Program-made: the position numbers and the translations under genes
Notes under the pieces: model-generated
What the model was told of the DNA's origin: nothing
Database searches by the model: none
Seen by the model: only the letters and a program-made list of their open reading frames with translations
Source: Rhodosorus marinus CCMP1338
Lineage: Eukaryota > Plantae > Rhodophyta
Reading direction: 5' to 3'
Length of the DNA: 64,000 bases
NCBI GenBank assembly: GCA_029953675.1
Contig: JAMWBK010000002.1
Coordinates: 186,001 to 250,000 of the forward strand
Shown: piece by piece, positions 1-64,000 of the stretch
How the letters are laid out: every line of letters begins with the position of its first letter
How positions within the stretch are numbered: the first letter of the stretch is position 1

Positions 1-40
1 GAAACCGTTTGTACACGTTGGGAAGAGTTTGCCCAGAGGG

Positions 41-1339
41 ATGAGGGTTCTGCCCGTAGTGGGAATGGTGCTCGGCTTGCTCGCAGGTTTGGCCTGTGGC
101 AGCGGTGTTTCTTTGGACGGGGATGCGCTGTATTCGATGAGATCATCAGCAACAGACTTAAGGAAGTGCTCTTTCTTCACGAATCAGTTTAACAAAGTCG
201 ATCTCGGTAATGGAAAGCAGAAATGCTATTGGCTCCGTGATTCCGGGGGTAGCATGGATCTTGTCGGTACAGTATGTAACGAGCTCGTCGAGCAATACGG
301 AAAGCTGTGTGTCAAGTTCCGGTTCAGCGCCCGTGTCGAATGGGAGTTAATGACGACTTTCGCGGGAATAAGAGGCGACTGCAACAAGCCAGGCACCTAT
401 CCATTCCAGGAGAAGAAAAAAGGGCCTAGGAAGACGATGAACCTGACAGTCTGTCTGGACGAGTTCAAGGTTCCTAAGGGTGACGACCGTGAAGGCTGCT
501 GCAACGAAGACATTTGCATGTTCATAAAAGCTAAGGTCCGCAAAGTTGGAAGAACTGCCATCAAGAACGCTTACCCGGAGGAGGATGTGGAAAGGTGTGC
601 AATCAGGTCGGATACTGATTTCGTTTCCTGCCGACGAAAGCTCAAATGCAGAAATGTTGCAACCCCGATCCCGACACCGATACCGACCCCGATCCCGACA
701 CCGGACCCGGTATGCCAGGATTACGCAGACGCCTTCGACTCAGTTTTCCTGAGCAATGAGGAGCAGTGCTACAATCTGGTTATTACTCAGACTGGACCAA
801 CGGCTGCAGTAGTCTGTATTACAGCGACAGAGACGAACGGCCAGACGTGTCTGAGGTATTCGTTCATGGCCGAAACCGGCTTTACTCTCAACACGGTCCG
901 CGCTGGGGCGTCCGCCAACTGTGACAATCTGGGAGAGGACCCCATCCAGGTAGAAGAGGCAGCTGGAGACCCAGGTATGTGGGTCGTGAACGTCTGCCTA
1001 GACGAGTTCACAGCGCCTCCTGGGGAGGATGGAGAGGGATGCTGCAACGGGCCAATCTGTGTTATTACGCAGGCTAACGTCACTGAAACGGGCAGCACAG
1101 TCAATGTCAACGTTCCGGCCTCCCCCTCTACCAATGGGACTGATCAATGCCTTGTTCGAACCCCGAGTTTGTTCGTTGGGTGCCCTGTTGAATTGAATTG
1201 CGAAGATGTGGAGGAGACTTCAACGCCGATCCCCGGAACACCGCTGCCAGGAAATGTAATACCTAACGGTACCCGGTTGGTGCGGGATCCAAGCATTGAG
1301 ATGGAGCCGATGGCTACGGAAATGGCAATGCCCGAATAA
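41..1339 (+). CDS. Secreted Cys-rich protein, paralog 1 (signal peptide - 12-Cys domain - short (PIPT)n linker - 12-Cys domain), 432 aa
   Basis: First ATG at 41 gives the hydrophobic signal peptide [20 protein letters not shown]. Two internal repeats share C..Y/F..F..V.L...CY.L...VC...C..F.F.A...AG....C...VCLDEF..P.G....GCCN..IC. Clear paralog at 10752. Confidence 0.88.
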   Translation: MRVLPVVGMVLGLLAGLACGSGVSLDGDALYSMRSSATDLRKCSFFTNQFNKVDLGNGKQKCYWLRDSGGSMDLVGTVCNELVEQYGKLCVKFRFSARVEWELMTTFAGIRGDCNKPGTYPFQEKKKGPRKTMNLTVCLDEFKVPKGDDREGCCNEDICMFIKAKVRKVGRTAIKNAYPEEDVERCAIRSDTDFVSCRRKLKCRNVATPIPTPIPTPIPTPDPVCQDYADAFDSVFLSNEEQCYNLVITQTGPTAAVVCITATETNGQTCLRYSFMAETGFTLNTVRAGASANCDNLGEDPIQVEEAAGDPGMWVVNVCLDEFTAPPGEDGEGCCNGPICVITQANVTETGSTVNVNVPASPSTNGTDQCLVRTPSLFVGCPVELNCEDVEETSTPIPGTPLPGNVIPNGTRLVRDPSIEMEPMATEMAMPE

Positions 1340-2394
1340 GAAGGGCAGGGAGAAGGTGGGGTGATGAATTGGAAATTGATGGATTTTAGTACTCTAATCC
1401 TGTTCACGTTTAAGATAGATATCGAGTCACGTCGACATCGTAAAGCATTGAGTCAATCCGCAGCTTCTTTTTAGTTCTGAGGTCGAACTTGCCCTCTTGC
1501 GCGTTTTCCGTCGCCTGAAATACAACGTCGAGACGTAACCGGAACGCCAGACTCGCCAGCAGCTGACCTTGATTGTTCGCTTCCACCAGATTGAATGGTT
1601 GGAACACCTCGCACTCACCCAAGTAGCAATGAAAGAAGTGCGGTCCGCGGCACTAGGCAATCAACCCTATCTGTACCTGGAGCGAATCTGTTTCCAACTT
1701 TTAGACTTAACTCGAACGCATTTTCGACGGTTACCCAGTAAAGCTTACGGTTACGAACTTGCGTGGGGTGTCAGGCATGCAGGCGCGTGCCCTCCTGTCC
1801 GCCGTGACCAGCTTGCGGTTACCTTGAGACGGCCGATTTGAACGATTCAGGAGAGGAATATCCCCTCCTTGGTGGGCACCCAGAAGGGGCTCTTTCGTAG
1901 GACTCTGTGATCGGGAAGGCGCACGTCCTCTTTGGCCAGATGATCTATTCGCCGAGATTCGTTATGCAAGACTTCCTAGGGGTGCATGTATAGCCAAATC
2001 TTCAAAGAAATCCATCAACCAGCCAATAGCTTCAGTAGAAAATCACTATAGAGGGCTTCAGGGATTTCATAGACGAGAGCGGGGCGACAAAATGCCAATG
2101 TCTGCGATGCGGGGCGGAACTCATTGCTACCAAACTACTGAAGCTACTGGTCATGTGACTCGAAGAACCAGTCCAGTCGGCTTGCTCCGAGAGTAAGCCC
2201 CCCAGGGGCTAAGGAAAACGTACGGTACAAAGAACTCGCCTCGAGAATAAAGGCGGTTGAACTCCGCCACTGGGCTAACAGAAAAAGACACTGAAACGCG
2301 ACCAACCCAATTGTCGATCCCCAAAGTACTCAAGCTACCAGAGGACACGAGAAAACTCCCTTCGGAATGCGATTGTTCTACTCCAAGTCCTTGC

Positions 2395-3020
2395 CACCTT
2401 AACCGCAATCTTCATCCTATCGTACGGCAAGCCGGTCTTGAAATTGAACGTGAGAAGTCCCCGCCTGTCGCAGACTACCAGAATGCTGAACGCCCCGTGG
2501 CCGACCTCGTGGTCACCTGTGACGACAGCAGCCGTACGACGTACGTTGATCTTGCCGTTCCTAATCCTCTGGTTAGTGCTATTTGCCGGCTACGGGAGAG
2601 CGCCGTGGATTTGCCGCTCCCAATATGAGACGTCGCAAAGAGTTGAAATAAGGGAGGGTCTTGTCTTCCCTAGGCATCCGTGCTTCGGCTCTAGCTCATC
2701 GACCTGGTACCTCTGGTCATTGAGTGCTTTGCCTTTAAGGATTCCGTTGGTTCTCGTTGGCTTCGGGAATTGTTCCGCGAACGCCCTGACCGTCTGTCCT
2801 CGTTGTTTTCCCTTTCAAGTTTCTTGCTGTGGCGTGTGAACGCTGCTTCGATGATGGAGGCGCGGGATCTTCGCCGCGCTTAGTCTTTTTTTCCCCACGG
2901 GGTAAGTTTCTTGCTGCTGCGCTGCTTTGATGTCGGAGGCGCGGGATCTTCGCCGCGCTTAGTCGCTTTTTCCCCTCGTTTTTTTTTTCCTTCAGCCTCG
3001 GGTTAAATAAATTCATTCAT
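2395..3020 (+). mobile_element. CRE-clade non-LTR retrotransposon family B, degenerate 3' fragment (endonuclease + 3' UTR, duplicated 3' end)
   Basis: Translates to PIVRQAGLEIE..VADLVVTCDD..YVDLAVPNP (RLE motif). The 3' end ...cttcgccgcgcttagtc occurs twice (~2860-2900 and ~2935-2975). It ends in an attcattc tail like the other B copies. Confidence 0.8.
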
Positions 3021-3068
3021 CAATCTTCAACCAATGCTTGCCAGCCTGTCGAGTCCAGAAGTAATTTA

Positions 3069-4682
3069 TGAGAACCTCCCTTGACAGCTGTGTAATCCGT
3101 CTATGTTTTAGTGTCAGGCACCTACTTTTAGTGTCAGACGTCAATGTTTAAGTATCCACCAGTTTCTACTTTACTGTCAGGTATGTTTTAGTTTACAGTA
3201 GCCAAGACCATATAAGGCCTAGCTTTTCTAGATCTTGAGACCTAGAATTGAGTAAAAGACAAGTTGGTCCGAAGAGTTCCAACAAAGTGGCCTCATCGCC
3301 TAAAAGGCGAAAGGAGTATTAAGGGAAGGAAAGGGAGAGAACCAGGAGCCGACTTCACAATGGCAACATTTGCGATTCCTCAGCGCGAACCATACGGCGG
3401 GCGACGGGACTTTGCAAAGGTTCAAACGTTTTTGGCGGCGCTCCAAGGTTATTTACAGTTCCTCGACGTTGACGACGCAGGGCGCCAGACGGTCCGGTAC
3501 GCGGGTTTCTTCCTCAAAGACCATGGTTTGCCAACGACCTTGCACGCTTCATCGACTACCTCGATGAACTCTTCATGCAGCTCGGAGAGCACATCAACGA
3601 TTCCGAAAAGCTCGGAATACTCAAGGCGGGCTTAACCAGGCGGGAACGTGATTTCGTGTATTACAGCCGCCCCCAAAGCTAAATTGAGGCCAAGCAGACT
3701 GGACTCAGCATATCCGGGGCGCCCGCGGTTCCTGAAACGACAATGCCGCAGAAAACCGTACAATCCGAACCTGCAACTCACGCACCTCCTTCAATACAAC
3801 CGCCACGACCGCACACGCGAAGTATGGGGCCGCTGAAACCTCTCATATGCTACAGGTGCCAAGAGGAGGGGCACGTCAAGAAGGACTGCTCTCAGCGAGT
3901 GGCCTATCTTCTGGCAGAGGTGGAGAGACTACCTCGCATTCAGGAAAACTGAGGGACTCCGGACGAGGGATGCCGTCCGTGAGTCAGGCTCGCAGCATCC
4001 CACCATGCGTTGCGCTGGAGCGGAAAGACACCGGACTCCTCGCGACAAGTCACGAAACACGCGGAGGAAAAGATCGCGGAGGAGCTTACCGACAAATGTA
4101 AGATGGGGTTCAGAACCCTCCGTGAAGGATCTGAAGGAGAAAAAGCGTGCACCGACGAAGGCGAACCGGGTTCGATGCCACCCTACAAAAGGATTCTGAC
4201 AATGAAGCGAAGGCAGGTACCGACGAAGGCGAACCAGGGTTCGGTAATGCCCTTCCCAAATAATCTATCAAAATGAAAGAAACCACCGACGACAGCGAAC
4301 CGGGGTTCGGTAGTCCGAAAAGATTTTCCCGAGATGACCGAGGTGTTCCGAGACAATTTTTACCAGACAACAGGGACAAACATGACCGACTACCACCGGA
4401 TAAAGAGACTTCGATCCGCTGCGCTACTTTCTTGAGTCTGTGCCCAAACTTGGCGGGAGGAATTTGAGAACCTCCCCTGACAGCTGTATAATCCGTCTAT
4501 GTTTTAGTGTCTGGCACCTACTTTTAGTGCATACGTCAATGTTTAAGTATCCACCAGTTTCTACTTTACTGTCAGGTAGGTTTTAGTTTAACGTCAGGCT
4601 ATGCTAGTAAAGTCCAGTTTAGTCCACTTTAACGTAACCAAGACTATATACGGCCTAGCTTTGCTAGATCTTGAGACCTAAA
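3069..4682 (+). mobile_element. Ty3/gypsy-like LTR element carrying only a decayed gag (no pol seen)
   Basis: Direct repeats at 3069-3284 (tgagaac...ccaaca) and 4465-4682. PBS-like aagTGGCCTC at 3285; purine tract ggcgggagga just before the 3' LTR. Gag-like MATFAIPQREPYGGRRD..VQTFL..LQGYL from 3359 and CCHC knuckle CYRCQEEGHVKKDC at ~3848-3890, frameshifted. Confidence 0.75.
4595..4627 (+). mobile_element. 33-bp 3'-terminal insertion of CRE family A inside the 3' LTR
   Basis: caggctatgctagtaaagtccagt matches the 3' end of the element at 31043-31063 (minus strand). It is flanked by tttaacgt at 4587-4594 and 4628-4635, and is absent from sister LTRs at 3069 and 4683. Confidence 0.85.
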
Positions 4683-4901
4683 TGTTAGAACTTGCCCTGA
4701 CAGCTGTGTAATCTGTGTAAGACACTCCCTACTTTAGTGTAAGATCCCTACTTTAGTGTAAGACGCTAGTGTGCTAGTATTTCTACTTTACTGTCAGGCA
4801 CGTCTTAGTTTACAGTAACCAAGACTATATAAGACCTAGCATTGCTAGATCTTGAGACCTAGAATGGAGTAAAGGACAAGTTGGTTAGAAGAGTTCTAAC
4901 A
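4683..4901 (+). mobile_element. LTR of a related subfamily abutting/truncating the previous LTR
   Basis: Terminal inverted repeat TGTTAGAAC...GTTCTAACA; body homologous to the 3069-3284 LTR (tttactgtcagg, ctagatcttgagacctagaat). Confidence 0.8.
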
Positions 4902-5423
4902 GAACAGCTGTCTCATGGACAGCTGTCTCAACAACTTTGTCCCAGATGGGACAGACGCAAGTGGGACACCCGCGGCCACTGTCGTCGCGCCGGGACACGG
5001 GGCATCGGCAAAAGCAGTGAGCGTGGAAGTCAGCTCCGCGAGGCGGTTGGCTTCAGCAGCAGCAGCAACAGCACCAGCAATTTGGACAACTAAGGCGTCC
5101 GCAGTAGCCTTGGTGCAACCTGGCAGTTTGGCGAGTGTGCCGAATCTCCTGAGTCGTAGCTCCACTGACAGCGGGGAGGCAGTTGACGAAACCATCTGAC
5201 GCGGAGATTCAGAGGGACGCCGGGGAAGAGTGTGCTCAGGTGTAGAATGGTTGAGTGCTCACAATAGACCGCCATGCATTGGCAGACGTTGATTACTTAG
5301 GCTCAAGTGGTGGGCGGGCTTCCGGGACAGGGAAACAGTAAAAGAAGGAACCGAAGTTCGGAGAAATACGACGGAGGTCAAGTATTTCCAACATGGTCTC
5401 ATCGCTCGGTGCGATTTAGAGAA

Positions 5424-5470
5424 ACCTTTTCACGGTTTGCGTAGCGCTTTAGGCTATGCTAATAAAGCTC
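5424..5470 (+). mobile_element. CRE family A 3' tail fragment
   Basis: ccttttcacggtttgcgtagcgctttaggctatgctaataaag resembles the family A 3' UTR (ttcacgccttgcgtagcgcttcaggctatgcta). Confidence 0.7.
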
Positions 5471-5479
5471 TACTCCTTT

Positions 5480-6560
5480 GCACGTCCCCTCAAGGGGGGG
5501 AGCGGACTTCCTGTGCTGGGCCAGCCCTCAGGTGGGGGCCTGGAGCTGTCCCCCACCCGAGGGCTAGGGTTACGTAATTAGTGTTGCGCTGCATTAGGCA
5601 GTTGCCGAGTAAAGTTAACAGTTACACCCCCGCCGCGCGCGCACACCCCCCCGACGCGTGGTGGCCCTCAGGGGGGCCCGTCGTACGTCTCGGTTTTACG
5701 GAAGGGTACCACAGCCGCCCGTACGGCGGCTATGCTAAAAGTTTTGCTCTCTCGAGAGCAGCAGGGCGGACCTGATGCTCTAATTTGCAATTCCTTTGTG
5801 TACGCAGCGTTCGACCCCAGACTACACGGGGCAAGGTCCCATCCATGCGTGATTTCCGCAATACTTTTGCGGAGTCCTTGGGCTGTTGCCGAGACGACTT
5901 CCTACTGCCAAGCCTACCGAGCAATGGCCTGAGAGTGCCCGTTGGTTGCGGTCTCATCCCCAGGTCGTTCTGCACTTTGACTTTGACCGTTTTTCGGGCA
6001 CTTTCCTGTCTCCCGGAGAAACAGCAGGACTCTCTCAGCAGGAAACCAGCGTGAAAGCCGCAGCCATCCATTGGCTACGCCTTCACCGCATTGAGCGTAT
6101 ACTTTTGGAGCGTTTCGCTTCGGGGCCACGTCACCTGCGTGCAGCCGTCTCTACCTTTTTCGACCGGGAGAGGCGCCTTGTGCTGAGCGCGAGTAACACA
6201 TCGGAGTTACAGAGGTTGGGGGTAATAGAGGGCTCTGCTACCAACACCACTTCCAGTGATAGTAGTGAGGAAGGGGAGCCGAATGAGGGCATGTCGGTGG
6301 AGAACGCCCCTACTACTTTTTCGAAGCCCGAGGGAGCTATCCCGCGAGCTTCGCGGAGTGGGCGGTTGACCACTCTGGTGAGGTTCGGCGGAAAACGTGC
6401 GAGGACCGACTCCCCAGGTTCTAAGGGGTAGAAGCACGATTAGCTCCCCGGGTACGGCTGCGACCTCGCAGCCGATGGATTTGCAGTCTTATGTCATGAA
6501 GGAGGGCGGAGACTGGGGCATTTGGCGTACGCGTTTACTAAGTTGGCTCTGGGGTTACGT
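5480..6560 (+). mobile_element. Probable 5' region (structured UTR + decayed N-terminal ORF) of CRE family A
   Basis: 6400-6550 is homologous to 14380-14530, which continues into the family A RT. GC-rich hairpins at 5480-5730. Confidence 0.6.
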
Positions 6561-6849
6561 TATCCCTACCATCCTGAGGGAATGCGCAAAGGAAACGTTG
6601 CACCACCAATATGAAACCGCACCGAGAGAATAATCGACCAAACCCAACCCAAATAGGAAAGGCCCCGCAACACACCCACCCGTAAGACTGAAGTAGTTGC
6701 AAATGCAAACGACGCCCCGCGGAAAACCGAGGGGAAGGCGTACCAGAGGAAGCGCTTCCCGTAAACGAACACGCTCGCGACCGAAAAAGAAACAAAACCC
6801 CAATCCTCGACAACAACTCCTCACAGACTCCTCCAGGCCGGACTTTTAG

Positions 6850-7463
6850 CCGTACTCTCAGCATACCGTCGTTCCTTCACGCGGCGAATAGCCGAAACCG
6901 CTGCTCCCGGCCGGCGGGCGGCAGCCGTGAGATGGGCGCTTGCCACCGGGCATGTAGTCGTGAGGTCAACATATGCTGAGCGTCTGGCGGCTGCATCGGA
7001 GACGAGGAGATCTGGGTTACAGCGGGGCGGTGCCGTGTCCGAGACCGATCTGGGTAGTTCCGATTCCACCTCAACCGTATACCCTACCCGAGTCAAACCT
7101 TCGCTGAGAATGTACTTGAAGCGAGTGTGACGCCTCGTACGAAGACCTCTCAACAGTCCGCGTGAACCTAAGAAGTGGTAACCACAAGCATCGATCCGAC
7201 TCTCACATCCCTGACAGAAAGACGGCCGATTAGAGTGCCACGGAGCTTCTGGCACACCCAGATAGATCCGTGCAGCAGAGCGGAACTGAAAGGCATCGAG
7301 ACGGTGACCCAGTGACGAAGGCAGCGTGGTTAACCACAAGTGCGACAGGTTGCCTCCCATGCCGCGGAGGCGAGCGGCGGTGGTAGGCGGTCTGAGGGGA
7401 GAGTTGAGCAAAATTGCGTGCGCGGCACTGTGTTGGCCCCAGGTGAGGCTATGTTGAATCACT
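6850..7463 (-). mobile_element. CRE family A internal fragment (CCHC knuckle + RLE)
   Basis: IQHSLTWGQHSAAH...CQGCESRIDACGYHFLG..RHTRFKYILSE..PDLLVSD..YVDLTTTCP..KERRYAES; highly similar to the C-terminus of ORF 31091-33919. Confidence 0.9.
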
Positions 7464-7830
7464 AACATAGCCTGATGCGTTACGCGAGACGTAAAAGGAA
7501 ACTAGGGACTAGGAAGAAGAGCATGTAAGCCCAGGCGACGGTGGCGCGCCTCGGCGAGCATTTTACTAGAATACCGCCAGAGTGCGATACTTCAACGGCG
7601 GAGCACCAGGATGTTCGGTAAAACACTTACGTAGCCACTCGAAGCTTGAATTTTCCAGATGCCCAAAGGTTTCCCACAATGAAAGGCTGGAACCTGTGTG
7701 GCCGGGGGTCCTCTTCCAAGAGAAGATTGCCCATGCTCTCAGAGTACCGTCGTTCCTTCACGCGGCGAAGTACAGAACCTCCTGCGGAGAGCGGCACAAG
7801 GGAGATATGTACCGGACACGGGGCAAGTGC
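7464..7830 (-). mobile_element. CRE family A 3' fragment with UTR
   Basis: KERRYSESM..HRFQPFIV.. followed by the family A 3' UTR ending caggctatgttagt. Confidence 0.85.
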
Positions 7831-8104
7831 CAGTTTCAAACGACACTACGCAATATATGCCTATCAAGAACACCGGCTACCCATGATGAACTTATTTCAG
7901 GTCTCCACTCTAGATGAGGTTTCAATCTTCAAATCCAATGTGCTCCCTCCCCATTTGAGGACCGTTCGACCCCCGGGTTTTGACAAGAGTTATCAAGTCA
8001 GTTGTCTCCGACTCCCACTAACGATGAATCCTCAACAAATCCATTCAAATATATGGTGTAGTTCTTTTTCCCCTCGGGCTGTTTTTTGCAGTCTCCGATC
8101 ATCT

Positions 8105-8462
8105 CTAGTCGTTATCTCCCGACTCGGGCCGTGGATCTGCCGCCGCCAGCATGAGACGCCGCAAAGAGATCAAATACGCGGGGGCTTTGTCTTCCCCTGG
8201 TGTTCGTGCTTCGGCACTAGCACATCGCTTGGTACCCCTGATCATTGAGTGCTTTGGGTTCATGGACTCTGTTGGTTCTCGCTGGCTTCGGGAGTTGTTC
8301 CGCGAACGCCCTGACCGTCTTCAATCGTTGTTTACCCGCTTAAGTTTCCTGCTGTGGCGCATGAATGCCGCTTTGATGTTGGAGGCGCGAGTACTTCGCC
8401 GCGCTTAGTCTTTTTTTCCCCTCGGGGTTTTTTTTTTCAGCCTCCGATTAAACCATTCGTTC
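8105..8462 (+). mobile_element. CRE family B 5'-truncated copy
   Basis: MRRRKEIKYA..LVPLIIECFGFMDSVGSRWL..LWRMNAALMLEARVLRRA*, T-rich UTR, tail aaaccattcgttcg; near-identical to copies at 9491, 14080 and 25165. Confidence 0.9.
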
Positions 8463-8479
8463 GATCAAAGGAGGTGGTT

Positions 8480-8595
8480 TTAACTACAGCCTGAAGCACT
8501 TACGCAGGGCGTGAAATGGATTTAGGAACTAGGGAGAAAAAGCAAATGCAAACCCAGGCGGCGATGGCGCGCCTCGGCGACCATGCTGCTACGCA
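8480..8595 (-). mobile_element. CRE family A 3' end fragment
   Basis: Minus strand gaggcgcgccatcgccgcctgggtttgcat...ttcacgccctgcgtaagtgcttcaggctg matches the A C-terminus and UTR. Confidence 0.75.
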
Positions 8596-8949
8596 AATGT
8601 ATTCATTCAGTAGGAGGGGGATAAGCAAGGTAACTACATCAGGTAACACGACGTTGAACGATGTGTTTGTTTGGAGTTTAAAAAAGCCGAGGGGAAAAAA
8701 AAACAGCTTAGTGAAGATCGCGCGCCTTCGGCATGAAACCGTTCATTCATAGGCCACAGAAGGAAAACTAGACAGGTAAAGAACGAGGAGAGACGAACTG
8801 CTGAAGGCGAAAATCACGAGCTTCCAACATCAAAGCAGCGTTCGTACTCGACGTTGGGGTGCCAGGCCGGGGCAAACAACGGCATGTTTAGGCTGATCGC
8901 GATAGCTGGATATCTGCAGAGCAATTAACGGGGTAACTGTGGTGCATCG

Positions 8950-9220
8950 CATAATAGGGTCCGTTTGTTCAATCAGTTTGCATCTCATTACGCGTCCTTT
9001 TCTATTGGCCACGCGCTCCATGAGAGCGCACAGTAGGGATCCGTTTGCTAACGGTTTCGTTTTTATACGTTCCATCTCAATGTGCGGACCTTTCTATCGG
9101 CCTCCGTGCTCCTTGCCGTCAACGCATAATAGGATCCATTTGTTAACGTTTCGAGTTAATAAGCTCCAGTCCAATGTACGGACTTTCCTATCGGTCTCCC
9201 GTGCCGTGCTCCAAGTGAAC
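8950..9220. repeat. Degenerate ~80-95 bp repeat, three units
   Basis: Recurring motif pairs tagg(g)(a)tcc(g/a)tttg(t/c)t and cctttctat(t/c)gg..c.(g/t)gctcc. Confidence 0.55.
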
Positions 9221-9490
9221 AGCAAATTCATTCACTTAGGACGGCTCTATTCTTGCACTTTTGAGCATGATTTTCGTCTCAAAATGTTCGATATTTATGG
9301 AAAGCTCAGATCGATTACCACCCCTGGAATAAATTTTGCCATATTCAGGTTTTTCTCCATGATTTTTTTGGTTGAAAACCAAGTCAGTCAAGATCGTACA
9401 TGATTGACCAATAATTCAATCAACGATCAGCGGAGCGGTCATTAAAAACTAAGTGTCATCCGGATGTTGCGTGATTACCATTGGCTTGAA

Positions 9491-9741
9491 GCACTAGCAC
9501 ATCGCTTGGTACCCCTGATCATTGAGTGCTTTGGGTTCATGGACTCTGTTGGTTCTCGCTGGCTTCGGGAGTTGTTCCGCGAACGCCCTGACCGTCTTCA
9601 ATCGTTGTTTACCCGCTTAAGCTTCCTGCTGTGGCGCATGAATGCCGCTTTGATGTTGGAGGCGCGAGTACTTCGCCGCGCTTAGTCTTTTTTTCCCCTC
9701 GGGGTTTTTTTTTTTCAGCCTCCGATTAAACCATTCGTTCG
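9491..9741 (+). mobile_element. CRE family B 5'-truncated copy
   Basis: Near-identical to 8215-8462, including the tail. Confidence 0.9.
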
Positions 9742-9744
9742 AAT

Positions 9745-9839
9745 ACCATATACTGGGCTTTTACTGGGGTTTACTGGACTTTACATGAAGCGCTAGGCAA
9801 GGCGTGAAAAGGCCTTGCGTAGCGCTTCACCATACACTG
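9745..9839 (-). mobile_element. CRE family A micro-insertion with fold-back 5' end and 10/11 direct repeat
   Basis: Minus-strand tail gtaaagtcca-gtaaacccca-gtaaaagccca; hairpin 9786-9829; flanks accatatactg (9745-9755) and accatacactg (9829-9839). Confidence 0.7.
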
Positions 9840-10751
9840 AGGAAGTGTTTACATCATTTTTTTAACGCCTCAGGTTTGCGTTCGGCTTGGGCAGAAGGCC
9901 GATTTGCCCTTCGAATAACGTTTTTTGTCAATAGAACGGCCCACTCCAATCCGCGGTGGAAGTGTTCTAATCAAGAGAGTAAGCCACCACAATGAAGTAG
10001 CAGGTAAGCGCTTCGGCGCTTCAGCGCTTGTCTTCCACTTGGCTTTATTAGCATATAGCCTAGATGTCTGCTTTTTTGTTCTGGTAGTGGAGGAACGGCA
10101 GTTGTTGAAACATCTGCCGTTCCTCCACAACGAAGTGCTCCTTGCGAAACTATGATTCCTCGACTGTAACACTGCCTGCGCTTCCTAGATTCATGGGAGT
10201 AAAAGTTTTGCAATCTTCAGGGATGTCTGGTTGTAGGATAGGTTCCTCCAACCCACCATGGTAGTTAGACCTTGAATTTTGATTTGGAACAGGCCGGGAG
10301 GGGGTTTAAGTTTGTGCTTGAATGTGTGCCTTTCATCTGGAGCGAGAGTGGCTTCTGGGAACAGAAGAATTCGGATGGAGGTGTGGTAAGTGCGAACAAG
10401 ATCAAATATCATTTGATCTGCACGTACCCCAGCCTATCCGCTCCCGGGTTGCAGTCAGAAGCTTTTGGAGGGCACACAGTGCTCACCGGGAATTATTACT
10501 AGTTTTGCTATGTCTGCATACGTATATATATGTATACTACTTGGAGACATCAGCCCTGATCTCTCTTCGAAAGTAGATAGCGCAAAGTGGTGGATACGAC
10601 TGTCCTGAGCGTCTCGGTGAACGTGGTAAATATTGTGAAGTCGCTTGTGCAGGTTGGGGAGGGCTTGTGAAGAGAGGGTGGACGTCAAAGAGGCGCGTGT
10701 TCTGTGTCGTTCGATGCTACGGGTGCTAGTTTCGGTGTTTTGAAGGAAAAG

Positions 10752-12542
10752 ATGAGGGTTCTGTGTGTGACGGTAGTAGTGGTCGGCCTGCTAGCAGGTC
10801 TGGCCTGTGGCAGAGGCGTTTCCTTGAGCGAGGACGCGCTGTCTTTGAGGGGATCATATTCATCACATTCAAGGAAATGCTCTTACTATACGAGGAAGTT
10901 TGACGACGTCGAACTAGGTAATGGACATCCAAAATGCTATTCGCTCCGTAATGCTTGGGGTAAATACGAGTCTGTTGGTACCGTATGTACCACCCTGGTC
11001 GAAAAATACGGAAAAACGTGCGTCAAGTTCCAGTTCACCGCCAAGAGAGGATGGGAGTTTATGCAAGCTTACGCAGGGATACAGGGTGACTGCAGGAATC
11101 CAGGTTACAATCCGTACCAGGAGAAGAAGACGAACGGGCCTAAGACTAGGATGAACTTGTCTGTCTGTCTGGACGAGTTCAAGGTTCCTAAGGGTTACAA
11201 CCGTGAAGGTTGCTGCAACAGAGACATATGCATATACATGAAAGTTAAGAGCCGCGAGGTTGGAAAATATTACACCAAGTGGGCTTACCCGCAAAAGGGC
11301 AAGGAACGATGTGCGATCAGGTCGAATACAGATTTCGTGTCCTGTACACGAAGACTCAAATGCAAAAATAATTCGACGCCAACTCCGGCGCCAACTCCGG
11401 CGCCAACCCCGACGCCAACTCCGGCGCCAACCCCGACGCCAACCCCGACGCCAACCCCGACGCCAACCCCGACGCCAACCCCGACGCCAACCCCGACGCC
11501 AACCCCGACGCCAACCCCGACGCCAACCCCGACGCCAACCCCGACGCCAACCCCGACGCCAACCCCGACGCCAACCCCGACGCCAACCCCGACGCCAACC
11601 CCGACGCCAACCCCGACGCCAACCCCGACGCCAACCCCGACGCCAACCCCGACGCCAACCCCGACGCCAACCCCGACGCCAACCCCGACGCCAACCCCGA
11701 CGCCAACCCCGACGCCAACCCCGACGCCAACCCCGACGCCAACCCCGACGCCAACCCCGACGCCAACCCCGACGCCAACCCCGACGCCAACCCCGACGCC
11801 AACCCCGACGCCAACCCCGACGCCAACCCCGACGCCAACCCCGACGCCAACCCCGACGCCAACCCCGACGCCAACCCCGACGCCAGGTCAGGCATGCAGT
11901 GCGTACACAGACCGCTTCGACGAAGTATTCGTGAAAAGTGAGGCGAACCAGGAGATATGCTACAATTTGGTTTTTACCCCCTCTCCTGGTTCGCCTCACT
12001 ACGACGACGAGACGGACGGGGAAGGACAAAGGGCTGGACAAGTCTGTATTACAGTGAACGAAATGGATGGCAGGACGTGTGTGAAGTACTCGTTCTTGGC
12101 TGAAACCGGCTGGTCTTTCAAGTTGGTTAAGGCTGGGGCGCAGGCCGATTGTGAGGCGCCCATGCCATTGAACCCCTATCAGGCTCAATGGACAGCAGCT
12201 GAGGAATTTGATCGCGAGGCCTTGTCCGTTTGTCTCGACGAATTCACATCGCCTCCAGGCGGCAATGGACGTGGATGCTGCAACAGTAATATCTGTGTCC
12301 TTTCAGCGGCTGTGGTGAGCCAGTCTGGTATCACGGAGAATACCGGCGTCTGGGCCTATCCTGTTTCGGAATTCGGGGATAAATGCGGAGTTCGACAGCC
12401 GAGCGGGAACCATGGATGCGAGGCTTATTTGCATTGCGTAGACGCGGACGCGACCCAAACGCCGGGGTTACTATCACATCCTAGGATTCTTAGACGTCCA
12501 ACCACGGACCCAGTGGCTACGGCGATGCCAATGCCGGAATAA
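10752..12542 (+). CDS. Secreted Cys-rich protein, paralog 2, with a 170-aa (Pro-Thr)n rod between two 12-Cys domains, 596 aa
   Basis: ATG 10752 gives signal peptide [20 protein letters not shown]. Same two-domain layout and C-terminus (ATAMPMPE) as paralog 1 (ATEMAMPE). Confidence 0.9.
11376..11885 (+). repeat. Coding 12-bp tandem repeat (acgccaaccccg)n = (TP)n, ~42 units
   Basis: 510 bp; units are essentially identical after the first few APTP variants. Confidence 0.97.
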
Positions 12543-12700
12543 GAAGGTCAGGAGGAAACTGGAACGACGAAATGAGAAATAGACGGATTCTAGTACTCTA
12601 ATCCTATTCACGTTCAATATAGACAAAAAATCATGTCGACATCGTAAAGCATTGAGTCAATACGCATCTTCTTTCCGTCCTTTTTTTATTCTGAGGGCGA

Positions 12701-12814
12701 ACTGGCCTTTGTGCTCGTTTGCTTGTAGTCCAGCATCGAGACGTAACCCAACTCCCCACTGGCCTTTGTGCTCGTTTGCTTGTAGTCCAGCATCGACTCG
12801 TAACCCAACTCCCC
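12701..12814. repeat. Two-copy 57-bp tandem duplication
   Basis: actggcctttgtgctcgtttgcttgtagtccagcatcga..cgtaacccaactcccc at 12701 and 12758. Confidence 0.9.
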
Positions 12815-12849
12815 CGCACTGAACGTCATTGCTCCGTTCCAGCAGTGGG

Positions 12850-13365
12850 TGACGAAAAAGTATTAAAAAAGCACTAAAATGTATAAGCACGTCAGCAAGC
12901 GGCTCGAGCATCTTAGCACATGCCATCTGAATGAACGTGATGATCAACTAAAACAAAATACTCGATGATCGGTGGAAGAAGCCGATAGGAATTGTCCTAT
13001 CGCGATTAGCCAATGCCGAATCGCGAAGCGTAGAGTCCAACATAGCCGCAGCGTACTGGGATTCCTTGAGTTGCCACCGCATTGAACGGAACGGAACGGT
13101 CATCATCCGTGCCGCACTCGCCACCGAACTGTAGCGCATCTGCGTCGACCAGACGCTGGCAGGTATCTGGTAGTCTGAGGATAAGGGATAGAAAGGTCGA
13201 TGTACTCACTCCGACGAGCACTCAGATCAGTGACCACTAGGTCCGCCACCCGTTGCGCCACTGGGGCGTCAGCCCCATCAGTAATTGACTTGCCACCGGC
13301 AGGGGGACCTCATACTCCACCTCTCGGTCGCAGCGCCTGAGAACGAAGACAGAGGAACAACAAGC
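12850..13365 (-). mobile_element. CRE-clade family C, decayed endonuclease/3' segment
   Basis: Minus-strand frames give VEYEVPLPV, VADLVVTDLSARRSEYIDLSI and MRWQLKESQYA (RLE motifs). Confidence 0.65.
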
Positions 13366-13399
13366 GGTTGAGCCGCGTATGGCGTCGAGTCTGGACCAG

Positions 13400-14030
13400 C
13401 GGACAAGATGTCAACAAATACCCACCAAATTCACCGCAAGGCACTGAGTCGCCGCACAGGTTACATCGCGAATCGCTGTCCGCAGGCCATGGCTGTTGGG
13501 GCGCTTCGAAAAGTGCACCATCTTACACCATCCGGAGGTTTTCCCGGAGCTGGACCAACAAACAAACCTCGCCAGCCTCGCCCGGATAGCGGAAGGGTTG
13601 TGCCTCCACGGCGTTCCTCTGGGTACACCGACATACGTCTCGCAGCAAACTCGACGACTGCTCCTGGAACATGAACGATTCATCGAAGGTATCCTACGTC
13701 TACCACCAGATGCCTTACCTCAACAGCTCCGTCCCCTCCGCTATTGTGCGAGCGGCCGCTCGACATATCTTCTTCGGGCTCTTGATGCTGCAGCTGGTGC
13801 CATCGTAGCGCGGGAGGTGGGCGCGTTCTCCACAGGTGCTCAGTCGTATTTGTGGGCCGCTGCATGACTATCCGCTCTTGTCAGCGGGCGATGCCAATTT
13901 GGTGCAGGCGCAGATTCAACTCCCTTGCCGCTGGGGTGGCTTGGGATTTTCCTCCCAGGCGCGCATCCAACCCGGTGCCGCCGTCTCGCAGATCTGCTGC
14001 CGTCTACGCTCCGACTGAAGCAACTACTAA
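13400..14030 (+). mobile_element. CRE-clade family C, decayed RT-thumb segment
   Basis: LHGVPLGTPTYV..LRYCASGRSTYLLR and QIQLPCRWGGLGFS are the post-RT motifs of CRE ORFs. Confidence 0.65.
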
Positions 14031-14079
14031 TGAGCACCGATGATACGTCTACGCTTCCCAGAACCATGACCCTGGTACG

Positions 14080-14286
14080 TTGTTCATGGACTCTGTTGGT
14101 TCTCGCTGGCTTCGGGAGTTGTTCCGCGAACGCCCTGACCGTCTTCAATCGTTGTTTACCCGCTTAAGTTTCCTGCTGTGGCGCATGAATGCCGCTTTGA
14201 TGTTGGAGGCGTGAGTACTTCGCCGCGCTTAGTCTTTTTTTCCCCTCGGGGTTTTTTTTTCAGCCTCCGATTAAACCATTCGTTCG
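14080..14286 (+). mobile_element. CRE family B 5'-truncated copy
   Basis: Near-identical to the B 3' end; tail aaaccattcgttcg. Confidence 0.9.
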
Positions 14287-14379
14287 GTATCTGCCGAGAT
14301 ACAGAAAATGCTCCGCCCTGTCTCGGAGAACTTGCCCGCAGATTGTCCGCCTTCCCTCACCCGCGCCGTCACATGGGAC

Positions 14380-16740
14380 GGACTCCTGTTCTAAGGGGGA
14401 GAAACACGATTAGCTTCCCGAGCACGGCTGCGAGGTCACAGCCAATGGACCTGCAGTCTTATGTCCTGAAGGAGGGCGGGACTGGGGCATCTGGCGCACG
14501 CGCCTGCGGAGTTGGCTCCGGCGATGGATTTCTTTGGGAGGAGGCTCCCTACCCCTCCGGGGAAGGATTCCGCCTCTTGTATTCCCTCGAGGAGAGCTCT
14601 CCATGGCTGGGACAATCCTGGATTTTATTTTCCAGAGTCTGGCGCGTAATCAACGGGACGTCGCTATGTGGGAATTTTTGGGGGTCATGCCGCGCCTGAT
14701 TCTGGCACCCACTCACACATCGGAGCGCAGATGGCGAGTCCGAGAACGACTGGCCATTCTCCTGAAGGGGGAATTTGAGGTGTTGCAGCAGAGCTACTTG
14801 GCGTCATCCGAGGCATCCGGCCGGAGGACTCGTGCCGGGACAGCCTCGCCTGGGACGACTCGAGTGCAGAAATTGGTGGCGGTTGGCGGCCTGAGCCGAG
14901 CGGCACGGGTCTTGGAGGGTCAGGTGCCTGTACTCCCCTACGACGAGAGCCTCGACCAGACTGTGTCGGCGTTGTTCCCCTCGTCCGACGTGGACTTGCC
15001 CCCCGAAGTCGAGACATTTTTAGACCGTCCAGAGTTGGCGAGGTTCCGCATCGACGTGACGCTCCCTGAGTCTAATCTGGAGGATTTGCTCCGGATCTCC
15101 CGGTGTGGACGCTGCCCTTGACCCTCTGGGCCACGAACGGAATTCCTGCAGGCCTTGAGCAGCCAGAGCGCACTGGTGAAGATCCTGAATCCACGAACGG
15201 AATTACTGCAGGCCTTGAGCAGGGTGCAGGGGGTGCGTCTGCCCCTTGGGACCATCTCCGACGGGCACAGCTTCACTTGCTTACGAAACCCGACCACAAG
15301 CCGGCACACCCGCGTCTCCGGCCGATCGGTGGTCGAGAGTCTACGGAAGCTCGCCGGGAGGTGGCTATTCCAGCGCCTACGCCAGCATGTCCCCGTTTTT
15401 ATGGCGCCTTGGCAGGTAGGGGTGGGATTTTCCGGGGGTTGCGAAATGATCACTCATGCGATCGAGCTCGAGCGAGCCAGTAGGCCGGATTGGGGCGTTT
15501 TGGTGGTTGACTTTCCGTAACGTTTCAACAGCGTCTCGCGGACGCAGTCTTTGGAGGTGATTCGAAGGGTATTCCCGGAGGCGTGGCCGTTCCTATCCGG
15601 CATTTACGGAGGGGAGCCTCCCTTACTTGACAACGTGGGGCTCTGTTTTTGAAGCACGTACGGGCGTTCAGCAGGGTGATCCTTGTGGGCCTGTACTTCA
15701 CGCATATGCCTTGCAGCTCGTGCTCCAGCGACTGGCGGCTGAGGTGCCGGAGCTTCGCATCTGTGCCTACCATGAAGACGTGACGTTGCTGGGCACCCCT
15801 GAGCACTTGGCTCGGGGATTGACCCAGATCGAAGCAATCGCACGTGGAGTAGGTCTAACCGTGGAACCCGAAAAATGCCGTTTTCTTGGCCCGCGTGAAG
15901 TTTCGAGGGGCTCCCCGCCACCTAGTCTCCGAGCCTTTGGTGAAGGTGCGGGGCTCGAGCACCATGGCGTTGGTTTGTGGAGTGACAACTTCGTCCAAGA
16001 CTCTTGCGAACGAGTTTTAGCACGCCATAAGCAGCTCACGACGCCATTGAGCGCCTACCGGACGGCATGCTCCAATCGGCTTGCCTGCTCTCCCGCTTTT
16101 GTGCCGGCCCGAACTGAATTACTGGCAGCGAAATCTTCCACCGCACTGGGGCTCGTGGATAGCAGCCAAGGCGAACGAGGCGACGCTGAAGAACTGGGGA
16201 ACGCTCTTGGATGAGCCCCTGGATGTGGAAGCGGCTCCTGGCAGGGACCTAATTCGTGGCCAGATTGCCCTACCTTTACGGTTAGGGGGATTTGGAGTTT
16301 CCGACCGTGGACTCGTATGCTCGGCTGCGGCGGTCACCTCCTGGGATACCGCGCTTCGCACCTTGGTGAGTTCTCGGATGCGAAGTGCTTGCTTTTGGCG
16401 ATAGCACAGACTAGCGAAGACCGCGTGACCCTTCCGGCACCGCTTTTGAGTATCTACGATGCTCTGCAACAGGCGTTCAGTAAGTGCAACGCCGTGCCGG
16501 ACGAGAGCCGATCCAGATTTCGCTCCTGGAAGGAGCTGTTACGGGGACGAACTGAGGCGCTCGAGGACTCTCCCATCGACGGAGGACTCGCCGACGAGGG
16601 GGAAGCTAGCCCCGGGTCACCGGTTGCCGATTACCCGGGTCTGAGCCGATTGTGGAGCTCGCCCCCACTGATGTGATTCAACATAGCCTCACCTGGGGCC
16701 AACACAGGCCGCTCACGCAATCTTGCTCAACTCTCACCCC
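14380..16740 (+). pseudogene. Large frameshifted CRE family A copy (N-terminal region, RT, thumb; 3' end missing)
   Basis: Fragments MPRLILAP, ESLRKLAGRW, WQVGVGFSGGCE, GVQQGDPCGP, AYHEDVTL, IALPLRLGGFG and IQHSLTWG, colinear with ORF 31091-33919. Confidence 0.9.
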
Positions 16741-16990
16741 GCGGCCAACAATTTAAAATTAGACGAATAGACCGGGGGCGAGTTTTCTCTCCCTGCTCCC
16801 AACCCTGCTCCCAACAAACGGAAATGGCGCGGGATTGATTGACTGAACTTGTGTACGCCGTTACAGATGTTTTAATCTGATGTAGCTCGGCAGTATCAGC
16901 TTGTTGATGATTAGACCCATTGGGGTACATTCGCCTCTCCGGTTTCATTCGTTTACGTTAGAATATAGGTCTCTCGAACTCCATGGCTTC

Positions 16991-19900
16991 CTACAGGGCA
17001 AGGGCTCCACAGACGTTCTCAATAACCTGTGGAACGACATCAGGAAAATCTGATGCAAATTCTGTTGTTATCGTGGGTCCCAGGGATTCGCTGGACATAT
17101 CGTTGAGAATCTGAACATTCGACTCAGTTGCTATTGCATCCTCTGCTGAAATAGTCACAATAGAGACTCCTCGGTTTTTCAGATCCCTCGCCAAACCTCT
17201 TAAGAGCGGAGGATTCTGCACTCCTGTTGATGGCGGACCATCCGTGATAAAAACAAAGATTTGGACAGCGTCTGCATTCCCACTTGACAAGATGGCATCG
17301 CATCCCTTCAAAGCCGTAGAATAGTTTGTCAACTGCCTGCTGGTCGGAAGCCGGTAACTGGATAAGACGTCCTTCACCGACTCGTTTGATAGCAATGGTT
17401 CAACTTGAAGTCGCTTAGTTCCGTAGAAGACAAGTCCAAATCGGCTCTCAGATCCATCTACGACCATACGGTTCAGCTGGTTAACAATGCTTGAAACCAT
17501 ATCCAGCTCTCCGATTAAGGCATCTGATGATCCTCCTGCATTGGGGTCCCAGATCGACCCAGAAACATCGATTGCGATGCAGACTTCAAGTCTGTCAAGT
17601 TGGCATTCGATGACTGGTAAAGGTGTCGGCTCCTCTTCTGGCTCAAATGCTTCGCAGACGCGACTAACAACAGGATATGAAAGTACTGCGAGGTCGTTAC
17701 ATTCTGGCACGTAGTCATAGTTGCCCGAGCTTGCCCAATTGTGGAGTACTCGGAATAATCGCGTTTGCCGTCCGCAGCCGACGGAGAAGATCTTCGTTCC
17801 TCTTGCTTTTGCATCGGAAGCCGCTGCTTCGTTGTCCTCTTCAGACGAACCAGATTCGGATATAATCACAATGGCCTTGCTGGAACCTGTTCCTCCATCA
17901 ATGACGCTCTGGCACTGATTCAAGGCGGTAGCGAGGTTGGGATGTCCTCCTAGTTGAGGATTGGAGAGCAGTAGATCGTTTCTTGCAGCCTGTATGGATG
18001 ATCTCCGCTCGGTTATTGTTTGAATAGTACCAGTAGAAGTCACCGCAGAGAATGAAACGCGAGTGTTGCCGGCCTGGATGATCCGAGCGAGTTCGCTGAA
18101 GAGCATCTCTTGCGCAGCGAAACCTCCTGAAGATTGAGCTTCGCCGGTATCCAGAACAAAGCAGACATCCAGGTCGCTCAGTTCACAGACTTGCTCAGGT
18201 AGGAGTTCTGAAGGCGTTTCTGTTGGAGTTTCCATAGCAGTCTCAGCTGCAGTTTCTGGTACAGTCTCAACTGCCGTCACAGCCACTGTCTCCATGGATG
18301 TCACAGTTGCGATCTCCATAGCGGTCACGGTTGCGGTCTCCATAGCGGTCACAGTTGCGGTCTCCATAGCGGTCACAGCTGTGGTCTCCATAGCGGTCAC
18401 AGTTGTGGTCTCCATAGGAGTCTCGGCAGCCGTCTCGACCACGGTCTCGGCCAAAGTTTCGGCTTCAGTCTCAACTTCCGTCTCCGCAACAGTCTCGGTT
18501 ACTGTTTCAGCTGCAGGTCCACTCTCTATCACAGTTTGAACGGCAGTTTCAGCCGCAGTTTCCGTCGCTGTTTCAGCCGCAGTTTCAGTCACTGTTTCGT
18601 TTGCAATTCCAGTTTCCGCTGCAGTTTCAGCAACTGTCGCCGCTGCTGTCTCAGGAACTGTCTCTGCCAAGGTTCCGGCTTCTGTCTCAATTTCTGTTTC
18701 AGTCCAAATCTCAGCTGCAGTTCCGGTCTCAGTTATAGCGACCGTCTCAACTGCTGTGGGAGCTGCTGTGAGAGCTACTGTCGGAGCCACTGTCTCAGCG
18801 ACGGTCTCAGCGACGGTCTCAGCGACGGTCTCAGCGACGGTTTCAGCGACGGTCTCAATGACGGTTTCAGCCTCCGTGTCAGCCTCCGTTTCAGCTGCTG
18901 TCTCAGACGCTGTCTGAGACGTTGTCTCAATCTCCGTTTCAGCCACCGTCTCAGCCGTTGTCTCGACTACTGTCTCAACCGCTGTTTCAGCTAATGTCTC
19001 AACTGATGTCGGAGCTGCCGTTGGAGCTATTGTCGGAAATACTGTCTCAGAGGCGGTCTCAGCCTCCGTTTCAGTTGCTGTCTCAACAAGCGTTTCAGTT
19101 GCTGTCTCCGCCACGGTCTCCGCCACGGTCTCCGCCACGGTCTCCGTCACGATCTCAGCCGCTGTCTCGGACGCAGTCTCAGCTAATGTCTCAGCTAATG
19201 TCTCAGACACAGTTTCAGTTAATGTCTCAACTGCCGTTTCCCCTATGGTCTCAGCCACGGTCTCAGCCGCTGTCTCGGACGCAGTCTCAATTAATGTCTC
19301 GGTCGCAGTCTTAGCTAATGTCTCAGACGCAGTCTCAGACGCAGTCTCAGCTAATGTCTCAACAGCCGTTTCAGCTATTGTCTCAGCTGTTGTCGGGTCT
19401 ACTGTTGGAGCTACAGTTAGAGCTACTGACGGAGCTACTGTCTCAGACACGGTCTCAGCGACGGTCTCGGTCACCGCTTCAGATGCAGTTTCAGCCACCG
19501 TTCCAGCCGCCGTTCCATCGACCGTTTCAGCCTCCGTCGCAGCCACTGTTTCAGCCTCCGTTTCATCCGCAGTTTCAGCCTCCGTTTCAGCCTCCGTTTC
19601 AGCCTCCGTTTCAGCCTCCGTTTCAGCCTCCGTTTCATCCTCCGTTTCAGCCTCCGTTTCATCCTCCGTTTCAGCCTCCGTTTCAGCCTCCGTTTCAGCC
19701 TCCGTTTCAGCCCCCGTTTCTGCCCCCGTTTCTGCCCCCGTTTCTGCCCCCGTTTCTGCCTCCGTTTCAGCCTCCGTTTCAGCCTCCGTTTCTGCCTCCG
19801 TTTCAGCCTCCGTTTCAGCCTCCGTTTCAGCCTCCGTTTCAGCCTCCGTTTCTGCCTCCGTTTCAGCCTCCGTTTCTGCCTCCGTTTCTGCCTCCGTTTC

Positions 19901-21481
19901 TGCCTCCGTTTCTGCCTCCGTTTCTGCCTCCGTTTCTGCCTCCGTTTCTGCCTCCGTTTCTGCCTCCGTTTCCGCCGCAGTTTCTGCCGCAGTTTCCGCC
20001 TCCGTTTCCGCCGCAGTTTCTGCCGCAGTTTCCGCCTCCGTTTCTGCCTCCGTTTCAGCCGCAGTTTCAACCGCCGTCTCTGGTACTGTCGGGGATAAAT
20101 TTTCACATAATAACTCCAACTCACAAGTCGTAGGACTTCCTCGTACTCCGGCAGAGCAGGATGTGCCGCTCAAACTGGGAAAGAAATTGAGGTCCCTCAC
20201 ACCGCTCCTGTCCCTAAGAGAGGCAGTTGCTTTCATGAGAACACAAATGTCATCGTTGCAGCATCCGATTCCAGTTGGTCCAAATGCTGATTTAAATTCG
20301 TCGAGGCATACGACGAATGATTCATCGATCACAGGCGGAATGTTCTCAAGAACCCGCTGGTATGGACTGCTTGCGTTCAGCTCATTACAGTTATTACTGG
20401 CTCCAACGCTTATGCTTGTGAACATCCACCGCCTCGAAGCAGCGAAATTATACTCAAGACATCTTTTACCGTCTCGATCCACCAGTGATATGCACACTCT
20501 GCCGGCCCTGATCGGATTGTCGGTATCAGAAAGCATTTTGTAGCACCTTCGGTTGCCCTTAGGAGATACACTAGAGCTAGAGAACTGCGAAACGTGAGTC
20601 AAGCACGTCGGGTTGTCTGCAGAGGAAGGCATCGGTGTCCTGTCTTCAGTATTCATTGCCGTTTCCATCGGCGCTCCCGAGAAACTTGGACCGGGATCTG
20701 GGGTAGCACTCGCCTGCACTGGCTCAGTCTCTAAGCCCGCCGACGCATCTGGTGTCCCCTCGTCTTCCTCCGGCATAGTTTCCGTTGGGATGGGATTCGA
20801 CGTGAATTCGGTCTCCTCAGGAGATGGCAGATGCGTAAGCATATTCAATTCCGTCGCGGTCGTCGTCATCCTCCCCTCGCAGAATAGGTGGCTCTTGCAC
20901 CTCGAAAACTCGGAGATTTCATCAGGAATACAATCCAGGGACCCGAACGCCGGAACCGCCCTGCTGATCTCCGTTTCGCCCGTTCGTCTCACTCTGGCGT
21001 AGGGCACCACACAGATATCCTCGTTGCAGCATCCATTTCCATCAGCCCCTGGCAAAGCTTCAAACTCATCCAAAGCCACCGATGCGCTCCGAGAAGTCCA
21101 CGGTCCACCTACCTTCACGTCTTGGAATCCAGACTCTTCCGAATCACATCTATCATACACCCCACCCCTTATTTCAACGAACTGCCATCCAGGTTCCGCT
21201 ATGTAGTCAAAGCTCACTACCATCGGACCATGAGGATTCTTAATCTGATTACAGATCACACCGACCTTATCGTTGAAGCCTTCGACTAGCAGATCATAAC
21301 ACAGCTCATTAGCTACGTTTCCGATTGATATGCTCTCAAACTGAGTCGTGTAGCTCGAACACGTCCGTTTGTCATCCGATTGTCTCCAGGTGATCGCGTC
21401 CAAGGTTGAATCGGGGCGAGCAATCCCGCAGCAGGCCATGCACGTAAGGAGTAGGACAGGAAGAAGAGTAGATTTGTCCAT
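16991..21481 (-). CDS. Large secreted protein: two Cys-rich domains, ~650-aa Glu/Thr/Ala rod, two vWA domains, 1496 aa
   Basis: ATG 21481 gives signal peptide [21 protein letters not shown]. Two LDEF..GCCN.DIC domains. vWA1 [11 protein letters not shown] (degenerate MIDAS); vWA2 [25 protein letters not shown] (intact DxSxS..T..D). No C-terminal TM segment. Confidence 0.9.
18240..20080 (-). repeat. Coding low-complexity rod (AET/ETEA/TAVET/TAMET units; 12-bp core repeat at ~19560-20080)
   Basis: (gcctccgtttca/t)n on the + strand; graded divergence away from the core. Confidence 0.92.
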
Positions 21482-23889
21482 GGTTTTATCCTTAGGTACC
21501 GACCACACCCGCCTTCTCTCACAATAAGTTGTCAAAGTTTAACAACTCTAGACCTCCACGTTGACCAGGCCATCTCAGAGGTCTCCTCGTCAATGCCCTA
21601 CACACGAGGCAACTGGGAGTTGAAGTCAACCTCAGGCTAGCTTTTGATTCAGCCGTTTTCTTAAATCAATGGGTTTATGTCCAAGGCGCTCCCACGGCGG
21701 ACAAGCAAAACCACAAGTCGATTTTAAAAACCGGTTTGCTCCTAGACTATCTAAAGAGAAATTTCCTAGCCGCATAATTCAGACAGCCGCAATTAACAAG
21801 CTTAGTATGCTCGAAAATGAAATGATGAGCTTTCCTCAAAAGCGTGAAAATAGTTGACGAGACTGGAAAAACATGAACGCGCATCAAGAATAGCCAGAAA
21901 TCCCTCAGCGTTGACCCAGAAGTAGTAGAAGCATCAGCAAGCGCATCATTTTGCTGAGTACGATTCACAAGCTTTATGAAGAGCGTCCGATCCCCCCCCC
22001 GCACTCAGCGAGCATCGCTAACAACTCATACAAGAATTCATCGCCTAAACTGGTGATATGAAATTTGTCCTTCAGTCAGAAGGGGGGAGGGATGGGTTTT
22101 GTGGGTTGATCGCAAAACGGGGGTGATGTCAATAGTTTCCCGCGTTAGCAGCCATATAACGTTTTCCACCGGGTCGTGCATTTTGATGATACACTGGGGT
22201 GGATCAATATCTGGTCATCAATAACCGCTGAAATGGGCGTGTTTGCTTTCCTCAGGGCTGCTTCTGGGGTCGATCACAGATCCTGTATCAAGTGAGCAGA
22301 ACGGGAATCGTACGTTGTTGCTCCACATCGGACCCCGAACGGCGGTAAGGCGCGTCAATGAATTGTTGCGTTAATTCTTGAATGAAAGAAGATCTAGAAC
22401 TTAGCTCACAAAGAGTTGGGGCTTTTACCTAGAGCTGCTGAAGTGTCTCTTAGTCTCGTGCTACGGTCGTTATCTACCGAGTAAATGCAGCCGCCGGGTG
22501 ACCATCCTGGCTAACAAAATGTCAAACAAATTGACCCCGTTATATGCACGTGACTACCGCCACTCATCACCAAGCCGGCCTGAACCCCCACACATGTTTG
22601 TTATCCACAATCTCCATGCTCCGATTTCTCCTTGGGTTTTGCAAAGGGCTGGATACACTGCCAAATGTATGTACTTCCATTAGATTCTTTATTTATAAAT
22701 ACATTCAAGGAATACGGGTTTTTCTCACTACCCCTCTGAATTTTTGATCGCTCTAGTTACAACTACAGCGCTTGCTACCTCTTCCCACCTAAAAACTACT
22801 TACAAACGGATATCCCCCAGAACAGAAGCGGTATTGATTTTAGCGTAAAATGAAAAGTGATAATAGTTTGTGCTCAAAATCAAAGTTTCCCGATTTTCAA
22901 CTCCTACCGTGTCCGGGCCTTAGAATTCACTAGTGGTTAGGAAATCTTAGGAAGTACATTCTTGCTTGGCTTAATCTTTTACCAATTTTGTTTTTTTTAG
23001 AAGGCAGTTCTCTTGGATGGTGCAACTTGGACTACCCTTTGCCAAAGCTCTACGACTTCCAAAGTGACACAAAATACGAGTGAGGGGTCGGAGGATTTTT
23101 TTCAGAGCTCTAGAATAATTCACATTTTGGAGTGGATTTGATCGAAAAAAAATTGAACATATTCACTTTGGGGCTCTTTTCCTTTTTGTTTCCCCCCCAA
23201 AGAAAAGACAGTTGAAAGATGAAGGAATTCTCCATCTTATTGGCTTTATTAGCAAAATCCATCTTATTCACTTCAACTCACCACTTCTTTTCCGGTCCTA
23301 GTTTTAATAATAAAGGGGACCACAAAAAGTGTTGGGATTTCTCCGCAAGTGATGAATAATTTTCAATTGAACAAACGAAGAATTAGTTCAGGTTGGTCGA
23401 ACGGTGAGTTTTTTTAAGAAAAGGACTTGTGGAATTGGAAAAAGGGGGGAACCACCAGCTGTTGGTCGAATAACTCCAGAGTCTTCCAATACCGGGGGAG
23501 CGAGAGGGGGTAAGGGCTGGCAGGTGAGAGTCAAAAAGAGACAAAGAAGCTGGGGGAGAGAGCTTTGCCAGCAGCCCGGTGGATTAGAAGATTTGGGATT
23601 GGCAGGGGCTACTGTTCAGGGGTTTACAGATCTATGAAATTGGAATCGTATAGCTTGGTTCTGTGTAGATTTTCCATCGGCGCTTTGCGCTTCAGCGATG
23701 AAACGACTTCAGCCAGCGTTCTGTAACATGCTCGCAGGAAAAGACAGAATTGCCGGAACATGAGCGTTAACGCGCGATCGGATTGGAATCATCCAGTCTC
23801 TGTGGAAAGTAGCCAAGTGCCTCCGCTCGACACACCAGCCTCCAGAAAAAAAAACAAGGGGTGTTTGTCTGGAACTTGGTGGTGGTGGT

Positions 23890-24260
23890 TTTACTAACAA
23901 GCCTGATGCGCTACGCAAAACGTAAAAGGAAACTAGGGGCTAGGAAGAAGAGCTTTTAAGCCCAGGCGACGGTGGCGCCCCTCGGCGGCATGTTGCTAGA
24001 ATACCGCCAGAGTGCGATAATTAAACCGCGGAGGAGCACCAGATATTCTTCAGGATGTTTGGTAAAGCACTTGCGTAGCCACTCCAAGCTTGACCTTTCC
24101 AGATGCCCAAAAGTTTCCACAATGAAAGGCTGGAACCTGTGAGACCGGCCCTCTTCCCGGGGAAGACTGGCCATGCTCTCAGCGTACCGTCGTTCCTTCA
24201 CGCAGCGAAGTACAGAAGCTGCTGCCCCCCTGCGGAGAGCGGCAGAAGTTCATCAGCCCT
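23890..24260 (-). mobile_element. CRE family A 3' fragment
   Basis: KERRYAESMASLP..HRFQPFIVETFGHL..WLRKCF; the UTR closely resembles 7464-7560. Confidence 0.85.
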
Positions 24261-24615
24261 CCTTTCCCCTGTACAAAAAAAACACGAGATACTTAAACTC
24301 ACCGCAGAGTATGATATGCGCTCCTGAACAGGCGAACCCATCGTTTTCCTGGAGCAAAAGCTGTTCATCCGTTTTCCATCAACGAGCGAAGCGAACGCTC
24401 TACGCGGGACACAGTGACCTGTGGGTGACCCGGCTTCAGAGGTGTGGATCACCATCCAATTCCCACTTACAACACAACAGAGTAGAATCCTATGATTCTG
24501 AGCATTTCCACGGAGGAATCAGGTTCGATATTGACGTCCATCGCTTTATCGATGAACGCCAAAAATTCCCTGGCATTGCGACAAGTCTATCCGCGCAGTC
24601 CTTCTAGTTTATCGA

Positions 24616-25441
24616 GGCGTCACACTCGCTTCAAGTACATTCTCAGCGAATATTTGACTCGAGTAGGGCATGCGGTTGAGGTGGAATCGGAACTACCCAG
24701 ATCGGTCTCGGATAGGGCACCGCCCCGCTGTATCGCAGATCTCCTCGTCTCCGATGCTGCCGCCAGACGCTCAGCATATGTTGACCTCGCGACCACATGC
24801 CCTATGGCAAGCGCCCATCTCAGCGGGCTGCCGCCCGCCGCCGGGGAGCAGCGGCTTCGGCCCTTCGCCACGTGAAGGAACGACGGTATGCTGAGAGTAT
24901 GGCCAGCCTCGCGCTGAGGGTCGCTCCCACCGGTTCCAGCCTTTCAGTGTGGAAAGCTTTGGTCACGTGGAGAAGTCGGGTTTGGAGTGGTTGCGGAAAC
25001 GTGTTACTGAGCATCCTGTTGAATACTTGGAACTTTTGCGGCGTTTAAGTGTCTCTCTGTGGCGATATTCGAGTAGCATGCTTCCCGAGGCGCGCCATCT
25101 GCGCCTGGGTTTGCACGCTTCCCTACCTAGTTCTTAGTTCCTTTTCACGCCTTACGTAGCGCTTTACGCGGGGGCTTTGTCTTCCCCTGGTGTTCGTGCT
25201 TCGGCACTAGCACATCGCTTGGTACCCCTGATCATTGAGTGCTTTGGGTTCATGGACTCTGTTGGTTCTCGCTGGCTTCGGGAGTTGTTCCGCGAACGCC
25301 CTGACCGTCTTCAATCGTTGTTTACCCGCTTAAGTTTCCTGCTGTGGCGCATGAATGCCGCTTTGATGTTGGAGGCGCGAGTACTTCGCGGTTAGGCAAA
25401 CCATTCATTCACGTAGCGCTTCAGGCTATGCTAATAAAGCC
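24616..25441 (+). mobile_element. CRE family A 5'-truncated copy, interrupted by a family B insertion
   Basis: RRHTRFKYILSE..ADLLVSD..YVDLATTCP..KERRYAES..GLHASLPSS*, then UTR. Flanking agtttatcga (24606-24615) and agtatatcga (25442-25451). Confidence 0.88.
25165..25410 (+). mobile_element. CRE family B copy nested in the family A 3' UTR
   Basis: Perfect 11-bp TSD acgtagcgctt at 25154-25164 and 25411-25421; cattcattc tail. Confidence 0.92.
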
Positions 25442-25619
25442 AGTATATCGAAGAAAATTCTGGAGTAATGTTGCACATCACCTGTGAGAAGGGAGGTAGA
25501 AACCTAGTAAGAGAATTAAAGAAAGTCTAGTTTTTCACTTTGCCCTGCGCAAGCTTCAGGCTATGCATCCATCCAGTAACAGAATTTCCGCAGAGGAATC
25601 AGGACCTTGCTGCTCGCAG

Positions 25620-26425
25620 GAGTGAGTATCTTGACTGGTCTATTCTTGTCCCAGGCTGCGCGATATCTTCCCACGTCTGCACACGTCGTGGTGTCGCCGC
25701 TGGTTTAACGCGACGACTGAAGGAGTTTCAGTGCGCTGAGTCGATGACTCATCCCACCCCTCGGGACTCGGCGCTGTTTCACCCGTTTGTACCGCTGATC
25801 ATCGAGTGCTTTGGTTTTTTAGACAGTGTAGCTTCTCGCTGGCTTCGTCGTGTTTCTCCGGCATGCCCCGGCCGTCTTGACAGCCTCCTCACGGAGCTGC
25901 CTCTAACTCTCTGGTGTTTGAATGCTGCTTTGTCGTTGGCATCAACTGTCGTTGGCATCAACTGTCGTTGGCATCAACTGTCGTTGGCATCAACTTTGAT
26001 GTCGATGTCCATTGGTTTTATCGATGAACATCAACATTGATTTCCGTTAGCATGATACCAAGGCTATCCACGCAGTCCTGGCTAACTCTCTTGAGTGAAG
26101 TCAGTAACGCTAACTTGAAAATTTGCCGAGAACATTTCAGAATCTGGCGATTTTGGTGCATCGAGCTTTCCTCCGAATAGTAAGCCGTACGTATCCTCAA
26201 AAAAGCAGTGCCAGGTATATATCCATATCATGCTTGCATCTCGTTGGCTTCGGGAATTGTTCCGTGAACGCCCTGACGGTCTGTACTCGTTGCTCTTTTA
26301 AAGTTTCTTGCTGTGGCGTATGAACGCTGTTTCGATGTTGGAGCCCCGCGATCTTCGCCGCGCACAGTCTTTTTTTTCTCCTCGGGGATTTTTCTTTGAG
26401 TCCCTGATTAAACAAATTCGTTCAC
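25620..26425 (+). mobile_element. Two older, diverged CRE 3' fragments (~25620-25935 and ~26230-26425)
   Basis: FVPLIIECFGFLDSVASRWL..LWCLNAAL; a second B-like end cttcgccgcgcacagtc..aaacaaattcgttc. Confidence 0.7.
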
Positions 26426-27213
26426 TAAGACGAAATAGAGAGAACCGAACTTGTCTAGCTCTATTGTTCATAACTTTGAGCGTCTGATTCGAAGAGATTT
26501 CAATCACCAGCGAGGAGACAATGTCCCTACTGAGCCGTTGTGATTGGCCCGTGGCCGATCTAGAATTGGTCGTTTGCTTTATCTATTTTGAGCCAATACG
26601 CCAAGTATCTAAAGTTTTCGAAGACACAATCGCGCTCTGGAGATAATTAAGAAATATCTAGATATTTAAGAACCTATACCGTCTAAATTGGATCCCAGTA
26701 CATCGAGAGAACATTTTCGAACGAAACCCTTTGCCTAAGGAAAAAGCTTTGAGAGATTTGTTTTGCGATGCTCCCCCCGAGCCTGGTGAGATACTTCTTT
26801 CAAATTTGGACATGTGAAAAAGTATACGAGCATACGCGGAACATTCTGTTTTGAGGGTTGGGAGGCCCCTTAATATCTTTTTTGCTGAGCTGTTCCCTCC
26901 CAATACCACCCCCCCCCCCCCAATCCCCTTTTCGCAAAGAAATACAAAGAAAGTACCTTTTTTAATTTTTTTAAATTGAGATACCTTTGGTTCTGAAGAC
27001 CACCAATCAATTGCTGACCTCGTACCCCTACCCCTTCCGGCGAATTCTCAGACTTTGAACCAAAGGAAGGAGTTCATGGAGGAATGGGATTCATGGTTTT
27101 TCATATTTTTGGAGATAGAAATGTGGAGGTGCGGGGCGAGGGGGGAGGGGGGTTTTGGGAGAAAAGGAATTCAACAATAGTTTTGAATTGGGGTGTTTGA
27201 TACTCAGCACAAA

Positions 27214-27391
27214 GCCGGCCCGTGGGTTAGAAGGGCGGCATTGTCAAGCCGGGGGGGATACTTCGGGTATCTCGGAGTCGCATGTTACTTCCTCCGAAGT
27301 GATCATGCTGTACGTGCGTACGCGCGGCTGATTTTGTCCTGTGATATGGCGGGAGTCTGAAACTGAAACTGAGAGTTCAATCCGGCTTTTT
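27214..27391 (+). other. Candidate structured RNA (class unknown)
   Basis: Several hairpins enclosed by AAGCCGG (27246-27252) / CCGGCTT (27382-27388); GTTCAATCC then T5. No family signature recognised. Confidence 0.25.
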
Positions 27392-28843
27392 AACAGGTGG
27401 TGTAGTTGTTTTTACATAATCCCCTTTTGCACAAAGATGTTACTGTGAGGCAGAATCTAGGCTTGAATTGACCATGACACCGTGGCGCATTCAGTGTCGG
27501 CCGGGAGAACGGTCTCGTGCGGTAGCTGGGAGAGTCGCGAAAAAAAAAAAATTTTGATGGCGAGGGACACTGACAAGGGCTCTCAATAAACTCAACGTCA
27601 ATTAGAGGGCTCCTCGCATGGACCAGCCTGTCCCCAGGCTGCAGATCCATAGCAAAGCGAAGGCCCTACGCTTGGAATAGTTCGATTAAGCGATGGAGGC
27701 AGGAAAGTGCTCGAACTCTTACAAAAGCAGAACGGACCAGTATGTCGAGAACACTCAGCGTCCCTGGAACTAGATAGGGTGTCGCATCAACGGACTTTCA
27801 AGGCAAGAAAGAGGGATTTCTAAGGCATCGGCATCGCTTCAATACCAAAAGCCAAAGCAGCGTTTCGTCAATCAAGATAAACAGATATTTGAAAATACTT
27901 TTTAACAGGCAAGCCATCAGCATCACACACACAGATCAAAAGCCGCCCGAGAATCTTTTCATCCCATGCATGCGACCCTTCTCACCTTTGACCTCAGTCA
28001 GGTGCTCGTTTTCAAAAATACTTTTCCGCTCCTCGAGAGCTGAAATGGCCGGCGCCAACCAACCCTAAGCTCCTAAGCTCCAATACACCTCTTCTCCTGG
28101 AATGCAAACCTCTGTAGTTCAATCCAATACTAACGCTGCAACCAATAGCCTCAATTTCCTCGGTCTCTAGTTCATCCCACGATCACCGTCACCCCTCTCT
28201 CCTCAACCACAATTTTCCAATCCATCGAAACGCGAGTGGGAGGAACCAATTGAATCAGAAAGTTCTGATATCCGGCCTCTATTAAGCATAAAAAAGAACA
28301 TTCTATATTCAAACATGCGGGCAACCCTACCCCTCAAAGAAAACATCCAAAACATAGCACCCCCCTCTTCCCGAAAGTTTAGTTCTACGAGCTCAGATAT
28401 CCAACGCCCCAATAAAAGAAGAAAACGAATCGACTAAAGAAAGAATCTTTAGGACACCACAAAAACAACAGATAAAAAAGAAAAATTCTCCATATTGATT
28501 GGCGATCTGGACCAATAATTTTCGAAATTCCTTTCCAGGATATTGATGTGCAAATTTATTTATACTTCTCATTATAAAATCTACCAATGGGACAACGAGA
28601 GATGAAACGTTTTTGGTATTGTTTTCTCACGTTTTACCAACGAGCGGATCTGCTTATCAAAAGTACTGAAACGCGTCTACTACCCATTTGGGATCACGTG
28701 TGGAGGGGTTACTAAGCAAATTTAGTTGTAATGAACGAGACTTTTTAGGAGTGTCGTTGCAGACCGGGAGGGGAGGCAGGACAGAGATGTGGTGTAGGGA
28801 GGGAATGAACCGCTAGCTGAGTTCCGTTGATTCCAGAAAAAGC

Positions 28844-29858
28844 ATGGCGTTTGTATCGAGTATAACTGGAGTTAGAGTGAGTACGCGTGGATCTACAAGA
28901 AGTGGTAAGGATACAACAGCTTGCCTGCTTCCATCCCTAGTCTTGTTCTTATGCCGTATGTTTGTTGTTGTTTGCAATAGCTTTCAATGGAACTGAAAGA
29001 ACAGCCGCCGCCCCTGCACCTCGTGCAAGGATCGTGATGGGAGTTGGAAACCAGTCCCTAGTTGATTTGGGTCTGGACAAGTTCATGGACAAGCCGAGGG
29101 TGACGGATGACAAGAGCAAGTCTGCGATTGTGAATGAGGTCTACAAGATGGTGTTCGCCAATGCCTACATCATGGACTCTGAGAAGGCTGAGATGAACAA
29201 GGCCGAGTCTATGTTCCTGAACGGGGACCTGACAGTGAAGCAATTCGTCATGGCCCTGGCAATGACTGAACAATATAAGAAGAGGTTCTTCGACAACCGT
29301 CCAGTCTGTGGAGCGGTGGAGATGAACTACAAGCATTTCCTTGGACGCACCCCGGACGGTCTTGCAGACTACCAAACCAAGACCTACAAGTACGACAACA
29401 ACGGATACGCAGCATTTGTCTCGTCGTTCTTCGAAGACGGCGAATACGACCGTGTCTTCGGTGATTGGGGAGTTCCGTACTATAGAGGTTACAAGAGCGA
29501 GGCGAACCTGTCCATGACCTCATTTACCCACTTCTTCCAAGTTCGTCGCCTTTTGCAGATCCTCGCAACTAGCTTCGACAATGGTACCGATGGGTTAGTA
29601 ACTGAATCGTGTATTCTCTTCTCTCCCATAATGCAGGTTGTCCGTGGAGGCTCCACATCAGACAAGGGCATGGTGAACAACTTGATCCCGCTGAACAAGA
29701 ACGGTCTAAAGTCAGTTCCAATTCCTGTCAAGCCTCTGGCTGGAGGGGCGTCGTCCTCAGTCCCAGGAGCTGATATGATAACTACCGTAGTTAGTGGATT
29801 GATTATAATTGCTATAGCGTTCCTGGTCATAGCCAATGGCAGCACGCCAACCTCGTAG
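28844..29858 (+). CDS. Nuclear-encoded phycobilisome linker (PF00427-type, CpcG/CpcL-like) with transit peptide and C-terminal hydrophobic helix; exons 28844-28904, 28981-29540, 29637-29858
   Basis: Spliced N-terminus MAFVSSITGVRVSTRGSTRS-AFNGT..RIVM. Linker core AESMFLNGDLTVKQFV..YKKRF..VEMNYKHFLGR.P..EY..FGDWGVPYYRG..FTHFFQ-VVRG..TSD. GT-AG introns 28905-28980 and 29541-29636 restore the frame and the motif. Confidence 0.92.
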
Positions 29859-29865
29859 CCTGCTA

Positions 29866-30135
29866 TTTAAGAGCTATTTCGTTTTGATCGTGAGAGGCTA
29901 CGGAAACATTTTACCTCAAAAAAGGGTACATCCGAAAACCAAATGCCAAAGCCCCTTCAGCATTCCAGTGAACAGACTAGACCTTATTTTCCACTGATAG
30001 AGCAGACCCTTCGATCAGTCTGCGAAAGCATCCCCAATCCTCACTGTTTAAGAGCTATTTCGTTTTCTTCGTAAAAGGCTACGGAAACGTTTTACCTCAA
30101 AAAAAAATACACCCGAAAACCAAAGCCCGAAAGCA
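29866..30135. repeat. ~85-bp direct duplication downstream of the linker gene
   Basis: tttaagagctatttcgtttt..ggctacggaaac.ttttacctcaaaaaa at 29866 and 30047. Confidence 0.85.
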
Positions 30136-31090
30136 TCCCCAAACCTGACTGTCCACCTCTTTCAGCGAGCTTCGCTTGTCCTCCAGTGCCCGTGCAAATG
30201 GGCCCACTTGTCCATTTTGAGGATCATTCCCGAGTCTTCTTATTGCTGAAAAGGAGCGAAGCAACACCGTACTCGGATGAGTTCAGAGCTACGAATTCGA
30301 ATAGGGGCGTTTGTGCCTTGCTGTATTCCGCAATCCTTGCGAGCCGCGGAGAAGTCCAAACACGAGTTTCTAATTAACGAAAATTGAGCTAAATGTAAGA
30401 TATTTTGGCAGAAAAGTTCATAATTTATTCTCTGCTCAGCATATTAGAATATATATATTTAAAAACATTAGTCGCGAATTATAGCGAGTGGCGTTTGTTT
30501 TAGAAAGCGTTATAAAGGCTGAAAGAGCGATGAAACGCAGCTAAGCACATCGGAACAAGGCGCGGAGATCACGATGATGGTGATGAAGATCATAGTGAAG
30601 GTGGTAATAGGGCACGCCCTATGGGAGTATAGGGCCGGCCCTATCTGCCATATACGTATTGCGGTACTAATTTCAAAGCTCGAATCTGACGTTTTAGCTA
30701 TTGTTTTATCATGCACCCCCCTTGATGAATCGAAGAGCTCTTCGTGTTTAGAGAGCTGAGATGTACTGTGCTTGCTGAAAGCGTTCCTTGATGCAGTCGG
30801 TGGGAACCAGGAGAGTTGGGGTAGAGAGCTTCCCCGGAGAAGTTGGCTGCGGCATCTTTTTCTTGGCGTGCTTATGTTTGGTTTGTGGCTTACCACACCC
30901 GTTAACCACGAGTTGAGACCTTGTTTTTCACCGCTTTCTGATGGTGGGCATCTCCTCTACTCCCACTTTTTGTCTTAGTTTTTCATGCTCTCGGGCTTGT
31001 TGTCTGAAGATACAATGATGAGGTTGATGAGGTTGTATTACTGGACTTTACTAGCATAGCCTGAAGCGCTACGCAAGGCGTGAAGATGAA

Positions 31091-33919
31091 CTAATAACTA
31101 GGGAGGGAAGCATGCAACCCCAGGCGCCGATGGCGCGCCTCGGAAAGCATGTCGCTGGAATATCGCCAAAGGGAGACACTTAAACGCCTCAAGAGCGCCA
31201 AATATTCAGTAGGATGCTCAGCAAAACATTTCCGCAACCACTCTAAACCCGACTTATCCACGTGACCAAAGCTTTCCACAATGAATGGCTCGAACCGGTG
31301 AGACCGACCCTCAGCGCAAGGCAGACTGGCCATGCTCTCAGCATACCGTCGTTCCTTAACTCTTCGAAGGGCTGAAGCCGCGGCCCCCCGGCGGCGGGCG
31401 GCTGCGGTGAGGTGGGCGCTGGCCGCGGGGCAGGTAATCGCAAGGTCCACATATGTTGAGCGTCTGGCAGCAGCGTCGGAGACGAGGAGATCGGCTATAC
31501 AACGGGGCGGTGCAGAGTCCGAGATGGATTTGGGCAGTTCCGACTCAACCTCAACCGTATGCCCTATCCGAGTCAAAAACTCGCTGAGGATGTACTTGAG
31601 GCGAGTGTGACGCCTCGTACGGAGACCTCGCAACAGTCCGCAGGAACCCAGGAAGTGGTAGCCACAAGCGTCAATCCGGCTCTCACATCCCTGACAGAAA
31701 GACGGCCGATTAGAGTGCCACGGAGCCTGTGGCAAACCGAGATAGATCCGTGCGGCAGAACGGAACTGGAAAGCATCGAGACGATGACTCAATGACGACG
31801 GTAGAGTGGTTAACCACAAGTGCGAGAGGTGGCCTCCCATGCCGCGGAGACGAGCGGCAGTGGTAGGCGGCGTGAGAGGAGAATTGAGCATGACTGTGTG
31901 AGCGGCACTGTGTTGGCCCCAGGTGAGGCTATGTTGAATCACATCAGTGCGGGAGCTCCACAATCGGCTCAAACCCGGGTAGTCTGCAACAGGGGACCCG
32001 GGGCTAGCCTCTCCGTCATCGGCAAGAACTCGGTCGAGGGGAGAATCCTCAATCGCTTCAGCTCGTCCCCATAACAGCTCCCTCCAGGAACGAAAGCGGG
32101 ACCGATTTGCGTCCGGCACGGCGTTGCACCTCCTGAACGCGTGTTGAAGACCATCATAAATTGTCAAAAGCGGGGGCGGCAGGGTCACTGGATCCTCGTT
32201 GGTCAAAGCTCGAGCCAAGAGGCAGGCACTTCGCATCTGGAAGGTCACCAACGTTCGCAGCGCGGTAGCCCAGGAGGCAACCGCCGCTGGCGAGCATACC
32301 AGCCCACGGTCTGCGACGCCGAATCCCCCTAATCGCAACGGGAGAGCGATCTGTGCACGAATTAAGTCCCTGTCGGGAGCAGCTTCAAGATCGAGGGGCT
32401 CATCCAAGAGCGTTCCCCAGTGTTGCAGGGTCATTTCGTCGGCTTTAGCCGCGATCCACGAGCCCCAAGCTGGAGGCAGGCTGCGCAACCAGTAGTTGAG
32501 TCTGGGACCGGCACAAAAGCGGGAAAGCAAGCAGGCCGATTGCAGCATGCTGTCGGGTAGGTGCTGAATGGCGTCGGTGAGTTGCTTGTGCCGTGCCAAA
32601 ACTCGCTCGCAGGATGCTTGGACAAAGTTGTCAGTCCCCAATCCGACGCCGTGGTGTTCGAACCCTTCACGTTCGCTAATTAGTCGCAGAGTGGGTGGCA
32701 GAGAGTTCAGCGACACGTCCCTCGCGGGGAGAAAGCGACATTTTTCTGTTTCCACAGTCAAACCGACGCGACGTGCAATCGCTTCGATCGCGGTCAGTCC
32801 CCTAGCCAGGGTGTCAGGGGTGCCCAGCAATGTTACGTCATCGTGGTACGCGCAGATTCGAAGATCCGAGACCTCAGTCGAAAGACGTAAAAGTACGAGC
32901 TGTAGGGCACAGGCATGAAGAAGAGGTCCGCAAGGATCGCCTTGTTGGACGCCAGTATGTGCTTGAAAAACAGTGCCCTCCGTTGTCAAGTAGGGAGGCT
33001 CTCTCCCTCCGTAAATACCCGATAGAAACGGCCACGCCTCCGGAAACACACGTCGGAGCACCTCTAGCGCATGCGTCCGCGACACGCTGTTGAATGCGTT
33101 CCGGAAATCAACCACCAAGACTCCCCACTCCGGCCTGCTGGCTTGTTCTAGCTCGATCCCATGGGTGATCAGTTCGCAACCCCCAGAAAATCCCACCCCT
33201 ACTTGCAAGGGCGCCATAAAAGCTGTGACGCGCTGGCGAAGGCGCTGGCATAGCCACCTCCCGGCCAACTTCCGTAGGCTCTCCACCATCCCGATCGGCC
33301 GGAGACGCGGGTGGGCCGGCTGGTGGTCAGGTTTCGTGAGCAAGCAAAGCTGTGCCTGCCGGAGATGTTCCCATGGCGCAGACGCACCCGATACGCCCTG
33401 GAACAACTTGTTAAGGATCCTCAGAAGCGCGCTCTGGCCAGACTGGCTCAGGGCCTGCAATAGCTCTGTTCTTAGTCCGGAGGGTCCGGGACAGCGTCCC
33501 CGACGCGAGGTACGAAGCAAATCCTCCAGGTCAGACTCACTGAGCGTCAGATCGATGCGAAACCTGGCCAACTCCGGACGGTCCAAGAATACCTCGAATT
33601 CAGGGGACAAATCCACGTCGGACTCAGGGAACAAAGACGACACCGTCTGGGCGAGACTATCACCGTAGGGGAGGACAGGCGCCTGGCCCTCCAAAACCCG
33701 CGCCGCTCGACTTAAATCGCCCACTGCTACCAATTTCTGTACTCGAGCTGGCACGGGCGACACTGTGCCATGCCGAGTCCGACGGGCGGATGGTGTTGAC
33801 GACGCCAAATAGCTCCGCTGTAGGACTTCGAAGTCTCCCTTCAAGAACAGGGCCAGTCGGTCTCGTACTCGCCATCTGCGCTCCGATGTGTGAATGGGGG
33901 CCAGAATCAGGCGCGGCAT
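31091..33919 (-). CDS. CRE-clade RT + restriction-like endonuclease ORF, uninterrupted, 942 aa from the first ATG
   Basis: RT motifs RPIGMVESLRKL, QVGVG..GCE, VDFRNAFNSVSR, GVQQGDPCGP, YHDDV; thumb LPLRLGGFG; CCHC CQGC-X9-H-X4-C; RLE RH..ADLLVSD..YVD..KERRY..FIVESFG. The frame stays open upstream to the junction at 34036. Confidence 0.95.
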   Translation of the reverse strand: MPRLILAPIHTSERRWRVRDRLALFLKGDFEVLQRSYLASSTPSARRTRHGTVSPVPARVQKLVAVGDLSRAARVLEGQAPVLPYGDSLAQTVSSLFPESDVDLSPEFEVFLDRPELARFRIDLTLSESDLEDLLRTSRRGRCPGPSGLRTELLQALSQSGQSALLRILNKLFQGVSGASAPWEHLRQAQLCLLTKPDHQPAHPRLRPIGMVESLRKLAGRWLCQRLRQRVTAFMAPLQVGVGFSGGCELITHGIELEQASRPEWGVLVVDFRNAFNSVSRTHALEVLRRVFPEAWPFLSGIYGGREPPYLTTEGTVFQAHTGVQQGDPCGPLLHACALQLVLLRLSTEVSDLRICAYHDDVTLLGTPDTLARGLTAIEAIARRVGLTVETEKCRFLPARDVSLNSLPPTLRLISEREGFEHHGVGLGTDNFVQASCERVLARHKQLTDAIQHLPDSMLQSACLLSRFCAGPRLNYWLRSLPPAWGSWIAAKADEMTLQHWGTLLDEPLDLEAAPDRDLIRAQIALPLRLGGFGVADRGLVCSPAAVASWATALRTLVTFQMRSACLLARALTNEDPVTLPPPLLTIYDGLQHAFRRCNAVPDANRSRFRSWRELLWGRAEAIEDSPLDRVLADDGEASPGSPVADYPGLSRLWSSRTDVIQHSLTWGQHSAAHTVMLNSPLTPPTTAARLRGMGGHLSHLWLTTLPSSLSHRLDAFQFRSAARIYLGLPQAPWHSNRPSFCQGCESRIDACGYHFLGSCGLLRGLRTRRHTRLKYILSEFLTRIGHTVEVESELPKSISDSAPPRCIADLLVSDAAARRSTYVDLAITCPAASAHLTAAARRRGAAASALRRVKERRYAESMASLPCAEGRSHRFEPFIVESFGHVDKSGLEWLRKCFAEHPTEYLALLRRLSVSLWRYSSDMLSEARHRRLGLHASLPSY

Positions 33920-34036
33920 GACCCCCAGAAAAACCCAAATGACTGTGTCCCGAATGTTGCGAGCCAGGCTCGTGAAGATGAAATCGAGAATGGTTCCAGC
34001 TATTAGAAGGTCTCCACGAGGAAGGACGACTGGGGG

Positions 34037-34042
34037 AAAAAA
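34037..34042 (-). terminator. Pol III oligo-T terminator of tRNA-Cys
   Basis: Minus strand ...GGGCCCT-TTGG-TTTTTT immediately after the discriminator base. Confidence 0.8.
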
Positions 34043-34046
34043 CCAA

Positions 34047-34118
34047 AGGGCCCACCCGGGATTGAACCGGGGACCTGTCGATCTGCAGTCGACCGCTCTA
34101 CCACTGAGCTATAGACCC
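34047..34118 (-). tRNA. tRNA-Cys(GCA), intronless, 72 nt
   Basis: GGGTCTA TA GCTC AGTGGTA GAGC G GTCGA CTGCAGA TCGAC AGGTC CCCGG TTCAATC CCGGG TGGGCCC T: complete cloverleaf, U73 discriminator, A and B boxes, no CCA. Confidence 0.97.
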
Positions 34119-34861
34119 AGTCGTTGTATTACTAGAAGTACGCTATTTTTTGGAGAACACTGACTTTCTACTCCAGTCCTTTGATTCCTCGAATTATTTC
34201 AGGACCTGTCCGATCTCCAAATAGCTTCCTTTTTGATGTACAAAACTTTGAGAAGCGGTTACGGAAGGAGCGCGAAGTATCTCTTCGATTTCTCCCAGCT
34301 TGTCTCTCTCCTCTAAGATCGTGTCCCAGATATCAGGATCAAGATGTGCTGAGGTATCGAACTCATCAACATCTTCTGGTACAGAATTTGTTTTCAGGTC
34401 TTCGTTTCCTGCTTCCGTTCTGGGAGCTGGTGAAACCTTTTTTTTGCCCGGTTCGCATTGAACCTACCTCAAAGTTTCAATCGTGTATGCAGTCGAATGT
34501 TCATCATCATCCGTTTATTCAGAGCCTGAGTACCCTGAGCAAAAGCGAGTCTGCTCAAGCTTTTCGCCGAAGCTCTTCCGGAAGCAGGTGGGACCTCATA
34601 GACTATGTATGCTATTGTGAATTTTAATTTAATAATTAATTATATCGATAGGGCAATGAGTTTTCTTGATAATACCAATGTACTTCAAAAATAGCCTGTT
34701 TTATAAACAAAAACGACACAACCCGAGGGCATGAATTAAAAATATGATGCTACCGCATAGGGCAATGAAATAGTATTAAAAATGGCGCCTATGGCCCGAT
34801 GGAAATAGTTCAGAATCGATGGGTACCCCTCGAGTTTTTTTTCATTATGGCGGTGCCCTAT

Positions 34862-35854
34862 TGGTTCCGCTCGCTCCCGACTCACCGGGGCCGGGTGGCT
34901 GGCAACCCGTGCCGACGAGGAGAGCTTTGGTGAGCTGAGATATTTCTTAGATCAGGAGTTGGGTCATCTTCCGCGGGCCACCCGTGATATCGTTTGGCCC
35001 AAGTGGGCCTACCCCTACGTCTGGGCGGTCTAGGCCTCTGTAACCGAGCTGTTATCCAACCATCGGCCGTGGTTGGGTCTTGGGGCACCGCCGCCCTCCC
35101 GACGTTGAGCGCGTTGGCTGTCTCTAACTTCCGGAATTTGGAGTTCAGTATTTCCAGTGATGATCTACACTCTAGTTTCCCTGAACGTGCCCGTGGTTTG
35201 TTTCTCGAGCTCCAATCGACGATGTCATCCTCTACCAGTCTCCCTGCCGACCTGCACCCACGCCTGGCTGGTTGGCGAGCCGGTTTTTCGCGGGCTCGCG
35301 GCGCACCGACCCGAACAGCTGCCGGTACTATACCTGCCGGGCTTGATCCTGTGGTTGCTGAGGAAACGGAGGTCCCTTGTGATCCTCCTGATGATGGACC
35401 GGGCTCAGGGAGTCGCGTCTCAACACGCACGGATGCGTTGCAAAACTCCCTTTCTTGGGACTTGCACCGTGCTGTCTACGGCCGACTTCTCGCGCAGATG
35501 GTCTCATCTTCCCGAGATCGCGCCCGCGTGCGTAGTCTTGGGGGTGTATCAGCTCTCAGTGGCTCACGAGGGTCCCAGCTTTTCCGCCACTCCACTCACG
35601 GATTTCGAAGGTGCACTTCTCTGCGTTTATACCTCGGCTTGCATCAGCCGTCCTGGCCTCTGTGCTCTCAGAACGAAGATACCCCGGATTCTGGCGCCCA
35701 CCTGCTCGCCAGCTGCCCCGCTGTGAAAGGCGCCCGAACCCGACGACGTACGAAGATCTTGAACCTGTCATACCGCGAACTTCGACCTATCGTACGGCAA
35801 GCCGGTCTTGAAATTGAACATGAAAAGCCCCTGCCTGTCGCAGACTACCAGAAT
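34862..35854 (+). mobile_element. CRE family B internal segment (thumb to start of RLE)
   Basis: AQVGLPLRLGGLG..CPLC-like..HLLASCP..PIVRQAGLEIEHEKPLPVADYQN; homology to the copy at 2395 stops at 35854. Confidence 0.85.
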
Positions 35855-36064
35855 CAGGGGGAGGGGGGGGAATCCAGTTTTGTGTGGTACCCTCTTGAGA
35901 ACTTTACACTTCTTATCACTTTTTGCACTTTATTGTACTTGTTTGCACATTATTGCACTTTTTACACTTCTTACCAGTGGGAGTTGTTTTTTACCCCTCA
36001 TGAGGAGGTTGGGCTGTCCGGTAAATTCTTGACGAGGATAGACTATTGAAGAACAGTATACAAA

Positions 36065-36487
36065 ATTGAATGAATTGGTTTCAATCGGAGGCTGAAAGAA
36101 AAAACCTCGAAAGGAAACAAAAGACTAAGCGCGGCGAAGATCGCGCACCTCCAACATCAAAGCAGCGTTCATACGCCACAGGAAGAAACTTAAACTGATA
36201 AACAACGAGGACAGACGTTCAAGGCGTTCTCGGAACAATTCCCGAAGCCAACGAGAACCAACGGAATCCATAATCCCAACTTGCACTCAATGACCTGAGG
36301 TACCAGGCGATGAGCTGGAGCCGAAGCACGAATGCCTGGGTAAGACAAGGCCTCGCATATTTCAACTCTTTGCGACGTCTCATATTGGCAGCGGCAAATC
36401 CACGGCGCTCTCCCGCAGTCGGCAAATAGCGACTAGCCTGAGGATTAGGAACAGCCAGATCAACGTAAGTCATTCGGCGTCTATCGA
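36065..36487 (-). mobile_element. CRE family B 3' segment in opposite orientation
   Basis: TYVDLAVPNPQASRYLP..MRRRKELKYA..; UTR ttcagcctccgattgaaaccaattcattca. Confidence 0.88.
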
Positions 36488-36627
36488 TACAAAAAAATTA
36501 AGGTGCTATATGAAATTCTTCGAAAAACCAGGTCCGATTACCTGTCCGATATAAATCGATCGGATATTCAATCAACGTAATCAATCATCTCCCTCACATC
36601 CCGTCCTCATTCTGAGTAGGTCAGTAA

Positions 36628-38000
36628 TGTTAGCAAACGTGTACAATCGAAGCGACTCCCTTCACCATGAAGACTTTGTCAGAGTTGCTCTTACAAATAC
36701 CATCCTAGGACATGGCCCTGGAACGTGTTGATGGCCGACAAAATGGGCGTGCAGACTCTAGGATGGAAGCTAACCTGTTGAATCAAGACACACAACGTGT
36801 AGACCATGAAGTGACTTCGAATCATAAGGGTTAACCAAGTCTTATGCCTATATAAGCCAAGTCATCCTAGTGAGGGAGACTCTAAGATAAAAGCAACAAG
36901 AGACATCAGAAACAAGCACAAAACACCTACTGGTTATGCGCCTGTTTCACGTTTGAAATACCCTAAATAAAAGAAGCGAAGGAGAAGAAGAAAGGTGGTT
37001 TGATGTGGTGCAGCAGGATGGACGCCGTGGGATGTTTCCTTAGATGCTCAAAGTTGGAAGACCTTGCCGACTATAACTGGATACTGAACGGAAGACCAAG
37101 ACGAAGCAACAACAAAAGCCCCGGGGTTCATAACCTGTGCCCGGGGGCTTTTGTTGTTGCTTCGTCTTGGTCTTCCGTTCAGTATCCTTTCGATAATTTG
37201 TAGGGTCTCCGTCCAGGAGCTTTTCTCTATGCCTGACTGGTACAAGAATACCCGCACGAGCATTAGGATGCTCCGATTGGCTCGCTCCGAGATCCGGTTC
37301 CTTTCCGCGCTGTATGGGAAGCAGACAATCATCGCGACTTCATCAAGCGAAGCAGAATACATCGCCCTGACGCACGGATTTCAGAAAGTACAGAGGGTGA
37401 AGAACTTACTGGCAGAGATCGATGCGCCGGCATTACCTACCAAGGTCTTCTCAGACAACACTGCCTGTCTCACCTGGAGCATAGACCCGGAAAAGCCGCT
37501 GCCTAAGCATGTTGATCTTCAGTACCAAATTTCACGACAGCAACACGACCTAGGAAGCGACGAGTTCCTATTCATCCATGCCAGGAGCAAGTCGCGGATA
37601 TACTCACCAAGGCGCTAGAAACGACGAAGTTCAACAGACACAGAGCCAAGCTGAGAATCCCAAACAAAGGGCGTCACTTCGACGAGGAGTGCTCGCAAAC
37701 GTGTACAATCGAAGCGACTCCCTTCACCACGAAGATTTTGTTCAAGTTGCTGATACAAATACCATCCTAGCACCTGGCCCGGGAACGTGTTCATGGCCGA
37801 CAAAATGGGCGTGCAGACTCTAGGAGGGAAGCTAACCTGTGAATCAAGACACACACGTGTAGAACCATGAAGTGACTTCGAAGCATGAGGGTTAACCAAG
37901 TCTGATGCCTATGTAAGCCAAGATCGTTTGTCATCCTAGTGGGGGAGACTCTGAGAAAAAAGCAGGAAGAGACATCAGAAACAAGCACAAAACACCTACT
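36628..38000 (+). mobile_element. Collapsed Copia element: LTRs 36628-36931 and 37690-38000, RNase H remnant, inverted integrase remnant
   Basis: ~305-bp direct repeats starting TG; PBS-like ggttatgcgcc at 36932; purine tract gacgaggag. Plus-strand ATSSSEAEYIAL..VFSDN..KHVDLQY (RNase H); minus-strand ISERANRSIL..FLYQSG..W.E (integrase core). Confidence 0.85.
37079..37187. repeat. Perfect 44-bp inverted repeat with 21-nt spacer
   Basis: ggatactgaacggaagaccaagacgaagcaacaacaaaagcccc (37079-37122) and its reverse complement (37144-37187). Confidence 0.95.
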
Positions 38001-38074
38001 TTGTCAACAAGTAACCGTTTTTTCGTGCGAGTGATTTGCCTAGGGAAAGTCCCAACGTCCAAACAGCGATCTTT

Positions 38075-38255
38075 CACTGAAAAAGATGCGTTGAAAATCA
38101 TCGGGTGAAATCGGTCGGCTATGGGACCATTTATCGGACGAAGCCTTTATGTTCTTTTCTGTTCAGGTCCGATAAACTCATATCGGACGGGGGTCCACCG
38201 AAGTTGCTCTCTAGTATTACGCAATACAGGTCCGATAAACGCTTATCAGACCGTC
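38075..38255. mobile_element. Possible DNA-transposon end (CACTG start, subterminal gtccgata/tatcggac repeats)
   Basis: cactgaaaaa at 38075; caggtccgataaac at 38164 and 38227; tatcggac at 38132 and 38181; the same motif occurs at 36529-36550. Confidence 0.35.
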
Positions 38256-38740
38256 CGTTAAGTATTGAACGGAGAAGACAACCCGGCCCCTATCAAATCA
38301 TCAGAAACCCGCGCGAGGCTCTGTGGACGGCCGATCAGCTGCTAAGTAATAGGAAGACTTGCGACTGGAGTCTGTCGCTCTCTTTTCGATTGGCTCGTTC
38401 ACAGTCGTCGGCAAAGCAGGCACGCGGGAAGTCTCGAACGCAGCTGAACCTTTCGGGTTTGACAGCAAGCGTACAGGTAGGTATGGTACCAGTTGCGGGC
38501 TTACGTCATATGTGCTCATCAAGGCTCTGTGAACCTGTCACTCAACCAAGCAAAGCGTTCAGGTGACGTTTCCAGCATGAAAGATAATGATATTCATTTA
38601 CCGTCTATTCAGAGTTCTTCTGTTAATACAGTTGTTAAAGCTGGGGGAAAACGTAAAAATTTGAACCTCCCGAAATGCACTGCTCTCGCGGCAGGGTGTA
38701 TCCTCCACGAAAAATCCACACCCACCTTCTCAGCCAACGC

Positions 38741-41014
38741 TTATGTGTACCTTGTATCGCCGCGCATGGGGTTCGTATCCACAGACATGATGAGATTGCC
38801 GGATTCCTTGTATTTTACTCTCCAGGATCTGCATCTAGCAGATGATTCACCAAGTTCTATGTCTTCAGGCTCATGGTGGTCCTTGGGTAAAGTAGTGAGT
38901 TCATATCTGCAGAATTTGGAGGTACCCTGAGCGAGATCTTCGGGTTTTCTGAGCGCCGTCATAACCCACTCTGTCGTTGCCATCGGAACCACAGCTGTCG
39001 ATTTTATCTTGCGTTGAGCGAGACGCTCCTGTATAGCCCTAGCGAATGCATAGAGCAGGCCCACGCCCGTCACCGTGAACACTGAAAGGATTCCTCCAAC
39101 GTATGTCTCTTGAAGAACTGCGACTTGCTTTGGTTCGAATGTGCTTACGCTTCTCTGAACACTTTGTATCTGAGTTGATATCAACGAGATGAGGACATGG
39201 TATAGCCACTGTGACCGTAGCCCAAGGATTCTCGAGCGGCTAGTGGCTGACCCGGTGAAGGTAGCCAACGTAGCATAGTGGCTCACGAGAATCTCGTCCA
39301 ATTTTACGATCGCCTCTTCCACTTGAGTTGCGTCTCCGCCCTCAACCTCAATTGCGTGAGCCATGACCCGAGTATCCACCCTGAACTTCGGAAGGCGCTT
39401 ATCGCTTTCGGAATCTGAGATCTCCCAGTGGTCGTAATGCAGCGTGGCGACCTTCGCTCCCATCTGACAGAACCTCTTCCTTGCTCCTGGTCTCGTGGCA
39501 CAGATCAAATCCGATTGGGCAGCGATAGCTATTGCTCGGTGTGAAGGTAGAATGGAATCATCAAGAAAATCCGCGTAATGCTCTCGAATCCTTGCGAGGC
39601 AGTCACGTTGCTCAGGTGTTTCCAAACCATCGTAAAGCAAGAATGCTCCTCTCGTCGATTGGCTACCGACAACGTATTTTTCAGTCCCTCCTTCAGGAAC
39701 TTGGATATCGACTTCCCTCCTGAAGCAGGACCCGGTACTCCTCGCCATGACGTATTCTCCACAGAATGTCCCGTTCAGCTGCAGCGTCATCGGCAGAAAT
39801 TCCTGATCCTTAAGGAGTGAGTTGGCATAGCACCCATCGTCCTTTTGACCTTGAAACGATTCAACGGTAGGCCGAAGGGGCAACATTTCATAGGAGAAGC
39901 TGGAGTCTCCCCATTGCCCTGTTCTTTTTCTAGACAAGTCCGTCAGACGTATCCGCTGCGCGTTCCCTTTTTCATAGTCGAAGCCATTATCAACGTGCAA
40001 CGTTGCCGTTTTCAGAACCCTGTGCCTTGGCCCGGGTAGTAAGAAGCCCGCATCCCTTCCCAGGGATATCACAGATGGAACTTGCCTGCTGTCCTTGCTA
40101 GTGACATGATATCTCAGAATGGGTGGAGATTCCCCTCCTAAAAGATCAGGCGATACGGCAGTTGGGATCTCCTGTTCAAGAATCTTTGCTGACATGTCAA
40201 GGGTTATCTGACGAACCGTAGCTTGGTCAAACGCGCAGTCTGGGTTGTCGAAATCCCACTGACCAGAGAAGGTGTTCTCACCGTCAAAGTCCACAAGCTC
40301 ACAGTCTTCGAGCAGCTCTCCAGTCGAGGCAGTCACTGTCTTATAATCGAACTCAATGTTGCTGACATTGTCCAGCTGCTCTATGGAACCGGACTCGAAA
40401 ATGCTCCTGCCAAAACTTAGGCTTTCACGGATCTTCTCGGCATGGAAGTTTAGCAGTTCTCTACCTTCTCGATCGCACCTCTGGCTATTGTTACCCCATC
40501 CCAGCCTCGTGCAGTTCTTCTTCATCGTTCCGCGGAGATCCACTGCTAGCTGTTCATACATTTCAAATGAACGACTAGGAGCGACGTTCGGCACAATGCC
40601 AGTCATGTTGTAGGAAGCATAATTTGCGGAAGGGAATTGTTTGGTTTTAAAGTCCAGTCCGTAGTCTATCAGCACGTGGAGCAGCACGAGCGAAAAACTC
40701 ATTGCTAAGGCGATGATGGCCTGTAACATACGAATTCGGAAAGAACGACGCTCTTTTCCGGTTAAAGCGTCTTCCTGTTCCAGCTTTCGCCACTTTGCCC
40801 AGCCAAAGCTCAGATACATCCACGTCCCCAACTCCTCAAAGGAAAAGATTTTGTTGCCTCTTCTCAAACATCTCTTTAGATCCGAAGCAGTCACACTATA
40901 CATCGCTCGTAACCAGATCAACTGCATCGCAATGAGGATGAGATCAGTCAGCACGTTGACGATCGTCGGATCCATGTCAATCTCCAAAACCATCTTGCCC
41001 TCGAAATTCAACAA
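38741..41014 (-). CDS. Unknown membrane protein (N-terminal hydrophobic segments, large Cys-containing loop, C-terminal TM), ~750 aa; start uncertain
   Basis: Long uninterrupted ORF. Hydrophobic stretches VLTDLILIAMQLIWL, AIIALAMSFSLVLLHVLIDYG and GILSVFTVTGVGLLYAFA. First ATG at 40993; an upstream exon is possible. Confidence 0.75.
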   Translation of the reverse strand: MLNFEGKMVLEIDMDPTIVNVLTDLILIAMQLIWLRAMYSVTASDLKRCLRRGNKIFSFEELGTWMYLSFGWAKWRKLEQEDALTGKERRSFRIRMLQAIIALAMSFSLVLLHVLIDYGLDFKTKQFPSANYASYNMTGIVPNVAPSRSFEMYEQLAVDLRGTMKKNCTRLGWGNNSQRCDREGRELLNFHAEKIRESLSFGRSIFESGSIEQLDNVSNIEFDYKTVTASTGELLEDCELVDFDGENTFSGQWDFDNPDCAFDQATVRQITLDMSAKILEQEIPTAVSPDLLGGESPPILRYHVTSKDSRQVPSVISLGRDAGFLLPGPRHRVLKTATLHVDNGFDYEKGNAQRIRLTDLSRKRTGQWGDSSFSYEMLPLRPTVESFQGQKDDGCYANSLLKDQEFLPMTLQLNGTFCGEYVMARSTGSCFRREVDIQVPEGGTEKYVVGSQSTRGAFLLYDGLETPEQRDCLARIREHYADFLDDSILPSHRAIAIAAQSDLICATRPGARKRFCQMGAKVATLHYDHWEISDSESDKRLPKFRVDTRVMAHAIEVEGGDATQVEEAIVKLDEILVSHYATLATFTGSATSRSRILGLRSQWLYHVLISLISTQIQSVQRSVSTFEPKQVAVLQETYVGGILSVFTVTGVGLLYAFARAIQERLAQRKIKSTAVVPMATTEWVMTALRKPEDLAQGTSKFCRYELTTLPKDHHEPEDIELGESSARCRSWRVKYKESGNLIMSVDTNPMRGDTRYT

Positions 41015-41809
41015 ACGAACGACCTCACTGAAACGTCCTTAATAAATAACAGAGTCAAAACTCTCCTAAGCATTCAAGCAAGGTCGCTAAAATACCAGGC
41101 TACTACGTCCGCAGCAGCTCACCCACCTTTACAACCTTGCCATAGCACGCACCTCCTCTCTACTCATTTCACAAAAAGAGCTGGCTTCAAAAACGTAGAT
41201 TGTGCACGAAGCTCCACAACATGCCATCCAATATTTCTGCTCCACTTCACCATATATACCTTTTCTACTCTCTCTCTCTCTCTCTCTCTCTCTGTTTCGC
41301 TTGACGTACACGAGCAGACTCGTATCCTCCCAGACTCAATAAAAACAGCCATACGCCCCTTCCTTCTTGTTCATCCAATAGCGGAAAGTGCAGAAGTGCC
41401 ACCCAAAATCCTTGAAAAACGATCTTTCAAACTTGATTATTCCGTTTATCAATGGTGAATATATTTTCTAATAGACCTCGGAATAGTATGAAAAAACTTG
41501 ACCTAGTTTTCGCATTTTTAAAGTTAATGAGTTTTGCAAGATTAGGAGAGATCTATTTTTGCGTTTACGTGGTTTTGTTGTGCAGGAAAACGACTGGGTT
41601 TTGACTGGATCCCTGTGTTGTAGGGATTCAATTGGGACTGTGAATTGATGCAATCGGTGTTTTGAGGGATAAGGGGACTTTGACGAAGGCAGACTGGGAA
41701 TGCAAGAGGGCATAGAGCATAATGGGAGATCATCGGGAATCTAAGGGCTTTATTAGTTTTGACAAAACTCCTACTGACTGATCGTCAACATGGCTACGAG
41801 TCTCGTGCG

Positions 41810-43830
41810 AATAATAAACCCACCGGCGGCGTGCTATGCAAAACACTTTTTTTGCACTGGTGTTCCAGTCTCTTTTTTCCTTGCTCATTCGATACATCGA
41901 GACTTTGAACCCGCCGCGCCCCAAAACCCCTACAGTCCTTTCACGGTGACCCCAGACATTTCGCAACACGTCCAAAAACTAACTCTCCCGACACAGTCTC
42001 AACCCTTCTACTCCACCAAAAAAAAAAAAAAAAAAAGAATCGCACCAAAACCTTCCAGCTACCCCCAAATCCAACGTCATGAAACCAAATAGCAAGTCAA
42101 TAGCGAAGAAGGAATTCCAATGCTGATGAATACATCCCGCGCTCTCTCTACGTGCCCGCCTTCCCCATGAGAGACCCACCCCAGCTCCACTTAACCCCAG
42201 AAGAACTAAAACTGTGTAGGATAAATTTAACAAAAAACAAAACTTCTGAAAGGTATTTTATTCAATCAATATTAGTCAATCATTAAATTGTTGAATAAAC
42301 GAAAATTAATTGACTATCCGTTTCACCGGTTTGGGGCTGTCCCGATTTTATTTCCTCCTCGCAGTAAGCACGTCAGATGTCAGCGCGGATTGTAAGCAAG
42401 AGCAAATTTGGGTTTTCAGTCATTCAGTTGGGAGACGAGATTTTTTAAAACCGTGAATATTGGTAGAAAATAAACCAAAGTATAGGCCGATTTGTTCGAA
42501 CAGATGGAAGCATAAGTTAAGACCGCTCCGAACGAAAATCAAGGGTGTACATAAAAAAAGCAAATACATTGTCTAAATTAAAGTTTATATCTACGTTTGA
42601 ATAAAATAATTACATCTTTTCCTTAAATAAGAGCTATATTGCTCTAATTATGTACCCATTTGGACTTCAAGTTTGTGCTGTTGAGTATCTAAATAATGCC
42701 GAATGTGAGTCTTAAATAAGTTCATGGGGCTTGAGTGGACCAAAACAGACGCAAAAAGTCAAAACACCTCGATGCTCTTCTCTGTCTTCTAATTATAGTT
42801 TAATATCACATAGATAGCTTTCGGCTAAGTCATTGGGAGGAAGAGAAGACTATGTCGTGAAACGAACGATACCTGCGTGTCACTACACTGAGTAAAAAAG
42901 GGCAACAACAAAAAATCGGATAGCGGTTTGGTCCTAGCTTTGGATGGGTCCCGGTGAGTTTTCTCCCAAGTGTTCTCCGGATTTTGCACCCAATGGCCTT
43001 CTTCAGAATGATTTCGACGGATTAGTTCCGACCGAGAACGACGTAAAGTCCATACACTCCTTCACGTGACCCCGGACGTAGTCCCTTTGTGGTTAACCAG
43101 AAAACTAACACCCACGGGTGACTGTCGAACAATTACTGCTGGGTCCTAGGACAGGGAAAGGGAATGGGCAGGAGCGCGTGACTGTCCCTTTCTGATTTAT
43201 TGTAAAAATGACAACCCGCTGCGCGGGATGCGTGGTTTCTGATGGATGGGTGGAAGGAGTGTGTTTTCGCTGCTTAGTTGGAGGATTATATTTGCGGCTG
43301 CGTGGTTGCTCATGGATGGGTGGAAGGAGCGTATTTTCGCTGCTTAGTAGTTGGCGGTTTATATGTGAAGGAGTGTTCTACTAGGAGATTCCGCTGAGGT
43401 AATGAAAATCGCCTATCGACTGATCATCCAAAATCGCCACGAGTTCCACGCAGAAACGACACCCACAGGCGGCTTGACAGTTAAAAGATCTTTCGCACCG
43501 TTGTTTATTTTTATTTTTTACCATCCCGTTCTCCCTTTATTTTTATCACTCGATACATCGAGTACTTCATTTAGGGAAAACCCTTGCTCTCCTTTCACTT
43601 GAACCCAGACATCCGCACCACGTTCTAAACTCTTCGAACCCCTCCCGAGCTTCTCTTCCTCCAAACGAAGAAACACCAAATGTTTTCAGCTCCATCCAAT
43701 CCAACACCATGAAATCGAATATCAAGTCAACAGCAAAAGAGGAGTTCCAGAGCGGGCGAATGCATCCTTCCCGATGCTTTTCATCTTGGCTGTAATATAC
43801 CCACCAACCCAAGTCCTTCAGCAACGCTTT
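41810..43830. repeat. Dispersed diverged duplication (~41810-42200 and ~43450-43830)
   Basis: Shared cactcgatacatcgag-like and ccaa.tccaac..catgaaa.c.aata.caagtcaa.agc.aa.ga.gga.ttcca blocks. Confidence 0.65.
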
Positions 43831-43959
43831 GCACATCCGCAACCTTTACTTGGCAGCTGCCTAATGCCGGGCAACACTGGTTCCATCACTATCGAAGGGG
43901 AAGGTCAGGTTAAACACGCTACCGAGGTCTCATGATACTCCCAAAAGAAAAAGTGGAAG

Positions 43960-44450
43960 CAATGTATTGTCCAACTGGTCAGCACGGAGAGCCCCTATCT
44001 CGACCTCCACGCTCCCTTTGCACAGTGTCCTGTTCAACTGAGCTCGCACATCTCGCAGCTCGCTTGGTCCTGTTCAGTACATGCTTGAAGCCGTCTCGCA
44101 AGAATTCTTGCGTCAATCGTCCTGTGTGTCCAAAAGTCTCGATCTCTGGTGGAATGAACTTGTCATCTGGTTTTCGGATAGACGCCACCACCCTGTAGTG
44201 CAAATGTTTAGAGTTTTCTGCGAGTTTCGCCATGTAGCCGTTCTCGACCTTGCTCCTGTTGAGGCCCTTCCCCTGACAGTGCGAGATCACTGGAACGTCC
44301 AGGGCAAACCTTTGGGAAGGTCTCCGGATGGGTGGCAATAATATCCGGCCGCGGCTAGTAGTACTCAAAAAGTAGTTTTCCCCTTTTTCGCTTAATTTCA
44401 GGCGAATTCCACCGGTTGAGCAACAGAGCCAGTTATTTGCAGATTTCGTC
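43960..44450 (-). mobile_element. Decayed RLE C-terminus of a further CRE-like family (D)
   Basis: KPDDKFIPPEIETFGHTGRLTQEFL..ASSVEQDT; the same motif recurs at 50400-50640. Confidence 0.5.
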
Positions 44451-45414
44451 GTGCCTGTGCTGCCAAAGCCCAGTCGAGATGGGGCGATCTTGTAAAGGTT
44501 GCACACATTTAGCACTGTGGGTTTTAAAGTGCGTGGTAGACTTCTCACTGGTGCACAATCCCGGAATCGGCAATCCCAACAGCACCAGACCGCATCCGTT
44601 GCGGACCGAATTCGGGCGCGATCTTCGGGAGAAATTGTCTGGTATGTCACTAAGCGTTGGAATGCGATATGTTTTGCCTCTCGAGAGAGATTTTGTTGAA
44701 TAGAACCATAATTCGAGGGTTGGTGTAGCGGGCTTTTATCTGGGCTTAAGGAGCTTGAGCCAGGTGAGCACCTGGAAAGGCGACGGACTCATTGTGAGGG
44801 TCTCACGTTCTTCGTTGGGTGGCAGCGTCAGTTCGAGTATTTGCGTTCGTGATTCGTCAGTAGAGCAGATTAGTCTGCGCAGGCGTTGTGTATCGGGGGC
44901 AGCGTCCGTAGAGCTACTCTACGTTGGTACTTTGGTCAACGTCTCGCCCCCTGGTCGGCGCGGAAGGGTCTGTTTCAATTCCCAGTAGAAGGCTATGGGG
45001 TGGATGCAGTTCCGGGTAGAAAAGCCCAGTCCACGCCATCTGATAGGCAGTCCTTTCGTAAAGCGTTCAAGGTAGGCCGATCTGGCCATGGATCTAACCC
45101 AAAAGAGGGAATTATCTTAGTAAATTTAAAAAAAACAATGTAGAACAATTAGTTCAATCAATACAACTCAATCATTACTCAAATTGAACAAATGAAAAAC
45201 TATGTAGACTATTGATGACAGATTGCCCGTCTGTCCCAATTCTGTTTCTGCTACTGGATAAGCACATGTCCGATTGCGAAGGCGGTTTATAGTGGTACTC
45301 AAGTTGCTGCTTTTACTGAGAAAGAATATTATACAATCTCTACATGTGAATATGTACAAATAAATAAGTGGAATGTACTCACAACCCCAGACGCTTCCCA
45401 CTCACTCGCAATAT

Positions 45415-46440
45415 TTAGACATCTGAAACCGCTGAATCCGCCGAGTAAGTAGACTTCAGCGAGCTACTCAGCTTGGCTGTGGACTGGCCTTGTTCGAGGT
45501 TATCAATGGCTTCCCCAACAATGGTCACATCGCAATCCTCTGGAAGACTCCAGGTAGGCCCTTCGTAGCCCGCCACTATTCTGCTCGGCTTCACATCTGG
45601 GAAGCAAACTGCACGGAAATTCTGCCAACCCCTCTTCGGGTAGGGGTTCCCGTGTTCGAAGGTCTTCTTATTCCTCTCCGCAACAGTCGTATTTTTCCAA
45701 ATCAGTCGCAAGTGAATGACCAATAGTCTCACACAGAAGAACGAAAACCAGACATTGATAAATAAGTAGATGAACAGTAAAAACGTCCCATCCGTCTTCA
45801 GCGCAGTCCCAAAGGCCTCCGCGGGGCTCAAGTTTTGTGAGCTCTGAAGTGAAATGCTTTCCCATGTTATGGCCAAGATGACCATGGGGAAACCGAATGC
45901 CATGGACGCCAAGTAGGACATAATGAATTTAAGCAAGTAGTGGTAGTTTCGAGCGCCCACACAGTTTCCAACGTAAGGGCAGTGATGGTCGAACTTTTCG
46001 ATGCAGTTGTCACATTTTCGGCAGTGATGTGACCGTGGAGGGCGCCAAATCTGGCATGTTCCACAAAATTTCATAATCGTCGGAACTCCGTTCACTTCCA
46101 CTAGTCGCACTGCATTATCTGATTCTGGAACATCTTCCGGTGAGGTTGTCCCTCTCGGCAGAATGCCGGGGTCAGTCATAGCCGCCAGCGAAACGAAGAC
46201 CAACGTGCAAGCCGACAGCAGGCATGTGGTCACGAGGAAAAAGATCCCGACTCCCAGATGATTCTCCACCAGCCACCATCCGGCGATGAGTGAGGACCCT
46301 AAAATTGAGCTCGTAAGCCCGAAAACCACCACCAACCACCGCCAATAATCCGGTCCTAAAACCACCCTCTTGTTCCACCCAAACTTGCTGTTCCCAGCAG
46401 TAGCTTCCGCCACCCCCTTTTCCACATCTACATCTGCCAT
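45415..46440 (-). CDS. DHHC-type protein S-acyltransferase
   Basis: CGTCQIWRPPRSHHCRKCDNCIEKFDHHCPYVGNCVGARNY; DPG motif; four TM segments; TTxE motif (NTTVAE). Confidence 0.95.
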   Translation of the reverse strand: MADVDVEKGVAEATAGNSKFGWNKRVVLGPDYWRWLVVVFGLTSSILGSSLIAGWWLVENHLGVGIFFLVTTCLLSACTLVFVSLAAMTDPGILPRGTTSPEDVPESDNAVRLVEVNGVPTIMKFCGTCQIWRPPRSHHCRKCDNCIEKFDHHCPYVGNCVGARNYHYLLKFIMSYLASMAFGFPMVILAITWESISLQSSQNLSPAEAFGTALKTDGTFLLFIYLFINVWFSFFCVRLLVIHLRLIWKNTTVAERNKKTFEHGNPYPKRGWQNFRAVCFPDVKPSRIVAGYEGPTWSLPEDCDVTIVGEAIDNLEQGQSTAKLSSSLKSTYSADSAVSDV

Positions 46441-48612
46441 GGTTCTTTTCACTCCGACTTACTCCCTTTCCAGGAACCCTCTCTCATCCCCACCAAATTC
46501 GAAACTCCCCAGAACCCCCCGCGCCTCCTGTATCCTAATCTACTAGTTCCAAGCCCCCCCACCCGATGAACAATCGTTGAACAACTTCTAATCCCATTAA
46601 GTAGCCTCAACGACGACTCCTCAATAGCAAACTAAACTCTAGTTTTCCACTCGCCCTCCCAAATACTCTCTAACCCCACCTCTCCGTTCCCTAACCGACT
46701 CCGAATGTCGATGCATCGACTTTTGCTTACCCTCAAAACTCGCCAGAGCGCCCTCATGGACTGACGTCAAAAAAAATTAAAAAATCAAGACAAATATACG
46801 TTAAGAAGGATAGAAGTCATTAAAAACATAAATAAAAAAAAGTGCACCCATACAAAACCATTATTTTTTAAACAAAAACCTTAATTTATTCATATTCATC
46901 CATCCAAATGAAACCCTTTAAAGGAGAAATTTTTGGTTTGTCCATAGCCCCATCTGAAAGTAGTATTGTTTTTTTCAAACTAAATCTAATAGTCGCCCCA
47001 ACTATGTGACGGAATTTCTCTATAGATAAAATACACCATCATCGTCACATAGTAGTTCGTTCACTTTGAGACCATCAGCGGGCTTGGTGTTTATTTGTGT
47101 TTTTTTATGAAGAAAGGAAATTACTGTTTACGGGCGCAAACTACTTCAGAGCTAGCTTTCTGGGGCTTCTTTGGGAAAAAGAACGAAAATGGATATTTTA
47201 GAGTATCGAGGGAGAGATTTGGTTTTTTCCTTTTTGCCTTTGCCAACGGTAATAAATAGTTGGTAAATTTTGACCTGTGCAAGTTTCCCGGTTAGAGGGA
47301 TAGGTGTGTGTTCCTCCTGGGGGGGGGGGGGATGTGATATGATGTGTAGAAGAATGTTAAGACGTGCTTATGTGTGAAGTTCGTGGGTTCTACTTTATGA
47401 TAGGGCGGGAGAATGGAGAAATTTGAGTTGGTTGGCGGACTTGTTCGACAAGAAAAATCGTTCAAAACGCGAAAGGTAAACCCTGAAGAGCGAGTCCGTC
47501 GAGGAAAGGAAGGTACCTCCCCTTCCTATCTCCAAAAAAGCCTCTGCCATGCAATGGTTCAGTTATGAGCCAGTGCGTGTGAGGGTTCTCCTAACGGGCG
47601 AGAAGACAATTGAGTTCCGGCATAAATATATATCATTCGCGCACGGCGATTTCCCGAGTAGCGTGTCTTTTTTTCCTTCATTGTTTGCTTCTCGAGTCTC
47701 TTTGTCAGGCAGGAGGGCCTTGTCAAAGTGGTCGTGGTAGTGGTGGTGGTGAATTTACTATGACCTAGTAGATTACAGTTTGGCTCTCTTGTGTTAGTGA
47801 TGTTTTGGAGTTAAATTTGAGTTTAAGGGACATTTATCTGCTTTGAGTACAAGCTGATTTTGCTATTTTCTTGCAAAAGAACTGTTAGATTCGCTCCTTG
47901 GTCGTTTTTACTACGTATTGGATGAAATGGAGCGCACTCTTTGGACAGGTCATGTCCCGAGTGAAGATTGGTTGTACACGGCACAGGAGGCAAGAGACGG
48001 TGGGGACAACGGGCATTGCTTTTACGATCAAGCCCCCAAAGAGGAAGTACTGGTTGTCCCGGCTGAGTCACTAAGGCTGGTTGAAATCGATTGGAGAAAG
48101 GCCCCTTCCATTGGGAAGCAACTTGGGTGACAACAATTGTACGGGTTCCCCTACCCAGTGGGTATTGAGGCATTGGGGGTGACCGGCGAGGGAGAGAATA
48201 ATTGCTCCTAGCGGTTGACGAAAATCGTTTCTGATTCTATGCAGAGTCATACATGTGAACTGGACACACGACGGTGAGTGGGTACGACGTGTAACCTACC
48301 AGGAGAAGATTCTCAGGAGTGGGTTCCAACGTCGTATTTATTATGTATATATACAATGTACTCGTAGTATTTGCACCCTATCACAGCCAGGGACATTTAG
48401 ACGAAACCCCGCAGAATCAAGAGAAACTACAATGGATACAGTTACACTGGGTGCAGCAACCCGCCTCCCCTTTCCCCCCCACAGGAGCAAGTACTAACGT
48501 TCTCCCATGGTTTCCGTACATTTTCACAACCGAGTCCGTAAGCCTTTGTAACGAAAAATCTGTCCCCTCTTTCCAATTCCCCTCCTAGCTCCTGTCCGCA
48601 ATCCCGTCTGCG

Positions 48613-48703
48613 CTCCCGTCCTCACACTCCCGTCCTCACTCCCGTCCTCACACTCCCGTCCTCACTCCCGTCCTCACACTCCCGTCCTCACTCCCGCCCT
48701 CAC
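48613..48703. repeat. Minisatellite alternating ctcccgtcctcaca / ctcccgtcctca
   Basis: Directly visible 14+12 bp period. Confidence 0.9.
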
Positions 48704-48921
48704 TTTCTCCTTCAAAATCATTATTCCTGTACGATGGATGTTCCCCGAAAACGACCTCTTCCTATTTTGTTTCAAATTCATGGTGAGCACATGTTGCGAT
48801 CGGACAGTTACAACCAATTAGATTTACATATATTTTGTGGACGAGGAAAAAAAAAAAGACGATGGAGGACTCTCGAGGAGGATTCGTCTCAACGAAGAGC
48901 GGCAGCTTCGTCCCATCTGAA

Positions 48922-48965
48922 ACAATGAATGAATTGGTTTAATCGGCGGCCGAAAGAAAAAAACC
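48922..48965 (-). mobile_element. Isolated CRE family B terminal tail
   Basis: Minus strand ttttctttcggccgccgattaaaccaattcattcatt. Confidence 0.6.
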
Positions 48966-50399
48966 GTGTGGAGGAAAAAAAAAGGATCGAATTCTATGTT
49001 GACAAAATTACCTTTTCTTTCTAAGGTCGGTAAGTCGTTCAAGTCTAAGTTTTCCCTGATCTCGTCAGCTATTTCACAAGAAGAAGAAAGATCAGGTCAT
49101 TTTCCTCAGCGCTCCATATTTTATGATAGTGAATACCGAAATTGTGATCGTAGTCGGACCAAATCGAGTAAATTTTCCGGCACCACGTTTTTCGACGATT
49201 CAGGTACTTTTGTCATACTAATATAAATACAGGTAAAATAGATAATAAGACAAAAATCGGTTGGTGCCCACCATTCACGCCATCTGCCGCACGGGAAAAC
49301 AGTACTAAAAATTGCGGTAATAATTAGAAGAAACAAAATACATCTGAAAATATATTGATAATTCATAGTAGCTCCAAAGTCCAAAACAGAGAGCTTAGTA
49401 CATAAACAATAAGAGGAAAAAAAGGGCTTTTCGTAACCTATTTTGTATGAAAGAGACGACTGCCCTTACTGCTTTTTGGTTTTCCTTTAATTTCAAATAC
49501 CTAATAATCCAATCCGAGAAAAATCGTCGTTTTGGTTGTAAATTACGGGTGGGGATGCTTGTTTCCAAGAAAAGAATGTAATTGGTCAATCAGGATCAAT
49601 ACGTCTTTTTTATTGGGAGAACATTAGTTGAATATTTTTAATAATGAAATATTTCTATATTAAATATGTAGGAAACACCTTCGATTGGCCTGGACGGAAG
49701 CGCATGGTGATATAGTTGAAATCCGAGCGGTGAGTGAGCAAGGTCGACAGAGAAGGAAGCAGTTGTACTTGCGGTAAGAAGACATTCGTTGATAAGTAAA
49801 GCACGTGAGACTGACCGTGCGCGATCAAAAGTGTCAGCTGAATTGGTTGGATTTCCTGGTGCCCAAAAAAAACTTTCTTGTAGAGGGGTATCTCATTTGC
49901 AACGACGACGATCAAGGCCAGCCAGTATTGCAGTCTCGCAGGATGCTCAACCTCATCGAAATTGCGAAATTTTCGTTTCCCAAAAATGCTTTCCTTGAGG
50001 GTATCTCACGGTCAACTGCCTCCATCAGCCGCCTGTGCTTGCCGAGGATGGCGGTTATGGTAGCGTCATCGAAACTTGCACTTAAGGCACTTAAGAAAAT
50101 CTGCTAGACGCCATGGCCAACTCCATGGGAAACTTCCATATGTGGACTTGGTTTTTCTTTGTCTGGAGCAGCAAAGTGCGTCGAATCTGTTTGCTCTGTT
50201 CGTTGATCGCTAATAGCACCCATGATTCTCTGGCCCTAGCTACTTTGGAGCAATATGCGTGCCCTTAAGTGGGCAGCTGCTGCAGCAGTGTATGGATTCT
50301 AGCATTGCCTAAGGGGTGATAAAGTTCAGGTTACCCGCCACCAGGGTCTCATTTTAGGCGTGAGGACAAAGAGAAGGGATTGCCCAGCTGATCCAGGAG

Positions 50400-50640
50400 C
50401 AGAGGCCCTGTCGCAAGCTCTGCGCTCCCACTCAAAGTGTCTTGTTGAGCTGAGCTGGCATGTGCCTTCGCGTGCTTGCACCTATGAGCAGAAACTTCCT
50501 TAGTGAATATTCCCGTGAGTCCAAAGGTCTCGATCGTAAGTGGGATGAAATTTTCATCTGGTTTCTCAGCCGCCATAGCCTCCGTGTAGCGGGCCAGATT
50601 CCACTTTTCAGCAAACTTCTTCGCGTATCCATTTTCTTCC
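50400..50640 (-). mobile_element. Decayed RLE C-terminus, family D
   Basis: KPDENFIPLTIETFGLTG..ASSAQQDT. Confidence 0.5.
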
Positions 50641-53284
50641 CGGTCCCGGTTGAGGTGTCTAGCTTATTGGGGTGGGACGGCTAGGCGTTGAAACGTCTCC
50701 GTATGTGAGCACTGATGTCTGATCGCAAGCGGTACTAGTATCAGCCATATAAGCCCCGGTTCTTGTTGAATATCAAAACAGTTCCACCGCTTCAGCCATC
50801 TCGAGCAGTTAAACGTGCATATTTCGTCGTATAGCCGCCATCAAAGTCAAAGTTCGGTCGAGGTATGACAGTGATACATGTTTTGTACGCCGCTAGGACG
50901 AAGAGTATTACGACAAGCAGTGCAACTAACCGAGAACTGGCGCTAGTTTTCTAACCGAAAGCTCATGTGGACTCAAGAAAAGGGGCAAGAACTGTAGGAA
51001 CAAATTCGACCACCGAACTTTCAGCCAGATGTCAAACCGCAGAGACGCTCAGTAGCATAGAACACTGCACAAACTAGACGTGAAGCCTAACACTCGTGCT
51101 GAGCTTATCGAAATTCGAAGGAAGTCGCTTCGACAATTGGTCTGAAGCCCGTAATTTTAGTACAGGCAGAACCAGTGTCACCTTTTGGTCTTTCTGCTAT
51201 ACGAGCGTGTATCCCGTCTCGACCGTGTGAAGTCTAATACAAACTTCATAGCGATCGATCCGGTAACGAAGAAATCATGAGGAGCGCGGGGTCGCTAAAA
51301 ACTGCATCCAGCTTGCAACCCAGTTGTTTACAGCTCCGTAGACGGCTTGAGATCAGCAATCGCACAAAAAGGAGGGGAGTTCATAGTCTATCGCACAAAT
51401 GCATCAATACAAAATAAAATGGATGAGTTGTATGTTGAAAATTCACCCCGAGCTGTGGAGTGGTAGCATAAAATCTTCTATAGCGGAGACATGACCATGT
51501 CGACCATACTGAAGGGCAAGGAGAGGGAAACTACGAACGCAGCAACGCATAGGTGATCAGCCGCTTTGTTCGGCTGAAGAATAGCATCACCGGAAACAAA
51601 AGAGCAACCGCACTGGGTAGTCTAACGAGTACTCTGTCCAGTATTTTCAGCGGTTTAGCCGTTGTAAAGTCCGTAGGGCCTAACCCACCCCACCATCCCA
51701 AACCGAGGCCTACTCCCCATCTCTGGGCTGGAGCATGCCTCGCACTGAACAATCTCTGTCATAAAACTTGCTTTGAAATGAACCAGAATAACACTTTATA
51801 GTCAGTTTATAGCTTTAATTTGTCGCACGATAGCTAATTATATTAAAATTACAAATATTGTTGATTCAAATCTACTAAAATATGTGGAATAGGATCATGT
51901 TGTTGCTGCGCATACCTCCGCATGAGCGGTTTTGCGGTTCCTGCCGCTGCTGCCTGGGTTGCACCGTGAACAGGGGCGATTGAACAAACTACTAGCGACG
52001 CAAAGCGTGAGAGAACTTGACCTTTTGCGAGTCTTTTTTACTGAAACTCTTTTTTTCAACGCCTCATTCCATGATAGTTCCCGTTCTGCCAGCATTGCAT
52101 TCCGACAGCGAGAAAATTTCAAAGCAAAAGACCATCAACACTGGATAGTGGGGCCTGGTGTTCTGCACATCTTCAGCAATGTGGAAAATGTTTGCGTTAG
52201 CGTGGGCCCCATTTTCTGCTTGGATGTGCGAGCTCAAGCCTTTTGGAAAGTCTGGATGCAGAAGAAGGTTCAAAGCTAGTGAATCTTCCCATAATTTCAG
52301 CCGTTTCTTATACCTGGTTGCTGCGAACAGTATCGCACGGTCATTGATCTCAGAGGCACGATTTCACATCCGGATTCCATCCGAAAGCATTTGAAAAACC
52401 CGGAATCGCCGTGTCCTGAGGGTGTCATTTTCAGCCAGGACCTTCAGAGGATCTACCGTGTTTGTTTGATTTTGGCAAAAAGAACCGATTAAGTCCATGG
52501 CCTGAGACTCTAGCAGTTGACATCGCCTCTGATGCGACAGTCCTGAGCCTGGGCATGGGAGTACCCACGGACTAGGGAATTGTATGTGGTAGAGTCCTTG
52601 AGCCGTACTAAGGTGTACGACGTCGGAAAACTTTCCCAGAGACGTCGAGAGAGAACTTGGAGGCCGTTATCAACTCGATGCAACCATTGGCCATCCAAGT
52701 TCACGTCTACATCACAGCTTATGTCTTGCGCAAAGCGCTTCCAACGATAAACCCCATTCTGTGGAGCGGAAACTTTGGGTCCCACTCCATAGGGCTGAGA
52801 GTACCACTAGTCTTTCTTTAGTTAGAGTTTACTGATGAGTTAGTAGTCACCCACTTATGACTCCCCGTGCCCTCGCCCAGAACATCCACTCGAGGTCATT
52901 AATGTTCCACTAAATCACCAACAAAAAACAAGATGAACAGATTTCTCAAGCAGTATCGAGGACAGACTGTCTCAGACGATTCTAACGGACAGACTGTCCA
53001 CAACAGACTGTCCAATGACCAATTATTTCTATTTTATCAAAGCTGGCAAGCAGACCAGCGATAGAAAAGAGAGTTTGATGGCGGATTGATTTTATTTCCA
53101 ATTTTATTTTCCTTTTTTTTGTAAGGGGGACGAAATATTTTAATAAGAGTGTTTTCTGCGGGTTAATTTACTATTTAATTTTTGGGTTTTGATTGATCCT
53201 AAGTCTTGATGTGTGACTCGGGGTGGGTAAGAGGGTTTGTTTTTCCAAAACTTTTTCTAAGTGATATTTTTGTTGAGGGGTTGA

Positions 53285-53415
53285 TGATGTGTGATGTGAT
53301 GGGTGAAAGTCTTCTGTTGACTTGTGATGGGATGGGTGACGATAGTCTCTCTTGTTGACGTGTGATGTGATGGGTGAACTGTCTCTTGTTGACGTGTGAT
53401 GTGATGGATGAAACT
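53285..53415. repeat. ~33-bp tandem repeat, about four diverged units
   Basis: ttgttgacgtgtgatgtgatgggtgaa recurs. Confidence 0.8.
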
Positions 53416-53926
53416 CAGGGTTTATGAGCTTGGAAAAAAAAGATGTCGAGGGGAGAAGAGAACAGGGGCTCCGGAAAGAGGACATAAAAGGGTTCTCGTC
53501 TTCTGTGGTATGTGTTAGTTGGGGGGAAGAGGAGAAGAGGAGGAGGGGGAGTATGATTGGATTTTGAGCAGCTTTTTTAAAGGAGGAGAAGAGGTATAAG
53601 AGCTTGAGGGAGGGGAAGAGGTGGAGAAAAAGTATAAGAGCCTGAGCGAGGAGAAGAGGTATAAGAGCCTGAGGGAGGTTTCGGTGGGTGAGATGGGAAG
53701 GTGAATGAGAAAGGACTGGAGAGGCAATTTTTGGGAGTGGTTTGTGGAGGTAAGGACGGGGTGTTGCTGGTTTCTAGGTTTTTGAGGTACGCTGGGAGGG
53801 TGGTTTGTGGAGGGAGGGGGAGATCTGGGGGGAGGGCAGGATTTCGCCAGTGCGAAGCAGATTGGAAAAAAAGTTACGAGCGGTTTTGGTTGTGGGTGTT
53901 GGAGGTGAGAAGGGACAGGCAGAAGA

Positions 53927-54778
53927 ATGGAGGGTAACGGTGAGAAGGATGGAATGATATGGCGAGGTAGTAGTTCCGGGTCAAATTGGAATTCAGCACG
54001 GAGGAGGTACATGTGCGTTGGCGCCACCGTGATTTTGGGGGTTAGTGTGTTAATTTTGAATTATGTGTTTTTAAAAGGGAATCGGTATAATGAGGGGCCG
54101 GATAAGGACGTGCCTTCCTTCGAGGGAAGCCTTGAATCAAAGATGTTGAATTTCACATACGGAACTATCCATGCGTTGGAATTTGGTAGCTCGGATGAAG
54201 ACGTTCAGGTGTTTGCAATTCATGGAATGGACCATGAGACTCAAAGCGCCGGACATTGGGACCCACTTTACGGTATGCTGAAGAGCATAGGATCATTTTC
54301 GACGTTTGACGCACCTGGCTACGGAGAATCTACAGTCAAGTCATACTTTAAGAGCATACCAAGGTTCGTTGGCGCTTTAGGATTGTATGAGGTCATGAAG
54401 GATAGGGGCATTGAGGATGCGAGCAGTGGGAAGCGCGTTGTGCTGGTGGCCCGAGGTTGGGGTGCCGAAGTGGTTATGGGATTGCTCCGTGAGTATGAGG
54501 AGCTGAGAGATGTAGACTTTAGGTTCATTTTCATCGCTCCGACGCCCGAGTTCAAATTCTTCCACCATTATTTGAAGGAGATTTTCAAATCTGCGAAGGG
54601 GCTGATTATTTGGGCTGAGGACGATCCAGTGGTGCCGATGAACTACCGCAAGTATGTCAAAAAGCAGATGCCGCAGATGGAACAAGTCATTCTGCCCGGG
54701 ATCAGCTCGCATTACCCCGAAACAGCGTACCCGGGGACTGTTTCTGACGCCATTCTCAAGTACATGAAGGAGCAGTAG
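53927..54778 (+). CDS. Type II membrane-anchored alpha/beta-hydrolase-fold protein (ABHD14-like), nucleophile position Gly
   Basis: N-terminal TM; AIHG, DAPGYGES, LVARGWG, IFIAP, IIWAEDDPVVP, SHYPE..P. Paralog at 62287. Confidence 0.85.
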   Translation: MEGNGEKDGMIWRGSSSGSNWNSARRRYMCVGATVILGVSVLILNYVFLKGNRYNEGPDKDVPSFEGSLESKMLNFTYGTIHALEFGSSDEDVQVFAIHGMDHETQSAGHWDPLYGMLKSIGSFSTFDAPGYGESTVKSYFKSIPRFVGALGLYEVMKDRGIEDASSGKRVVLVARGWGAEVVMGLLREYEELRDVDFRFIFIAPTPEFKFFHHYLKEIFKSAKGLIIWAEDDPVVPMNYRKYVKKQMPQMEQVILPGISSHYPETAYPGTVSDAILKYMKEQ

Positions 54779-55704
54779 CCGCTCCGCAACAAAAGCAACA
54801 CCGATGACGCCGATCGAATGTGGGGCTGGTAGCCAGTCACACGGCTGCCATGGACCTCGACACTTTTATCGGATACAACCATACTACCTAACCGCTCATT
54901 TCGCTCCGTACGGAAAGGCCGAACCGCTCACTCCCATCGCTTGTACAATAAAAAGCTCTAAGAGAAGAACGGGACTGTAATCTGAAAGCAAGACATGCTG
55001 CTCTACTGGCCCGCTCTCGGATACCAGCAAATATCAAAGAAGAAAAAGCTTATTCCACTGGATCGGATGGTGTAGAAGGCTCTTGGCTAAATCAAAATTG
55101 ACCCGATACCCCGTGGCTTGTTAATACGGGTGCAAGTGCACAAACTTGAGCACCTCATGATCAGATCCATCAAGACCTTAGTCCCTTCACGACCTGCACG
55201 ACCTGGCGTTCACTGTGTTCCAGGCCGTTTCATCAGACCGTTGTGCCTGGGGTTTCGAAGTTGCTTGACGTTTCCCCTGGAAATCACCAACTGACTGATG
55301 GAAATAGGTCTACGGAGATGGCCAACTGCAAGACCAGCTTAGCGGATTTTCCCTGGAGGATGTTGTCGATGAGCCGGGGCGGTGCGGTCCCCCAGACAAA
55401 CAGCACCCACGAGCGTCTCGTCACAGACGCTCAAAAGACGAAAACAGGGCACTTCACGAAAAAAAACGGTGTTTATTCTTTTACGGTATCCCCCTGTGTA
55501 TGGTGTGGTTTACTTCTTAGAAGTGAAGCCAGAGCCCTATTTCATACAATAAGGGGCGACAAAGAGGTACATTCTAGTTCCAATATAGTTCTCTACTGGT
55601 CAGACAGAATCCAAGTATAGAGGACAAGAAATGCGGGTTGGTACCGCAGCAGGAAGTGGGCCACATCGGGATCCTTTTGTTGTATTTCTTGAGTTTCAAT
55701 TGTG

Positions 55705-58038
55705 TCATCCGACTTGACTAACGACTTTCGTTGCCAAATGGCCGATGTTCTTCGTCTTGACCTGCTTGGAGGCCTCCTCCGTGTTCTCTTGCTCAGTCAT
55801 CATAATCACGAATTCGTCGTAGTCGATAACACCGTCCTTGTTCTTGTCGGCTGATGCGACGATTTCACGTGCTTGCGCACCGTCAACACCAATGTCCCTG
55901 AGGGCAATTAGAACCTCTTCAGCGGTAATTGAACCGTCGCCGTCTTTGTCGAACTTCTTGAAGGCGTATCGGAAGTTGTCCACATTGTTCAGCTTTTTCA
56001 GGTCCGTCGTCGCAGTTAAAAACTCGACATAATCGATCGTGCCATTGCCTACAAGAAAATCAGCGCCGCGGGACAAGCTGAGCACTACACCTTCTTGAAC
56101 TGCAGAGACGATGGCATAAGCAGAATAACGTACCATCCAGGTCGAACGTCTCCCACATCTTCTGCACCTCCTCGTCAGCCACATTGTTGCCGAGCCTGTG
56201 CAGGGCTGCCTTCATCTCCTCGATAGTAATGGTACCGGAACCATCAGTATCGACCTCATCAAATGCCTGAAACAGGAAATCAATTTTTCAAACTTCAGGA
56301 CCACGGCTCATTTCAACGCGCTTGCGGAATTTATACCTGTTTCATCTTCTGGATATCCTCCTCCTTCATGTTAGTTGCCATAACTTGCAGTGCGCGCCTC
56401 TTGAACTTGTTCATTTCACTGAAGTTCTTCAGGTTGTCCATAATCGACTGAACAAGTGGCTCGTCAGACGCAATACCGTCAACTTTCATCCACGGATGGG
56501 CTACGTTGTGGAAAGGATAGGGGGAACCAAACCAGCGTCAGAAATGTGTCTCCCAGTGACCCCGTTCAACAGCCGCTGGAACGGCATCCTAGTTTTCCCT
56601 TTTAGCGGCGCACCTAGCATAGTCTCAGCGTCGGGTCTTAACTCCGGGTCCATGGTTAACATGAGCTTAACGCACTCCTTCGCATCATCGGAGATGTATG
56701 GCCAGGGATCCCTATCAAGGTTGTATTTGCCCCGGAGGGTGGCCCTGAGAACGTCTTCATCCGTTTTGCCGTAGAATGGTACCTTCCCAGAAAGAAGGAT
56801 GTACAGTACAACACCTAATCGGAAGAGCGAATTGCGAGACGGGAAAGTCGCCGGACAAGGACGCAGGCTCGCGCTTAGATGTGGGCTCACCCCCTCAAAC
56901 GACACTATGTAACTGTTGGCGAAGGCCAGTACCTGCAGACCATATATCCGCTTTGTGCGTATACTTTCCTCGAATCACCTCAGGGGCGATGTACATCGGG
57001 GTTCCGCAAGGCTCCGATAAAACACCGGGAAGATTAAAGAAAGTTGAAAGTCCGAAATCGGTTGCCTTGAGTGTGGCATCTTCATTGTCCGAGTCAAGGA
57101 GGAAGTTCTCAGGCTTCAAGTCTCTATGGACGACGCCATTCTTATGGCAATAATCCAACATCATCAGCATTTGCCGGCAGAACGTGGCGCAGTCCTGCTC
57201 TGAGTATTTTCCTTTTTTCGAAGAAGCAACAAAGTCCGGATGTCAACCCATCACGAACGACCGAATCAACTTGTCCGTGCTTGTTCCCTTATATGTGAGC
57301 ATGCAATGTCCCACCTTTAGCAATGATCTTCTCGAACAGGTCTCCGCCAGCGCACAACTCGAGTACAATGTACACGCTGTCATCGTCCTCGTACGCACCG
57401 TAGATGGTGACTATATGCTCATTCTGGACGACGGCTTCCATAATCAAGATCTCATTCTTGATGTTTTTGGCTTCCTCCTGAGAAAGGATTTTGCCTGGAT
57501 GACGCGAGAGGATCAACATGAACCGCGGTTAGCTGGATACCCCCAAAAACTTTTAAGCCGAAGGCTCGCGCTCAGCGGATTTCCGGACTCGGCTCACCTT
57601 TGCTGATCTTCTTAATAGCAACCTGTTCTCCGGTACTCTTGTTTGTTCCTAAGAAGCAGATGCCGAAAGACCCCTCCCCGAGTTTCTTGCCAAAGTCATA
57701 GTGATCGAAAATGCTTGCAGTTGGGTTCTCCAAAACCTTTGATCGTAAGCGTAGACAAATCAGCACTTGCAGCACGACTCAAGAGCGGGAGGCACTTCAA
57801 AGCCTTCAATTCTTACCGTCAACTTATATCGACTACCACGAGTAGGTTTAGTGATCGGCTTCGAAGAGGTAGTGGTGGTCGCAGGAGTCGGAGCCTTCTT
57901 CGTCGAAGTCTGCGGAGCCTTAGACTTGGTAGCCGAGCTCGCAGCTCCTTTTGTACCCCGCGTCGGTTTAACAGTCGAAGCCTTCGTCGACTTCTTCTTC
58001 CCTGTTTCACCAGTACCCTTCGAGCCCTTTTGTCCCAT
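55705..58038 (-). CDS. Calcium-dependent protein kinase (CDPK/CPK), 8 exons: 58038-57817, 57736-57598, 57494-57315, 57211-56933, 56814-56614, 56500-56337, 56266-56134, 56048-55705
   Basis: Seven GT-AG introns (70-118 bp) splice in frame. LGEGSFG, VAIK, HRDLKPEN, DFG, GTPMYIAPE; junction LKNFSEMNKFKRRALQVMA; four canonical EF hands. N-terminal MGQKGSK (myristoylation-like). Confidence 0.93.
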
Positions 58039-58697
58039 CCAGAAATCCACGATTACAAACCACCAGCCAAAAAAAAAAATCTGATCAACAGAATCAAAAA
58101 AAAAACCAAAAAAAAGCTCCCCTCCTCCCCTAGAAAACGCTTTCTCGCTCAAAACCAAGGTCAACTAAATATATATAGAGAGAGGATCTAATATGACATT
58201 TCCTTCTCTAAAACCACACACACCTCCTCTTCCTCCTTCCCCCAACCCCTCCCCAAGAGGCAAAGAACAAATCATGCAGCAACCTCTACATATATACATT
58301 CTCTCTGCTCTACACAAACAAGGGGAGTTTCCTATCAACCTGTCTGTATGACAGAATACTCCTAATTGAATATGATTCCGATTCAAATTGATATCTTTCA
58401 ATCCATTATTTTTTCTACATATTTTCATATTATTTCATGCATGAATAGAAGAAGAAAATTGAGTTGCTGAACTTTGAAAAAAAATTAAATATTTACAGGT
58501 ATTGCTCTGTTTTTTTGGTTTATTTACCTTTTTAGGTGTCATATTTATGGAGACATAGAAGGGGGGGTAAGACTTTGAGAGCGAGAATGTTAGAGTGAGA
58601 TGAGTAGGGAGGGAGGGGTACGACGAGGAGGAGGAGGAAGAAAGGAACGGATGGATGCGGGAAGCGAGATTTGGTCTCATTTGGATGGATTTTATGT

Positions 58698-59045
58698 ATG
58701 GAAGGATCGTTGAATGTTGGTGACAAGGCTCGTCTAGTATCAAGAGACTGTGTTATATTCCGATCGGGTCTCCTTGGAGAGTGTGATCCCCGGGGATATG
58801 TCGTTGAGTATTTCAAACACTGTCCGCTTATGGTTGGATATGTAGTCGTGGTCACAACACCCTCGCCCCCTTTCGCTGGCAGGACTGCCAATATTGTCGT
58901 ATATCGTAGCTCATACGAGACGCTCGACATAAGACGTTTGTGGGACTCCTTCTGTACCAAGGATGTCCAACTGCTATCCATTCCGAACTCCACTGCTCCC
59001 ACAATCCAGTCACCATCCACTTTCAACTCTACCCCTCACCTCTGA
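58698..59045 (+). CDS. Possible small hypothetical protein
   Basis: Open frame MEGSLNVGDKARLV.. following a GA-rich stretch like those upstream of other genes here; no recognised motif. Confidence 0.25.
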   Translation: MEGSLNVGDKARLVSRDCVIFRSGLLGECDPRGYVVEYFKHCPLMVGYVVVVTTPSPPFAGRTANIVVYRSSYETLDIRRLWDSFCTKDVQLLSIPNSTAPTIQSPSTFNSTPHL

Positions 59046-59513
59046 TGAAAAATTTGCCAAGGCGTTGCCCAGTAATCTCTACTACCCCTGAGGTTCCTGC
59101 CTTTGACTGTCAAATCCCCATTTTTATTGTACGAAAAACAGAAATAATCTGAAATTTATCTATATATTCAAAATATTTTGTTCTCGGGACTTTTTGGTCA
59201 ATAGATGAAAACGCTGTCATCGAAAGGAAAAGTATCTACAAGGATTTTCTCTACATACAGATTCCTAGATATCATAAACAATATTTTTCTCTCAAATCAA
59301 GTACAAAATACTACTTTTGAGGAAATATAGCATATATTAAAGCCATGTTTCGTTTCGAAACCAATGAATTCAATGATTCCTAATATTTGGAGCACGAGGA
59401 TCTCAAAAGTCGGTGAATTAGAAATGGGGTATTGAATATAGAAAACTTGGACCTTTGATCTAAGTTCCTCCGGCTGAGCGAAAAGTTCAGTTTGGAAAAA
59501 CCCATCATATTAT

Positions 59514-59632
59514 TAGGGTTGTGCCAAGTGGGCTGGACCCAGAAGTGGTTAAACATGATAAAAACAGGGGGGTTTAATGGGGTGGGTGGGTCGTAAACAG
59601 GAAAAAAACCGGACCCTCTTGGCACAACCCTA
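59514..59632. mobile_element. hAT-like MITE, 119 bp
   Basis: Perfect 15-bp TIR TAGGGTTGTGCCAAG / CTTGGCACAACCCTA; flanking atattat on both sides. Confidence 0.85.
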
Positions 59633-60536
59633 ATATTATTGTCGATTGTGGCTTATCATACACGGCATTCGTGAGATCGGATCGATAGATCTGTGTGCAA
59701 GCTTTAACGTTTCAGAGTTGGGGACCCCAGACGGATATATGGCAAGATAGATGTGAGTGGCGTATGTCCAGTGCTACCTTTACTGACACTTGGCCAGAAT
59801 AGCACCATAGCCACCACGGGAGATGAACCCAAATCTGGAGGAGACTGGCAGGTGGCGGGGCGAATTACCCCGCCCTACCAGAATGAACTATCGGGAGCTC
59901 GCTTCCGGAGTTGTTTTCATCGCGCAAGCACTACTCGCGAGCAAGCGAGCTATTCTATCTTTACCAGCGCAGACCACGTTCACTCCTCTCCTGGCTCCGT
60001 GCTAATCCGTTGCTTGCAGCTCCGTCTCATCGTCGTTCCATCATCTTGCGGCTTGTTTTCATAACCAAGCCCATCACCGACCAAAGCGCCATCCCTGCCG
60101 AAGTTCTTCAGAGTGAGTTCCTGACAAGCTGTTCAAACCAAGTATTCTATGACTCCGCTCAACTATTATTAAAAAAGGAATAAGCTTTCCTAGCATTTTA
60201 TACGATATTACAGTCGCTAAACTATATATTATATCGTTATATCATTGTGAAATTATCATTTCATTTGAGAATACATATAATTTTTATATCTTAAACGAAT
60301 AGTCAAGATCATGTACTCTTTATACGATATTTCATAAATAAATACTATTCTATACTTGTAAAATCGTTCCTGGTATCGTTTTTATAGGAACGATGAGTGG
60401 AGATGGAATGAGATCCGATCCAGTCGCTTAGAGGAGGACAGGCTGGTGATGGATAAGGGGAAGCGGAAGGGGGTTTGGTCTGGGATGGTTGGATTATTTT
60501 ATGCTGGTAAGGAGTTGAATTGATGTTGAAGGCAAG

Positions 60537-62006
60537 ATGAGGAAGCTTGTAGGCAATTTGGGATTCATAAATGGAGTTTCGATATGCCAGAAGAGGGATG
60601 TGGCTGGAAGGGGCGGAGCTGTATGTTGTCATCAGAAGGATAGAGCAGCAGAGCGGAGGGATCGAGATGCTCGAATAGCGAAGCTGGCAATTCCGGCGAT
60701 GGGGGCGTTACTGGTTGAGCCAGTGCTTTCGATGGTGGATACGGCGTTTGTGGGACAGATCGGCACGAATCAGCTCGCTGGGGTAGGGATCGCTTCTTTT
60801 ATTCTGAAAGGAACGACAACACTGTTCAGTTTTTTTCTGCCGATCTCTACTGCCATGTTCGCGGGCAAGGCAGATATGGAAAAGCAGAAGAAGCTCCTTC
60901 GAAGCGCTGTTGGGATTGCTTTTGTGATCGGCATATTTGGGGGTTTGGTTCTGTACTTAACGGCTGGCCAGGCGTCGAGTTTAATGGCCGGCATGTCCTC
61001 GGCCGCCAGTGTTCCTTACGCAGTAAGTTATATTGGAATCAGAAGTCTGGCACTTCCGTTTATGGTTGCGACGCTCATCTTCAGCGGAATGCTGCGGGCG
61101 CTTCAGGACACCGTGACCATCTTCAAGGCAGCACTTGCGTCGAACTTGCTCAATGCACTCCTCGACTACGTTATGATTTTCTGGCTCTACTGGGGCGTGT
61201 CTGGAGCAGCTTTGGCAACGACCATAAGCCAAATAGTGCAATCGACTATCCTCGCCACCGTTATCGCCCGCAGAGGCTACTGGAAGCTGACGGACATGAG
61301 ACTAGGAGACGTGCTCAACCTCACTGTCGTACGTGAATTTGTTGGGGGTTCAGTTCTCCTCCTGCGGACGGCCTCTAATGTTTTCACGTTCATGATGGCG
61401 GGAAAGCTGGCCGCTACGATTGGAACAGCTCAAGTTGCTGCCTTTGAGGTGGCCAAGCAAGTTTGGTCGTTCCAAGTCCTGGTAACCGCCTCTTTGCACT
61501 TGACAACGACTAGTGTCATTGGAAAGCTGGTGTCCGAAGGCAATCAGAACGAGGCGCGGAAATTCGGTGACCGTTGCGTGGAATTGGGACTCTATTTGGG
61601 GATCATTCACACGCTTACAGTAGTGGCCTTCGGGCACTGGATCCCCACCGTCTTCACCAGCGATCCACAAGTGATCAGGCTAGGAGCTGAATGCTTGAAA
61701 ATGAGCGCATGGGCACAGCCGGCGACAGCTTGTGCATTCGTCTTGGAGGGGTGTTTTCTCTCCTTGAAAAAGTACAGGATGATGACATTCAACAACATCA
61801 TCGCAGCCGTTATATCTTGGATCCCGCTGGGTCTCGCCTTGTACACCAACTCAACTAACATGTCAATAACTTTTCTAGGCATCAACGTCCTTCTCGTGTC
61901 ACGCTTCGTGATTTACTTCTTTCACTATTTCTCGAGGACAAACCCACTGATCCCCTACGAAGACGAGGTGGATCAGCCTCGGGTGGCACCGGGCGGCGAG
62001 GCTTAG
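60537..62006 (+). CDS. MATE (DinF/DTX-like) transporter, probably with an N-terminal organellar transit peptide
   Basis: IAKLAIPAMGALLVEPVLSMVDTAFVGQIG..LAGVGIA; YIGIRSLALP; GMLRALQDT; GVSGAALATTISQ; ~12 TM segments. Confidence 0.93.
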   Translation: MRKLVGNLGFINGVSICQKRDVAGRGGAVCCHQKDRAAERRDRDARIAKLAIPAMGALLVEPVLSMVDTAFVGQIGTNQLAGVGIASFILKGTTTLFSFFLPISTAMFAGKADMEKQKKLLRSAVGIAFVIGIFGGLVLYLTAGQASSLMAGMSSAASVPYAVSYIGIRSLALPFMVATLIFSGMLRALQDTVTIFKAALASNLLNALLDYVMIFWLYWGVSGAALATTISQIVQSTILATVIARRGYWKLTDMRLGDVLNLTVVREFVGGSVLLLRTASNVFTFMMAGKLAATIGTAQVAAFEVAKQVWSFQVLVTASLHLTTTSVIGKLVSEGNQNEARKFGDRCVELGLYLGIIHTLTVVAFGHWIPTVFTSDPQVIRLGAECLKMSAWAQPATACAFVLEGCFLSLKKYRMMTFNNIIAAVISWIPLGLALYTNSTNMSITFLGINVLLVSRFVIYFFHYFSRTNPLIPYEDEVDQPRVAPGGEA

Positions 62007-62286
62007 TCAAGAAAGCACCTTTCTGCCAACGGCGAACTCGCCATTGTAAAGAGCGGGACTTGTGCGATTGATAGATCAGACTTTACTTTTCTCAAGCATG
62101 TGACAGCGTATGAAGGACATCATAAATAATTTAGTATAGTTACGGTGAGACCAAACAGATTCTTCAATAAGCCGATGCTGCTCCTTGTTGGAAGCGCAAA
62201 ATCAACATGGGCATGGACCTGCCTGGGTTCGCCATTCTCGAGATTTCCAATATCTCGCCCAGGAGTTCGTAGCGTGAAGGCTACTA

Positions 62287-63150
62287 CTACTCATTCTTTT
62301 CCCACCAGTCCAGAACAATCTTGGAAACTATGCCTGGAAACGACGTTTCGGGATAATGTGTCTCTATGCCGGCGATCACCTTCTCGTCCATCAACGGCAT
62401 CGAATTTTTCAAGTACTTCCTGTATGAATTCGGAATCTCTGGATCGCGTTCGGCCCAGACAATGAGGCCGTTCGCCTTGCTGAAGTATTTTGTTAGGTTT
62501 CTTCGCCATTTCATTAGTAGCGGTGTAGGTGAAAGAAAAATGTAGTTAAAATTCTGCTTGTTTAGGTGCTCAGGGTAGTTCCTTAGGAAAATCATCAGCG
62601 CTTCTACACCCCATCCTCGGGCGACGAAAACGATCTTCGTGTCCTCGTTGTCAAGCAACTTCATATCATCCAGAAGGAACTGTATCGCATCGCCACTAAC
62701 GCTTGCCGGAATACTCTGGAGAAGACGATTGTTTTCACTCTCCCCAAATCCTGGCGCGTCTACTAGGCAAAAATTACCAATCTTCGACAACATTCCCATA
62801 TTCGGTGACCAGTGCCCGGCGTTTTGGGTTTCTTTGTCCGATCCATGCAGGGCAATGACCTGAGTCTTAGTCTTGTTGCTTTTGGACAGCATCACATGAA
62901 GCTTGCCATACCCCCACTCCATAATCTTCGAGTCCAGCTTTCCCACGTACACCGGAACATCAAGATCCTCAACCACGACTTGTCGAGGTTTCAATACGCC
63001 GCTGAAGAAAAGACCGCCAAAACCCACAAGCACGACGATCAATAAACATACCAACCACCCCCTCTTGTTCCATCCCCTGGAACCAGCCACCGAGCTTCCA
63101 TGTCCATCGTCTACATTCGAATATTCCCCACGCAACATCTTTAAAGCCAT
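62287..63150 (-). CDS. Type II membrane-anchored alpha/beta-hydrolase-fold protein, paralog of 53927
   Basis: ATG at 63150; TM; ALHG, DAPGFGES, FVARGWG, IVWAERDPEIP, THYPET. Confidence 0.85.
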   Translation of the reverse strand: MALKMLRGEYSNVDDGHGSSVAGSRGWNKRGWLVCLLIVVLVGFGGLFFSGVLKPRQVVVEDLDVPVYVGKLDSKIMEWGYGKLHVMLSKSNKTKTQVIALHGSDKETQNAGHWSPNMGMLSKIGNFCLVDAPGFGESENNRLLQSIPASVSGDAIQFLLDDMKLLDNEDTKIVFVARGWGVEALMIFLRNYPEHLNKQNFNYIFLSPTPLLMKWRRNLTKYFSKANGLIVWAERDPEIPNSYRKYLKNSMPLMDEKVIAGIETHYPETSFPGIVSKIVLDWWEKNE

Positions 63151-64000
63151 AACTAAACCACTTGATTCTTCAAACACACCTCATCCTTCCCCCGAGACCG
63201 CCTCGAACTCTTCCAAAACTCCTCAATCCTGTCAAATCCAATCCACCGATCCTTCTAACCTCATCAACCTCTCAGATTCTCCCTTCGTCAAAATCTCATC
63301 AATCATAACAACCTCCCTCTCAAACCCATTTTCCCCCCGCGCCCAAAGAAAACCTCATACTATGCTAGTCTGATCCTCTCTAAACCTCTTAAATCCTCCC
63401 AGAATCCACAAAAATCTCCATGGTCAAAATTTCACCTCTTCTTCCTCCCAACCCTTCTCCCTCTCCTCCTTCCTTCCTCTCGCCCCCTCCGCCCCAAGTT
63501 CAAACCCTTCCCACGGACCACATAATATATGCAAACCAAACGCGCGTTCCACATCCAACGGATTTTCATTAACTTTCAAAAACTTTACTTGGCCAAAAGT
63601 AAGGGACTGACACGTGGCCGATGATACAAAATGGAACATCGGACGAGAAAGAGTAGGTTTCTGTTATTTTTATATATTTCGTGGATATGTGTCTCTTGTT
63701 AGTAATAAGTACTAAGATACTAAGCACGATTGTTTGTGTCTACCCGCGTGAGGTTTGGATAGAGCGGACAGTCACTGAGATGTGATCGTGGCTTCTTTGA
63801 GCCCCCAGGAATAGCACTAGTAGATTTTTTGCGCTTTCATATGCCTATGGTAAACCCCCTGGTGAGGGCTATTGGATGTACCCCGTCGCGACAGGGCGAC
63901 TCGCTGTTTGGAGGTTTAAAGGCTTCGTTCGCGTACTGTTCAATCTGTTCTTGGAGCTCGCGTTGCGTTTGCATATTCACGATCTCCCTGGCACAGTTGG

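Follow-up and report, generated by a model that had tools for sequence, protein, structure and literature searches.

Some unicellular red algae make commercially interesting sulfated polysaccharides; to our knowledge, almost nothing is known of the proteins that cover red-algal cells, least of all in unicellular species. A 64-kb stretch of the Rhodosorus marinus genome (contig JAMWBK010000002.1, assembly GCA_029953675.1; 'the window') carries candidates for such proteins. A sequence-only reading had reported an unrecognised ~165-aa, 12-Cys domain in a clustered family of secreted proteins, and had suggested a red-algal extracellular matrix or adhesion family whose globule-rod-globule layout recalls the pherophorins of volvocine green algae.

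A repeated cysteine-rich domain in three putatively secreted proteins

The domain, here termed the knob, occurs in exactly six copies in three intronless genes (A, B and C; Table 1), the number counted earlier within 21.5 kb. A six-frame scan of the entire window for the core LDEF..GCCN..IC found six sites and no others (positions 455, 998, 11169 and 12234 on the forward strand, 21073 and 20305 on the reverse), and a six-frame HMM scan recovered the identical six full-length domains and none beyond. Although this core is present in all six copies, the longer signature first proposed, (V/A)CLDEF..P.G....GCCN..IC, needs correction, as the variable residue is the Cys, giving V(C/A)LDEF, and '..P.G' is found in four of the six. 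Identity among copies is 28-62%; the most distant pair, A_d1 and C_d2, matches at 29% identity (BLASTP E=4e-22), and the domain repeat is far above chance.

Table 1. Features of the three knob-encoding genes, in window coordinates.
Feature	Position	Strand	Basis
Gene A, 432 aa: predicted signal peptide, knob d1, (IPTP) linker, knob d2, Met-rich C-terminal tail	41..1339	+	single uninterrupted ORF
Gene A predicted signal peptide, 20 aa	41..100	+	sole hydrophobic peak, KD19 = 2.09 at residue 3; small residues at -3 and -1 (by inspection)
A_d1, 12-Cys domain, basic: pI 9.2, net charge +11	164..655	+	motif + HMM scan
Gene A Pro/Thr linker, 18 aa: VATPIPTPIPTPIPTPDP	656..709	+	sequence
A_d2, 12-Cys domain, acidic: pI 4.05, net charge -22	710..1207	+	motif + HMM scan
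Gene A C-terminal tail, ending ...IEMEPMATEMAMPE	1208..1336	+	sequence
Gene B, 596 aa: predicted signal peptide, knob d1, (Thr-Pro) rod, knob d2, tail	10752..12542	+	single uninterrupted ORF
B_d1, 12-Cys domain, basic: pI 9.5, net charge +19	10875..11369	+	motif + HMM scan
Gene B predicted rod, 174 aa, 49% Pro, 47% Thr	11370..11891	+	sequence composition
B_d2, 12-Cys domain, acidic: pI 4.3, net charge -16	11892..12443	+	motif + HMM scan
Gene C, 1496 aa: predicted signal peptide, knob d1, linker, knob d2, acidic rod, VWA, VWA	16991..21481	-	single uninterrupted ORF
C_d1, 10-Cys variant, Cys4 and Cys6 replaced	20873..21364	-	motif + HMM scan, alignment
C_d2, 12-Cys domain	20099..20608	-	motif + HMM scan, alignment
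Gene C acidic rod, 634 aa: Glu 27%, Thr 27%, Ala 23%, net charge -177	18197..20098	-	composition
Gene C VWA domain 1 (approximate bounds), MIDAS degenerate: DTGEA for DxSxS, SES for TDG	17657..18169	-	Pfam PF00092; motif read from sequence
Gene C VWA domain 2, MIDAS complete: DVSGS ... T ... TDG	17081..17584	-	Pfam PF00092, E=6.8e-18, best stretch residues 1300-1467

All 12 Cys columns align, both among the six copies and in an alignment of 26 domains, where eight are invariant, three more are kept in at least 90% of sequences, and the invariant columns are nearly all Cys and Gly. The full complement of 12, earlier ascribed to the domain as such, holds for five of the six copies but not for C_d1, which has 10 (Cys4 and Cys6 being jointly replaced, by V and A). 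The same two residues are jointly absent in three separate proteins, Cys5 and Cys9 in P0020 (by alignment) and P0017 (read from sequence), and Cys2 and Cys3 in domain 1 of a further gene upstream of the window (see below). Because these losses are paired, the cysteines likely form disulfides, a pattern typical of oxidised extracellular domains, and the residues lost together suggest the pairs C2-C3, C4-C6 and C5-C9. We propose a new family, the Rhodosorus 12-Cys knob, putatively an all-beta domain held by up to six disulfides, whose members combine a length of ~165 aa, 12 aligned Cys, the core V(C)LDEF-x8-10-GCCNxxIC and a position directly behind the signal peptide.

Each of the three proteins shows one Kyte-Doolittle peak of at least 1.4, at residues 1-3, and no later transmembrane or GPI-like segment by hydropathy, in agreement with the earlier description of secreted products lacking a membrane anchor. 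On hydropathy and inspection, this single N-terminal hydrophobic segment is a signal peptide, and in nearly all relatives the knob begins 35-50 residues from the N-terminus, straight after it. In genes A and B and in the transcript-derived P0002, the two knobs form a charge dipole (pI 9.2-9.6 for d1, 4.0-4.3 for d2) that is not present in gene C or in many single-knob paralogues; across paralogous knobs, pI ranges from 4.0 to 9.7. The tail motif of gene A (IEMEPMATEMAMPE) is common to gene B, P0002 and P0003. The R. marinus transcript-derived protein A0A7S3EDA1 has the layout of gene A and matches it from end to end at 57% identity.

The spacers are repetitive at the DNA level as well, the predicted (Thr-Pro) rod of gene B being a 12-nt tandem array (11374-11885, 42.7 copies, 98% matches), and the (ETEA)n and (AETV)n repeats of the gene C rod corresponding to 12/24-nt tandem arrays. 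Public annotation truncates or omits these repeat-bearing genes: no gene A product is on record (exact look-up, trying each of the first two ATGs), gene B is represented by its last 159 aa (P0005, window 12063-12542), with the long rod left unmodelled, and the gene C model (1482 aa) begins at Met15 and has lost the signal peptide. The genes sit among retroelement fragments. Downstream of its rod, gene C matches PF00092 in two stretches (65.9 bits, against a gathering cut-off of 23.8; E=6.8e-18), and the second of these von Willebrand-type (VWA) domains carries the complete metal-binding signature DxSxS ... T ... D, as DVSGS, the T of NYSTAL, and TDG.

Range and fold of the family

An exhaustive HMMER search of 1.84 billion representatives recovered 29 clusters. 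A word-indexed protein search had returned one relative with a six-domain profile and none with either a 26-domain profile or a pherophorin-like query; since the exhaustive search finds 29 clusters, these sparse results reflect a limit of the index, not absence. Pattern scans of JGI metagenome contigs and viral contigs gave no relatives. The three genes of the window are neighbours, but the term 'clustered' is only partly right: ~85 kb upstream, the same contig carries a fourth gene, with three copies of the domain, and at least five further paralogues are found on four other contigs. Similarly, while R. marinus is indeed a red alga, 'red-algal' is too broad a name for the family: the named full-length members are all from R. 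marinus, and the 20 clusters whose sources were looked up include no other red-algal proteome. To judge from these searches, the family is lineage-restricted, found by name in R. marinus only. The presence of relatives in R. marinus transcriptomes shows that the family is expressed.

Beyond these members, a set of uncharacterised multi-repeat secreted diatom proteins (among them Seminavis robusta CAB9521096 and the metagenomic relatives P0019, P0023, P0026 and P0028) is homologous to the knob over its N-terminal third (C..L...VG.VC......F.A..GW.F; hhalign 95.3%, E=2.3e-8, 48 columns; HMMER E-values down to 6e-13). Like the knobs, the diatom repeats are extracellular, Cys-containing, ~165 aa long and separated by Ser/Thr/Pro linkers, and no Pfam model covers them. 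They differ in having FPYYWCNS and a C-terminal C.C, and in lacking VCLDEF...GCCN..IC; the remainder cannot be aligned with the knob. As a whole-unit homologue of the knob the diatom repeat was therefore rejected, only the 48 columns of the N-terminal third being alignable. A possible link to uncharacterised diatom surface proteins nevertheless invites a bolder reading, which we hold to be rather unlikely: the knob would be an undescribed extracellular fold that red algae and diatoms owe to a common source, for example through red-algal endosymbiont gene transfer, and in Rhodosorus a self-assembling 'dipolar dumbbell', with a basic and an acidic knob on one glycosylated rod, that forms a head-to-tail sheath polymer. 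If true, Rhodosorus would have arrived independently at the matrix design for which Volvocales use pherophorins.

The knob itself went unrecognised in the sequence-only reading, and a significant match to a described domain family would have changed that verdict; none was found in Pfam or the PDB. Pfam gave no match to the six window copies at E<=10 or to the 29 relatives at E<=0.01, and PDB sequence searches with the six-domain and 26-domain profiles returned nothing meaningful. The AlphaFold model of A_d1 is a confident all-beta sandwich (pLDDT 94.8, pTM 0.89); with both models used as Foldseek queries, the PDB yielded only generic Ig-like sandwiches (TM <=0.37) and no significant fold match, and the predicted structure apparently represents a new beta-sandwich fold. 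The sole significant fold match is another predicted structure, the uncharacterised 559-aa protein A0A481Z1W0 of Pithovirus LCPAC001 (Foldseek E=1.5e-5, probability 1.00; query-normalised TM 0.52 over 178 columns at 12% sequence identity), obtained with the first, lower-confidence knob model only. As no solved structure resembles the knob fold, no function can be transferred from one.

A beta-sandwich could nonetheless be a lectin-like carbohydrate-binding module, which would organise or anchor sulfated exopolysaccharide through specific sugar recognition, not through charge or knob-knob contact. The top PDB match, although non-significant, is a putative carbohydrate-binding protein (4iyk, E=7e-3), and a calcium or sugar site could lie in the conserved acidic loop VCLDEF..G..GCCN. 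Carbohydrate-active proteins, moreover, typically join binding modules by long linkers. However, TM to all solved lectins and carbohydrate-binding modules is at most 0.35, the invariant columns include no obvious conserved aromatic platform, and the wide range of paralogue pI speaks against one conserved ligand. We regard sugar recognition as rather unlikely.

A candidate role in the extracellular matrix

Besides gene C, paralogues P0008 and P0009 have VWA domains. Other partners of the knob are the calcium-binding RTX repeats of P0018 and P0027, the Cys-rich repeats of P0016 and rods of Pro/Thr/Ser; these partner modules are all extracellular or adhesive, and the VWA with its MIDAS, the Pro/Thr rods and the paralogous RTX repeats thus fit the matrix or adhesion role suggested earlier, which is itself inferred. 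Rhodosorus cells are enclosed by a mucilaginous envelope. An envelope of this kind likewise surrounds the cells of other Stylonematophyceae, the class that includes Rhodosorus (PMC9031348).

We therefore consider it somewhat probable that the family serves as a lineage-restricted building block for proteins of the extracellular matrix or of adhesion, engaged in electrostatic cross-linking within the sheath. The products would enter the secretory pathway via a cleavable N-terminal signal peptide, their knobs would be oxidised in the ER and their Thr/Pro- or Thr/Glu-rich spacers O-glycosylated, and their destination would be the mucilaginous sheath that surrounds the cell. In this sheath they may act as structural cross-linkers or adhesion molecules, a spacer that varies in length keeping two binding knobs at a distance; gene C would add a metal-dependent VWA adhesion module at the distal end of a very acidic rod. 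As the first knob of genes A and B is strongly basic and the second strongly acidic, electrostatic binding is the most likely mode: the basic knob could bind polyanions, whether sulfated or uronic polysaccharide, the acidic rod of gene C, or the acidic knobs of its neighbours, giving rise to a network.

Small, secreted, Cys-rich proteins of a fast-diverging, lineage-restricted multigene family, with copies as dissimilar as those described above, genes lying among retroelement fragments, and, in some paralogues, RTX repeats (a motif familiar chiefly from proteins that bacteria secrete) might instead be expected of defence or interaction factors directed at other organisms (antimicrobial, anti-grazer or bacterial-adhesion) and not of a matrix. 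Long glycoprotein-type rods and VWA domains, however, typify matrix proteins rather than toxins or antimicrobial peptides, and there is no similarity to known toxin or antimicrobial families in Pfam or the PDB; we find a defensive role very unlikely. On the favoured matrix or adhesion reading, the genes provide named candidate matrix proteins for Rhodosorus, and the knob could become a Pfam family.

Comparison with VWA proteins and pherophorins

Besides the diatom repeats and the Pithovirus protein, two further known systems bear on these proteins. With VWA matrix and adhesion proteins (PF00092), gene C, P0008 and P0009 share genuine VWA domains; we know of no counterpart, in described VWA proteins, to the N-terminal 12-Cys knobs or the 634-aa acidic rod. 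The second system is the pherophorins of Volvocales, defined by a dumbbell layout in which a Pro-rich rod joins two globules (PMC9818292). Genes A and B have this layout, with an 18-aa PT linker and a 174-aa (TP) rod, respectively. The analogy drawn in the sequence-only reading was not new, since UniProt already titles three paralogues (A0AAV8UM57, A0AAV8UNN6 and A0AAV8UUH2) 'Pherophorin domain-containing protein'; its accompanying statement, that no sequence similarity is visible despite the dumbbell, withstood both PF12499 and profile-profile tests.

Layout and titles alike raise the possibility that the genes are true pherophorin homologues, their knobs being highly diverged, possibly circularly permuted, PF12499 domains. 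The test set comprised real domains of Volvox SSG185 and PhG, assembled from genomic sequence that had been extracted from PDFs, a few of the junctions being uncertain, and the alignment used in profile tests combined these four real domains with one hand-typed pherophorin-like sequence; the typed probe matches PF12499 at 3e-39 but is not real data, and was therefore replaced as main evidence. In the same Pfam copy, PF12499 detects the real Volvox domains at 1e-17 to 1e-28, but neither the six window domains nor 22 permuted versions gave a match at E<=10, and the 29 relatives gave none at E<=0.01. With the pherophorin alignment duplicated in tandem, hhalign produced an 86-column permuted alignment whose score (25.0, P=0.0066) exceeds all 310 shuffled controls and a reversed control. 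The hhalign probability was 1.7% for the colinear comparison (a 25-column C...CC motif) and 5.7% for the permuted one. This weak signal of circular permutation was lost in direct tests: PF12499 missed the permuted versions, and when the family was actually permuted in the profile comparison, the alignment was confined to a 26-column C...CC motif (1.2%). A direct hmmsearch --max comparison scored -0.2 bits, and the Cys order of the knob is not colinear with the pherophorin framework FPxCxC ... CC ... CCP.

Sister paralogues, for their part, are titled 'Secreted protein', 'Calcium-binding protein' or 'Uncharacterized protein', a mixture that would fit naming by ProtNLM, UniProt's naming language model (PMC11701636), better than a domain match. 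No homology method used here reproduced the 'pherophorin' label of the three paralogues. Common descent with pherophorins thus appears quite unlikely to us.

The best reading of these comparisons is that the knob-rod-knob design arose convergently, any relationship to pherophorins being undetectable. Pherophorins (PF12499, DUF3707; for example Volvox SSG185 and PhG) and the predicted products of genes A and B are alike in being secreted members of a multigene family, with two Cys-rich globules and a Pro-rich rod of very variable length, and share a presumed role as an extracellular matrix building block (PMC9818292). They differ in Cys order, in their rods, which are (Thr-Pro)n or acidic (Glu-Thr-Ala)n in Rhodosorus vs. 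Ser-(Hyp)n in pherophorins, and in their hosts, the green-algal pherophorins contrasting with a red-algal family whose knobs are also joined with VWA and RTX modules. On this view, red and green algae would have converged on a knob-rod-knob design.

Six domain copies in three putatively secreted proteins

Genes A, B and C together encode six copies of a ~165-amino acid, twelve-cysteine domain (the 'knob'), as the sequence-only reading had proposed; six-frame motif and HMM scans across the 64-kb window found no seventh. The copies share 28–62% identity, the least similar pair matching by BLASTP at E=4e-22, and their twelve cysteine columns line up. Knobs in like positions are closer to one another (62% identity between the first knobs of genes A and B, 47% between the second) than first knobs are to second knobs (33%), which argues that the two-knob layout is older than the A/B gene duplication.

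Each protein has a single, N-terminal hydrophobic peak, and hydropathy revealed no transmembrane or GPI-like segment beyond the N-terminus, in agreement with the earlier proposal of signal peptides without a membrane anchor. Protein A consists of a knob, an 18-aa PT linker, a second knob and a Met-rich tail; in protein B the knobs flank a 174-aa rod (49% Pro, 47% Thr), the product of an almost perfect 12-nt array, and are followed by a tail related to that of protein A. In protein C, two knobs precede a 634-aa Glu/Thr/Ala rod with a net charge of -177, and two VWA domains follow it (Pfam E=6.8e-18); the MIDAS motif, as read from sequence, is complete in the second of these and degenerate in the first. 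The Met-rich C-terminal tail, conserved in genes A and B and in the paralogues P0002 (a transcript-derived two-knob protein) and P0003 (E.EPMAT.M.MPE / [10 protein letters not shown]), could act as a signal for processing or sorting, or could bind metal as a Met motif.

Public annotation fits genes of this family poorly. The gene B model is a 3' fragment encoding the last 159 amino acids alone (12063-12542), the gene C model starts at Met15 (16991-21439) and so loses the signal peptide, and a look-up of equal products recorded no match to the gene A product, read from either the first or the second ATG. An upstream paralogue on the same contig (L003 9584-12343, ~85 kb upstream of the window), whose 919-aa ORF encodes three knobs plus long (SPTP) rods, is represented by a truncated model, a 301-aa spliced protein. 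The gene caller was probably misled by the tandem repeats.

The remaining content of the window, which includes genes for a phycobilisome linker and a DHHC palmitoyltransferase together with several copies of reverse transcriptase, is consistent with a red alga. Degraded copies of the RVT_1 retroelement sit between genes A, B and C, and may have contributed to rearrangement or spacing of the cluster. Two paralogous ORFs, each with an N-terminal hydrophobic segment and without a Pfam match, lie in opposite orientation on either side of a MATE transporter gene.

Features of the knob gene cluster and its surroundings (window positions)
Feature	Position	Strand	Remark
Gene A	41-1339	+	uninterrupted ORF
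Met-rich C-terminal tail, gene A	1280-1336		
Gene B	10752-12542	+	uninterrupted ORF
Met-rich C-terminal tail, gene B	12500-12539		
Gene C	16991-21481	-	uninterrupted ORF
Phycobilisome linker-domain gene, nuclear	28962-29858	+	hydrophobic C-terminus; PF00427, 2.2e-29
942-aa reverse-transcriptase ORF	31091-33919	-	Pfam RVT_1, 1.6e-15
Fragments of that retroelement	5886-8248, 14178-16214, 34882-36049		
757-aa ORF	38741-41014	-	several hydrophobic segments; no Pfam match
283-aa ORF	53927-54778	+	43% identical to 296-aa ORF, E=1e-68
MATE transporter ORF	60537-62006		exact match to gene on JAMWBK010000002.1 (GCA_029953675.1), which puts the window at ~186001-250000 there
296-aa ORF	62287-63177	-	paralogue of 283-aa ORF

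Fold and distribution of the knob

The knob had not been recognised from sequence, and database comparison bore this out: no Pfam model covers it, and no PDB sequence matches it. AlphaFold2, supplied with a 26-sequence alignment, predicted a confident all-beta domain of ~ten strands (pLDDT 94.8, pTM 0.89), for which Foldseek found no PDB structure at E<=1e-3 (TM-scores <=0.35); a first, lower-confidence model likewise had no PDB fold match (TM <=0.37). The sole significant structural neighbour found, and with that first model only, was the predicted structure of an uncharacterised Pithovirus LCPAC001 protein (A0A481Z1W0 in BFVD; E=1.5e-5, TM 0.52). Cysteines disappear pairwise, Cys4 and Cys6 from C_d1 (the first knob of gene C) and the relatives P0021 and P0027, Cys5 and Cys9 from P0020 and P0017, and Cys2 and Cys3 from the first knob of the upstream three-knob ORF; these pairs suggest three of the six disulfides (Cys4-Cys6, Cys5-Cys9, Cys2-Cys3).

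When 1.84 billion representative proteins were searched exhaustively with HMMER, just 29 clusters reached E<=1e-3. Among the 20 whose sources were looked up, the named full-length members were all from R. marinus (genome or MMETSP transcriptomes), the others being transcriptome or metagenome fragments; in the R. marinus assembly, at least nine genes of the family are spread over five contigs. A word-indexed search of the same collection overlooked nearly all of these members; for domains that are Cys-rich and evolve fast, its negatives should not be taken to mean absence. Metagenome and viral contigs, scanned by pattern, gave no further relatives. Weak HMMER matches to diatom multi-repeat proteins (e.g. 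of Seminavis robusta) reflect homology in the N-terminal third only (profile-profile probability 95.3%, E=2.3e-8, 48 columns).

In paralogues, the knob is joined to VWA domains, RTX calcium-binding repeats, Cys-rich repeats or Ser/Thr/Pro tails. Long RTX-type nonapeptide runs (Pfam HemolysinCabind, best E=2.7e-54) occur in P0018 (KAJ8903302.1), P0027 and P0022/P0044, all from other R. marinus contigs or transcripts. Such repeats, familiar chiefly from proteins that bacteria secrete, are unusual for a eukaryotic alga.

Proposed role, and tests of a pherophorin relationship

A role in the extracellular matrix or in adhesion, after secretion, is the reading we moderately favour, given the signal peptide, the oxidised Cys-rich domain, the rods of glycoprotein type and the adhesive partner modules; a sugar-specific lectin role and a defence role are less likely rivals. 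Gene A, gene B and P0002 each combine a strongly basic first knob (pI 9.2–9.6, net +11 to +19) with a strongly acidic second one (pI 4.0–4.3, net -16 to -27). Given this charge pattern, dipolar dumbbells might polymerise head to tail; alternatively, the basic knob might draw anionic polysaccharide, or the very acidic gene C rod, into a network. Any such electrostatic mechanism is clearly less certain than the matrix or adhesion role itself.

Three paralogues are labelled 'Pherophorin domain-containing protein' in UniProt, and a true yet extremely diverged relationship is a further, unlikely rival reading. As a reference, four real Volvox domains (SSG185, PhG) were rebuilt from the supplement of PMC9818292. 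PF12499, in the Pfam copy used, detects these at 1e-17 to 1e-28 and matched none of 35 family sequences (0/35), while hhalign of a 26-domain profile against the pherophorin alignment gave a probability of 1.7%, limited to a short C...CC motif. Against a tandem-duplicated pherophorin alignment, hhalign aligned 86 columns in permuted order (P=0.0066, probability 5.7%), outscoring 310/310 shuffles. Circular permutation was rejected: when family sequences were truly permuted, PF12499 matched 0/22 and the alignment was not extended. UniProt now assigns language-model names (ProtNLM; PMC11701636), and the naming of sister paralogues as 'Secreted protein' or 'Calcium-binding protein' would fit a possible origin of this kind for the pherophorin label. 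Sequence comparison thus does not support membership of the pherophorin family, and the earlier impression of a pherophorin-like layout lacking sequence similarity holds.

The knobs make up a genuine domain family, previously undescribed and narrow in its range. The layout of the Rhodosorus proteins resembles that of pherophorins as defined in PMC9818292; the knob-rod-knob design of matrix glycoproteins is already known, and the Rhodosorus family is a fresh version of it.

Follow-up and report, generated by a model that had tools for sequence, protein, structure and literature searches.

Mammalian chimeras of U6 snRNA with L1, and likewise those of U3, 5S, 7SL and Y RNA, carry a sense small RNA and L1 sequence within one target-site duplication (TSD) (PMC4476161, PMC11838501). 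A comparable arrangement was analysed here in the red alga Rhodosorus marinus (nuclear genome, assembly GCA_029953675.1), in a 64-kb stretch of DNA referred to as the window, where a tRNA-Cys gene adjoins a LINE of a family designated A. As in U6/L1, a Pol III small RNA lies 5' in sense orientation, ends in oligo-U and passes directly into a 5'-truncated LINE, and a single TSD with a single endonuclease motif surrounds both parts. The LINE, however, is here an R2-like element of a red alga with a restriction-like endonuclease (RLE) and no poly(A), whereas L1 has an AP-endonuclease, and a complete pre-tRNA is joined to a near-full-length LINE with an intact ORF, whereas the L1 parts of chimeras are usually short.

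Chimeric tRNA/LINE-1 insertions with duplications of 9–19 bp are described from 21 primate loci (PMC11838501, a 2025 preprint), and there too tRNA and LINE sequence lie inside one duplication. The primate insertions are mostly antisense tRNA halves attributed to twin priming (PMC11838501), whereas Rhodosorus has a whole sense tRNA with putative leader and trailer, which fits an end-to-end jump. Outside mammals, the MGL LINE of Magnaporthe grisea makes chimeric retrogenes (PMC2104539), likewise a case of in vivo template switching in which copies of cellular RNAs are fused to LINE 3' parts, but the LINE type and partner RNAs are different and no tRNA gene is carried. In tRNA-derived SINEs, as in Kojima's bipartite-LINE model (PMC5786205), a tRNA head is followed by LINE 5'-proximal sequence and then by a LINE 3' recognition tail, which is also the order found here. 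In Rhodosorus, however, a T6 terminator splits head from body, and the element is 3.1 kb long, coding and known from one copy.

According to Bibillo and Eickbush, purified Bombyx R2 RT reportedly jumps between RNAs in vitro, passing end-to-end from the 5' terminus of the first to the 3' terminus of the second, a reaction that is said to need no or minimal homology and often to add a few untemplated nucleotides. The enzyme class is the same, and such behaviour fits the gapless join of the U6 end to CCCCC and possibly the GACT at the 5' junction; R2 jumping was, however, demonstrated with purified protein, whereas in Rhodosorus it is the genomic product that points to it. Dictyostelium TRE5 and TRE3 and yeast Ty3 also adjoin tRNA genes, but there the tRNA gene is resident and stands at a fixed distance, not included in the duplication. 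The Rhodosorus tRNA, in contrast, lies inside the duplication, and other copies of the family are not near tRNAs.

Results

Layout of the locus

Read on the minus strand, the locus consists of AGTAATACAAC, GACT, tRNA-Cys(GCA), TTGGTTTTTT, a 5'-truncated LINE, a 48-nt 3' UTR and a second AGTAATACAAC (Table 1), and the coordinates in the initial annotation were all confirmed. One retrotransposition event appears to have placed a sense pre-tRNA-Cys and the 5'-truncated LINE inside a single TSD, a reading supported by the family 3' terminus, the 10–11-bp TSDs found elsewhere, the shared CTTCT/AGT context (the slash marks the cut) and the truncation of the LINE inside its ORF.

Table 1. Features of the tRNA-Cys/LINE insertion and of the family A copies used for comparison (positions within the window).
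Feature	Position	Strand	Basis
CTTCT, target context abutting the TSD on its 5' side; putative first-strand nick site CTTCT/AGT	34134..34138	(-)	Motif search
Upstream TSD copy, 11 bp, AGTAATACAAC	34123..34133	(-)	Sequence read, anchored shuffle test
GACT, pre-tRNA 5' leader or untemplated/filler nucleotides at 5' junction	34119..34122	(-)	Sequence read
tRNA-Cys(GCA), whole	34047..34118	(-)	ARAGORN, Rfam RF00005, sequence read
3' trailer TTGGTTTTTT, TTGG plus T6 Pol III terminator run	34037..34046	(-)	Sequence read
Family A LINE part, 2,994 nt	31043..34036	(-)	Alignment to longer family A copies
Intact ORF from ATG, 942 aa	31091..33919	(-)	ORF translation
Reverse transcriptase domain, residues 244-436 of 981, including AYHDDV	32729..33307	(-)	Pfam RVT_1, E=1.8e-15
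C-terminal CCHC knuckle CQGCESRIDACGYHFLGSC and RLE motifs RH..., ADLLV, VDLAI	31388..31702	(-)	Alignment to R2 9nl3_A
3' UTR, 48 nt	31043..31090	(-)	Same terminus in other family A copies
Downstream TSD copy, 11 bp, AGTAATACAAC	31032..31042	(-)	Sequence read
Older copy of family A (frameshifted, 78% identity), keeping 5' UTR and ORF start	14376..16735	(+)	Alignment
Copies of family A terminus	4595-4615; 25422-25441; 23242-23253(-); 10041-10052(-)		Unrelated flank after each
Family A insertion, 5' edge CTTCT/AGTTTATCGA (24601-24615), 3' edge AGTATATCGA (25442-25451); TSD AGTTTATCGA/AGTATATCGA at 24606/25442	24601..25451	(+)	
12 nt of family A tail GCTAATAAAGCC and four additional T; exact 11-bp duplication AATAAGATGGA (23231/23258)	23231..23268	(-)	
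21-nt family A tail; duplication AGTTTAACGT (4585) after GTTTT/	4585..4637	(+)	
TSD of family B fragment, exact, ACGTAGCGCTT	25154/25411		

The target-site duplication

The downstream AGTAATACAAC starts exactly after the 3' terminus of family A, ...AAAG(T)CC, which is defined independently by four further copies whose flanks are unrelated, and no third copy of AGTAATACAAC was found on either strand of the window. TSDs of four other family A and B insertions in the window are 10–11 bp long, a range that the focal 11 bp fits. The 8-mer CTTCTAGT (CTTCT/AGT) was found at only two places in the window (128 kb of strand searched), 34131–34138 on the minus and 24601–24608 on the plus strand, and at each it marks the 5' boundary of a family A TSD in element orientation. 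The suggestion that this context flanks another family A insertion was correct for the site at 24601. The putative nick-site motif and the family-typical length are independent support for a real TSD. The sample for the target motif is small, comprising four family A insertions, one of them without CTTCT/AGT.

Unanchored repeats of 10–12 nt form 16 families in this 3.6 kb, one of them an exact 12-mer, and since they are so common a bare 11-mer repeat is uninformative. In an anchored shuffle the match had to start at most 8 positions from the element 3' end, and its partner had to lie somewhere in the 300 nt preceding the 5' junction of the LINE; a match of at least 11 nt then arose in 11 of 20,000 shuffles (p about 5.5e-4). 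Terminus, TSD length, motif and shuffle together support the view of the initial annotation that the 11-bp repeat is a TSD around both tRNA and LINE.

The abundance of 10–12-nt repeats would suit a resident tRNA-Cys gene, behind whose terminator a truncated family A element landed with no TSD of its own, the 11-mer being coincidental, and some LINEs elsewhere, such as the Dictyostelium TRE elements, do target tRNA-gene flanks. We consider this very unlikely, as the anchored chance is about 5e-4, the rare CTTCT/AGT context sits at the upstream 11-mer, the repeat has the usual TSD length of the family, and TTGGTTTTTT and the 3' flank share neither a duplication nor similarity. Moreover, no adjacent tRNA was found by the other family A and B copies in the window or in four relatives from other organisms, which argues that tRNA-gene targeting is not a property of the group. 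Mis-assembly, by which a tRNA locus was wrongly joined to a LINE copy, is extremely improbable. LINE fragments are nested here in a repeat-rich island, a kind of region prone to mis-assembly, but this would not yield a perfect TSD at the exact family terminus together with the family nick motif, and the 3.48 Mb contig implies long-read support.

Truncation and coding capacity of the LINE

The focal LINE is truncated mid-ORF, since two other copies of family A continue at least 194 nt further 5'; together with the native ATG and ~42 codons, it has lost 70 nt or more of 5' UTR. Alignment to the older, frameshifted copy opens at focal codon 1 (14570), with query residues 1–366 aligned to 14570–15676 at 68.5% identity, and recovered the proposed correspondence of PPVVLPRGDL to PPLVFPRGEL. 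In this copy a conserved MDLQSYV... start at 14446 reads in frame into ...RGRIPPLVFPRGEL, and the sequence at 14376–14569 recurs at 6403–6570. No tRNA was found at the 5' region of the two longer copies. Comparison with the window copies found no family A match upstream of the tRNA-Cys, and this unlike upstream sequence argues against insertion of the tRNA into a longer LINE. Among the comparison insertions, that at 24601..25451 is split by a family B fragment with its own exact 11-bp duplication, and a paralogous empty site for the insertion at 4585 lies at 3160–3260.

The reading frame is open without a gap from 34036 for 981 codons, to a stop at 31093–31091 on the minus strand, in agreement with a LINE that begins mid-ORF directly after the T6. 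The 942-aa product matched P0001 (1155 aa) with 33% identity across 97% of the query, and the best solved relatives are R2 proteins (E=1.4e-13). The CCHC/RLE region aligns with residues 989–1086 of 9nl3_A, a weak domain match (i-E 0.78) that rests on motifs, and Pfam found no AP-endonuclease family in the LINE protein. The 942 aa of RT and RLE described earlier are thus still open, with the RLE identified by its motifs. The 3' UTR ends in ...CAGGCTATGCTAGTAAAGTCC without poly(A). Judged by its sequence, family A is an R2-like, RLE-type LINE with a single ORF, for which the CRE clade of the initial annotation is a tentative label.

The tRNA-Cys unit

The tRNA-Cys is 72 nt long including discriminator U73, has the anticodon GCA (ARAGORN and sequence read), scores 66.5 bits with Rfam RF00005 against a gathering score of 29 and is the sole tRNA that ARAGORN identified in the window. 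Its A box TAGCTCAGTGG and B box GGTTCAATCC are both intact, and neither CCA nor intron was seen when 34047–34118 was read. No other T run in the insertion is as long as the T6 of the trailer. That a primary Pol III transcript served as template is indicated by the trailer with its U6 end and by the lack of CCA, and the 3' side accordingly agrees with the unprocessed pre-tRNA of the initial annotation. GACT would then be the Pol III leader; at 4 nt it is short for one. The acceptor could also have been a 5'-matured, 3'-untrimmed tRNA intermediate with GACT as untemplated filler, a possibility suggested by the four extra nucleotides (TTTT, 23254–23257) at the 5' junction of another family A insertion.

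Formation of the chimera

A single target-primed reverse-transcription event by the family A LINE probably copied the LINE RNA and then a 3'-unprocessed pre-tRNA-Cys, most likely by template jump, which is the most economical mechanism for the join. The endonuclease would nick the bottom strand at CTTCT/AGT, and the released 3'-OH would prime cDNA on the 3' end (...AAAGUCC) of the poly(A)-less family A RNA. About 3.0 kb of this RNA would be copied until, ~42 codons into the ORF, a broken 5' end was reached or the template left, whereupon synthesis would move to the 3' end of a nascent tRNA-Cys transcript still with trailer and oligo-U and continue through to its 5' end. A top-strand cut 11 bp downstream, followed by second-strand synthesis, would then leave the 11-bp TSD around both parts. 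A single copy with 78% identity is the basis for a possible 2-nt microhomology (TT) at the jump. A jump of this kind was proposed in the initial annotation; at this one locus the single-event reading of pre-tRNA and LINE is supported, whereas the jump itself is not separable by sequence from RNA–RNA joining or re-copying.

The end DNA would look identical had an RNA ligase or trans-splicing linked the 3' end of pre-tRNA-Cys to a family A RNA truncated at its 5' end before reverse transcription in one pass. Ligation of U6 to L1 RNA ahead of retrotransposition offers a demonstrated precedent (PMC6789731, discussed in PMC11838501), for which a route through RtcB is proposed. Prior joining is nevertheless quite unlikely here, and splice-site-like sequence is absent at the junction. 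RtcB needs a donor with a 2',3'-cyclic phosphate or 3'-phosphate, an end that U6 gains, whereas a nascent Pol III transcript has an oligo-U end with a 3'-OH and does not fit.

It is unlikely, too, that a 5'-truncated family A element already stood behind a tRNA-Cys gene at an older source locus and that a read-through transcript was retrotransposed whole (5' transduction), in which case LINEs with this tRNA head may form a small mobile lineage of their own. The intact ORF and the family recognition 3' end imply a transcript that could be mobilised in cis, and the 5' end, 4 nt ahead of the tRNA, is where a Pol III start would be expected. Pol III would, however, have to pass the T6, three T5 runs (33933, 32970 and 31579) and eight T4 runs on the sense strand, and a Pol II start precisely 4 nt ahead of the tRNA would be a coincidence. 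A second copy is absent from the window, and the origin of the junction is merely pushed back, as the source would still need a chimera-forming event, mid-ORF and gapless after a T run.

Discussion

The joining of cellular RNA by an RT to a copy of its own element is already known, and the Rhodosorus chimera is a clean new example from a new lineage and LINE type. The initial annotation had remarked on the architecture from which SINEs are thought to arise; the order of tRNA head and LINE tail agrees with this, but the T6 terminator between the two weakens the case, and the chimera is not itself a SINE and could at most serve as raw material for one. The insertion has as its consequence an additional copy of a tRNA-Cys gene whose internal promoter and terminator are both complete, next to an RT/endonuclease ORF that is intact except for the lack of a promoter.

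Structure of the chimeric insertion

The window is nuclear DNA of the unicellular red alga Rhodosorus marinus. A phycobilisome-linker ORF, a DHHC palmitoyltransferase and a MatE transporter are encoded in it, and nested LINE fragments form an island from roughly 2 to 37 kb. The chimera, a pre-tRNA-Cys copy fused to a 5'-truncated LINE of family A, is placed inside this LINE-rich island. Reading of the minus strand gave the order of parts listed in the table and returned the coordinates of the initial annotation without exception.

Parts of the chimeric insertion in the order of its own strand, followed by other LINE insertions in the window
Feature	Position	Strand	Basis or flanking sequence
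Upstream flank ...GCGTACTTCT	5' of first duplication copy	-	direct read
AGTAATACAAC, upstream duplication copy	34133-34123	-	direct read
GACT	34122-34119	-	direct read
tRNA-Cys(GCA), 72 nt	34118-34047	-	ARAGORN and Rfam
Trailer TTGGTTTTTT	34046-34037	-	direct read
LINE open frame starting CCCCCAGTCGTC, 981 codons	34036 to stop 31093-31091	-	direct read
48-nt 3' UTR ending ...CAGGCTATGCTAGTAAAGTCC	last nt 31043	-	direct read
AGTAATACAAC, downstream duplication copy	31042-31032	-	direct read
Downstream flank CTCATCAACC...	3' of second duplication copy	-	direct read
12-nt family A tail	23242-23253	-	exact 11-bp duplication AATAAGATGGA
Family A copy	24616-25441	+	flanks AGTTTATCGA / AGTATATCGA
21-nt family A tail	4595-4615	+	flank AGTTTAACGT; paralogous unfilled site 3160-3260
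Family B fragment splitting family A 3' UTR	25154-25421	+	exact 11-bp duplication ACGTAGCGCTT

The tRNA had been described as complete but lacking CCA. Both ARAGORN and Rfam (66.5 bits) called it, as the sole tRNA in the window, and the sequence itself has the cloverleaf, the A and B boxes, U33, G37 and the U73 discriminator, with no CCA encoded. A single-strand thermodynamic fold of the pre-tRNA segment did not yield the cloverleaf (z = -0.7), which is usual for tRNAs and was given no weight.

An exact 12-nt direct repeat, TTCATCTTCACG, is also present within the element (31079-31090 and 33971-33982, minus strand), one copy 55 nt from the 5' junction and the other directly past the stop codon. 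This repeat is probably meaningless: in 3.6 kb, chance alone would give about 0.4 such pairs. The linker ORF (PF00427), also nuclear, lies at 28962-29858 (+), separated from the 3' end of the chimera by only some 1.2 kb. Its protein, read from the first ATG, had no exact match in a protein look-up, and the gene model therefore probably has an upstream exon or another start. Immediately beyond the upstream flank, at 34859-36486 on the plus strand, there is another, diverged RT-bearing element with 29% identity to the focal protein, and the same segment holds an inverted 3' fragment of family B, the second LINE family of the window, at 36065-36486. A 1,514-aa ORF at 16991-21535 (-), with a von Willebrand A domain at its C terminus and, internally, a long array of degenerate repeats (18532-20090), adjoins the long family A copy where the latter is truncated at its 3' end (16735). 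Two paralogous ORFs, 10704-12542 (+) and 29-1339 (+), have about 74% nucleotide identity and no Pfam match; the former contains nearly perfect 60-bp tandem repeats (11374-11885), and the pair may be either host genes or parts of mobile elements.

A single duplication encloses the tRNA and the LINE

A bare 11-nt repeat is unremarkable in 3.6 kb, where 16 repeat families of at least 10 nt occur, including an exact 12-mer. The case for a target-site duplication was therefore built on its position and context. AGTAATACAAC is found at no other position in the window, and the duplication begins exactly past the family A 3' terminus, ...GCTA(G/A)TAAAG(T)CC, a terminus beyond which the flanks at 4615, 25441, 23242(-) and 10041(-) are unrelated. 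AGT comes after the terminus in three copies and belongs to the target, because AAT or AAG follows in other copies. Assigning AGT to the 3' end of the element, which would shorten the duplication to 8 bp, was ruled out by the copies at 23242(-) and 10041(-), which end in ...AAAGCC and then AAT or AAG, and it is countered also by the copy at 5450-5467, with no AGT past its tail. A 14-nt reading of the repeat (TC[C/T]AGTAATACAAC) was ruled out as well, since TCC is part of the element terminus in all copies.

The 8-mer CTTCTAGT has just two occurrences on both strands of the window, a number close to the chance expectation, and each, read in the orientation of the element, lies at the 5' edge of a duplication flanking family A (34131-34138(-) and 24601-24608(+)). 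The second of these is the CTTCT/AGT context that the initial annotation had noted at another family A insertion, and GTTTT/AGT is found at a third. A conserved motif at this edge is expected, since the primer strand is nicked there in target-primed reverse transcription. In a shuffle test anchored so that the repeat started no more than 8 positions from the 3' end and matched anywhere in the 300 nt upstream of the LINE 5' junction, 11 of 20,000 shuffles reached 11 nt.

The terminus, the duplication lengths of the family, the nick context and the shuffle test agree in placing the tRNA inside a genuine single-event insertion, as first proposed, with one duplication and one endonuclease site around both parts, as in chimeric retrocopies. 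A resident tRNA flanked by a chance repeat is accordingly very improbable. The duplication evidence disfavours it, and no tRNA lies beside the other copies in the window or was found by ARAGORN on the contigs of four relatives, a result on which tRNA adjacency as a general feature of the clade was also rejected. That the junction is an assembly artefact is scarcely credible, as an artefact would not yield a perfect, motif-bearing duplication. No paralogous empty site of the focal insertion was found in the window.

Other insertions in the window have features of their own. The family B fragment at 25154-25421 (+) is young and 100% identical to 8175-8399, and its tail is without about 45 nt that other family B 3' ends have (8400-8464, 9680-9742 and 14225-14286). 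The tail insertion at 4585-4637 (+) has its unfilled counterpart (3160-3260, plus strand) in a nearby duplicated segment of 95% identity, and a 10-nt tandem duplication (GTCCAGTTTA / GTCCACTTTA) at its 3' junction looks like the product of slippage or re-priming there. The minimal retrocopy at 23231-23268 (-) consists of the last 12 nt of family A and four extra T inside a perfect 11-bp duplication. It suggests that priming needs no more than a very short stretch of the 3' end, and that untemplated nucleotides are added at 5' junctions, either by the enzyme or by repair.

The LINE partner is R2-like

The 942-aa open frame with RT and restriction-like endonuclease (RLE) domains that had been reported was found as an ATG-initiated ORF, its RLE part being recognized by motifs. 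The only Pfam match was RVT_1 (E=1.8e-15), a LINE-type reverse transcriptase domain, and the best solved relatives were R2 proteins (E=1.4e-13), with L1 ORF2p behind at about 5e-7. C-terminal to the RT, a CQGC...C..H....C knuckle followed by RH, ADLLV and VDLAI aligns to R2 residues 989-1086. The domain E value is weak (0.78), so the CCHC and PD-(D/E)XK endonuclease order is read from motifs; Pfam detected no AP endonuclease (Exo_endo_phos) in the ORF. As is characteristic of RLE-type elements, family A copies from 12 nt to more than 2.3 kb have one common 3' terminus and duplications of 10-11 bp. From the R2 relatives and the C-terminal motifs, the element is classified as a single-ORF R2-like LINE with a motif-based restriction-like endonuclease.

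The nearest database proteins are metagenome or red-alga ORFs with at most 34% identity. Closest is P0001, a 1155-aa metagenome protein (33% identity over 97% of the query) that has the same motifs and keeps the C-terminal CCHC/RLE region, and the best named match is from the red alga Pyropia. Exact protein look-up returned no record of the 942-aa ORF and, for the MatE gene, one contig only, in GCA_029953675.1 itself. A protein-guided scan of JGI metagenome contigs confirmed no family A relatives, and a literature search on R. marinus retrotransposons found nothing.

The element had been labelled CRE in the initial annotation. Insertion into a fixed multicopy target, such as spliced-leader genes, is the hallmark of the CRE clade (CRE1/2, SLACS, CZAR and relatives). 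No such target was found for family A, four insertions of which lie in four unrelated sequences with only a short context in common (YTTYT/AGT in 3 of the 4), and Rfam detected no spliced-leader or other RNA gene in the window besides the tRNA-Cys. Family A appears, from its reading frames, to be a single-ORF element that starts at 14446 in the long copy, and tblastn of the ORF1 proteins from two relatives' contigs (L002 and L003) gave no match in the window. In the nearest relatives (metagenome, Logan contigs; L002 1-1170 and L003 3-2459) a long low-complexity Pro/Ala/Ser-rich ORF1 is located directly 5' of the RT ORF; none like it was seen in family A of this window.

The tRNA takes the place of the LINE 5' end

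An older, frameshifted copy of family A (14570-16735, 78% nucleotide identity) can be aligned from the first codon after the T run and extends at least 194 nt further 5' (14376-14569), through sequence repeated at 6403-6570. Its conserved start, MDLQSYV(L/M)KEGG.DWGIWRTRL.SWL... at 14446, reads in frame into ...RGRIPPLVFPRGEL if one 1-nt deletion in this copy is allowed. The focal copy has therefore lost the 5' UTR together with the native ATG and some 42 codons, and nothing similar to this part is present upstream of the tRNA. On this comparison, the tRNA takes the place of the 5' end of the LINE and did not land within a longer one.

The tRNA copy is sense-oriented and the LINE sequence continues without a gap after the last T, so that a sense small-RNA copy is fused to a 5'-truncated LINE with no intervening DNA. 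The trailer, the complete T6 and the lack of CCA point to a primary Pol III transcript with an untrimmed 3' end as the template. The simplest account is a jump from LINE RNA onto the pre-tRNA. After some 3.0 kb of family A RNA had been reverse-transcribed, the enzyme would have run off this template or abandoned it and resumed synthesis at the pre-tRNA 3' end. Purified R2 enzyme performs such end-to-end jumps in vitro. The same step is one of two mechanisms discussed for sense U6/L1 chimeras (PMC11838501). The older copy has ATT before the CC equivalent to the junction, and up to 2 nt of U/A microhomology, as judged from this one diverged copy, may have helped the jump.

Two other routes to the same structure were considered. 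Ligation of pre-tRNA and LINE RNA before reverse transcription would result in identical DNA, and it is reported to occur for U6/L1 via RtcB (PMC6789731). That route requires a cyclic-phosphate end, which nascent pre-tRNAs normally do not have, and we consider it a distinctly unlikely origin. A transcript read through from an older tRNA-LINE source locus is unlikely too. Pol III would have to pass the T6, three T5 and eight T4 runs, or else a Pol II start would by chance have to fall 4 nt before the tRNA, and a prior chimera-forming event is still required.

GACT may represent the Pol III leader, in which case transcription would start on a purine 4 nt before the tRNA; filler is just as plausible, since at a comparable junction the 23242(-) insertion carries four extra T. 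A longer leader, ending CAACGACT, could go unseen if it shared microhomology with CAAC, in which the duplication ends. In eukaryotic pre-tRNAs 5' processing usually precedes 3' trimming, and the 5'-mature, 3'-untrimmed intermediate would therefore be an abundant acceptor.

Comparison with known tRNA-associated elements

In its architecture the locus matches chimeric retrocopies of the U6/L1 type. Primate tRNA/L1 chimeras are mostly antisense tRNA halves attributed to twin priming (PMC11838501), whereas the red-alga locus has a whole pre-tRNA in sense orientation; a fungal LINE, too, has formed chimeras by template switching (PMC2104539). In the TRE/Ty3 type the tRNA lies outside the duplication, at a fixed distance and recurrently. 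Here it lies inside, and at least eight family A and at least seven family B fragments in 64 kb are accompanied by a single tRNA.

A SINE-type architecture had also been suggested. The order of tRNA head and LINE tail holds, and a similar head-body-tail order is found in tRNA-derived SINEs (PMC5786205), but membership among SINEs does not. T6 directly after the tRNA, with more T5 runs downstream, stands in the way of Pol III transcription through to the LINE tail, and rather than being short, non-coding and multicopy the insertion is 3.1 kb long, carries the 942-aa ORF and is present in one copy in the window. It is thus set apart from SINEs by the terminator that parts head and body and by being long, coding and of one known copy. 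An exact scan of JGI metagenome contigs with the tRNA 3' half plus TTTGG gave 0 matches.

Implications

Chimeric retrocopies are the main in vivo evidence for template change by LINE reverse transcriptases. To our knowledge, nearly all of it comes from AP-endonuclease L1 in mammals and from one fungal LINE; for R2-like enzymes, end-to-end jumps are well established in vitro, and we know of little documentation in genomes. With this insertion, the signature is also seen for an R2-like LINE of the restriction-endonuclease type, and in a red alga. New are the enzyme class, the host, the entire pre-tRNA with promoter and terminator, and the near full-length, ORF-intact LINE partner. We regard it as a well-supported example, at a single locus and with a mechanism that we infer, rather than as a new principle.

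The locus indicates that capture can extend to an entire primary tRNA transcript, internal promoter and terminator included. New tRNA gene copies with the potential to function could arise in this way, as opposed to the dead tRNA halves formed with L1. It also provides a concrete case of the tRNA-head, LINE-body and LINE-tail order of SINE-birth models, in which the terminator in between means that further changes would be needed. It is doubtful that family A LINEs capture nascent Pol III transcripts repeatedly, or that the tRNA-headed, ORF-intact element propagates as a lineage. If capture did recur, family A would spread functional tRNA genes complete for promoter and terminator, and a propagating lineage would represent an extant intermediate between LINE and tRNA-derived SINE.
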